Source: Trichoplax adhaerens (taxonomy: Eukaryota; Animalia; Placozoa). From it: a stretch of DNA of 64,000 nt. Shown one piece after another: positions 1 through 64,000 of this stretch. The first letter of the stretch is position 1. Each line of letters opens with the position of its first letter. Both the position numbers and the translations under genes were made by a program. The notes under the pieces are model-generated. The model worked only from the letters and a program-made list of their open reading frames with translations. It searched no databases and was not told where the DNA came from. The stretch is from the NCBI RefSeq assembly GCF_000150275.1, contig NW_002060946.1, positions 1,326,202 to 1,390,201 of the forward strand, given 5' to 3'.

Positions 1-15
1 ACACAGTTTGCATAC

Positions 16-2893
<2,878 letters not shown>

Positions 2894-3923
2894 TTTTTGG
2901 CTGCTAAGGTAGTTTTACCTAAAACTGTTTAGATCATATTAATAGACAATTAGTTGAAAAAAATAAATAATCATTCTCATCAGTTGGTATGCAATTCCAT
3001 TGGTTAAGAATGTTGCTTGTGACTTTACTGTCAATTTCAGCACGTTAACGCATTATCATACGACGCTTGAAGGATCGATATCAACGGCTACGAGCGATCA
3101 CTGCTTTGGGTTTGTTATTGTTTACATGGACAAGTAAAACATTCGCCGTTTTCAATTTGAAAAATATTGCAGCAGATCGATGATGGAAGCTTTCATTTGG
3201 ACATTATATCGATTTATATTGACTAGTCTCAACTACGTGTGATCATCATAGACTAGAAAATGTTCTCCTTTGTCCATCTATTCAGTTGGTGTAGGTGATA
3301 CTACACTAAAATCGCTCTTAATCCTTGTAATGGAGTAAAATGATTGGTTGGAATGATGAGAATCATCAAGAATGAATTAGCCAGTGCAATTGTATGATGT
3401 TATTATCGCTTTTTTTTGTTCAGTAGTCGCTGTTATTAATTATTGATCAATGTTATTGACTCGTCGTCTACGAGTCAATAATTTTCATGGACTACCAGTA
3501 AAGTACCAGTAGGTAATCTTGTAGTAGTCCATGATACTGTCGACTGTATTATTTGGTTATTGCATGACTTGCTATCGTTGATGTCGTAGTCGACTACAGT
3601 ATACTGTTCAAAATAGAGTCCAATTCTACGGTCGAGTTTAAGCTTGAATTAGTAGACTAGTATTGGATGTTTACTGTTTAGTGTCTTGGCTAGCAGATTT
3701 TGTTGAGTAGTAGAGTATATTGTTGAAAATAGTCAAGGACCAGTCGATAAGAGTTTGGAAATACCAGACTAGTGTTGAATGTTGACTGTTTAGCGTCTTG
3801 ACCAGTGGTCGTATAAATACAGCAGGTGGTCGACGTCAGCACTCAGCATGTGAGACATGCATGTCGTGATTTCAGATTGAGTACGCAAGTCACGGTATGA
3901 CGCCTTGCCGTCAATGCAACAAG

Positions 3924-3979
3924 CCCATGGGTAATGCTACAGTACAGTACTGTACTGTAGCAATGGAGTAGCCCATGGG
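3924..3979. repeat. 28-bp perfect palindrome of CAGTA/TACTG units flanked by two CCCATGGG copies
   Basis: TGCTACAGTACAGTACTGTACTGTAGCA (3935-3962) equals its own reverse complement. CCCATGGG lies at 3924-3931 and 3972-3979. Confidence 0.85.
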
Positions 3980-6820
3980 GGCTGTTGTTCCTGGTACGGT
4001 GTAGATGTACGCGATGCTCGTCTACTGTCTCACCTCTACCATTGGCAGTCACATGGAAACAAATGCAACCCTTTACACAGAACATTGCCCCCTGTATTTA
4101 GACGGCTTTGCCAACCATGGCTTCAACACGGCTTGTGTTGGATTTTAATATGTGTGGGGTAGGTCTGAGCCAGTTTGTTGTATATAGAATGGAAATGTTG
4201 TCAATACAATGTTGTAGGCGGCATTGAGAACGGTGGACTAGCATCAATATGAAACATAAATGACGGTATCATTGAAACTGTAAAGTGGAAACCATTGACT
4301 TAACCAATTTAGAATTTAAAATATACGATCCATCACTAGTCATCGTAATAGCTAGTAATTAGTCATTATCGATTTCTTTAAAGATGGAAGCGCATGGATT
4401 ATCAATCTTATTAGCCTTTCAAGTCGTTCTAAAATGACGATTGATTAATTCATTAGGCATTGTACCGTCCAATTAATCATTATAGGATTGTTAAATGGGT
4501 GCTATGACTGTGGACGCTTTAGTCAACTACTTTGACGACACATTGTCTAGTATTCTTATGCTGCGACATCAACTCAATTTCAATCAAATTAAACGCATCG
4601 ATTAAATGCTTGTAAAATAGTCTACACACATGGAAATAGCTTCTGTAGTCAATGAAAAACAGTGAAGAGTCGATTGCTAGAAAATTTGAATAAAGGATGA
4701 CGTAGAATAGCTAGTAGAGTGTGAAAAGTGAGTCCACCAGTAATAACGTAATAACTACTACAGCATGAGTCGTGCGAACTAGTAACTCCTACAATTTCGA
4801 TTTGAATTGCGTGTAGGATTGTGCTAAAGTGTACTACACTTTCTACCCAATTGACATTTTTAGCGCGTTATTACAGTATTAAAATAAAATAAAAAATAAT
4901 AACGCCAAATCAACTCGGAAGTACAAGTTCTTTCAAGAAGCGTTTGTAGTTAAAATTGCGGTGTCCTCCTATTTCCAAACTGTGCCTGAATTAGGACAAT
5001 TAAGTATGGGAACTACTCAATTACATACTGCATAACAAATTATCACGCCTATGATAAAGCATGTAGTACAGTACATCGACTGCCAATATCGATTTTTAAC
5101 GTTGTACGGGATTTTCACTACGTTATCGGCGGAACAGTATGAGCGAAAGCGTATACTATTTTACGTTCTATCTAGAGATAGATATACATATGGATATACA
5201 TCTACCATTAATTAATTATTAATACGTGATCATATTGTACTGTCTGTATGTAGGTTACATCATAAGTACGCGAACAAACGGTCGAACTTTTCTACAAGGG
5301 TACACTGTACAACTTTTGTCAATTAGGATAAGGAATAGGCGTAGAATTACAGTATATCAAAGCGTGGCGATTTGAATAGTGTGTCTAAAATACAAAAAAA
5401 TATTTTAAAATTAACGTATACAGGGTAGGATCACTTTAGCGTTTGCCTAGAATTACTGATAGTTTACTATTAGTCTTATTTGAAAACGGAGCCTCAAGCA
5501 AAATAATACCCTTAAGCTAGGAGTACGTGCTGTGCAGTGTATACTGCAATTTGGATGGACGATTGCCAATTTACAACAAAGTACAAGTGTGTCAGATTGA
5601 TATCGCTTTACAAGTTGAAGGAGAGGCAACCACCGTCTATCCTTAGATCCAAACGATGGATTCACTCCAATCTAGCGTAAAAGGACTAAGTCAACAGGAG
5701 GGTCGAAACAATATCAAGCGTTTCTCTACTCCATGCCAGCAGGGACCTATGCCCACATGGATACGTTGAAGGTAAAAAAAATTTGCTATTCATTCTCATG
5801 ACTGTAGATGACAGTTGTAGGATATCAGCGTTGGTGATTGATAACAAATTAATTAATCCATCTCTGTCTGAAATAATGGATCGAAACAGGGCTAGCATTG
5901 TCAAACCGTTTCAACGCAACAAAATGGACTACTGAACAGTAGTGAAATACCTTGAAAGAGTTCACAAGTGATGTTGTAAGGCACTTGATATCTTCGTTTT
6001 GCTCTCTTCTCGTATAATAACGATTCAAATCGTGATCTTGAAATACTCTTCTCGATGAGAATAACACAGTAAGCAATATTAAGCGTAACCTAACGGCAGG
6101 ACTAGAGAATTTCAATCTGTCAATGCAACCTACTGTGCAGTCAAACTGTTAAAATAGCTTCAACTAATGCGGTACTACCGCTGGGCATACACAGTCTAGT
6201 AATTCTGCGCGTCTGTGTGGCGTTGGTGAATTTTATACCGACGCAACTTGTACTGGTAGTGCTTTTCAATTACGCTTCAACCGTTGACGTTGAAGCGAGA
6301 CCTTGAGTGTATTTCTAGTCCTTGATGCCAGTGTCTTGGACTCCGTATAGATAGAGTCAATAGGCGTGGCATCAGCGTTGTCTAGCGTTGACCGTCCACG
6401 CTAGTGACCCCAGTCGGTTGTGTATGCTACAGGGTGCAGTATAACGCACTACCTTGTTGTCATTTATTACAACACGGGGGCTGAGTCATCAGCCCACTGT
6501 GATCTATCACTGGATGTTATTGACTCATTCGTCAACAGCGTCATCACTAGAGTGTCTATTAAAAAGTTCAAAGTGGGTCGATGGAAAGCGCGTTGCGGAT
6601 AGCAGCAACAACTTTCCATCACAAGCCTTGTTATGGCTATGATAACCAATAGAATGGATGGTCAAGAGATGCATCCTATGTAGTCAAAGTGAATGATAAA
6701 TAGAAATTTCAATTTCGTCAAGGGGTTGGTCGACAATCCCAACCGTCAAACTTCGATGTCATGGAAAAGATATTTTAAAAATAATATTTCAAAAAAATGA
6801 AATAGTGGAAAGAATGTCAT

Positions 6821-6845
6821 GGGCGGGGTAGAAGCGCATGCGCTT
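6821..6845. promoter_or_regulatory. GC box adjacent to an NRF1-type palindrome (candidate promoter element)
   Basis: GGGCGGGG at 6821-6828 and GCGCATGCGC at 6834-6843 (within AAGCGCATGCGCTT) in otherwise AT-rich DNA. Confidence 0.4.
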
Positions 6846-9800
6846 GTACACCCTTTCAATCCATTAAAAAATCCAATGATGAAATAGCCTTTGTAAAGCT
6901 CATCGGCTTCTTCTTTTGCAGATCAAGTCTTGAGTCAGTTTTCACCTGCAATTACCTTGGAGAGTATCCAATGGAGGATAAATCCTTGTTGATGTCACAA
7001 AACGTTGACTTAAGGCAATTTACACTTTCAAACAGTAGTCAATATACCAATATAGTACTAAGTTACAGATTGACTTTGCCAGCTCATTATTCTACACTGC
7101 ATCTTTCCCGCATGACTACATCACTGTATTTCATGATCAATTAGACTCCTTTTTTTATTCCTTTTATCAACTTATACAGTAAAATAAATCTCATACAATG
7201 ATGACAAAGAATTGGCTGTCATTTCGGCTTTACAAACGATCCTTACTATATTTGTGCCATTTTTTTAATGGTAACACCAATTATGTCATGCGAGCTACCT
7301 CATTTCTTAAAAGACGAATAAAAATGAAATCCATTAATCAACATAATAGGTCATATTATACCCTAGAATCAGAAATCGTCGATAAGAACCATTTTATTAG
7401 GGCTTTAAGTTATAAATTCTATCGATATCTTTAAAAAGTATTACCATTTGAGGGGTTAGATATACATTAAGTTAGCTTCGTTTCTCAATTCTAGGTGGAG
7501 ATATTCACTCAGATCATTATAAATTGATAATGCAGTTATAATTAGTTTTCGAAAATCATAGAAATAGAATTAAAATATTGACATAGATAATCCTTCAGTA
7601 ACCGTAATCAATGCAGAATTGGAGCTATACTGTAATAGATACTAAAGGGAGATAGAAAATATAAATGGATAAATCAAAAATGGTGGTGCTATCGATAATA
7701 ATATATAATTCGTCAACTATTTATACTGGAAGATCAACTGGATGTACACTAACACTCATAGTCGTAAAGTACATCATACTCTGACAATACACTATCTCCT
7801 GCTTGATTGCACTTTCTTGTTTTTTCGTGCACGCGATTGCTGGGACATTGTTTCGTCTATCTTAACAATACCCACAATAAGCATTCTTTTTCTTTCTTGT
7901 GCAGGCAATTTATCGTGACCGTAGAATTTTAACGTATCAGCACGAAGGAGAACAAATATTTTTACTTCCTGTGGCAAATATCTGAAGTTGAATTAGTAAT
8001 CCATTGTGCGAATGCGCTTACGTAATGCAATTTTTTAAAATTATTCGTTGTCAAGTCGGGTCAAAATGTATCACTGCAGTACACAGATGTTAGTTCATTT
8101 CTTATCTACTGTCAATACGACGACCGGTTACTATTTTCAATTTATAGCAACCAATCAATAATATTATCTGTATACAATCCCTTTTATTTATAATTAATAA
8201 CATTCGTTTCTAAATTTATACGTTAGTGTTAACTCAATCAGCTGTTATTCTTTTACATATCGTAGCCATTAAGGGAATGAGTAAAGGAGTAAATTAGTAA
8301 TATGGCCATATAATACTGTACACTAATTTTGAAATGATAGACCGATGACGCATCGATAACGTCATTCTGGCAAGCATATGGCGAAACAACCTTTCCCATA
8401 GTGTACTACTATACAAGTGCCTATTGAATTAGTCGGTTGTGGGTTGAAAATAGTCGTTGTACATTGCTTTGGTATAACTTACTAGTTTCATGTTAGGTTT
8501 GATTGATTTTAGTGCTAGGTTAGGTTAGAGTGAACATTTAATCATTGCGAATAACAATCGGCAATAGATCCATATTCCCCAGAGTAACCATAAGTTTCTG
8601 ATCATCTTTCAACATTTTTGTACGGCATGAATAGTTACTATGGTATGCATCCAACATCCATTGTACAAACACGCTTGCCATATGCTAATTTCGATCCCGA
8701 TGTTGGCACAAACAATAGCCAACTGCATCATAGATCATTCAAGAATAGAATAGAAGTTGTTGGAGAATTTTCAACAATCAAGATGCCACGCAATGGGCAT
8801 CCCTCTTTATTTGATTTATTTATTGTGATGAGTTATACTGTTAGCGTCGGAGTAAATCTTGGCTGTCAATCATGGAATCAAACAAGGATCAAATTTAGAT
8901 CCAACTTGTAGCCAACTGGTTGAAACCACTTCAGCCTACAGCTAGAACATGCTCCAATTGGCCGCACCTACATCACTAACAGTATTAATATCATCAACAA
9001 TATCCATTCTAGTCTAAATCATCATGACGAACAACGAGTAATAGTTAGAATACAATAATGCTAAATAACTACTTCGTTCATGGAAAGAACTTCATGACCA
9101 AGTATTAAGCAATACAATAATATAAAACTACAAATCCAATGCTATGTAAACTTTCTAAAATTGACAATCTGATCATTATTTCATACAGGAACGACGATAA
9201 TAGCATCTTAACGAACTAATTACTATCAATCCAAAAAAGAAGAAATAGCAAATAAAATACATGTGAATCATGATGTTTTATACTATAACTATAATAATAT
9301 TAAAGGTCCTAATATTATACAACGCTTCCCATCGTCATTGATGATATTTTAGCAATAGATAAAGGGATAAAGCAAACAAATAGCGTATCAAAACAATTAC
9401 CCTTTCACATAGTTGGCATCCAAAAGATACATCGATTTTTCGGCAACGCTTGAAATATAGACATCTTTCATAGTATGATCACAAAATAGCATCATTTACA
9501 ATAGCAAAAAATAAACATTGACTTAGTTGTAGAGAACGCTAAACTACAGTAATTCTTGGACGAAGCTCAGTTTGAATGTAAAGTAAATTTGTTTAGGAAA
9601 TGGTTTCCTAGCAATTTAATGATAAGAAGTAAAAATAAACTCTTTTTCCAATAGAATTATTCCAATGCAGTGACCTTTCTACTAATTTTAATCGACATTG
9701 ATTTAAATTCTACTATACTGTAGCTTAATGTCATAAAATGCAAATAATTTCCAATCAGGAAATTAATTGTTTATGATAAAAAATGAAGCTACTGTATATC

Positions 9801-10496
9801 ATGAAAGTAAATAAATTACATTAAGCAATGCTATACGTATTATATCGATCATAACTCAATTATAAAATAATAATGCTAGAATGATAATGCGCGTAGGGTT
9901 GAACAAGTGCATTAAGGAGGTATATTTTTGGTATGGGATGACTCTTTTGTAAACCAAGTGTAGAACTTCATGATTACTCGGTGAAGTAATTGATTGTAAC
10001 ACAGATATCCGCTGTAGTATACTAAAAGTAAATCAAAAATTATTTTTTGGGTAGCCCTAACTGCGAGTATTCTACTTCTTTTTAGCAGTCTTTAACTGTG
10101 GCAGAGTTTACCATTTCTACTGCATACCGAAAGTAACAATCATACTTGCTGAAATTCTCTATTTTCTTTTTCAAATACTTACCATATATACTACCACAGG
10201 ATATTATTATATCACACACCGAAAGCTAACTTAAGAATATCTATTCAATATAGACGAGCAAATTATAACATTAGACGCAATTTCAGGATCGAAAACAATG
10301 CTCTTAAATAGAGAAAAATAGTTCATTTATTTCAGTATTTGATAGTTAAAAATTTATCACGTGTTTACTGTTTACAATACAGTGAAGTCATTGATATACT
10401 ATGATTAACGTACGAATATACTCAAATTTGTGCATCGCTTAGTTTAAGATAATCGAAATGCTTTGATGGCGTGATAATGAGCGCACTTTAAAGGAA

Positions 10497-10502
10497 TTTA
10501 TT
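10497..10502 (-). terminator. Candidate polyadenylation signal of WASHC4
   Basis: TTTATT on + (AATAAA on -), about 120 nt downstream of the WASHC4 stop codon. Confidence 0.45.
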
Positions 10503-10621
10503 GCAAGATGATGATCTTTTCACATGTATAAACAACGGAATTTAAAAATACTATCTACTATCTACAACATTGGAACGATTTATATTTCGTATATAGGACA
10601 TCATCACAAAAATGTCAACAC

Positions 10622-13600
10622 CTATTCTAGAGCTGTTACATTCGAAGCAAGATCTGACGGATCAATAGTGCTTTCTGTATCAGAAACTTTAGAATCCTTA
10701 ATTTCCTTTTCAGTTATTACTTTCTCTGCACGGAAAAAGATTCTTGCACTGTTAAGTGAGTAATTTAGCAAAGTAAATTCCTATTGATAACAAAAAAAAT
10801 AAGTTCTTTAGTTTTAATCATATAGTGTTGTTAGCAGTAAGTAAATATGGTAAGGTTATGTAATAGCTAAATGTATCTACCATAGAGTAAGTTTCTAATC
10901 GTTTAAGGGTCAAATTCATTGTCTGCTGTAGTTTTTCATCATCTCTTCCACGTTGTCTCGACCTTCGAATTTCGTCCTGGAAAAATAACATTCATAAGTG
11001 ACAGAATTTTCAATACATATTTAGTGTTGAACACCGGCTTTAATCGGTGTATAAAGTTTAAGTTAAGAAACAGCTTAAATTACATTTTACAACATGTACA
11101 TGACATACCTTCTCTTTCATAAACCTTCCTTTAACGGATCGAAACCAATGTAGAGAGTCAAATGCACGGTGTTGATCCAGTAGTTTTAAGATGTAGGCTA
11201 CCCCTGTAAATGCATACATTTGGACGTATTTTAACTTAGAATAACGGTATAGGCTTATTTTCGGCAACTGAGTTGTATCAAACAACAAGTAACGGGAAGA
11301 AACTGTCAACTTGTATGCAAGTGAAAAATTTAAAGGATTATCCTTGCTGTTACAAGCATTACTTTTTACAATATTTTGCAAAACCTTAAAATCTTGAATA
11401 TGGTATACTTTTTAATACTTTTATTTACAAAAATATTACTTGCTAATCGCAATCTTAATTTTTGACTTCACTAATTGTGGTATTCATTACTTAAAATGTC
11501 ATCATTTAACCAATGTCATAGTTCATAACGGAAAACTAAGTATAAGTACTATTATAAAGAAAACCAAATGAATGCTCAAATTTTTTATACCGTATACAGC
11601 TATTCAATTTTTCCATACATATAGAAACATAATATATCGAAGTGAGCTTTTAATCTATAGTTATGATAAAGAGAGTATTTACCCATAGCAAAACCGTCAT
11701 CCGTAAATCCAGCGCCGACTTTATTTTTTCTATTTAATTTCTCTTTGGCTGAAATCATGTGCTCCACGTAGTTGATTGTCTGGTAATGATTTAATTTATT
11801 AACTACAACTATGAATACGTACGCAAATATCACAAATCTAACAAAATTACTAACCATTGGAGGTATGATTGCATAGAAATTACTTAAGTGCTTATTTTTA
11901 GGATCCCTAAATTCCGGCGCATAGACGTCAACTAGCATCTATTACGTAAGATAAATATCGTGATATTTTGATTTTAATTATGCCGTTAAACTAATGCGTT
12001 TATTCGTACCAAAAACGGTCCAGTACCTTAAAATACTCAGTACCCTCAGTGAAATTTTTAACCAAGTTACTTATAACACCATCCAAGTTAGTAGCAGCCT
12101 TTTTGGTATCCTCCGATAAATTCTCAGCATCAACGTATTCGAGAAAACTTGGCATTTCCTCCAAATCCGGAATGAATCTTCGCAGATTTATGATACATAA
12201 CTTATTATCATGATAGTATTCACTATCGCACAAATTTAACATACATAACATCAATCAATCAATATACCGAATAGCATTGCCACAACAATGTAAACCCCCT
12301 GAACGAATCATTCGTATATAACCCATGGCATTTCCTATAGTAATAGTTAAAGACAGATATCGTTAATATAATACTTCAATAAGCAATGTGAGGTAATAAT
12401 TATTTCGATCATTATACAGTCAAGGTTAATCTATAATACACTAATAGCTTTTTCATACCAATTTGACTTATTAAATTTCTAAACTGATCCAAGTAGCTCT
12501 GGCCATCCGATGATAACCCAAGCTTTCGTATGCCTTTATTAAATTTTTCTGCTCTTTCATAAGGATACTGTCAAAAGAAAATTAGCAACCACTTTATTCC
12601 TAACAGTACTAAATTATAATTTAGTCTACAGGATCTTAATATGAGCTAGCATGAAAAAGTTCTTACCCTATAATCCAGGTCTACTTTATTCTCCTTATAG
12701 TATCGAATATCCTATAGCAGATATTAGTGTACAAAAATTTTCTCTGGTAAGATATCATAATAAGGGACAGCACAAATAGAAAAATGTCGTACTATTACGT
12801 GCTGCCGTGCATACCTTAATAAGTCTAGCCTTTATATGTTCATCATATAAAAATTGTGAAAAAATGAAAAACTTCTTTCGTAATAGTTGATATGTATAGT
12901 TGACCTACAGTATAACAAAATCAACGATTAATGATAAAATCTTTAAGCTTCATCAACTTCCTCAAGAGATAAAATTTATGTATTATATTTTATCTCATTT
13001 TTCTATTTTGATCTACTAAATTTAATTCAATCAACAAAATTTATGAAGACTTTTGTGTATAGAAACGACAGTAAAAACAAAATCCCGTCAAGGCATCCAA
13101 ACTTTAAATTATAATTAGAGACTAAAATGATTGCTTACAGCAGTATTCATGATTCCGATCCCATGAGTACGGATCGAATTGGAGATGTGATCGATATTAA
13201 TTGTATTAAGGTGCTTGCTATTTGATGATCGTTCAACAAATACTTGGTTATTCAAATTGTACACATAGTGTGTAACGAAAATATGAAGATTTCTCATGAT
13301 TTCAAGTACATCTAGGCCCTTTTAAAGTTAAGAATTCATCGATAAAATGAAACTCTATCCATTAACGTTAATTGCATATCGCAAAGGTTGCACAAATGAT
13401 AATTTGATTACCTGTTCTAATGTCTGACTTGGCAAATGGGCTTCAGCCATAATCAAACCATATTTCTGACCAGCAAGAGTCCTCATCTCACCGTACGTCT
13501 TCCAATCGTGTAAAGCTACCGTAGTAAGATTATAGAATGTCTCTTCTAGATAGTTGGTTATGTGCTCTACAACAAATCGGATTGTATCGGTTAAATTACA

Positions 13601-16600
13601 TGTAGCTAATTCTATCTATTATATACGTATATTAGATAGAAAAGTGTCAATCTTATACCTTTTAGATTTATGAAATTATCAAAGAATCGAATAGGGCGAC
13701 ATTTCATAAAATGAGAGAGATCTCTTAAGCCAACCTGTACGATAGAATAAGTATCACATTCTATAAGAACACAGGCTTACACAGCGATTTCTTAGCAAAA
13801 GTCTTTGCTCTAAGTGTAAAACCTTGAAAGGATTTCTATCGTCTAATTTCAAGTGTGAATGAATATGCAACCGAAGATCGGTCTCAACTTCGCAGCAGAG
13901 CGGCTGCAAGAGGTGCTAATAACATGTGAAGATTGTACGAAAATGAGTTGAATTTTCATTAATATGATCGATATAAAACAGCAGCACAAACATTACACCT
14001 ACCTCTTTGATTTCGCTCATAACATTTTCCTGAAAGGCCTTCAACATTTTACCTTTATTTAACTCATGTTTAGCTTTGCGAAGCATTGGTACACAATCAC
14101 GAACAGCTCCAAGCATGTACTAATTTAAAATCAGAAAATTAGTTAAAATTCAGTACAAAAGTGCATTAAGACGGTTGCTTACGTGAATCCTGTGACATTC
14201 TGCAGGATTTTCAAACAAGTCTTGTAAATATACTGGAAAGACAACCTAAAATAAATAGCATTTATTAGAAATAATCCTGTAGCATGCATAGTTTTGGAAG
14301 ATAAGTAAGCATTAGTCATTTTAATTTAAAGTTCATTCATACATTATGCCAGTATACAAAGCTGCAATCACACGCTTCCTTTATCCTATAATTTCATGTA
14401 CGAAAAACAAATCCAAATCAGCTTCTACACGGAAAAAATCCTATTTATGTATGAATGGTATTAATTACGCTGCTACATGATAACTTGCCTATGACCCAAA
14501 TTCGCCAATGTGTCCAATGCTTTAGTCAATCCAATTATGAATGATAACTCATCATCTTTAAAGCAACGCTAAGCGAATCAAAAGTTAGATATTCAGAATA
14601 CAGTTAAAATCTCAAGAGTGTATATTACTAATCAGGAAGAATGCATACCATCTGTAAAGCCACACAAATAGCTAAGCGACAAATCAATATTCTCTCTTTT
14701 GTTCCTACAATACAATAGAGTTTTGTAGCTTGACGCATTCGCTAAATAAAACTTAAATTTATTCTGTAGCCTTACACTAATAAATAATAATTTGAGATAA
14801 AACGAAGACAAACCTGGACCATTTAAAGCATTCTGAGCTAAAATTAAAGCTGACAGGACGTCCTATCCACATATTGTAATGATATGTTAAGATATTATCT
14901 TCCTACTATGCTATAGTAAGATAAATTAAAAAGAAGAATGCTCACCAATCTAGCTTCTGTGTATTTTTTGTCGGACCTTAAACGCTTCTAAAAGAACATA
15001 AGAATAATATTAGAATCACATACAGATGATAACGACAAAAGATATTTAATACTGTACATACCTTAGACTTTTCAATCGCCTTTAACAAGAAATATACGAC
15101 AAACTGAATAACAACATTAATTGATTCAGCTATAACAACAGAGCGTCGGTGAAAAGTGTGATCGATTGCCTACAAGAATATTACATATCTTTCATGAAGT
15201 CAATCCTGATAAAAATTCAGAAATCATGCTATCCACCTACCTTTAGCATTTCTACCACTCTACAAATCGATAATACCGAACTTTTAGACATTGGCTTACC
15301 AAGAACAATATGCATGTTCAAAACAGCACGTACTAATAAACTTAGTTTATTAGCGAATGTAACGCCCTAAACAATAGTTTAAAAGCCAAATATTAATTTT
15401 TATGCAAATGCTATAATTGATACACCTCCTAAATCGAAGATCGCTTGATGTAAAAACGGAACCTGAACTAGCAACTTGTATCTTCGATTGAGGTCAGCAG
15501 ACGTTTCCTTGTCTCGGCTAAGTAGTTCTGATTCCATTTGGACCATCCAGGTACTAACTAGCAAATGGTACTGTTGTACGTCCCTACAATAATGCAATTA
15601 TTTATTCGATCAATCTTTGAAAGACTATGAAGATTAGATTTAATTTTCTAATGAATTACGCCTCATAATAGAACTGACCTAGATAAAGATTGACTAGCAC
15701 TAGTTAGATAAGACGATTTCGCTGCATTCGCCATTGTGATTAATTTTCTGTCGAGATTCTTACTATTAGAAGCAGGTGGCCAATGATTAATTATAAAATC
15801 TGATATAAACCAAACAATGTTGCCAACAACATGGACTCCTGGAATCTGTAAAATACAGATAATAAATTAAATGATCGTTTCTATACATTCTTAAAATAAG
15901 TGTTATTTACGGCAGCAATTACATAAATTCGCATAACACTGAAATAATATTTACAATACCTTCTTTGCATATTCTAATATTGACTTGACCATTTTTTTTT
16001 CCACCAGATTAAAAACATGATAATGCAATACTAACAATCCACATATACCGATGATATTATCGCGTTGATCAATTTCTTCTGCAGCTGCAGTACATAAAAG
16101 AGTCATTAATTAAATAGTAAAGTTATATTTGTAAGGTTGACTTGAGAATGTGATATTTGAATGCAAAATTTACCGTTCGACTGTTCAGTACGCTTAAAAT
16201 AGGATAATAAGTTTGCTCGAAACTCCTCTTCAAATGCACCGTTTCGGGTAACGCTCACGAACCCATCATCAAATGCTCGAGTTACACAGGACTAGGTTTT
16301 AAATGCGAAATAAATTAATTCCTCGAAAGTTATTATAATAACATATATAGCTGCATAACTACCGCCAAAGGATAATTAACCATACCTTAAATATGACACC
16401 ATTAAAGACTTTTCCATCTATCCTATTAACTAATTTATCTAGCTGTCGAAGTTTAGCAGAATCGATATCATAACGTTGTGGGTCAGCCAGGGCAGATTTG
16501 ATCATTCTACGCTCGAATAATATTGTTTGTGAAAAAAAAAGAATTATTAAACGATCTATACTGAGGTGTTAATAGCGGTTAATCAACGAGATATGACGAT

Positions 16601-18957
16601 GTTAACCTTTTGTAAAGCTGCCAATGTTGGATCATGACGTTATTATTATCCATGATTTCGTCCAATGTAATGAGGATGGTAAGTAAATCGCCCAAATGTT
16701 CATATACCGGCTACATAACAAAAGGAAGAGACAGATTACAAAATTTATATCACATCAGTTAATATATCAATTGACTAACTGAACTTTTCTAGACAACCGG
16801 TATTACGATACCTCAAAGTGTACTCCATGGACATTCATAACAGCATTCATACTTCTAAATTGCAAAAATACCGAGTTCAGGAATTAATTCCAGTTTGATA
16901 TAGCTTTGAATAACAATTTAAACAAGTTTTACTTTTTGCCTTGATGGAGCATAGCTAACTGCTGGACAACATTCTTAAGGACATCGCCGCACCTTCCAAC
17001 AAAATTTGTCAAATGCTAGTTGCGAAAAAGAGAAGGTTTAATCATTAATTTTTATTATGCAACGACAGTAGTACAATTATCCTTTAAAATGACTCATTAG
17101 TTTTACTAGATTACAAAAAAAAAATTGTACGTTTACTAAATAGTATGTTGGAGATATACCTGCAAAACTGATAGCATTTTACCCATTTTCATATACGCTT
17201 CATGGATCTGTTGTTGCTCTTCATCCTCTGCAATAATCGGAATATCAATCATCAAAATGAAGAAGTTACTAAATAGTTTAAGGTAGCTTTACATAAATTA
17301 CTGTAAATATTATTCGTACAATCAGAATATATGTACTATTTTACCTCCTTCCCCATATAGGACCAGTGCCGGATAAAGTTCATTCTTAGCCTATTCTCGG
17401 AAAAGAGACACTTATGAGATGAAAGAATATCGTCAAATAGGCAAATATTTCTTAAACTACCTCGTATTCCAGACGTTTTATTTCGCAACAAACAGCAGCC
17501 AAGACAGTCATAACTTTGTTAAGTATCTATTATAGTCAAGGAGTAGCCTTAGTCAACATACTGTAAGTACAGTGGATCAACGCACTTGGAATTCTCGATA
17601 TATTAACAATGCCTTTTGAGATTTTATTTCATAACTATTTTGTTCATACCTTATTATCAGTCTTGATCAACTGCGTTAATGATGCTTGTTCATAAGGTAA
17701 AATCTATCATGTATATTTAAAAAAACAGTTGGAGACGATTCATCAAGCACGTTTTGGTCGAGCGTCAAAACACGAACAGCTATGTAACATAAAAGTACTG
17801 TAATGTAGTGTTATTGATAATATTGTATCTTTTATTGTGATGCTTTAGTCTACTGAAATAGCGGCATCTTTTAAATTAAAGTGTCTTTATCGAGCTGCTA
17901 TAATATAATCACCAGGAGTATCTACGGTTGTCTAAGCGATCGTAAACGCTAGGAAATTTTTACATCGATATAGAAGTTAAGCTCCATAAACAGTGTGTAA
18001 ACCATCTTACGAGGTTGCAGTATAAGATGCTTTTACAGTTACATGACGTAATGCCTAGGTATTAACTAGTTAATACAGTAGTAACAATGCGTGATTCATT
18101 ACACAGTAATAATGATAACCTGCAAATATCAAAATTAACAGTATTGCATTGAATTGAAGGCATCGGAGTAATCGTCTACCTGCCAGCTAACGACTGTGCA
18201 CTAGTTATGAAACGGCAAATTTGCCATTTAAGTTACACATAGTATCGTACTGTAAAGGCACATTTTTGTGCTTTGCATTCTGAACCAAAATCACTACTAG
18301 TGTCACTAGAAGACTGACTACCGAATTGGTTCCTATGTAATAGTATGATAGAAGACTATAGCAGCGGAGAATTTCAACGAAATACATAGTAAAGAATATA
18401 GTTACATGTAATGAAGCAGGATCCATGGTAAAATCCCAAGCATCGCTAAGCGAGTGACTTAGTGCTTCTTGTATCGCTTTGAGATGATCCGTGTATTCGC
18501 CAAGGAATTCATTATACTTTCGACTTATTATACTTTCAAAATTGACTAATAAAAACAAGGTACAATTGGATTGAAAGTTTCTTTAACATAAATGAATACA
18601 GTTTCACATAAGAAATAGTTGTCTGTACCATTTTGTCTATCACAACTTAGTACAAATGATTATAAAGTAAGACAGTTATTGCTAACAACTGCACTGTCAA
18701 GAGTAATGAAATAGCAAATGATGTTGCAGGTCTCTGCTTGCTATCATTGTACTACTGCACTGCAATTCAACAAAATAATATTTCCATCCAGATATTACCT
18801 ATTATAACATGCACTAGAAACTGATAACACCGATAGCTTAAAAATTTCGGCTTTCTCCACTATTACATCAAAAATGGATTTTACATACGATCTACTTACG
18901 TAACGATCCATCATTAAAGGCATCAAATTGCCAGTCTTGGCTGTCGGAGACTGCCAT
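10622..18957 (-). CDS. WASHC4: WASH complex subunit 4 (SWIP/KIAA1033), multi-exon, complete
   Basis: Exon 1 (18900-18957) encodes [19 protein letters not shown]. Exon 2 encodes [34 protein letters not shown]. Internal exons encode [78 protein letters not shown] and [19 protein letters not shown]. The last exon (10622-10780) is [20 protein letters not shown]...TALE*. All match WASHC4 as I recall it. Not every internal splice site was resolved. Confidence 0.95.
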
Positions 18958-19014
18958 TTTTCTTTCACGTGATCTGCTAAGCTAATCGAGCCCACCGTTG
19001 CTTCTGACTATGGT

Positions 19015-19310
19015 TGTACCCTTGTACATGCACAGTACGTACAGTACAGTACAGTCCACTTGTACAGTGTACAGTACAGTACAGTACTGTACAGTACTTC
19101 CCTCTGTTACCGTAAAGCATAGTACTGTACAGAGTACAGTACGTACTGTCGAGCTCAAGAAAAAAGCACTGCGCAAACTCATGGTACTGTAGTATAATGT
19201 TCCACAGTACTGCAGTGAGTGTAGTCCATTTAGGGCCATGACGTCATCAACTTGATGGTACTGCAAACATTAGTTCACTTAAGTACTGTGGCAGCGACTT
19301 GTACAGTAAG
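19015..19310. repeat. (CAGTA/TACTG)n low-complexity tract in the WASHC4 promoter region, with a CRE palindrome
   Basis: Many GTACAGTAC/GTACTGTAC units from 19032 to ~19310, starting ~60 nt upstream of the WASHC4 ATG. ATGACGTCAT at 19238-19247. Confidence 0.75.
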
Positions 19311-19965
19311 AAGAAAACTGAGAGAATTTCTCTTGCTTAAATGGCACTGAATTCGGGACTCCAGAAGTTACAGTAAACTAATTTTGAATCTCCCATTTGA
19401 TGGACTCTTTTTACGCCCCCCTCCCTCCCCGTACGAAGATTAGCAGTTGGCCATTGAACCTCAATTATTTTTAAGTCGTTAAAGGCCAGCTGACCCTAAA
19501 ACAAGATGAAAAATGACTTCAAAATCGAATACTAGACTATAGTTTACAGATGATGAAGCCAGTCAACATGCATCAACCGTGCACCTGTTGTGCGCAGTGT
19601 AGTGGTGGTAAAATTCGCAATCTTGTTGCATGTCGTTCTTTTTCAAGACGTTAAAATGGGATATTACAGCTTGCAATCATGGTAGAGCATAACTATCAAG
19701 CATTAATAGTTACTGTACTGTAGTAAAATTGTACTCAATGACTTGTTATGGATTGAGTGTTTGAAGACAGTCAGCCGAATGAGATTTCAGCATCAAGAGA
19801 CAACCATGAAGGTTGATCTTAATTATATTTGGGCAAATTTTTATTAAATCACGAAACAGGTCGCCGTAAGATACACATAATACTGGAATGCATGCTAAGT
19901 TTCGAAAGTTAAATAATCACTTCCTTCCGCTAGAAAATACTAGTGATGATATTTAAGTAGTGGAT

Positions 19966-20258
19966 TGTCACACACCACTAGTGACAAAGTAGTCTACACA
20001 CACCAATCCTTGCGGAGAACGCCACTTACTAACTTAAAGAGGCGAGATTAGCTATATCACCAAATAATTCAGTTCCAACGACCGAATACTATGGTATAAT
20101 TATAGCGTCACAGATGATGTAGATGAGATAGTCTGAGATTTACTATCATTTATTACTGAAGGAATCTTGGCACCCAAGATTATAGTCTTTACAATTAAAT
20201 ATCAATTGAAAAACTAGTTGACTATCCAACCGACTAACTAACTAAAAAGGAATTAACA
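19966..20258 (-). mobile_element. Solo LTR-like element, family A copy 1 (293 bp)
   Basis: TG...CA termini and a perfect 5-bp TSD TGGAT (19961-19965 and 20259-20263). An inverted near-identical copy lies at 58867-59158. Internal AATAAA on the minus strand. Confidence 0.85.
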
Positions 20259-20396
20259 TGGATATAATTATATATTTTAATAGACAATTATCTTATTGTT
20301 GTTTGAGGAAGAGGATATTACTACTGTATGACAACAACTCCGTAGAAGAAAACCTGCTATGTAGTCGAAAATTGATCAGAAGAACACAGTCGTAGG

Positions 20397-21245
20397 CTAG
20401 TTTAAATGTGGACCACCGACCCACCAGTTTGTTGTTGTACTATTTGCTATGCAAGAAAATCGTCAATTGATGGCATCATAATTATCAAAGACGTTTTCAC
20501 TCCCTGATATAGCGGGATACCTTAAATTACCTACAGTGCGCGTTAGCTGTTGGAAGTTTGATAGTCAGATGATAATAATCCTGATAACTGAAAAATGGAA
20601 TGCTGCATTTACTACACATATAATCCGCGGATATTAATGTAATCAACTACAGCATAAGTCCAAGGGGATCTGGGATGGAGAAAGTAATTGTAGGCATAAA
20701 ATGATACCCTTAAGTAATCACGATGATTATGTATTCCTTTTACGTCGTCGCTATTAAAATTACACGTAGCATGAAAATGTGTTGATGGACAAGCATTGAT
20801 CAACGTCGTCATTTTGGATCTGCTAAATCGATAATTTATCCAATTGGGCGCGCATTCATTAATCGGTGCATCATAATGAAAGCTCGTTTGAAAAGCATTT
20901 TTACGTGAATATCTTAACCACGACGATTTAATGTGAGTCTATGGAAATCTATGATCTGAATAAAATCACAAAATGCCAAATAGGGATTACTGGTAGAATC
21001 GTGTAGAGTAAAATATCTGTTTTGCGAAGTATGGTATGTTGTTCTGATAGCAGCGCAAGTCGTCGGCTTAAGTTGAATTGCCTAGTTTCAAAAATTTGCG
21101 TAGCTACAGTAGGATTTTAAACCGATTCGGAGCTATAAACGCACCATTCTCAACATAGACAGCCTATAACTTACCGCTAATCTTGCAATGGTAACATGCC
21201 TAATAATACCAGACAAGTACACAAAATGAGTTGAATCTTTTTCAT
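20397..21245 (-). pseudogene. Array copy 1: fibrinogen/intelectin-like secreted protein pseudogene
   Basis: Signal exon starts at ATG 21245 and is frameshifted. Exon 2 (acceptor 21082-21083) reads KPTTCAAIRTTY...PYLAFCDF, then a frameshift and Trp->TAG at 20939-20941. It retains THFHATCNF, DYLRVSF and NWWVGG. Confidence 0.85.
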
Positions 21246-23122
21246 TGCTGGACTACACTACTTTAAAGCCAAAGAATCACATGATTAACACGAAGCGGAA
21301 AGTTTAGTTATGTTAAAGCTCTCATGAGAAATTTTATTGCTCGTATTTATACAGTACTGTGCACATTGCACAGCGTACTGGTAACAAACGGCCTAACAAA
21401 ATTTTTCAATGAGCGCAATTAGCAGAGATAACTGCAAAAATTCGTTTCATCAGTGCCCAGTATTCCAGGCGCAAAGACATCGACAACGATAAGCCCTCAG
21501 CAGGTAATGAATGCGCATACTGTAGTAACTCTGCCAAGCCAGGTACCTCCTGTTCTTCTACAAATTTTCATGGCGTTCAGAGTTGAATACAAATATAGAG
21601 ATTTATCATCTCTTTCTTATTCTAAAAAAATTTATTAATTGCGAATTTAAACGTTACCCTCATTAGCTCTTAGAAACCAGGAGCAGGAATAACTGTTCAG
21701 TACATGAGGTAACGCGGCATTTCGAAGAATAGTGCACTGATAAGTCTTGAAAGCCAATAAACAGAAGTTAACAACATATGATAATCTTGATTATTAATTA
21801 CTAAGCTTAGTACCGTATCTTTTTATATGTTTGTAGTGTCACTGTGGAGTATTCGAGGAATGCAATAAACATGCTAAATTCGTCAATCAACGTTAAAAGT
21901 AAGTAAATTTCTAAATTTGCATAATCAAAAATGAAGCAATAGCAAATATTAATGATTAAATATAAATATTGTCATTCGGTGTATCGTTAATAAAATTAAA
22001 ACTTGATTTCTGAAATGGGGTTTATTTTTGTTTCTGGTTTAAAAAATCCATCCAAATAACTTGAAATGATTTTATATCAATACTGCATGTTTATATACTC
22101 TTACATGCATGTTCATCGATCAAGCATGTAAATACGAAAGTGCTGACTTAGGTCTCGGTTTAGATAGCTAAACTCATTTATCGTGAATACTAATCAGATA
22201 AGAAAATCGTCATCTCCTAACTGAAGATTATTTCTTACAGACTGATCAACAAGCAATCATCGAATGTTATGTAATGACCAGATTTAGTGTAATGCCTAAT
22301 TATCTCATCCACATTGTCCATTTCGTAATATTTACGAAAAGAAGATCGTAAAATGCTTCACATTAAGCGATAATCGAGATAGAATGTACAGAATATTCGG
22401 TAATTTTATTACCTCATCAAAAATGACAACGAGTAATATTCTAACAGTAAGGCTTTAGTTACGTTTGCAAAGGTGAAAATAAAGAACTTTAGAACTAATT
22501 TTGCTATAAACGTTCTTTAGTAATACACCTATACATAATACATAAGCCTCTATACATACGATCAAGTACTTGCACTGTTGTTGAAATAGAATTAATATAA
22601 TTTAAAATATGCTTAAAATAATTGCATTGACGAAGCCATTAGTTAGTTAGTTAGTTGATTATGATGCAGAAGGCACCAAATAATATTATAAACTAACTAG
22701 CTACATCGCCCGTCCTACGAGCGAATCATTGGCCCCCTTTAATATTTTAGCTTAATTCTATTAATCAATGCTTACATAAGTATTATTGCCAGGTATATTT
22801 AAATTGATAAAGTTGACAGAGTAAAATAAGATCACGCATTCTCATCTGGAAGCATTTGGCCTTCTAAAACTGACAACTGAAAGAAATAATACATGCGTTT
22901 GCCTTAAGGTAATGAAGTAAATAAACCGATTTCTTCTATGAGAGTGCGTTAAACTTATGCAACTATATTTATAAATAAAAAAGTCATAGTATGTATAAAT
23001 GATTTTAACTATAGATAATTTAATACTGGTATTATTGCATTTATGGCCACAATATCTATATCGTACTGGTTAATCAATAAAGTTGGTGATAGTAATCGTG
23101 AAAACTAAACAAGCAGTTCAAA

Positions 23123-23915
23123 TCAGTCATTGTAAGTACCACCTATCCACCAGTTTGTTGTCGATGTGCTAGTTGCAGTACATGGAAATTGCGAGTTGAC
23201 TCCATCATAAAAACAAAAAGCTCGTTCATTGGTTACTTGATTAGGAACATTAAAACGTCCTTAATTTGCTTTCTCTGTGGCAAGGTATGTATTTAAATGA
23301 TAGCTTCTGCTGCTATAGAATGGAATACTATATTTACTGCAGGAATAGCCACAAAAATTGATATAATCGATGGTATCGCAAGTCCATATACTTCTCAGGT
23401 CGAGGATGTAGTTGTAGGCGCAAAATGATATTTTTAGGTAATCGCGACGATTTGCCAATCCTTTTTCGGCTTCGCTATCAAAGTTACATGTAGCACGAAA
23501 ATGAGTTGATAGTAAAGAGTTTTTGAAAGCCGTCATTTTAACTTTGGAAAGTCTGTAATTCGGCCAGTTGGGTGTACATTCGTTAGAGGGAACATTGTAG
23601 TAAAAACTCCTACGAAACCTAGAACTTCGTGCATTAGTTTTCGATAACGATTCAATAAGAGTCCATGCAAATCCAGGATCTGATTGAAAATCACAAAATG
23701 CAAGATATTGCTTATTTGTAGAATCATATAGCGTAAAGTATCCATTCTGTAAGACGTGATAAAAGCTCCTGATATCTGTACATGTGTCAGTTTCGATTTA
23801 ATTACCTAAATTACGTAAATTATAAAGTAAAAGCCTTGTTATTATAATCTTATACGCTAAACTTTCGATAATATGGCCAGAGAAGGGATTAAATTGAAAC
23901 TAAAAGTTTCAATAC
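23123..23915 (-). pseudogene. Array copy 2: pseudogene
   Basis: Exon 2 (23123-23805) is homologous throughout (FCDFQSDPGFAWTLIES...TTNWWIGG). It has a frameshift near KPTTC and a premature TAA at 23261-23263 at the conserved Cys9 position. Exon 1 is degenerate, so the upper boundary is approximate. Confidence 0.8.
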
Positions 23916-25932
23916 AATTAGATATCACAGCTTTAATCAAACTATCCCAAATAATAAATTAAAGTTATAAACGATTAATGCATAAACGAAATATCGCAAT
24001 TCAGCATTCATCATAACTTCTCATAGCTTTTCTGTCTTCTCCATTTTGCTACTAATAAATTATTGAACTATATGGTACCAGCTTTTACAAATTTTGATCT
24101 GCAGAGTAGTTGATGGAATTGCAACTCTAGAATTGTGATTTTTCCCTACTCTAAAGCAATCATAATGAAACTACTAATCTAATCATGTAAGACAAATTTT
24201 ACGTCATGATTCCTTCCAAGTTAAGTATTAAATCTCGCGATAGGTTATTTTCTATTGATATATATTTAAAGCATCCTGTATTGTAATAACTCATATATTT
24301 CCTAACAGTCAACTTATATCGTACAATATTTTATACTCAATAAAAATTAAGGATTTTTACTGCTAACAATGATTAATAATAATCTCGATGGAGTTGTCAA
24401 ATTTATATTATATTCATATTCCAGATAATATCTACTGTAATAAGTAAAGGTAGTTAGCCACAATTACAGGCATTTGTGTTATAACACTTGTTACTGCATT
24501 CACGTACTTCGTAAAGCTAAAATTATTCTGACAAGGTATTTTTGTGAAGCTGGGTTGTGATGTTTATTAGAGTATTGCAAAACTTAATCAACTTCATACA
24601 AACACAGTCACATTATTTCATTGCATGATTTGAGGATTTGTTAAATCATTGGTCTTTACTTTACTACATAAATTAACCATTTTACACCTAGAAACCTATC
24701 CACTGTTATTACTTACACTACAAACATGATATATTTCAGAGCTACATCACAAAGTTACACAAGGTTAACGAAAATAATAAAAATGGGCTTATATTGTTGA
24801 ACTCTATGCGGTTGTTACTTCACGAAATAATCGATACTTACTTAGACTTCATGGTTTCTATCATATAAAACGATTTCCCATGTTTTGTGGTATAATGTGT
24901 GAAATCACTCATACAACTAGCATGTAATTCTTGCTTTATATTTCAATTGTGTGTACATTCTTGGAAGATATTTCCTAATTTATGCTTAAGTACAATAAAT
25001 ATTTATGTTAAAAAAACCTATCGATGTTGAAATTCTCCTAAAGATATCGGTAATTTAATGTATAATAAGAAAGAGTTTCATGCAACTAAAATAAATATTT
25101 AGAGCAGCGTCCATAATTTGGTTATCAGCGAATTTACACATGAACTTGGTAAATACTTCATGCAATTTTTTAACCTACAGCATCTTGTGTGCACGGGCGC
25201 AGCGTGATTTAGGAAAAGAAACTATACTGGTTGATCAGTGTTTTTATTTATTGTGTTGAGTCAGAGTATTAACCGCAACAATATTTTTCATATTTGCCAA
25301 AACATAACATGCAAATCATGTATACAATAATGCAAGCTAACTTTCGTCATGTATAATCTGCAATAATAATATTGATGAATTTATTAATCTTTGTTATTGA
25401 CTTAGACAGTATAGAATTTATGAAAATAATCATAAAATTGCGGCATAGTACTACTCATATATCAGCAATTTATAAATTTTCCAAGAGATTAATATCGAAA
25501 TTAGTAAATATGCTAAAATTTTGTTAGTTTGAAGATTACCATGCAATATTGAAGTTAATTTTATAAGTTACATTAATCAATGTAAAATTCTATAAATTTA
25601 CTGTGACGTGAAAGCTCGTATATTCATAATGATAAAATACGGCTATTAAATTATAATCAAGCTAACATAGAGAATTAGCTAAGAAAAAATGAGAAATAGA
25701 GGTGATGTATATTAATATGCTAGATTGTAAGGAGTTTTATGGGATATGTAAATGATCATCAATGATACGAAATTTGTTTCGACATTAATGAGAATACAAT
25801 CAAATAGCTAATAAAAGAATTGACGTGTAAGGCCATTTATTAATGGATACTTATTGTTTAAAATCTAATTTGTATGAGTACACTTAGATAGAGTCAATAA
25901 GACTTGCCATTAACGGAAGACATAATCGTAAA

Positions 25933-26928
25933 TTAGTCATAAATGGCCCCACCTATCCACCAATTTGTCGTTGATGTGCTATTTGTTACACAAGAAAACT
26001 TTTCGCTGAAACTATAATAATTACCAAATATTCGCTCGTCAGCTACCGCATCAGGAACGTTAAACTTTCCACATTTCGTTTTAGAGTATGCAATATTTGA
26101 TTGTAGATGATTATTACTATCGCTATAGAACGGTATGCTACATTTACTGCATGAATATCCGCGAATATTGATATAATCTACTATAGCACAAGTCCAACCT
26201 CTGTTAGTGAGAAAGTAATTATACGCACAAAATGAAACCCTCAAATAATCACGATGACTTGTTAATCCAGTCTTGCTTTGGCTATCAAAGTTACATGTGG
26301 CACGAAAATGAGTAGATGATGTGGCCCCATGTAACGTTGCCAATTTAGCTTTAGAAAGTCTATAGTTTGACCAATTAGGAGTACATTCGTTAGATGGAAT
26401 ATTATATTGGAAGCTCTTTCGAAAGTTAGATGTTTGTGCATTGCCTCTCGATATCGATTCTATAAGAGTCCATGAAAATCCAGGATCTGATCGAAAATCG
26501 CAAAATGCAAGATATGGCTTATTTGTGGAGTCATAGATTGTGTAGTATCCGTTTTGATGGACCTGATATTTACTTCTGACATCAGCGCATGTCGCTGGTT
26601 TCGGTTTCATCACCTAGTAAACGACATGATAAAGTAGGATAGGATATATGAGTATAGTTATAGTGATAATTTCTATAATGCGGTGCAGTATAGCATGGGC
26701 AAAGTTAAAGTTACAGCCAATTGTCTGTCTTCCAGACACTAATTGGTTAACTGTTTAAATTCAAAAATAACTACTAAAAGTAAATGTAGACAACTTTAAC
26801 AATTGGTCAGCAGTTACCTGTTAGTCTGTACTATCTGATATCATAAAAATTAGTAAGCTTACCGCTAATCTTGCAAGAGGTAGCAACGATATTAGGATCA
26901 AGCAAACATATAAAGTGTTGTAGGCCAT
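25933..26928 (-). CDS. Array copy 3 (intact): secreted 10-Cys fibrinogen/intelectin-like protein, 248 aa
   Basis: Exon 1 (26863-26928) MAYNTLYVCLILISLLPLARLA, a signal peptide. Phase-0 GT-AG intron. Exon 2 (25933-26613) is open: C..NGYYTIYD..PYLAFCDF....GFSWTLIES resembles the start of a fibrinogen C-terminal domain. Confidence 0.9.
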
Positions 26929-26994
26929 ATTACTAAATGCTTTAGGAATAGCTTGGGTACTTGAAAAGTAAAAGAGGTTATAAGAGCATTATCC

Positions 26995-27138
26995 TTTATA
27001 TGTTCGTATAGAGGCAGCAATATCATTAAAGAACGTGATAAATATGTCGGGTGTGTCAATCACATTTAAATGTAAATAAATTTTTAATCTAAAATTTCTT
27101 TTAGTAGAGTATAGGCAATACAGTTAATAAGTGACTCA
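26995..27138 (-). promoter_or_regulatory. Copy 3 promoter: TATA box and AP-1-type TGACTCA
   Basis: TTTATAT at 26995-27001 (TATAAA on -) and TGACTCA at 27132-27138. Same arrangement upstream of copies 4, 8 and 9. Confidence 0.55.
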
Positions 27139-28507
27139 TCTGTAATGAAATGAAATGTATAGAAACCAAGCTACTAAACTTCTAACAAACTATGATTCTA
27201 CTTTCTTTGCACTCTGGTCGACTTAACAAAACTTTGACATCAAATAAAATTGGGCAAACAACCGATCAACAATTTATTAAGAAAACGTGAGAGAGTCTAA
27301 TCAAACAACCTTCCAAATACTTAATTCTAAGTATTATAAGTAACGAAATAAAAAAGCGATAGAACTAAAACTGTCAACCACCAAACAACCTAACAAAAAA
27401 GAAGACCGTTTTAACTTACAACAGTTCGATCCCGAAGGTCTTTAAAATTCAACAAGTTCTTCAAAAGAATCTTCTTTACTCTCTACTCTAAATTTTCTGA
27501 TTGCACTGTCATTTATAGGCTTCGCAGAGCCCTCAGTGGTGCTTAAAACTAAATATTCATTAACCAATCACTCTTAAGGCCCATTTTAGAAAACTACTTT
27601 GCACCACTTAAGAAAACAAAAATCATTCAAAGTTCAGATACAAATTACCTTATGATTCCCTTACAAAACACTACAAAGCCATCAAACTAACTATGAAATA
27701 CCTCAAGCGTTACTTCTAACTTAATTTCCACTCATTATACGTAGCAAAAGTCTAAAAATTAACCTTTAAACATCAAGATTTAGTCATAAAAATAACAGTC
27801 TAACTACTTAACAATCAACACAACCTCTGCTTTTTGCCATCTTATTTTCTATTTTATCAACTAAATTTTCCTAATGTGACCTTTCATGTCTCGTCATAAA
27901 ATCCAAAGTTTCAAATTCATAACAAAAAGTTCAAATTTCAAAAATCAACTCTTACAACCTTTTCCAGAAAAATTAAAATTATATCGGACATAAATCCGAC
28001 CGGTTCCGGAATCCGAAAAATCTGGATTTTATAAAGATCACAGTAATCGCTTATCAAAAAATTTTATATGACTAATATGACTACTTTTCTGACATTAGTA
28101 TTGACAGTTTATGTTTTAGCGTGAAGTTGTACGGTAATTGTACGATTATAGTCTACATTACAGTACTTTACTGTCATGTTATAAATCTCCTTTCTCTGTG
28201 GATAAGGTTTTGTTACTAAGTCAAATTTATCTATAATATCAGTATACTATCAAACGCCCTTTCTTTAAATTAGGTGATTGCTCTTAGATTATTCCTACAG
28301 TAATCTATATAATACTTTGTAAATTAATGAAGAAGAAAAGATGGCGACATAAACATTTGGTAGGGTAAAATTAAAAGATACTATCACTTTCTAGGTATTT
28401 TCTACATTACATTAAAATAGTTACGTACTAAAAGCTATAAAGGACTCTGCGTTTAGTCCTTTATTACACATCTTTCATATGCTTCTAAAGTAACAGTAAT
28501 ATTATTG

Positions 28508-28720
28508 AAGAATGTCATTAATTTGTCAGTTCTGTCGATCACATTTAAATGCAAATAAACATTAATTTTAAATTTCTTTTAGCACAGAGTAAAGTTACAG
28601 TGATATGTTCAAGAATGTGATAAACATGTCCATTCTGCCAATTATAGGCAAATAAACATTAATCTAAAATTTCTCTTAGCAAAGAGTATTGGCAATATCG
28701 TTAACGAATGACTCATCTCA
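28508..28720. repeat. Two tandem degenerate duplicates of the copy 3 promoter module
   Basis: AAGAA(T/C)GT...AAATAAA...AATTTC..TTAG..AGAGTA at ~28508-28590 and ~28611-28720 mirror 27029-27140. The second includes TGACTCA at 28709-28715. Confidence 0.65.
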
Positions 28721-31616
28721 TAAAAATCTTAGTATGTAAGATGATGTATTTTTACATCAAGGTAATAAGGTTTGATTTTAGTAAAGCTGAAGTAAGATTC
28801 CTTATTGTTATAAGTTTGATAATTAAATTATGGGAATCGAAGCACTATAAAAATCAGTAATATGTAGGATTACGTGTAATAATAGAATATTAGCAATTTT
28901 AGCATTTCACTGCAAACGATATTCGAGCTACGTATATGCATTTATTTTACCTTCTAGGCAATGATAAGTTTGCTTTAGCCATTTCTGCAACTCAATATAT
29001 ATGTATACAGTATCTACTAGATAGTAGTTAAGCTTTTCCCAAGTGCATATCTTTGTATTTAGTATAACAACATTTAAAGGCCTAAGATCTTTTATTGATA
29101 TTTCAGTGTATGGTAATGCTAGCATCGTGCAACTGATGTAACTCTTTAGTAAGATATCCATATTTAATACAGATATATACGATACTAAGGGTATGATATG
29201 TATCAGTTGGGAAGTTTATTGAAAAAATTCAACCACTTTCCATAAGATTAAAAGAATGACTATAAAAGTACTAAATTATACCTTAGCGAAAATTTTCGAG
29301 AGAATTAGATTAGTAGAGATTGAAACCAGTGCTAAAGATAATTAATTTAAAAACTTCCCTTACTATATCTTGCATTGAAAATTAATTGAAATTGACAAAA
29401 TCATAAATTCTGGTGTAGAATATAATCATTATGATACTGTAATATATCTAAATAAACAAATTAATTAGCAGTAAAATTCATATGAATACAAGATTGGTTA
29501 CCAACAAAGGACTGAAAATTAATTAAATATTTCGATATATTGTGTGTGCAAGGCATCATAGGTAGATTCCTAAACAAAATATCCCAATGAAGACATTTAT
29601 TGATAGTAAAATAATGAGAGCTTATTTAAGTAAATAGTAAGAGATGTCATTTGGATAATTTATTATAGGCGAGTACCTATTCTGTAACTACGACCTGTAT
29701 GGAAACTAAGACAAAACTGTTAAATTATATCACAATTGAATCATTACAATTCATGTAATTTACTTTATTGAGGTGATTGATTTGCCAGATAAAGCCATAA
29801 ATGGGTCATTAGAAACGCAGAATGGGAATTAGGACCAATGCTTTAATACTGATTTCAGTGTTTGCTTACAGAGATTTTCTCGCATATTGCTGCAATGGCC
29901 GAGTAATAGTTTCCTGCTACTACTGTTGGTTTGCCTACGTAGCCCAAAATTTGAGTTAACAAAAATTAAGTAATTCCTTAATGTGACACACAAGGTCAAC
30001 ACCGAAAAATCGCCTTGAATAATAAAGTTTATTGATACATCCGTCTATCAGAGAAGATTTTCCCTCCTCATAAGAACAGTTGAAAGCGACTAGTGTCAAT
30101 CGAATAATTGTACTTTAACTCTTATATGGCAGACAGTTCACATAATCCTACATTTGGCTATCAGATATGGCCTTAACTGGAAAATCCCGTCTTATACTAG
30201 AAACAGTACAAGTGCGTAGTCTCATCCTTTTAGCTACCTACTGTACTTCTACAATTAGCTGAAACCATTACAGTTGCTCCACTTTGTTCAGCATAGAATT
30301 GGAATTGTCTTGTTCTTCAAGACTGAGACGATATTTCAAGTTAATTATAGTATCAATTTCTAAGCCACTAATGTTTGCAATTCGTCTATCATTATGGCAT
30401 GGGCAAGCCATTGGGACTCTAAAACACTTCTTTAGTTAAGTGCAAATAATTTTAACTATTGATCACATATGCAACAACATACGCGTATACATCGGTCACT
30501 ATGCTACATCGCTGCATACTGTTGCTAATACTACCAAATTATACATGTAAAGCTAAGAGTGAATTATTAGTGATATTGATGGAGCTAAATATTTGTCTTA
30601 CTAACAGACTGATGATCTTTTTTTCTTTAATTTTTCTATTCGTTAATATGGGAAATGGCTTTGAGTGCTACGGAATAGCATATGTAACGATTAATATAAC
30701 CAGCTCTGTTAATGGTCCATACTTCGTATCTTTTGTGTCCGTAAGCAAATACTTACTAAGCCATGCTTAAGTCTATATCTGCTCACTGCAGAAAGGTATT
30801 GCAATATTATTATAGAAATTTTAGCGATCGCAATAAGCAAAATCATGCAAATACTGTAGCAATTTAATACGAAATCTATCTGGATTATCGATAATTTTGT
30901 ACTGGTAAACTACCCCGTTCAAGCGAACAGGGATATAATTTGCAGAAAGCAATAAAGTAAAAGAAAAATTAACAGATAGACTGCCTTAGTTGGCTACGAT
31001 GCGCGATCGACGACGTCGAATAAACTATTGTATTTACTGTTTACATAACATAAAACCTATATATTTCATCGTTCATCTAATTTCACTTTATGATAACCTT
31101 TTATGGTCCTTTGAACAATATGTACTATAAAATGTAGTGTACTACGCAACATTCTTATCAACAACACTAACGCAACTTCACCATTTTACCCTGCAAATAA
31201 TAGACTACATATACCGTAAATGATGCTATATTTGCTCTGAAATACGCAAGATTAATGTTAATAGCGTGATTTATATCTAGATATTCAGAAAATTTTATTA
31301 CATCGGCGTTGCTGGTTTGTTATTTTATAAATTGTAAAATAATTATAAAATTGCTAGAATTATATATTTATATAATATAAAACTATGGAGAAAACTGCAT
31401 AAACCTTACTAATTTATAGAAAGATTCAATGTGAGCGACTTAATAATAATTCGACAATATGTGAAGGCTAACTTTAAAAAAGATGCTATTTCATGATTAT
31501 GACAATATATAAAATAAAATATTAGTTAGAATTGTTGTTAGAATTTAATGATCATATCGAAATAATTTGACACAATCGATAATTTGTGGAGTGGAAGCTA
31601 TGAAATCACTTTGTTA

Positions 31617-32457
31617 TTAATCATAGTAAGCTCCACCAATCCACCAGTTTGTTGTCGATGTAATGTTGCTAGTGCATGAAAAATGTGGATTGAATCTATA
31701 GTAAGAACCGAAGACACCTTCACTATCTACTGTATCAGGTACACTGAACCTTCCACAATTCTTCTTAGCGTATGACAGATCTACGAACAAATGATAGTTA
31801 CTAAAGCTATAGAATGGAATACTACACTTACTGCATGAATGTCCACGAATATTGATATAATCGACTATGGCACAAGTCCAAGTATTTCTACTAGCGAGAA
31901 GATGGTCATATGCACAAAAGGATACCCTTAAGTAATCTTGATGATTTACTAATCCTTTCTCTCCTTGGTTATCAAAGTTACACGTAACATGAAAATGCGT
32001 TGATAATGCAGAACCTTTTAAAGCCGTCATCTTAGCTTTAGAAAGCCGATATTTTGACCAATTAGGAGTACATTCATTAGCTGGAGCATTATAATGAAAA
32101 CTCTTACGAAAGGTAGATGTTGCTGCGTTGGTTCTCGACAATGATTCTATAAGAGTCCACGAAAACCCTGGATCCGATTCAAAATCACAAAACGCTAGAT
32201 ATGGTTTATTTGTAGAGTCATAAAGCGTAAAATATCCATTCTGAGAGACGCGATAGGTACTTTTAGCAGCAACACATGTTGTCGGTTTCGGTTTCATAAC
32301 CTAATAATAACATAAAAAGGGTAGTATAAGATTATAAAATTGATTTCCGTAATGCTACTTAATGAATATCGAAAAAATTGGCTTAATTTACAGAAGATCT
32401 TGTTTGAGCTAGCAACACGATTAGGATCGAGCAAATATACAAAGTGTAATTTATCAT
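31617..32457 (-). CDS. Array copy 4 (intact), 249 aa
   Basis: Exon 1 (32392-32457) MINYTLYICSILIVLLAQTRSS. Exon 2 (31617-32300) is open, has 10 Cys and ends TTNWWIGGAYYD*. Confidence 0.9.
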
Positions 32458-34058
32458 TTTTACTCAGTACTCCACGAACAATCTTGATATTTGAAGGTTA
32501 ATAACTAAAGCTAATCAGATCTACCCTTTTATATGTTGGTGTGGTTACCATGATATTTTCGAAGAATGTAATAAGCATTTGAATTCTGTCAATCAAATAT
32601 GTATATGATATACAATAATAAATATTTATCGAAAATTCTTCTGGCGTAAAGAGGTCAAAGGTACCATAGTTTGGACGATGACTCATCTTACATGTCAGCT
32701 GTTATGCTTTGTAAGCAATGAGTTCTACTCCGCGAGTAAGATTTGTTACTAACTTTATTATTAAAAATGCTGGGTTTTTATAGATATTCCAGCTTACACT
32801 TTTTGCCTTTTTGCGTCGTGGAATTTTACACATACATCTAATTACTAACTATTAGAGCTATCGTTCACTTTACAACATGCACATATATATAATAAATTAT
32901 CAGTCCGCCTTTTACAATATAGTCACGTACGATATTACAAGACTACACACAAAGTCATCGTATTATAAGTACTTATATAGATGGTATTCTAATTATATAC
33001 TTAACGCTCTATCTAATACCTAATGTAACATATATTGTAGTATCTAACACTATTTACAACATTAGCTTTGTCGCATTTGCTCGTGGTGCAGTACCACGAT
33101 AATAAAGCTTCATTTTAGGAAAAGTTTAATTTAAATTCTTAGTTATTTTTGTGATTGAATTGTAAGTAACACAAAGTTCAAGCAATACAATTTCAATTTT
33201 ATGTTTACAACGCTTACAGTATGCTTGTACAGATACTACTGTAGAATCAGGAAATGTATTTGCATAGTTACTTGAGTGAGAAGATCTTAGGTTTACTTTA
33301 AAATTGTATCTGTCATGAGATTGGCAAGCATAACTCTTGTAGAACAGTAATAATTACGTACAGCAGTTTGTATCTTTATTTACATATTTATTGAATTGGA
33401 ACTAATTTCATTTTCAGAGAATAAATAGGCTCGTATGTGCTATTCATCACATTACTTATAAACTGTGTCTTTCATTGCGATATCAGAAAATATACGTCGT
33501 TAAGCAGGAATGCGGAATACTCTCAATAATATAGTACGTTATAAAAATAGTCACCAATTGCCGATAATATTGAATAAATTACCTTAAAAGTTCAATATTT
33601 ATTTATGAATCATAAGTTATAAATAATTGTTTATTATTGCATATAAATATATCTGCTATTAATTATAAGGCTTAAGTTCTATGTAATACCAATATTTACA
33701 AAGTAGCAAATATTACATCGTTTTCGTTTTTAGTATTTGACGTAAAAAGAATAACATTAATGCTTACATGCTATAATTGTTTAATTCATTAGAACGAGTT
33801 GAATTTCCACGCCTATTTCAGCATCTGCACAACATGATCGTAGTTTGTGGGCTTTGTTATCTTATACTTCCAAGTAAACCGTCAATAAAGTCTAATTATA
33901 TTCGGAAAATAATGGGGTATGAAACTAGGGTGTAGAATCTAAATCTGCTTCGGCCATTCTAGCCATTTCTAGACATTCTAAAATAATAGCAAGCCTGAAA
34001 TTGCAATTACACATTAGAAACATTAAATATAACGTGGTCAATATCGATCTAATACTTT

Positions 34059-34997
34059 TGTAATGAAGGTTAATTTTTAGAATTTTCCTTCAAGTTCTTT
34101 TATTGTAAGTATTCTAGCTTAGTTTTGTATCGTGATAAGTATTCTAACTTTAAAAAAATATAACTTATTTGGTTGATTATAATGGTAGATTTTACTTAGT
34201 AGCTTAGTATCTTGTAAACCCGACTGCTTTATTCGGGTTAGAAGTTAACATTATCCGTACCTTAATTTTTGTTAAGAATCCGATATTACGATTTTTTAAT
34301 TCAAGCGATATATTTAGTTGATAGAATACATGTGTGCTAATTTTGATCATTAATTACAGTAGAAGTTGATGTTACTTTGTAATTTCATACAGTATGAACC
34401 CAAAACATTGATCTAGGATTGTTATTTTGACTTAGTGTATACTGTACAAATGTACAGTTTCAAGCTAAACTATACTTAGTATTAATTTAGTAGTTTTCGG
34501 GAATCTAGGGTATAATTTATCTTATCGTGTGTGTTTGATTGCTAGTTTAATTTGGAGTACTTTAGAATGATTTTGGATAGTCTAAAGCCATCAACTGCTC
34601 TGTGTAGCATATGAAAGGTGGTATACGTCGGTAATTGAGAGCAGTTGAAGTTAGAGAAGACGAGAAAAGTCTAGGATGATCGTAAGTTACTTCATTAATT
34701 GATAGTTTGGTTGGTTGAGGCAGTAGTTCTGCCCGTATTTTGTTATTCATAGAAGTTTTGCTAAGATTATCGTTAAAGTTATAATAAAGTGTTGTTTTCC
34801 CTTAATTTATTTTGTTTGGACTTCAATTATTGGTAGTTTAATTTAACATAGAAAATTTTATTTTATTTTTGAATCCGATACTGCCCTTTAATGAATTGCT
34901 ATACTACAGTAATTGCGTATATTATCAAATACAGATACCAAATAAGTCTTTACTTAAATAATCGAATATCTTTTGTAATCTGTATAAGGGTGTGACA
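34059..34997. mobile_element. Possible solo LTR (939 bp)
   Basis: Starts TGTAATG and ends GTGTGACA, the same end as family A. Flanked by CTTT on both sides (34055-34058, 34998-35001). Interior is T/G-skewed. A 4-bp AT-rich TSD is weak evidence. Confidence 0.45.
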
Positions 34998-36367
34998 CTT
35001 TATGTCAATGGAATGATCTATAAGATGCAATCGAGATATATTCTACTGCAATAGTTAATCTCCAGCATTAATATTATTATAAAATGTCTCAACAATAAAT
35101 ACACATTACATAAGTAAAAACAATACAGAATTATTATCAAAGCTTAAGTTCATCAATCGGAAAGCTTAATAGGCAAATAAATTAAGAGGGTATTCAGAAC
35201 ATTAGATTGCCATGAGTTAACGCTGTCTAGATGGTGTCAGTTACATCTTAATATTGCCTATTTTCATGTAATATCAAATCATTCATCGTAGATGGAGGGA
35301 AATTGAAATGTGAGTATGTATTTATCATCGATACATTTTGAATTAAATGGGATATTTATGAAACATGGAGTGTTAATAAGACCTGCTTGCTTTGGGGTGG
35401 CATGGAGGAAATTATAAATTTTCGGAATTAGTTATTAGGGCTAAGGTACAGATAATATGATCATTAGGTACCAGTACTTCTATCTTAGTGTAATAAAGTG
35501 TCTTCAAAATAATGAAAAAATAACTAAAGTTTCTTGTAAACTGCATTTTATTACATAAGTTAGGTTCGTTATCCAACTACCAAAGACTACATAACTGCGA
35601 CAAATTATCTATATTATTAAAGCCTAATCCATGATTTATGTACAATTAGTTACAGAATGATTCTTTAGCAATATAATAATATAAATTTATTAGACCAATT
35701 TTGCTGGTTTCGAATCGGGGAATTAAGAGAACATCGGTAGAAAGTCTCTTATGAAATCACACACATTCATAAATGCGGCAATTAGTAGTCACAGAAGGTC
35801 TATAATGAGATTTACAGGCGTCCGAGAACTATTAATTTGAGATCTACGGTACGTTACCCGATGCTTATAATTAATACAATTTGATATGGTTGTACACATT
35901 GGTACATGTGAATATATTTGATCAGCGTAGGAAAGCCTTAAAATACGTCGATAAAATATATTGACATGCTTGATGATAGAAAGCGCTATGGGATTTTAAA
36001 TGTTCACCAAGAATACGAATTATCTATAGTAGTGGAGTCTATAAGCAAATTTTTTCTGACAAACTTTATTTTTGCAAATTTTCATCGGTGATTATCGTAT
36101 TGTATAAAATTGACGGTATATAAGATATACACTTACAAAAGGTACATCGCATGTAGCTGTATCATGATTATCGATATTACTAAATAAATTCAATATTACA
36201 TAATAACAGGTACGAATATTTTATGGTGACTCTATCGTATAATTTCGATAATGTATAACTGCAATATTAATCGATAGCATTAACTAACGCTAAATTCCAA
36301 TTATTATGTAGGGATAAGTCAACGGAGTCTATAGATATCGCAGTAATAACTTAGACATGGAGATGAA

Positions 36368-37197
36368 TTAATCATAGAAGGCACCGCCGATCCACCAATT
36401 TGTTGTCGATGTGCTGTTCATAGTACAAGAAAATTTCGGGTGATAATGGACATAATTACCAAAGATATCTTCGCCAGATTTTACATCAGGAACGTTAAAC
36501 CTTCCACAACTTACTTTAGCTTGTGGAAGATCTACAAACAAATGATAATTGCTATAGCTGTAAAACGGAATATTGCATTTACTGCATGAATATCCACGTA
36601 TATTGATGTAATCGACTACGGCGCAAATCCAAGCATTTCTAGCACTAAAGAAGCTATTATACGCGCAAAAGGATACTCTTATGTAATCACGACGATTTGC
36701 TAATCCTTTCTCGTTTTGGTTATCAAAGTTACATGTCGCGCGAAAATGCGTGGATGAAGCAGCTTGTTTCAGTGCACTCATTTTAGCTTTAGAAAGTCTA
36801 TAATTCGACCAATTGGGTGTACATTCATTAGATGGAACATTATAATAAAAACTCTTACGAAAGGTAGTAGTTGCTGCATTGGTTCTTGATAGAGATTCTA
36901 TAAGAGTCCATGCAAATCCAGGATCTGATTGAAAGTCGCAAAATGCAAGATAGGGTTTGTTTGTAGAATCGTGGAGTGTGAAATATCCATTTTGGGAAAC
37001 GTGATAAATACTTCTAACAGCGGCACACGTTGTCGGCTTTGGATTAACTACCTAATCGATAATGTGAAGAATTCTTATAGTGCTAACTTCAGCTACGATG
37101 CTATAATGAAATATTCATCTAAATAGCTCACCGCTGATCTTGCAATCGGTAGTATGGCTATTACCATAAAATAGAAAAATAAAGTATATCGAAGCAT
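36368..37197 (-). CDS. Array copy 5 (intact), 249 aa
   Basis: Exon 1 (37132-37197) MLRYTLFFYFMVIAILPIARSA. Exon 2 (36368-37051) is open for 90 codons upstream of the ORF-track Met (VVNPKPTTCAAVRSIYHVSQNGYF...). Confidence 0.9.
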
Positions 37198-39210
37198 ATT
37201 TAATTTGCAATACGAAAAATTTCTGTTCACTATCGACAGTAGCCGAGAACTAGCAATAGAGAGTTTGAATTGATAATCCCAAATATCGAATTTGTCGACC
37301 TATTTATGTTCATGTGGAATTAAGATGATTATTCGAGGAATGTAGAGAATCAATTATAATATCCCGTAACGTATGCCAGTCATAGCTAAAATATAAATAA
37401 ATTTTGCGTTTGTTATGAACTTTAACCTAAATATTACTAATACAATGTTTAGATAATTTTAGTTAACGATTAACCCTCTGATTTTATCTTAGTAGGGCCT
37501 CAATAATATTGATTTTAGAAATGCTCAGCCTAATATTTAAAAATACCTTAGACTTTGGCATAAATTTCATCAAGGTTAAATTAAATAACCTAAAGTGGAA
37601 GTTCGTGATCACTTTATAAGTTGTGCCCAGTGGCATGAAAATTTTCGCTTATTCCAGGTCAATATGCATATGTAAAATAAAAGAACTAATTCAATCGAAA
37701 AAATAAACTCCTTGATACCGTAATCTATTTCGAGAGGAAATGCTACCGTAGATATTGATTTAACAACGATTAATAATGTTAAATGTAAGTTAAGAGAAAT
37801 AAACAATGAACACTGTAGCACTCTGTGGTTGTAGGCCGATTAAAGTAGTCAGTAGCAGTCTCGGCTATAGTGTTGCTTGTGATGCTCCCAGCGTAGTACG
37901 ATTTATGTCATGTTATTTATGATTTTGGCATCGTTATTGCATCAGAAATTTCGATGCATTGATTTTTATTGTGTAATTATTAGAACATTGAAAAGGGGAC
38001 GATTATTATTGTAACAGCTGCAAAGGATATGTTCTCGCTTTTTGCTGTAATCCTCTTTCCATTTCGGAATAAAATGCTGTAAGCGTAAATCCTCATGACC
38101 GTAATGTTAAGAATAACGTTAACATGACTCTTTTCTAATTTATTCGAAAATGTGTAAGAAATTGCAACATAGCCGTGTGGTCATACTCGAAGCGCCAAAT
38201 TATGTAGTAGTTGGGTTTTACAACCCCTTAGGTTCGCAATCGTCTAATTCAAAATCTAAGTTATTGAAATTGAGCAAATTTCTAACGTGACACAAGATCA
38301 GATTAACACCGTGTTTAACCTTAGAAGTATCCGTTTATTAATAGAGCGTCTGACAAGAGAAGAATCCACTTTTCTTCCCTCATAAAAATAGCTGAAAGTG
38401 GGCTAAGACAAAATGGATAATTGATTTAGCCTCCACGATAACAATTCCATATTACCTAACAGTTATATTAAGACATTACACAAAAACATCACCCTATATA
38501 GCTGTCTACCGCGGCCTTATACGCACATAGTATGGGTAGCATAAGTACACCGTTTCATCATTAGCAGTCATGAAATTACTTTATAAGCATAGTAGACTGT
38601 ACAACTTCTTAATGCTACCGTACTCAATTACTACTGTAATTAGCTGAAACTATTACAGCGTCATAGGAAAATGAAAGTTATGAGAGTTATATGTAATATG
38701 ATGCTTTTCCCGATCTGTAATGAAACTTGTTCTACCAACTATAATTGGTGTGTAGATCATACAAGTAATTTTATAATAGCAGATTTTATTACTGGCTCTC
38801 TACCGATTGAGATGCTACGTAATAGTACAACAAGCTCTGATAGACAAGGAAAATTTCTTATAATAGCAGATCTTAGAAAAGAAAGACTAAGAACAACAAT
38901 AACTGAAAAACGTAGCTGCTTATCTAACTTCGTTACAACATAACGATTACGAACAACTTAACACTTTGAGAACTTAGTATGAGAATAAAATTCTATCATT
39001 ACTACAGTTTTCTACGAAACTTAAGCCAGTGCATTCTTTACGCCAATAACATGATCATATTCCAACTTGTTATTACAAATCTATGATGTTGACAACCTAC
39101 ACAGTAACACTATCATCATCATCACAAACACTTATTACAAATACTAAATTTTTACGGTAACATCGAAGGAATGATCAAATTATTAATAAAAGATTTCACT
39201 TACAAAGTAA

Positions 39211-39432
39211 TTTCATTGGCGAATATCGATTATGTGAAATTTATGTAAGTATGTGCACTTAGAGGGTCATAAACCATATAGTATGGAATTAATTACATTG
39301 CTATTAGCAAATTGCACAGCGATTTCATTGGCGAATATCAATTATGTAAATTTTTTCCACTCATAAATACGGACATGTGGAGGGCCATTGGTCATGTAAC
39401 ATACAACTTAACTATATTACTGCTGGCAAGTT
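39211..39432. repeat. Degenerate two-unit tandem duplication (~112 bp)
   Basis: TTTCATTGGCGAATATC(G/A)ATTATGT at 39211 and 39323, with weaker similarity continuing downstream. Confidence 0.6.
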
Positions 39433-40131
39433 TGAATGTAAATCTTTAAAGGTTAAAGATCAATCATGAGATTGTGCAATCGTTAAAATGACAGGTATTT
39501 GATAGTATTGATTAGTTTACTAAGATATGATTTGTAATTGCTCTTCGATTGATGTAGTTAACTGATGGTAATTTCATATATGTTAATAGAACTGTAGTGA
39601 AGCCCCAAATAAGCTTAAGACTAAGATTATAGAATAATGCGACAATAGATAAATTGTGCGCTAGGCTGTAAGACTGCATACGTGTCTAATTATAGAAGAT
39701 GTTTAAAGTACGTATTGTAGTAAATTATATTGAAATGCTTATATTAAGAATCAGAGATAATAATAGATAGCGTTAATTATGTTAGTATTGTGAGATTTGT
39801 ATTGTGATGCTTTAATCAGAAGCGCGATAGTAAATTTAGATATGATCTTGTAACTTAATTTATGAGATCTGATTGTGTTTGAAAGAAAATCATTGTGTCA
39901 CTAATTGTATATAAATTGTGAATATTGCTATGATAATTCATACCGTCCAGAGATAGTCCTATTGAAGCTAGATAGCTCTTGGTACTTGTAAGATGAACCT
40001 AATCTATGTAATAAAGTGAAATTTACAAGAAACTGTAGTTCTATTGATTTTTTAAAAGACACTTTATCACAAGAACATAATCTGGTTTAGTCGATAATAG
40101 TGTACCACGGAAATAGCGGTATGGCTAGAAA

Positions 40132-40968
40132 CTAGTCATAAAAGGCACAGCCGATCTACCATTTTGTAGTCGTGGTGCTATTCGCCACACAAGAGAATTT
40201 CGAGTCGGTATAATAGGATTGACCAAAACTTGTTCATTTGATATTGCATCAGGAAAATTAAATTTTCCACAGCGCATTTTGGCGATTGAAAGATTCACAA
40301 TTGTACGGACACTACCATATCCAATAAATGGAATACTACATTTACTGCTAGAATATCCTCGAATATTGATATAGTCAACCTCAAGATAATCCCAATCACT
40401 TCTAGAAGTAAGGAAATGCCTACATGCACAAAATTGTACCTTAATATAATCTTGACGATTTGCTAATCCTTTCCCCTTTGGCTATCAAAGTTACACGTTG
40501 TACGGAAATGAGTCGATGATGAAGCACTTTTCAATGTAGTCATTCTAGCTTTAGAAAGTCGATAATTTGATCAATTGGGCATACGTTCATCGGACGGGAC
40601 ATTATAGTAAAAGCTCTAACGAAGTGAAGAGCTTTTTGCGTGGTTAGTCGACAGCGATCCTATAAGAGTCTACGCAAATCTGGGATCTGATCGAAAATCA
40701 CAAAAAGCGATATGGTTTACTTGTAGAATCATAAAGTGTATAATATCTATTTTGAGGGGCGCGAATTATAGTCCTAATAGCGGTACATGTTATCGGTTTC
40801 GCTTTAATTACCTTACAAACTAATAATATAAAGAATTGTTACAATATCGGATTTATACTACGAGCTCTATTTTAAAATCCGAGCTAAACTACTCACCGCC
40901 AATTTCAATGCAGGTATTATAGCTATCAAGATCAGATAAATAAGTTTATACAAAGTCCACTGAGCCAT
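40132..40968 (-). pseudogene. Array copy 6: pseudogene
   Basis: Exon 1 (40897-40968) is intact: MAQWTLYKLIYLILIAIIPALKLA. Exon 2 (to 40811) has frameshifts and stops at conserved Trp codons (40670-40672, 40571-40573, 40156-40158). Confidence 0.85.
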
Positions 40969-42077
40969 ATTTGAATTAACATGGAGATACACTTTTACCT
41001 GGAAGATGATTGGTAGAAAACTATCAGCAAGGAACTTTGAATTATTGAGTGTAAATATCCGGGGTTTTTAATCTACTGACTCTTTTATATTCTCGTGAAA
41101 TCGATCCGATTTATTTGAAGAATGTAGTCAGCATATTAAGTATATCAATCACAGATGAGCATAAAAAAATTTATATTTATGAAAGAAATCTGGCTTGCAT
41201 TCTGTTTGTGGAACTTTGAAGCAATATTTCTTCGAATTTTACTTTATTATTTTCGTTTAAGTAATACAGATAAAGAATATTGATTTAGGATCAAATTGAG
41301 TATCCCAGGTATATTCTCCTGCATGTCTTGGACTTCGAGCGAAAGTATAAACTTCTCTAGTACCAGTATTTCAGAAACCTAATTCATAATCCAACCTCTT
41401 GTCTACGTTGAAAAGTCAAGATGAAGTTAAGATAACCATTAAATGTAAAAGCTTAAATATCCGATGTCAATGTTGCTAAACATTAACGATATATTGTTTC
41501 GCGCTATCACCCATTAAAAGAAAATTCATAGCTAGATTCTCTTACTATATATGAATCCCTTCCTAGAGATAGGTAGCTGATTCAGTACGTATCAATATTT
41601 AGCTATCTACAGAAACTTCAGAATGATGACTAGCTTATGTAATGGATTGAAAATTTACGTTCTACTTGCAACTTTGATCGAATACATTAGTCAAATAGAT
41701 TTACTTGATACTAATAGCGGGGTTTGGCTTTAGATAAAAATATTCGATATATAGAATAAATTTTGATGCCAGATAAGATTTGCTTTATTTAATTAGTTTA
41801 TTTGCATTCTAAATACTCTAATATGGCTAAGCAGCATACTTCATATTTGCTATATTTTAATCTAATTTCGCTTTGTTAACAAATCAGTAATTCTGTGCTA
41901 TATTAGTAACCTCTAATCCTATGACACCTGCATATTTGAGAAGCATTTATATAACAATATTATGCATTATTTAGAACATTCTTCCTTCAAAAACTACTTT
42001 AAACCGGGCTTTCATATATCACTTAATAACCAGATACCAGTACAGAGTTTAGATTATTGCTGGCCTTACAGCGGATT

Positions 42078-43649
42078 TCAGTATCGACCTCCAATCCGCC
42101 AATTCGTAGTTGCTGCATCCTTTATAGCACAGCCGAATAAAGCATCGTAAAAATCATAGCTTTCGAAAACAGCTTCGGTATTTGCCTTCTGTACTATAGT
42201 TTGCACTTGGTCGCATTTTACTTTCAGCTGAGCAGGATTTATTAATGAATAAAAATTAAGAGCGCCAATATATAATGGAATGCTAGAGTGGCTACATGAT
42301 TTTCCTCGAAGATTTAAACACCTGACTTTAGCGCAATGCGATTCTTCACTTAGTATCTTTCTATTCTAATCATGGATTTGAGTATAGCAAATGAGCATAG
42401 CAAGTTTCAAATTATGTGATATACGCGTATATACTTTATCGTTTTAATTAAAAGTTTCTATATCAATAAATTTTTAAGCCAAGAAATTAAAAGAGTTAAA
42501 GACTTGTGTCTGACAGGTCTATCAAATGGTAATACTATCTGTTAAATGAGCACATTATCGTAAATCGTCAGCAAAGCGACGGGAGTTTGCACTAGTAACT
42601 TACAGTAAGAACTACGGTAGTTATTATTTTGTTACAGTAAATTATGCTGTACTGTAGTAAGAGTTCTTATACGGTAACTAATGTTAATTGATTATAGTGT
42701 TATGTCTTGTAACGCTTGTGATGAATATTCTGAAGATATTCAACTATAGATGATACTATGAATAATTCTGCATATGACCATACTGTAATCTAATTATCTA
42801 GAATCGTTCAGTACATGTCTAAGATTATGAATAATTTCTGTATTAATTTAGCTATACAATATGAACTAAATTTTCATGAACTGTTGTGACTAATGATAGC
42901 AGCTACCGAAGGATATTTAAGCTCGGTAGATAGCTGAATAAAAGAGAGTCCTATAGCTGTTTAAGGTAGAAGTAAAGGCGTCTTAATTCTTGTGAGATAG
43001 TTCAGGAATACTGAATCCCGGAGACTACAGTAATTTAGAGATTTGTCTTACCTTATCTTTGTCACGAAGCTGGCTTGTGACAACTTGATAAAAGTAATGA
43101 ATTAGATTGTATCTCAATTAATATATTTACGTATTATGGTCATCATTTTAAAACAGTAGATATTTTAGTAATATATTTATCGTAGCATTGTTAAGTAGAT
43201 AAAAGGTTATTAAAATGTAGTCGAAATTACAATATGAGCACTATTAAGTTCCAGAAGTCTATAAACTGATTCAATTTAGTGCTTATATTGTCGGCTAAAG
43301 ATCATAATAAATGTCCTTCCTAATGAACCGTTTTAATGGATTGCTTAGTATCCAAGTAAATCTGGACTCTGATTAAAATCATAAAGAATAAGATAGGATA
43401 AAGCTATCGAATTATGGGTGATTGATGTATGTCCTATAATACAATACACACTAAGTCTGAGCCTAAAATAGATAGATGGTGCTGTTCTAGGTTAGACTTC
43501 CTAGTTCGTCATATAAAAAATGTTATTTTAACGGCATTAATTTGTGTGCTTGTATGCTATAGGGGAACAACTTAATGATGCTCTTTCAACCTTGCCATTC
43601 GTTATATAGAAATTGAAACCAAAAATAGGTGCAAATTTCACTTATACAT
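42078..43649 (-). pseudogene. Array copy 7: highly degenerate, split pseudogene
   Basis: C-terminal remnant at ~42078-42370 (...TTNWRIGGRY*). N-terminal-like remnant at ~43250-43500 (YDF..SP..W). Stop-containing signal-exon remnant ending at ATG 43649. About 0.8 kb of unrelated DNA lies between the parts. Confidence 0.5.
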
Positions 43650-46080
43650 TGATAAGAAATGATGCATGTAAGACTTCAGTTCTTGAACTGGCAACCATTA
43701 ATTTACTCCATAAAATTGAAGTTTCTAATGTCTAACTAATTAATTAATGTAGCTTATAGATCGTTGTACATAAAATTTTTAATTGAGATTTCAAAGTAGA
43801 ACCTCATGGTAACTACAACTAAACGATAGATATTGCACTGCTATATTATCACAATCGCACATTATAGAGTTATTGTAGTTTGACTATGCATTTACAGCTG
43901 CCTTCGATTTATATTTTAAGCGATGTCTTAACTAAACGGAAAAGAATTCAGTCTTAATCCTTTTTGTGAATCTTTGCAGATCAATGTGAGTTGCATTACT
44001 AAGATACTAAAGGAATTTACTTAATAGCCGGTTCGCTAGGTTTTTTAGGTGTTTTTCGTGATAGAACCTATTGTACTTCTGCAGATGAAGATCTATCGAT
44101 TATTTGTAAGACTTTTGTAAACTCTATTTTAATATTCATTATTAATCACGGCATATTTAAAATAGATCTACTTTTTAGTCAAAGTTTTATTTTGATTCTA
44201 TATTGAAAGGGATTATCAGTTTTAAAATGTATTATATTAATATCTGATGATGACGTATAGTCTTGCATATGCAAGTTGCTATTTCTCCATATAAAATAAA
44301 TATTTATAACTAAGTAATATTATTAAAGCAAAGTTACGTACATTCGACGTCATATTCTAAACAAGAAAATTAAGTATAGTGCTACTTAAAATTGTTCTAA
44401 ATTAACTTATTAGTCATTAGAAGAGCTTAAAATTATAAGCCATACTAGTAATCATACGGTATATAAGAAAAATTGTCAATAATTAAATAAAGCAGTCAAT
44501 TAAATATTTACGTATGCGTTTAGTTTACTAGAATTACTTGTATTATCCACATCTTGTTATCTCGGATTCACAAAGTAAGTATGGATTTCATCATTTACTA
44601 TTCTTGATGTTATCGGTTCATAATATTCCCATTCAAACTTTTCAAAATTCTAACTACAAAGCTGATTTCTACCTGCTCTACAGCAGATGTATGAATATAA
44701 ATGTTATTTTATTAAACTGATGCTACGAACGTGATTGCATTTATTTAGGGGAGGTATTATCAAAGTTCAAGTTTATTATGTTTATTATCTTTAAGTCGTG
44801 CAATATAATTACAAATATTTACAATATAGCGCACTCGGTAATAAAAATTTTAGGGTTTGGTCTTTCCTTTAGCACCATGCTATGCATTTACAATATTTAA
44901 TTTGTTTTATAGATAATATTTTTATGGCCTTGATCACCAATCTCCGATAATATATAACAAAAAAGGATTACTGCCTTTTATATATTCATCGGATGATACT
45001 ATAGTAATTACAGATAGTTTTAACAGGATTAATTAAAATCCCTTCTTATCTTAATAGATCTAAGTAGAAGGCAACAGTATTGGATCTCCAATTTTGGCCG
45101 TACTTGATCGCTATCTCAATACTGTCGATATTAGGCATAGATATATCGTCGTTATAAATTTTAATTATTAAAATTTTAATTATTATACAACTTAAAAGTT
45201 CTTTATGCTATCAAATCAATATTGGAAACAACCTGTTTTTCTTGAGTTCTAATTTACCATAAAATATTAATGTAATGAGCTCAGCTAATTGCAGCAGTAC
45301 AGTATGTGTCTAATAGTAATAACACGAGACTATTACACGGTCACTACAATCGGATATAAAATATACCTGCGTCAGTTTTTACCAGATTACTTCTATAGAT
45401 GTATCATATACACCCTTTTTAAAAGTCATCGCTATTTTTACCCTGATGTTTTAAATTCCAATTATAATTATTGTTTGCATTGAAATTTATTTAAACAAAT
45501 TTTCTGATGAAATTATTTGCAAATTTAGGCGGTCTTAGTGATGTTTTGAATAGCAATATTGTTCAGGTGACTAGGTAGGCGGTTGCATTCTAATTTGAAA
45601 GAATTCATAACTTATTTTAATCTCTGCCATCAAGGTCCCTGCTAAGAAATTTTATATTTTGTATAGGTTACTGTTTTGTCAATTCAGCGAAAATTCTAGT
45701 TTATCATAGCTTTTAATGAAGCTGTTATGAAACTTTTAACAGGTGTTAGACTTATCGTGATTTTTTTCCGCTTTGCTGCCATTACTAAGAAATCATAAGG
45801 AACATTTGTATTGCTTTTACCTGCGTAATTTTCGTATTCATTTTTCCGAAAGCTTCACCTTATTGCGTAGACTGTTTATAAAAAACTATGCTTCTACCTC
45901 ACATTCCGCGGATAGTATATTTAAGGAATAATAAATTTCCAGTAATTTCATCAGGATATCTCTTTTTAAAGGCAATTGGTCTCTCATTCACGGAACAGTA
46001 TGTGCTAGAAAATACGGTCCATTATATACAATTATTAGAAAGGATCATCATATGTAGTGCATATATGTCTTGTATTAGTA

Positions 46081-46450
46081 TTTTAAACTAATCATAAAGG
46101 ACTGTAAGCTACTTATAAGTAGCCATTGAAGTAGCACTGTAGTAGCTAACTATATTCTATGCGTTATCTTTGCATTTTAAACTAATCGTACAATACTGTA
46201 AACTACTTCCCGTGTGCGTTTATTTAGTATTGTAGCTGCTAATTGTAGTCAAACAGGTATATTACTATTTTAAACTATTCGTAAAGTGCCGTAAACTAAT
46301 TATTTGCTCGTTCTAACGTAGTGCTACAATAGCTAATTGCAGTCTATGCGTTGTACAGTATCAGTTTTTTGGACTAATTATCAAGTCTTGTAAGCTACTT
46401 TTCTAGATATGATAATATAGCATTGTAAAAAATAGCTAATTGTAGTCCAG
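46081..46450. repeat. Degenerate minisatellite, four units of ~95 bp
   Basis: Units start at ~46081, 46175, 46268 and 46367 with TTTTAAACTAATC..A...CTGTAA(G/A)CTACTT and contain (A)GCTAATTGTAGTC-like motifs. Confidence 0.65.
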
Positions 46451-49304
46451 TTGTGTCTTGTAGAGATTGATGCAGTTGTTCAGGTATATAGCAGTTTGCC
46501 ACATTAACAAAGTCACTACTAATTTTTTAAAGTACTTATACGGGTATGGCATGATATGCTATCTTTAAAATGTAAAGTTGGAAGGCTTACTGTGTCACCA
46601 TACAGTTGTTATATACTCTAAACAGCAACTAACACATATCTGGAACCAACTCATACGGCGTAATACTAAGCTATAGCTGTGATATTTAGATTGTAAAGCG
46701 AACGAAACAGTAGGCAATAGAAAATCGTAGCACTATAATAAAAATTATCATCTTGACATAATGTACGGCACTCAAATAAGCTAACGAACTCTACTTACGG
46801 TAGAGAGTATCGAAACAGCACGTCACTGATAAACACTACAGTACTCGTATATTATTAAAATTAAGTAAGCTGCTATAGAAAATTTTAATGATTAAATATG
46901 ACGATATTACTGTTATGATGCTAAGTACATACCTGATTTCTTCATAGTATTTAAGCTACGTAGTACTAAAATAAGTAAGTAAGTAAACTCCTCTTGATGA
47001 TAATGGAGTACTGTAACAGTCACTAAAACCGGACATCATGCTATATGAATTGAGCCAGCTATTAGTAGTATGCCTCTAGTAGTATAGCTTTATTATTGTA
47101 TATTTAAATGAGCACTATTTATTATTCAGTACTGTAATACTTACTCTTAGCCATACTGTCCACCATAATGTAATTAAGTAAGTACTGTATAACACTTATA
47201 GAGAGTTTCCGCAAGCACAGTTTACAGTATATCTTTGGCTATTTCTAAATCTGCAAAGAACCTTACATTTGTCACTGCAAATCTTTATTGGTACCATTAT
47301 ACCCGTATATCCAAACACTTTACAAAATCAACTTCAAAATGCCATATTAAAATTATTTGATAAGCTACAACTTGTGGGATCTATGCGTAGCACATTACTA
47401 TGGTAGCTAGCACGATAGCTAGCAAATGGGATAAACTATTGTGGCACAGTTCACTGCTTGTATAAATGCGCTCTCTTTCATTATACCATTGCATGCACAG
47501 CCACCACACAGTATATATCTTGAAGATGCTTTAATATTATGTAGGATAGAGGTTTATAACATACTAATTTCTAGCTAAACTCTAATAATTATATTATAAT
47601 TGATATCCCGTGTACGGATATCGCTGAATGGAGCTGAGTTAGGTTGTAGTGTTATTTTCCCTTAGTTGATTAACATAACGAACTGATTGTATCTACGATT
47701 AGTAAGTAACATAAATAATAAATTGGATCACTTACATTACATTAAAGCGGCATACGGAGATTTACTGTAATATTTGTACTGCACAGTGTACTATTCTTAA
47801 AATATTACCATCAGCTATGAAAATTAAGTCGTAGACTAGTTAAGGTTCAATTTTGTGATTGCACTAATATCAAACTAAGCGGTAAAATATTTATGCTGCG
47901 CAAGTCTAGTCATTGCAGTTAACATAGACTGATATTTTACTGTATTCGATTAGTTATAATATCTAGCGAAAATGCTATATACATGATCGGAAACGCAATA
48001 AGTCTAACTATTTGCGGTCCATATGATACGTAGTTGCAGTATTTACATTTCTTCCCTGTCATCTAAATTTATGCTTATATTAGAAAATAAACGTTTTAGA
48101 ATAAAAAATTTATTCTTCGGATAACTTTAATCATTAATTATAGTAAAAATGCCATTAAATATTTTAATTGGTCGTACTCTGAATTAAAATATTCATAGAA
48201 TTGCAAAAATAAAAATACAAGCAGTTTCACAACGTAGTGGTTCACTGATATCCATATTGAAATTAAAGTTTGTCATTACTGATATATATGAACCAAAATA
48301 GTTGAATTAGCCAGAAGCAAATACTCCTTTAGATATAGTCGTATCAAAATAGATACCTATTTTCCTTAAGATTCCTGGTACTTATTTTTTGGTGATTTAC
48401 AGGTTTGCATTTAGGGTAAAAGATCTTACCATACACATTAAAATTACTTTCACCTTTTTGGTGCAGTCAAGTTTAATTTAGATTTAAATTTTCTTTTTTC
48501 ATGCTTCATATCATTGGATATCTAGTAATTATCCTGTGATGCTAATTACCTACTGATAAAAATTACTGTCATGGCTATAACTTACATAGCAGTTAAAGTA
48601 CCTCTGATTATAGTAAATACAGGTATTTTTGCAGAATCTAAAGTTCAAATATTTAAAAATATTTTTAATTTCACTTAAATCGGTAATTAATTTCTATCCG
48701 ATACTTTGGGTTCAGATAGCGATCAGAAAAGTGAAACCACTCTACCAGTCTAAAGTCTTTTATAATTTTAATAAATTGTTACACATGAGCCTTATAAACA
48801 GCTCCTCTTCCCACGAAGCGAATTTAACAGCCACAATGTCGCTGCTGCTGTGCTATTAGTTTGGAGCTGAATAGCGTAAAGATATTTTTGTAATAAGAGT
48901 ATGAGTGCAAGATGACAAGATGACGAGAATTAAACCATAACAACTATAAATTTATAAAAGATTTATTAAGTTAATGTAGCATTAGCAAGTTTTAATTATG
49001 TAGGAGAAAAGAACGATTTACGAGCAACTTTCTCAGATTTCAAGAGATAATTCGAGGCACTACCTAAGGCCCAAAATTAAAAAAATTGGCAATGCTGAAT
49101 TGGTTATTCATTAAAGAATTTTCTAGCCATTAATTTGAACCGAGAACATTTTTAAACTTTGACACAGTATTTTAGTATCAAAAATATAAACTGTTGTCTT
49201 ACGCAAGGTTAACTAAGAATACATAATTGGAAACTATTCAATTAAAAGGCGTTATGAAATTTGAAGCATTTATGAAAACTTAATTTATAAGCGATCAGAC
49301 AGAA

Positions 49305-49889
49305 AGTCCAAGCATTTTTAGATGCAAGGAGATGATTGTATGAGCAAAATGATACCCTTAAGTAATCGTAATGATTTTGTAACCCCTTCTAACTGTTACT
49401 ATTAAAGTTACACGCTGCACGAAACGAGTCGACGATGGAGCATTTTTTAGAGTCATCATTTTAGGTTTGGAAAGTCGATAACCCGTCCAATTGGGTGAGC
49501 ACTCACCAGGTGGAACATTATTATAGAAATTCCTACGAAAAGTTGTGCGGCGCGCGTTATCGGTTGATAGCGATTCGATTAGAGTTCACGCAAATCCAAG
49601 ATCTGAGCGAAAGTCGCAAAATGCCAGATGAGCTTTAGTTGTAGAATCGTAGAGTGTATAATATCCATTCTTTGCCGCAGGATACTCGCTTCTAATTGCA
49701 ATGCATGTTATTGGTTTCGACTATATTTCCTAAAAGAAAGTATCGTATATAATTGTAACAGAAGACGATCTTACTTTCGGGAGAAGTGACCATGTAGCAG
49801 CTAGTTATGATTCATGTATTTACCTTTAAACTTGTTAGTGACAGTATTACCAACACTATCAGTTAGCTTGAGACCATGTATTTAATCAT
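49305..49889 (-). pseudogene. Array copy 8: 3'-truncated pseudogene
   Basis: Exon 1 (49824-49889) contains TAA. Exon 2 from 49729 has TAG at codon 3 and Trp->TGA at 49586-49588. Homology stops after DYLRVSFCSYNHLLASKNAWT. Confidence 0.85.
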
Positions 49890-50886
49890 TCTTGCTAATA
49901 TCTGATCAAATAAATGATAAGAACTCAACTGTATGCAAACTAAAAGTGCCTAAGAATAGCAACTGACAGGAGTAAATCCAAACTTCACGGGTAAGGTCTG
50001 CAGACTCTGTACTCTTTATATCTATTCGTATTGCTGCTATAATGAATTCAAAGGAATTCAGCGAAAATTGAAATATGTCAATCATTGATAGAGTATAAAT
50101 AAAATTTTCATTGCAAATAGTAATAAAGTTGGCAATATCGTAAATAAGAATGAAATGTTGAAATAATGACTCATTAGATGACCGCTTCATATTTCTGTTT
50201 AGAATGTTCAATGATATTAAACTATGAAAGTCAGTTTCCTACTATAAAATTAATATTAAAAATGGGGTTTGTCAAAAGTCATTTCTAGCGCTAACGTCGA
50301 ACACATATATCTCTAGCAATCTATAGATATGACCGCACTAAAATTACGAGCTTTTTGAAAGTGATGTGAATACAAACATTTAGTTGCTTATACGAGTTTA
50401 AATCAGTCGCTATAAATTACTAGGTCTGGACTCGCTAATAATTGCGCCGACAGTCAGGTTGCAATTTTGATGATCTTATAATATAGAGTAAACTAACACA
50501 GCAATATGAACGATGTTAATAAAGTACGCCACGCTTGCTTCATGGGCTGGCAATTATCATATCGGTGAATTTTATTCCAGTAAATCTCTAGGATGTATTA
50601 AAAGTCTTTACGATAACATTTAAATTTTAAAAGCGATGTATAATTCTCGCGGCGTAGATAGGTTTACTCGGCTATATTACAAGAGTTATGAGATTCTACG
50701 AAATAATAATTATAATCCTATTTATGACACAGTAATCCAGATGATGTACTTTATAAATAATTGTTATATATAGCTTCAAGCCTTAACATTGTCGAGATTT
50801 TGTTGCTAGACATTAAAGTATACAAATCTATAACTGCGAGTATGCATGTTGAGAAATTTAGGTAAATAAGACTTGGAGACGTACCG

Positions 50887-51123
50887 CGAAAATTTTTTAA
50901 ATTGGCATCTGCATACATACATACATATATGCAGATACATAATTTGAAGGTCTAATATTCATAAACCAAATGAAATACTGCAATCGATAGTTTGTTTGCC
51001 TAAATTAAATACGGCGGAAATTTTTTAAACTTGCATTTGCCTACATACATATAACCTCATAATTTGATAGTCTAATATTAATAAACCAAATGAAAGCCTG
51101 CAATCGTTATTTCATTTGACTAA
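50887..51123. repeat. Two-unit tandem duplication (~128 bp)
   Basis: AAATTTTTTAAA.T.GCAT.TGC.TACATACATA...CATAATTTGA..GTCTAATATT.ATAAACCAAATGAAA..CTGCAATCG occurs at ~50887 and ~51015. Confidence 0.75.
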
Positions 51124-52501
51124 GATGGTCAGAGTGCTGCACATATGCTTTACAGCTAAAATATTATTCAGTGATATCTGATTCTTGTAATTTATGAGTT
51201 CTATCCCCTTTTGTCGCGTAGTGCTTTACTTCATGCTATTATCACACTCCCACAATGTACAGCTACCATAATTTAATTAGCTGAGACCACCTGCTCAGAA
51301 TATAGTTTTGCTGAATTTAAATTAATAAGGTTATTTCGTTTGAAGTAAATATTATGAGAAATAAGCTTTTACATCAAGCTAGATGGCGTACACTTGTGTA
51401 AAGGCAGTATGATGAAATACTTAGTGGCTTACGTGATTATATATTAGCGTAAATTATGGTATTGTTTGCTTAATTAACGTAGACATTAGATCAGCGATTA
51501 CTGTGCTATAGTACCTGGGAAGATAAGGGTAGTTAACAGTAGTATTAAAAAGGTTAGTTATCGTTAAATATGACGGTCTGTTGTGGTATATTCGATTATT
51601 GTAAAAGTACATGTAGATACTATTGCCTAGTGAGCTAATTACGGTAGGAATTGAATGTAGATTGTAAAGCATATATTAACTCATATTCGCTTAGTAATTT
51701 AAAATAATTTAAATTATTACATAGGCTTTTAACTAAAATTAAGAAATATACATAAATTATTCTAATTTATGTTTCGGAATGCTGTCTGCTTTTATTTGCT
51801 AACTCAATTATAATTCTGAAAGTTGGTTTTGCTGTAACGCGCATCTTTGTGTCAAAGTACTCCATACAGATTTACTTCGGCTTCTCAATTTAGCAGTTGA
51901 AAATGACTAAGGTAAACGGTGTTCAATTTGCGATTTAGTCTAAATATTTGATGTTTCAACCCATTTATTTCAGATAAAGTATTTGCTCAGAAGACCAGAT
52001 TTATAAGCTGTGTTATTATACTATAACAATGAAGACTGATATGATATATGCCGTTAATGCGATAGCATATGGTTTAAGGTCGATAAAATAACTGCAGCAA
52101 CAGTTTTAATTACAGCATGATGGTAACTACTGGTATAAATTTCTGTTTTACTGCGAGTGCCTATTTTCGTCTTAAATCGCGGTCGGAATTTTGTTCAAAA
52201 CTTTAATCAATTGTATTTTATTGTATAACTTACCATAAAGTAGCAGTCAGTAAATTAACGCCAATCGCTGTTAGATCCTGCATGTTTAATGCATACGAAC
52301 ATTGAATAGCTATAGTAGTATACAGTACATCACTAACAATACTATAATAATTATGCGATGAATAAATAGATTTCACATCTTTTCGGTATTGGTTTCGTTT
52401 TTGATAAAATATTAAATTTATTCTTGCTTACAAATATTGAACTGCCTATATCTTCCATTCTTACAGCTACTTGCGATCAATGACTATTTATTGTAACTTA
52501 T

Positions 52502-53097
52502 TGTGACGGAGTACAGACTCCGTCAATTAATTGTAGTGTTAGTTTTAGTAATTAGTAATTAAGATTTTATTAATTGTTAATAACCTTTATTAATTAGGTA
52601 TTAGATAATTATAACGTTGTTATACTTGTTGTAAACTCTGTGCAGAGTAGTGTATTTACAGAGGTGACAACCAATATTCACACATAGTAATTTCTGTTAC
52701 TTTGTGCCGAGCCTTTGATTGTTAATTGGCTCTTAATTAGTTTGTAACTCATTAGTGTTGTTTACGCCGTCTGTCATACTAAACCATATAGACAGTCGGC
52801 TATACAAAAGCTATATATTTTTAGAGTTATTTATCTAAGCTGTGCACCGAGTGCAACCGAGCTAGGGTATATAAAGCCCGGTGCTCTCATTAGCTATAGA
52901 GTTGACGATTGTCCGTGTAGTGTACGCGTGTAGTTAGAGTAGTCTTGGATGTCAAGACTACCTTGGTTTAATAAACTATTTCCAAAGGCCTAAGTCTAGT
53001 CTACACTTAGCCCGTTGGGGCATACTTGGCTGTTGTAGCCTTAGTATTCGTACAGATCGAAAGACCCAGGTTTCCTTGTCGTGGGCTGAACGTGACA
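52502..53097 (+). mobile_element. Solo LTR, family B (596 bp)
   Basis: TGTGACG...CGTGACA imperfect terminal inverted repeats. Perfect 5-bp TSD CTTAT (52497-52501, 53098-53102). Internal TATATAAA at ~52868 followed by AATAAA at ~52970, consistent with a U3-R-U5 layout. Confidence 0.85.
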
Positions 53098-54156
53098 CTT
53101 ATAGGTTCATGATGATGTCTTGACGTAATTTCCTCTGACTTGTTCTATTAGGTTGATAAATTATATTACATATATCATAATTTGTATACTTATATCAATT
53201 TATTCTCCATGACCTGCTGTAGCCTCAAATTATGCTAGAAATCGCATGAAACCTATAGTAAATTTTCATGTTTATTGAGCAGGAAGCAAGAATAATATTC
53301 ATGCGAAAGCTGACTAGCAATCGTAGTTATCAACTGAAATTCTATGACTTTTTTCCCATTTTCCTAATTTCACTGTGTAATGTTGAAGTTCCATCTTTTT
53401 AACATTAAATATCCTGGAGAAATATTATAAAAGAGGCTTAATTAGAGAGCACCTTGGACTGATTTTGGTTAATGTACGAGGGCTCGTCTTGATGTTTATA
53501 AATTTTTAATCTAAAATTACTTACATCGAAACTTTAGGTACATTGGAGACCTACGTCAGACCGTATGTGAATTTTTAATCACTGTAACAGAGACTGATCT
53601 AATTATGGTATTAATAAGAAAAGATTTTTACAAAAATTTGCTATTTTTACCTATATCTATTTTCTTGAAAGATTTGATAACCTGCATTGCTACGATGAAT
53701 GAGTGAACATAGGTACACGAATATATCACTGAGATTCTAGATTTACTAAATCATTATTTATAATTAGTATAGCTACGCTATGGATAATAATAAATATGAA
53801 TAATTGATCTAAAATATTATAGAATTATAAGTTTATTATTCACTATATATACTTCCGATTCCTTTGTGACAAAATTCTTTATTTACATGATTTGCGTACC
53901 GCACATCATAAAGTGTTTAATCTTTCAAGATAATTTTTCAAAGTTATTTATTAGCCATACAAGAAAAAATTGAAGAAAATTAACATTACAATTAATTTTC
54001 TGCTTGAATTTGCATAATTCTATGTTGACAATATAGATGATATTGATTGTTTGCGTTATCAGATATATTTTTAAGATTAAATCATCAATAATGTGGTTAA
54101 AGGAGTAAATACACGTGCATGGTTATTACGAATAATCATTATATGTAGACAAAGAA

Positions 54157-55003
54157 TCAATCGAAGTAACCTCCACCAATCCACCAATTTGTTGTTGACG
54201 TACTATTTGCAGTACAAGAGAATTTTATATTGACGTTGTGATAAAATCCGAAGGCATCTTCATTTGTAATCATTTCAGGGACAGTAAATCTTGCACATGA
54301 AGATTTGGATGTTGGGAGATGTATAAATAAATGATAGGCATTCGAGCTATAAAATGGAATACTACATTTAGTACATGAATGGCCCCGAACATTAATATAA
54401 TCTACGATAGCGCAAGTCCAGACATTTCTGGTACTCAGAAGGTAATTATATGCACATAGTGAAACTCTTAGGTAATCGTCACGATTCTGTAATCCTTTCT
54501 GGCTTTGGCCGTTGAAGTTACACGTAGCGCGAAAATGAGTTGACGATGCAGAGCTCTTTATTGCTGTCATTTTGGATTTTGAAAGGCGATAGCCTGTCCA
54601 ATTAGGTGTACATTCATTTGACGGAACATTAAAACTAAAACTTTTACGAAATTTCGAACTACGTGCGCTTGTTGTTGAAAGTGATTCAATTAGTGTCCAT
54701 GCAAATCCAGGATCCGATTGAAAATCACAAAAGGCTATATAGGGTTTATTTGTTGAATCATAGAGTGTAAAATATCCATTCTCCGTGATACGATATTTGC
54801 TTCTTATGGCGACGCATGTTGTCGGCTTCGATGAAATTTCCTAAAAGTATAGATAAGGATTGTAATCATAATGCTTTGATTTAAGTAAAATTACATCATA
54901 AATAATTAATATAATATAATCAAATATACTCAAATACCTCTAGTTTTGCCAGTGGCAGCATCATTAATAACATTAGGTAAATGGAGACGATTTTTTTAGT
55001 CAT
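54157..55003 (-). CDS. Array copy 9 (intact), 249 aa
   Basis: Exon 1 (54938-55003) MTKKIVSIYLMLLMMLPLAKLE. Exon 2 (54157-54840) is open (EISSKPTTCVAIRSKYRITENGYF...TTNWWIGGGYFD*). Confidence 0.9.
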
Positions 55004-58000
55004 TCTTACAAATAGTTGCATAAGAAACGCCTTAGGGACTAGAAAATAAATGCGTAAGGGTACGTAAACAGATAACTTCCAAAGAGCAAAAATGTTGAGC
55101 TAAATTTAAGATCTTGATCCTTTTATATGCTCGTAGTGCTGTTATAAATTCAGGTAAACTTGTAAGAATAACAAGCATGCCAATCAATGATAAAATACAG
55201 TATAAATAAATTATTTTACTTCAATCAATTTCAAAGTAATAACATGAATAGTGAGGATTCAAAGTTGAGATAGTGACTCATTTCAGTAACCGTGCAAAAA
55301 GTTTTTGTTCAAATAATATGCATATCATTATTGCAGACTTCGAAGATAAGATTTATATTAGGTACTTGAGTGGATTTAGTGCTCAAATTGGTATAAAATC
55401 TACGATTTGTAATGAATTATTTCTAACAACTGCTAAACTGATCGAAATATGCGTGCAGACTAAAGATTACTGGAATCTTTCCGGACTTAATGTCAATTAG
55501 TTAATTGGGTATCATTTTCCGCATTGCACCTGTAAATATGCCGATAATACAGAAACAGCTAATCTATTTTCGATCATGCTTAGCAATTACAAATCATTAG
55601 TCTGCAATTTTATTAAATAACAATACTACATTTCCCTGGCTACACGTATCCAACCGGGTAGCGATTCTGGTAAATTATGTCAATTATCTGTCCTACCAAT
55701 ACTTTTCATCAGCTAACATTTTCTGTTCATGATTTCTAAACAGTAGAAATATCTGTCATATTATAGAAAAATTGTTTGTTTTAATAAATAAATCTTAATG
55801 TTTAATGGTCAGTTACTAGTACATATATAGTAATATAATTTAGTAAGTGTTGCTGTACAGATTCTGTTAGTACTGTAGTTTATTATAAGAAATTTTTAGG
55901 CATTAATTGTCTGAACTCTGGAATAAGTGTTATTTTGATGACGAAATCTTTAAAATTATTCTAGAAATATTATTGGTTAATAATGTCGATATATTTTTGG
56001 TACCACCAATAACTCTATGTAGCTTTCGAGAGGTGGAGTAATTTTTTGGACTGAAAGTGGGTTTATTTTCAGTATATTGACCGTTATCGAAGACTAACTG
56101 ATCTATAATCTATGTAGATTACAATATCTCTAGAAGGTAACTCTATTTATCAACTAGACGAAGCAGATATTTGAAGCTAATTTTTAAAATGTAATAAATC
56201 CTAGTTATTAAATAAAATTAAGCATGTTATCTCTAAATTTTAACGTCGTTGCTTATAGTAGAAATCTTAGGCTAATTTTATACTTATCTCAATCTAGCTA
56301 GAGCTAGTATATCAATTTGGAAAGAGTAAAGTACGAGTACGATGAATTTGATCTTTTTTAATTAGAACTGTTCAAATCTTTCCTGAAGCTTGAAGATAAT
56401 GAGTAGAAAATATCATTTGGTACTTTCTATAAGCTTGCAAAGTTTTAACGATTTTTTTAAAGAATATGACTAGTTTATCAATTAGGCCAAGAATAGATAA
56501 AATAACGGTCACTTACACGTATGAATAAATACTCTCGGCTTGTCCCTAGATTCCTCAAATTTGGAAATTTATAATTGCATAGCAACTTAAACATATCAAT
56601 TTACACATAATGTTTTATGTTTTTGGAGAGAAGATAGCAAAGTTAGATGGCTTGGGCACCGTAAATCTACCCTGTACTCGCAGTTGTTTTGAATACTGCA
56701 TTTCGATTTTAAGGCATTAAATTTGAGTTCAATAGTCTGTTATATTTAGATTGACCTAGCGTAACTTGTAGATTAAAATATGAAACCACTTTATTTACTT
56801 AGGTTACAGATCAAAAACGAATAAATACATTGGTTGAAACGGTTAAAAAAATAATTTATTGTTACCAAAAGCTATTTCGAAAGAAAATTACAGATTACTT
56901 TTCCCGATACCTAATAAGATTAACATAAGTTATTTTATTATTTTTATGCGGTAGGGAAGCCGCCGTATATGCTAGCTTTTTAAACTGAATGATAAGCATT
57001 TCAATGTTAATTAACTAAATGCTATTTTGGTGCACAAGTTATAAAATCAATTATAAGGATATTTTATATTAATCGCTCCGGAGTAGGACTAGATTTATTA
57101 CGGTCACCTTGTATAGCAACTGAAATTCTATAAAGTAATTCGAGATATGAGAAAAGTTATATATTGAAGGCCTTTTACGTATTAAAGCATTTAAAGAGGA
57201 CAGTTAAACCAATTTAGTTATTTAGTCGTACTTTTTTTTCGATTCTATCTAGTATATATCTTCTTTCTAACTTGTGCAAAGCCTGAAGTAAGCTACAAAA
57301 TTAATAAAATTTTTTTGCCTTACTTATCAATTTCTTTGGTTTATTTATATCAAGGATTGATAAGATCATCAAAAGATGAGAATGCATAAGATATATTATT
57401 AGCGATAACTCATGGCTATATGAAATATCGCCAAAGCGCTGAGATTGCCTTTCCAATATAATTACTTTCTCGTATATAATTATTACCGGTTAGCTGTTGC
57501 TAGCTTTTTTGTAGCAGAGGTGCTAAGAAACTAGTATTTAGCTTAAGCGACTGAATCTAGAAACCCATGTTAAAATGCTGGCACTGTATTCTATCATATT
57601 ATTCTAAACATATACCGTCCGTAAAAAATATGTAGAAAATACCAAGTATACGATAAAAGCAATTAGGTTGGTAAAGATTGCTTAATTTAGTTAATAAAAC
57701 AAGTATATACCGCAAAGTTAAATGTTAAAATGACCTATAGTGTAAGACTTTATGGAAATAATAAAGCCTAAAGAGAGCATGCCAGTTTACTAATAGCAAC
57801 TCAAATTGCTACTATATTCGAAGAGTAGTGTTTAATATCTACTATATGAACATTATAGATTATAAAAATTTATGCAATAACTTTAAATTCAAAACTGTCG
57901 TATGTCAAAGAGATGGTACAACCAATGAAATAGAAATATAATCAATCTGATCTATTTGTATAAAATTCGTATTAGTACTGTTATGTAATTAAACCGAAGC

Positions 58001-58866
58001 ATCGTTTTAAAGTTGTATAATGAAACAAATTCATCGTCGTATAATACGTAATAACTATCTAAATATCAGAAATATTTAGCTCTGATAACCTTTTGTAGAA
58101 ATGTCACGATACGTATGGATAGCAAACCGCGAACAATGAGTATTAATCTAGGCAATTTTTATAGCTGTAATTTTATTACTTTGATGTTCTAATTCATAAT
58201 TACAGACTGTAAAGCAAGCAATTGATGAATTTAAAGTCTTATTTACTTGCATGCAACGTAGAGTTGAACAGGCGGAACGAGTTGTCTTATTAGTTTTTAA
58301 TATATGAATAAAAGTATTTAATAGTGCCATACTTTATGGAAACAGCAAAGCTTTAAAGCGGCATGAAGATAGTTGCGAATCAATTAATTTAAACTACTTC
58401 TCAATAAATCCTTTTATAGCTTACTAGATTTACTGATAGTGGCTTTAAGAACTTTTATACTCGAAAGAGTATTATCAATGTCCACTATCACAACTTTTGC
58501 AAGTTATTTAAATTTATATCACAGCGATAAATGCAAACAGCTACATTTCAAGGAGTAGCTAGAATTAAACAGGACGTATGGAACGAATTGCAATCGATTT
58601 GATCTATTTTTTAATTTTTTTTATGAATCAGCGTATTATTCAAAGGCTACATAGGCGTTCTGTTAGTATTGTTATGTAAATAAACCAAAGCCTCATTTTA
58701 AAGATGCCAATAATATAAATTTATTTTAGCATAATGTTACGATGCGTAAGCTCGTCCTAATTATAATTATTGAGTAATATTAAATATTGCTTGTGTGGAT
58801 TGACGTTTTGTTAATTGTCATTTCTTCATATAACTTGTTTAATCTTTGATTAATATGATAATGCAC

Positions 58867-59158
58867 TGTTAATTCCTTTTTAGTTCGTTAGTCGGTTAGA
58901 TAGTCAACTAGTTTTCAATTGATATTTAATTGTGAAGACTATAATCTTGGGTGCCAAGATTCCTTCAGTAATAAATGATAGTAAATCTCTGACTATCTCG
59001 TCTACATCATCTGTGACGCTATAATTATACCATAGTATTCGGTTGTCGGAACTGAATTAGTTGGTGATATAGCTAATCTCGCCTCTTTAAGTTAGTAAGT
59101 GGCGTTCTCCGCAAGGATTGGCGTGTGTAGACTACTTTGTCACTAGTGGTGTGTGACA
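58867..59158 (+). mobile_element. Solo LTR-like element, family A copy 2 (292 bp)
   Basis: Reverse complement of 19966-20258, with 9 substitutions and 1 indel by manual alignment. TG...CA ends. Flanks TGCAC/CATAA do not form a TSD. Confidence 0.85.
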
Positions 59159-59745
59159 CATAAATACGATGTATGACAGTTACTTAAGTATAAAACTTAT
59201 GGAAAATCACTTTGTCCTACTATACTTTTATAACACGTACGCAAATAATTTTTTTTATTTAATTAAGGTGGGGAATATTTCATATAGATTCAAGTAGCCG
59301 ATGACATAGATACGAGTTGTAATTTGGCGCTAAATAATAGATCTCCTTTTTATTCTTTATATTTAAGCAATTAGCTATTAGTATAAATTCAGGATGAAAT
59401 TTCAGGTACTTTATCATAGTCAGAGCGAGATATTTTGCTTCTATTAACAGTTGACTTGAGTATTAGAGCAACACAAAATCTATTAATTTTAAGCTTCGTT
59501 GCAGCCATCACAGTCACGATAGGAAAGTTAGTTCGTAATTGAGGTTGATGTATTGCATGAATCAAAACTACCTTTATATATTCAATTTAACCCAGCGGGG
59601 CCATCTAAGTCAATTGAACTACAGAAATAAAGAAATATTTTAATTATATATCTCGACATAAGTCTAAAAAACTGACTCATAGTTTTCATAATCATATTAG
59701 TAATAGCAAACTGAGTGAAGTAATCCTTACACATTATAGTTTAGC

Positions 59746-60470
59746 ATGTTGAAGATACTACTTTTTCTTGTTCTTGCAGCTATATTACCTTTGGTAGAGC
59801 TAGTTGTAAGTTAGATATTTCTCGTTTCAATCTCATATTATATCAAGCTCGCGAAAATGTTATTATACTCTATATGATCTGGATTGAAAATCCGTTTAGT
59901 AGCTATTCAGATTTTGAATCTGAGCCACCTTTCGTTTGGACGTTAATAGAATCGCTATCATTTAAGAATTATAAGGATGTAACGTATCATAGAGGATTTC
60001 CTGTGGATGCCCCATTTAGTGAATGCAATTCATCGTGGGCCTTATTTCGCTTAAGTGCTGCTAAAATGAGTTCTATTATAGCTGCATATGGATCAGTACA
60101 TTTTCCCGCAATATGCAATTTTAATCCAAATATAGGAACAAGATTAAAAAATCGTCGTGATTATTCAAGATAATCAGCTTGTAAGAAGCGTAATACTCTT
60201 GGCAATCAGTGGAATCAGTACATTGAAGTAGGCTATATCAAGAAAAGTTCATGCGTAAGGTGCAAGATACCATTCTATAGCTCTTCAGATGCTCATGTCC
60301 ATCTGTATGTCACTGTAGTACCAAACCATTGCGTCACTTTCAAAGTTAATGGCATTACCCATCATGAAGACGTTTTCGGTCATTACGGAGCTCGTCCGTC
60401 TGGCTTCTCTTGCCTAGCCAATTACAATTCAACTACTAATTGGTAGATTGATGGCATTTACGTTGAATGA
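59746..60470 (+). pseudogene. Array copy 10: pseudogene (plus-strand subfamily)
   Basis: Exon 1 (59746-59805) MLKILLFLVLAAILPLVELV followed by GTAAGT. The start of exon 2 is deleted or frameshifted. DFESEPPFVWTLIES is retained. Premature TAA at 60171-60173 and NW*IDG (TAG 60444-60446). Confidence 0.85.
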
Positions 60471-62374
60471 ATTTTGGTCGGCTTGAGTTATTTTTCTGCA
60501 TGATGCGAAATCTTAATCATTTTAAGACGCTTATATTTAAGCAATTTGACTGTCTCAAAGAACTTCTAGTTCTGATCCATTTAAATTATTGTAATTTAAG
60601 ATACAGTGCAAATATGTCATAATTGATTGTAAATTCGATATTTACAGTTTATTACGGTAATAAATCTGTCTTCACTGCTATCACTTACAGTACATGTATG
60701 ATATATGAAATTATGGAGAATTTATCCTACATTTTTACGGCTAGTGGAAAGAACTAAAACGTTAGATGTGGCGCTTGAATTTACATTGATATATTGGCCA
60801 TTTCCATGATAATGTATAAATTTATGATCATATCAATTTGTATCATAAAAATATTTGTACCATACCGTAGCATAATAGACATTTTCTTAGTATCCAACTA
60901 GTGCATTTCCTCGCTCGTGATATTTCGTGTAACTAGTTTACTGATCACCATACTTCAGTCTATGTTATGCAGTCTATGCTGCAATAATTGCATAGCGAAA
61001 TGCAATCGCGGCAGATCGAATGATCCCCGATTTGGTTTTATTAACAAATCTAAATCAGAAAATTTAGGAAGCTGTAGCAGAACAGAAATCTTTGGATTGT
61101 TACTTTATAATCTTCACATCTGCTTAAGTAATCGATGTGTGAGAAGAAAAAGATGATATTATGTGATAGGTAGCTATTATTGGCAAGATTACTTTAATTA
61201 GCTTATTTGGTAGCTATCACGGTAATACCTGGATCAATGAAACGGACTGCTCAAATGATTTTGTTGCATATTTTGGATATATTGGTAATAGAGCATGACG
61301 GCGATGCAATGATACTGCTACATTAATATAAATATGAATGTAAAACAACGTTGAAACCAATATCGTAGCGGGTATAAATGGATCCATAGAGATTGACTCT
61401 TTCTGTAAACAGTTTATGACTTCAGATTATATGATGTTTTAGTTAACTTCTCTGCGAATTCAGTATGTATTGTATTCTAAATGCCGACATTAGTCGATAT
61501 GATTAACTAAGATATTTTTTATAAAATAGCTGCATATGCAACATGGTTATATGTAAAATTAACTGTAGCTAGAGTAATTGCCCGTTCTAACATTTCTCTT
61601 TCTTATTAAATAATAACTCTAATTTGACCGCGATCAGTTAACCCTAAGAAGATCAAATAGTGTATTATTTCATTCATGTGTGTGGCAGTCAAGCTCATGA
61701 TGGAGAGTTAAATATTAAAAAAAACTGTACCTCTAAGAAATAAGAAAGCGAGAGCATTAGGATTATTTAATCCATTACGTATTGCTATAAAATTGGTTTC
61801 CCTTACACCTAGAAAGTGATCTAATGATATAACAATATTAAATCATAATTTTATAATAGAAATAATTTTCTCCTTTCAATCATTACAACTCGAAAAGTGG
61901 TTGGACTATTATTTATGAATCAATACAGCTACAAGTTTTCTAACGTAAAAAATGACCGGCATTGATCAATTATGACCTTTGTCTTCGTTTATTTCACTTT
62001 GTACTAGTACAGTAGGGAATCCTGTTAAGCTTATGTGAGTGAGGCTCAAAATATTCCATTCTCAATCAAATTTATTGTTGCAGAATATTAGCAGGCGCTA
62101 AATTGAGGCTGGTTCGAGATCGAAATCAAAATAATAATTATTTCTTTTCGGCTTGATACCATTCAATAGAATGTTTAAGATTTACGTAAAGAATTTAGCA
62201 CCAGATATAGACTACAATATTACAGGATATAAATAGCTACGTCAGTACAGTTTTTCCATCATTTTCTTTCGGGTACAAGATCCAGTAAATCACACTTCTC
62301 AATAATACGGGTATATTTCCTAGAAATAACTTCTTGCTCGCTATCGTCTTGTTACTCATTGTTTAACTTACAAA

Positions 62375-63251
62375 ATGTCCAAATTCATTGCACTTGTTCT
62401 CGTCATTGCGACTTTTCTACCCAATGGAATGTCATCGGTATAGCTAATTATTTAACTTATCTTTTTTAACCATTACGCTATCGATAGAACTATACTAAAA
62501 ATTCCATTGCTACTTCGATATATAATCAATACGAAATGATATTGTTGTCTCATAATAGGTTATCAAACATCACCCCAAATCGTGTTATGAAGTCAAAGAG
62601 TATCTTCAAGCGACTGAAAATGGATATTACAACTTATTCGATAGCTTAAGCAGTCCTTATACGACATATTGTGATTTCGAATCAGAACCACCGTTCGTAT
62701 GGACATTAATAGAGTCATTTTCTTTAGAAGAAGGTCAAAAAACAATTAATCGAAAAGGCTTTGTTGAAAATCATCCAGTTGGAGAATGTCATCTGTCATG
62801 GGCAGCATTTCGACTATCCAAAATCAGAATGGATACGGTTTTTGGCTCGTATGGATCAACACATTATCGTGCAACGTGTAATTTTAATGTTGTTAATGGA
62901 ACAGGATTAGTAAATCGTGTCGATTACATGCGTGGAGAGTTTTGTCATAATACGTATATATTTAAGTCTTATGGTGCATATCTATGCCGTGTCGTTGATT
63001 ATGTGAATATACGTGGACACGTCTGTCGCAAGTGTACATTGCCATTTTATGCTACAACAACCTACCATAATCATATCGATCTTACCTATTCGGCTTCTCA
63101 CTGTAGCAAATTCGCTGTTCCAGATGCGATTACGAATGAAGATGTTTTCGGCCAATATTCTAATTCTAATCCCTTATTTTCGTGTGTAGCTAATAAAAAC
63201 TCTACGACCAATTGGTGGATCGGTGGAGCTTATGTTGCAGAAGCATTTTAG
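62375..63251 (+). CDS. Array copy 11 (intact, divergent plus-strand subfamily), 251 aa
   Basis: Exon 1 (62375-62437) MSKFIALVLVIATFLPNGMSS. Exon 2 (62559-63251) is open (VIKHHPKSCYEVKEYLQATENGYYNLFD...YCDFESEPPFVWTLIES...TTNWWIGGAYVAEAF*) with the same 10 Cys. TATAAATA at ~62228. Confidence 0.9.
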
Positions 63252-64000
63252 AATTCTAGTATTTTGAAGACATGTATCCTGATCATCAGGGATGAAGGCC
63301 AACTTTACTGCATTTTACTCTAATTTAACTTTTGATCAATAATTATACTTGTAATGCAATATTAGATAGTGGTGTTAAATATTTTAGTACTAGCAGTATT
63401 TCTTAGGATATGACGTAAAAATCTTTCTGGAACAGTTTTTGAAAAGAAATCGACAAGTATAGCAGGGCACGATTTCTGGTAGATAAATGATCAATTTTAC
63501 GATAACTAATTGTAGTTATGTATAATTGCGCTGAGATTCTGAGTAGAAACTATATTACAAGCATACTCATATTTTTTTCGATATATCCTACGTTTGCTAT
63601 TGTAATCATTTTAGTTGCTCTGCACGTTAATATGCCATCATAGACTACAGGTATTTTCTTTTCTTGCTTATGCTACGAATTTAATAAATTTTTTTTTTAT
63701 CTTATTTGACAACTTGAAACAATATCACCTTAATAAATCAAATGTCAATAGATCTATTGAAACCAGAAAGGAAATGATAATAAATAGGGAGTAAATCCGT
63801 TATTCGTTACTAAATCGCATGATAAAGTGACATATTTTAGTCAGCTGCAGTTCTCTTAGCTACTGCTTCCGATAGTTTAATTGAAGGAGATTAGCATATT
63901 TTGTGCCTCAAATTTATTGCTTTGAAACCGGTTTAAGTGATGTGGATAAAGGTACTCGTATACTCGTAAATAAATTTCAGAGCAAATGGTTTTAAGTAAA

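What the first reader, a model, noticed from the sequence alone, without database searches (positions are those of the whole stretch)
20397..63251. 43-kb birth-and-death array of at least 11 secreted 10-Cys fibrinogen/intelectin-like genes: candidate undescribed innate-immune or lectin effector family
Seen: 11 homologous two-exon genes (20-24-codon signal-peptide exon where recognisable, phase-0 intron, ~227-aa mature exon), 5 intact and 6 dead. Known: the N-terminal C-x(10)-NGYY/F-x(10)-FCDF-x(6)-WTLI pattern matches the first subdomain of fibrinogen-related domains as in intelectins and ficolins, and placozoans are reported to have expanded intelectin-like genes. The C-terminal two-thirds (THFRATCNF, DYINIRG-x-x-CxxC, E-x-x-FG-x-Y, FSC-x(5)-STTNWWIGG) does not resemble the canonical fibrinogen or intelectin C-terminus as I know them. 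There is no collagen or coiled-coil stalk. Inference: a stand-alone secreted recognition/effector domain with rapid gene turnover, typical of host-microbe or feeding-related families.
Basis: partly seen in the sequence, partly recalled or inferred. Interest (0 to 1): 0.85.

Follow-up and report, generated by a model that had tools for sequence, protein, structure and literature searches.

The report
Known placozoan intelectin-like gene array
The 43-kb array of 11 two-exon genes (5 intact, 6 dead) for small secreted fibrinogen/intelectin-fold proteins in Trichoplax adhaerens is real, but it is the "placozoan intelectin" cluster already published in 2019, and its sugar-binding role is still untested.

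Summary
Observation confirmed. The window (Trichoplax adhaerens, G000:C1411) holds 11 homologous copies between 20397 and 63251. Five are intact (c3, c4, c5, c9, c11) and six are dead.

The family is not undescribed. Kamm et al. 2019 (PMC6321704) list the orthologous Trichoplax sp. H2 models TrispH2_001764-001773 as "putative intelectins". They already report the ~250 aa size, the signal peptide, 10 conserved Cys, the short N-terminal FReD, the conserved non-vertebrate C-terminus, the missing collagen stalk and the nine-gene cluster. Mayorova et al. 2025 (PMC12013895) map family members to secretory cell types.

- The intelectin sugar-binding loops appear to be absent.
- Full-length homologues occur in cnidarians, a sponge and some bacteria, so the domain is not placozoan-specific.
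- The paralogues are old (dS > 1) and under purifying selection (dN/dS 0.10-0.28), so turnover is not rapid.
- RNA contigs cover c4 and c5 and confirm the c5 splice.

The scan also noted the continuation of this array in an adjoining window (s1-774266).

The parts
20397..21078 (-). copy 1, pseudogene (mature-domain exon broken by several frameshifts and stops; no convincing signal exon)
23126..23797 (-). copy 2, pseudogene: one in-frame TAA (23263-23261) at a conserved Cys position, plus loss of other conserved Cys/Gly residues
25933..26613 (-). copy 3, intact mature-domain exon (100% identical to TrispH2_001764)
26863..26928 (-). copy 3 signal-peptide exon (22 codons, GT donor, phase 0)
   Evidence: matches the N-terminus of P0004
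31617..32300 (-). copy 4, intact mature-domain exon (98% identical to TrispH2_001765); covered by RNA-seq contigs
32392..32457 (-). copy 4 candidate signal-peptide exon (22 codons, homologous to those of c3 and c5; missing from the H2 gene model; splice not confirmed by RNA)
36368..37051 (-). copy 5, intact mature-domain exon (TRIADDRAFT_63826); covered by RNA-seq contigs
37132..37197 (-). copy 5 signal-peptide exon; the 80-nt intron 37052-37131 is spliced out in RNA contigs
40135..40808 (-). copy 6, pseudogene (at least 3 frameshifts); its signal exon remnant lies at 40897-40968
42081..42335 (-). copy 7, C-terminal fragment only (~85 codons), pseudogene
49260..49720 (-). copy 8, truncated and frameshifted N-terminal two-thirds, pseudogene
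54157..54840 (-). copy 9, intact mature-domain exon (TRIADDRAFT_55268)
54938..55003 (-). copy 9 signal-peptide exon (22 codons)
   Evidence: matches P0003
59746..60470 (+). copy 10, pseudogene: signal exon 59746-59805, then a shortened junction, stops at 60171 and 60444, invariant Cys lost; annotated in H2 as the truncated model TrispH2_001769
62375..62437 (+). copy 11 signal-peptide exon (21 codons)
   Evidence: matches P0021
62559..63251 (+). copy 11, intact mature-domain exon (ortholog of TrispH2_001770)

Best explanation
This is the largest genomic cluster of the published 'placozoan intelectin' family. It comprises 16 tandem copies in T. adhaerens, 11 of them in this window. Each live gene has a short signal-peptide exon and one exon for a compact ~226-residue, disulfide-rich globular domain. 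The whole domain adopts the fibrinogen-related (FReD) fold and is closest to the X-type lectin intelectin.

Shown here: the gene structure, secretion signals, fold, family membership, transcription of c4 and c5, the age of the paralogues and purifying selection.

Inferred: the proteins are released from epithelial secretory cells and bind extracellular ligands, most likely glycans on microbes, prey or mucus. Binding would use the loop-rich C-terminal (P-subdomain-like) region that carries the family-wide E-D-x-F-G-x-Y and S-T-T-x-W-W motifs. Paralogue diversity would provide a repertoire of specificities. The binding site is probably not the intelectin one, because the intelectin Ca2+/diol-binding hairpin and aromatic-box loop appear to be deleted.
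Against: No binding data exist for any member. Pfam, and hence any standard annotation, sees nothing in the window's proteins. In Kamm's alignment the intelectin ligand residues (N260, E262, H263 on the C259-C265 hairpin; W288, Y297) have no conserved counterparts: the hairpin is a gap, and the placozoan proteins end 18 residues after the Cys that aligns near C280. Several FReDs (angiopoietins, FGL1, tenascin) bind proteins, not sugars, so the fold does not fix the ligand class. A homotrimer prediction gave no answer. I could not find which cell types express the genes of this particular array.
Confidence: 0.75

Rival explanations
1. The proteins are secreted FReD-fold ligands that bind protein partners, such as receptors or matrix components, as angiopoietins, FGL1, tenascin FReDs or MFAP4 do. 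They would act in cell signalling or adhesion rather than as lectins.
Against: Large tandem expansions with many pseudogenes, expression in mucus- and granule-secreting epithelial cells and co-occurrence with carbohydrate-binding modules in other taxa fit recognition lectins better. No receptor candidate is known.
Confidence: 0.15
2. They are structural components of the secreted coat (glycocalyx, mucus or granule matrix) with no specific recognition role.
For: They are small, Cys-rich and abundant in secretory granule cells according to PMC12013895. The distantly related COLFI domain, which matches at the N-terminus, is an assembly module.
Confidence: 0.07
3. The array is mostly decaying DNA: the 'intact' copies are unexpressed relics, and the observation has no functional meaning.
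For: Six of the 11 copies are dead.
Against: The five open copies keep all 10 Cys and show dN/dS of 0.10-0.28 despite dS > 1. c4 and c5 exon bodies are covered in three RNA-seq runs while the intergenic DNA is not, and c5 is spliced.
Confidence: 0.02

Closest known systems
Placozoan 'putative intelectins' (Kamm et al. 2019, BMC Genomics 20:5; TrispH2_001764-001773; PANTHER PTHR16146)
   Same: These are the same genes. c3, c4, c5, c9, c10 and c11 are the T. adhaerens orthologues (98-100% identity) of six of the nine models in the largest published cluster. The ~250 aa size, signal peptide, 10 Cys, short detectable FReD and lack of a stalk are all already described.
   Different: The paper did not report the unannotated pseudogenes (c1, c2, c6, c7, c8), the full-domain fold, the family's presence outside Placozoa, or the age of and selection on the paralogues. 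It calls the family a placozoan-specific expansion.
Vertebrate intelectins / X-type lectins (human ITLN1 4WMQ, Xenopus XEEL 5ZC0, lamprey LSVL 7E1E)
   Different: The placozoan domain is about 60 residues shorter (226 against ~285). Identity is only 13%. The C259-C265 hairpin carrying N260, E262 and H263, and the W288-Y297 loop, have no counterpart in the published alignment. There are no N-terminal inter-chain Cys. No Galf or KDO binding has been shown.
Canonical FReDs (ficolins, tachylectin-5A, angiopoietins, fibrinogen beta/gamma; Pfam PF00147)
   Different: The window's proteins give no Pfam PF00147 match at all. The B and P subdomain sequence motifs are unique to this family (STHWRATCNF, VDYINIRGxxCxxC, EDxFGxY, STTxWW). 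No collagen, coiled-coil or IgSF partner domains are present.
Uncharacterised cnidarian, sponge and bacterial proteins with the same domain (e.g. Stylophora LOC111330812, Nematostella LOC116611467, Rhopilema LOC135681285, Oscarella transcripts, Deltaproteobacteria MAG TNF36352.1, Ca. Komeilibacteria MFW0837853.1)
   Same: They show full-length homology (domain E 1e-44 to 1e-78), including the 8-Cys core and all C-terminal motifs.
   Different: They are mostly fused to EGF, PAN, discoidin or LamG modules, or repeated 2-4 times in giant proteins. They lack the placozoan-specific Cys76/Cys128 pair.

Membership tests
Fibrinogen-related domain (FReD) superfamily | N-terminal A subdomain: Cys ... 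(Y/F)CD(M/F) ... WT(L/V) motif with its disulfide | tested here: met
   The profile of 95 family members hits PDB intelectins at E 1.5e-9 to 3e-7, and fibrinogen, angiopoietin, ficolin and tenascin chains at 1e-6 to 1e-2, always over profile positions ~20-75. Eighteen of 95 members hit Pfam Fibrinogen_C at the N-terminus. C8 and C37 are 91-99% conserved.
Fibrinogen-related domain (FReD) superfamily | Whole-domain FReD fold (A, B and P subdomains) | tested here: met
Fibrinogen-related domain (FReD) superfamily | Match to Pfam PF00147 above the gathering score | tested here: not met
   None of the five intact window proteins gives a Pfam family at E <= 1, apart from a chance Piezo_cap hit.
Fibrinogen-related domain (FReD) superfamily | Ca2+ site and ligand pocket in the P subdomain (D-x-D-type loop before the NCA...GGWW segment) | tested here: inconclusive
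   The family has a conserved E-D-x-F-G-x-Y ... C ... S-T-T-x-W-W segment with similar spacing. No residue-level superposition was possible, because model coordinates are not exposed.
Intelectin / X-type lectin | Closest structural relative is an intelectin carbohydrate-recognition domain | tested here: met
Intelectin / X-type lectin | Ligand-binding Ca2+ residues (hITLN1 N260, E262, E274, with H263) and the aromatic box W288/Y297 | tested here: not met
   In the published alignment (Kamm Dataset S4) the C259-C265 hairpin falls in a gap or in non-conserved positions. The placozoan proteins end ~18 residues after the Cys aligned near C280, whereas ITLN1 has 33 residues there, including W288 and Y297. 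This depends on the alignment and needs a structural superposition. The residue numbers are from my own knowledge of Wesener et al. 2015 and are consistent with the sequence shown.
Intelectin / X-type lectin | ~285-residue domain with intelectin-specific insertions; disulfide-linked trimer through N-terminal Cys | tested here: not met
   The mature protein is 226-228 aa and starts 7 residues before the first FReD Cys. About 90 ITLN1 residues are unaligned. The trimer prediction gave no answer.
Intelectin / X-type lectin | Binding of exocyclic 1,2-diol glycans (Galf, KDO and others) | not testable with these tools
   This needs recombinant protein and glycan arrays.
Ficolin / collectin-type opsonins | Collagen-like or coiled-coil oligomerising stalk N-terminal to the head | tested here: not met
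   Exon 1 encodes only a 21-24-residue signal peptide, and exon 2 starts directly with the globular domain.
Published placozoan intelectin family (Kamm 2019) | Orthology or identity to the listed TrispH2 models, with signal peptide, ~250 aa and 10 conserved Cys | tested here: met
   c3 is 100% identical to TrispH2_001764 and c4 98% to TrispH2_001765. The rows for 001766, 001768, 001769 and 001770 in Dataset S4 read as c5, c9, c10 and c11. All are listed in Dataset S3C.

The most novel reading that the evidence does not exclude
The 'placozoan intelectins' would not be true intelectins. They would be one branch of an unnamed, ancient, compact FReD-fold domain family with an 8-Cys core and the motifs STHWRATCNF, VDYINIRGxxCxxC, EDxFGxY and STTxWW. 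The family is shared by non-bilaterian animals (Placozoa, Cnidaria, Porifera) and by bacteria (a Deltaproteobacteria/Myxococcota-type MAG, Ca. Komeilibacteria). It would use a ligand site different from both ficolins and intelectins. It would either predate animals or have crossed between bacteria and early animals by horizontal transfer.
Probability: 0.35. Interest if true: 0.5.

Novelty: already known. Interest (0 to 1): 0.27.

Why it matters
As posed, the finding rediscovers a published family, so it opens no new question by itself.

First, the 'short FReD' of placozoan intelectins is an artefact of sequence divergence. The whole protein is one intelectin-like FReD fold but probably lacks the intelectin sugar site, so calling these proteins intelectins and assuming Galf/KDO-type specificity may be misleading.

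Second, the same full-length domain is abundant in corals, anemones, jellyfish and a sponge, and is present in bacterial giant surface proteins. This contradicts the 'placozoan-specific' view. It also defines a domain family with no Pfam model, present in animals whose host-microbe and symbiosis biology is actively studied.

Third, the pseudogene census and the dS and dN/dS values show an old, selectively maintained repertoire rather than a fast arms-race array.

Tried and rejected
1. A first AlphaFold run on an 11-sequence alignment failed (pLDDT 40.7). Only the 95-sequence alignment gave a usable model.
2. Pfam on the five intact proteins gave nothing. A single-sequence PDB search gave only a marginal intelectin hit (E 0.007).
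3. A homotrimer prediction (complex prediction, three copies) returned 'no answer' with score 0.00. It is evidence neither for nor against oligomerisation.
With P0020 it found nothing in GTDB genomes. With P0029 it recovered its own MAG contig (L001, GC 73%, domain present) and four paralogues in a second MAG. Those four (L002-L005) gave no hit of the a2.hmm domain model among their ORFs of 100 aa or more, so they were not used as support.
6. The supplements and main text of PMC12013895 do not mention TRIADDRAFT_63826, 55268 or 55274, so no cell type could be assigned to this array's genes.
7. The domain tree of 157 domains groups the bacterial domains together. Deep supports are weak and there is no root, so I draw no direction of transfer.
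8. The 10 kb upstream of the window (L008) is withheld and reads N. It was not pursued.
9. All searches and folds used the mature-domain exon alone, by reference. The join was made only inside a script to check frame and length.
Full report
WHAT IS THERE

The window is Trichoplax adhaerens, G000:C1411:1326202-1390201. A tblastn of the open 226-codon exon at 31620-32297(-) against the window finds 11 homologous loci between 20400 and 63233, and none elsewhere in the window.

Six-frame reading shows five uninterrupted copies:
- c3, 25936-26613(-)
- c4, 31620-32300(-)
- c5, 36371-37051(-)
- c9, 54160-54840(-)
- c11, 62559-63251(+)

Six copies are dead:
- c1: several frameshifts and stops.
- c2: a single TAA at 23263-23261 replaces a conserved Cys, and other conserved residues are lost.
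- c6: at least three frameshifts.
- c7: an 85-codon C-terminal fragment.
- c8: a truncated, frameshifted N-terminal part.
- c10: stops at 60171 and 60444, the invariant Cys of the CDF motif is lost, and the exon junction is shortened.

A scan for ATG-initiated hydrophobic mini-exons ending at a GT donor in phase 0 finds one 80-250 nt upstream of c3, c4, c5, c6, c9 and c11, and one directly upstream of c10. They resemble each other (M-x-x-Y-T-L ... L-P-x-A-R-x-A). The frames, checked only in a script, are open and give 249-251 aa with 10 Cys in the mature part.

INDEPENDENT SUPPORT FOR THE GENE MODELS

c5, c9 and c11 are 100% identical to existing T. adhaerens protein models (TRIADDRAFT_63826, TRIADDRAFT_55268, P0021). 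c3 is 100% and c4 98% identical to Trichoplax sp. H2 models TrispH2_001764 and TrispH2_001765.

Three RNA-seq runs of one study, from a ~98% identical strain, were laid on 31500-37300 (5801 letters, within the operators' limit). Their contigs cover the c4 and c5 exon bodies and leave most of the rest uncovered. They show no depth over 32470-34021 or 34992-35379, although a likely DNA run covers everything. One RNA contig skips 37052-37131 (80 nt, GT..AG on the minus strand), which is the predicted c5 intron. A second run has a loose end that reads into the c5 signal exon. The c4 splice was not seen. Its signal exon (32457-32392) is missing from the H2 model and remains a prediction.

THE ARRAY IS LARGER THAN REPORTED

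Fetching the next 20 kb shows five more copies at window coordinates 65075-79358:
- c12: a fragment.
- c13: TAA at codon 6.
- c14: intact.
- c15: intact, identical to TRIADDRAFT_55274.
- c16: broken.

That makes 16 copies over about 59 kb. A nucleotide tree splits them into two subfamilies: c1-c9, c15 and c16, against c10-c14. Dead copies occur inside both. Genome-wide, the exon matches 69 places on many scaffolds, including a second cluster of ten or more copies on C1403.

IT IS ALREADY DESCRIBED

Kamm et al. 2019 (PMC6321704) report 31 'putative intelectins' in Trichoplax sp. H2. Their description covers:
- proteins of about 250 aa with a signal peptide;
- a FReD detectable only over the first ~70 residues;
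- a C-terminal part conserved among placozoan sequences but not alignable to vertebrate intelectins;
- 10 conserved cysteines;
- no collagen or coiled-coil;
- five clusters of 2-9 genes;
- PANTHER PTHR16146 assignment and HHpred support.

Their Dataset S3C lists TrispH2_001764, 65, 66, 68, 69, 70, 71, 72 and 73. In their Dataset S4 the rows for 001764, 65, 66, 68, 69 and 70 read as c3, c4, c5, c9, the truncated pseudogene c10, and c11.

Mayorova et al. 2025 (PMC12013895) show by FISH and single-cell data that ten family members mark dorsal epithelial secretory cells. Others mark mucocytes or a gland/peptidergic type. I could not find the genes of this array named there.

UniRef already calls the T. 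adhaerens proteins 'Fibrinogen C-terminal domain-containing protein'.

WHAT THE DOMAIN IS

Sequence methods see only the N-terminus. Pfam gives nothing for the window's proteins. A 95-member profile matches PDB intelectins (E 1.5e-9 to 3e-7) and fibrinogens, angiopoietins, ficolins and tenascins (1e-6 to 1e-2), always over profile positions ~20-75.

With that alignment AlphaFold2 gives a confident single-domain model (pLDDT 96.5, pTM 0.93). The earlier 11-sequence run had failed.

An unbiased scan of 48,161 PDB representatives gives intelectin-1 11.2, ANGPTL3 9.3, H-ficolin 8.8, FGL1 7.8, fibrinogen chains 7.2-7.8 and procollagen C-propeptide 4.1. Everything else scores 3.5 or below.

It is nevertheless predicted to complete the same fold, and intelectin is the nearest solved relative by about 2 Z units.

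IS IT AN INTELECTIN?

Probably not in the strict sense.
- The domain is about 60 residues shorter than the intelectin domain.
- Identity is 13%.
- In the published alignment the ITLN1 Cys259-Cys265 hairpin carrying N260, E262 and H263 falls in a gap or in non-conserved positions.
- The placozoan proteins end ~18 residues after the Cys aligned near ITLN1 C280. ITLN1 has 33 residues there, including W288 and Y297. The residue roles are from my own knowledge of Wesener et al. 2015. The numbering agrees with the sequence printed.
- There are no N-terminal inter-chain cysteines.

I could not superpose coordinates, so this is an alignment-dependent inference. The family instead conserves its own motifs. 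Across 157 domains from all taxa, the residues C8, C37, W47-T-L, S52, R84, T105-C106, D121, C142, G152, C155, C158, C181, F196-G197, Y199, C208, T216 and W219 are 78-99% conserved. C76 and C128 are confined to placozoan sequences and probably form an extra disulfide.

DISTRIBUTION

A profile search of 1.84 billion cluster representatives finds 1037 proteins at E <= 1e-3, with 635 at <= 1e-10 and 175 at <= 1e-30. Named members include:
- corals: Oculina patagonica, Stylophora pistillata, Porites evermanni;
- the anemone Nematostella vectensis;
- the jellyfish Rhopilema esculentum;
- the sponge Oscarella pearsei;
- a foraminiferan transcriptome (Nonionella stella), where contamination is not excluded;
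- bacteria: a Deltaproteobacteria MAG (TNF36352.1) and two Ca. Komeilibacteria proteins on 200-kb and 860-kb contigs.

The deltaproteobacterial contig has 73% GC and encodes two complete domains at E 1e-51 to 1e-57. Another MAG protein (P0020) has four complete domains. The bacterial domains keep the 8-Cys core and all C-terminal motifs.

Partner domains are extracellular and often carbohydrate-binding: EGF and PAN in corals, EGF_CA plus discoidin in the jellyfish, and Laminin_G_3, sialidase-N lectin and DUF2341 in Komeilibacteria.

In a 157-domain tree the bacterial domains group together, but deep nodes are weak and there is no root. I claim no direction of transfer. All named members are 'hypothetical' or 'uncharacterized'.

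EVOLUTIONARY TEMPO

Among the intact copies, pairwise dS is 1.1 or more and often saturated. dN/dS is 0.10-0.28. Nucleotide repeats are confined to the coding exon at 62-78% identity. The c10 pseudogene is shared with Trichoplax sp. H2. 'Birth-and-death' fits as a description of the live/dead mix, but the array is old and under purifying selection. No whole-gene signal of diversifying selection was found. Site-level tests were not done.

MECHANISM

Shown here: two-exon secreted precursors, a compact disulfide-rich FReD/intelectin-like fold, transcription of c4 and c5, and selective maintenance.

From the literature: family members are made by epithelial secretory cell types.

Inferred (about 0.55): extracellular glycan recognition of microbes, prey or mucus through the loop-rich C-terminal subdomain, with paralogues providing different specificities.

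Rivals are protein-ligand signalling or adhesion as in angiopoietin, FGL1 and tenascin FReDs (0.15), and a structural coat component (0.07). A homotrimer prediction returned no answer and is not used.

PROCEDURAL NOTES

- The 10 kb upstream of the window is withheld as N.
- All searches and folds used single exons by reference.

VERDICT

Novelty: already known. The residual interest lies in three points: the full-fold assignment, the likely absence of the intelectin sugar site, and the unremarked spread of this Pfam-less domain across non-bilaterian animals and bacteria.

Noticed in passing
window 64001 onward (L006 and L007; window coordinates 65075-79358): The array continues beyond the window with five more copies: c12 fragment 65075-65224(+), c13 67137-67811(+) with TAA at codon 6, c14 70876-71547(+) intact, c15 74828-75499(-) intact and identical to TRIADDRAFT_55274, c16 78739-79358(+) broken. 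The total is 16 copies over about 59 kb.
   Followed up: yes
window 34060-34880: An ~820-bp dispersed repeat lies between c4 and c5. It has at least 48 copies in the genome at 74-90% identity and no long ORF, like a non-autonomous transposon. Its depth in a likely DNA run is about tenfold, and it is present in RNA-seq contigs.
   Followed up: partly
window 35416-35839: A short stretch between c4 and c5 is covered by RNA-seq contigs in two runs but belongs to no recognised gene. It may be an unannotated transcript or repeat fragment.
   Followed up: no
window 32392-32457 (-): c4 has a plausible 22-codon signal-peptide exon, homologous to those of c3 and c5. The Trichoplax sp. H2 model TrispH2_001765 lacks it (226 aa, listed without a signal peptide). 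The splice is not confirmed by the RNA contigs examined.
   Followed up: partly
L001:132-4709 (Deltaproteobacteria MAG SBGO01000145.1); P0124 and P0140 (Ca. Komeilibacteria); P0020: Bacterial giant proteins carry 1-4 complete copies of the 'placozoan intelectin' domain, with the same 8-Cys core and C-terminal motifs. L001 has 73% GC, and the Komeilibacteria proteins lie on 200-860-kb contigs next to LamG, sialidase-N and DUF2341 modules. This points to an ancient domain or to inter-domain transfer. No direction could be inferred.
   Followed up: partly
G000:C1403:1516197-1549658 and C1403:1795091-1795726: A second tandem cluster of ten or more family copies lies on another scaffold. One family domain is embedded in a 1219-codon open frame, a mosaic protein. 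TRIADDRAFT_64387 (EGF-rich, 930 aa) also ends in this domain.
   Followed up: no
mature-protein positions 76 and 128 (e.g. within window 31620-32297): Two of the ten cysteines (in N-E-C-T-P-N-W and S-F-C-A-Y) are conserved only in placozoan members (82%) and absent from cnidarian, sponge and bacterial homologues. This suggests a lineage-specific extra disulfide.
   Followed up: partly
G000:C1411:1316202-1326201 (L008): The 10 kb immediately upstream of the window is withheld by the operators and reads N. It was not examined.
   Followed up: no
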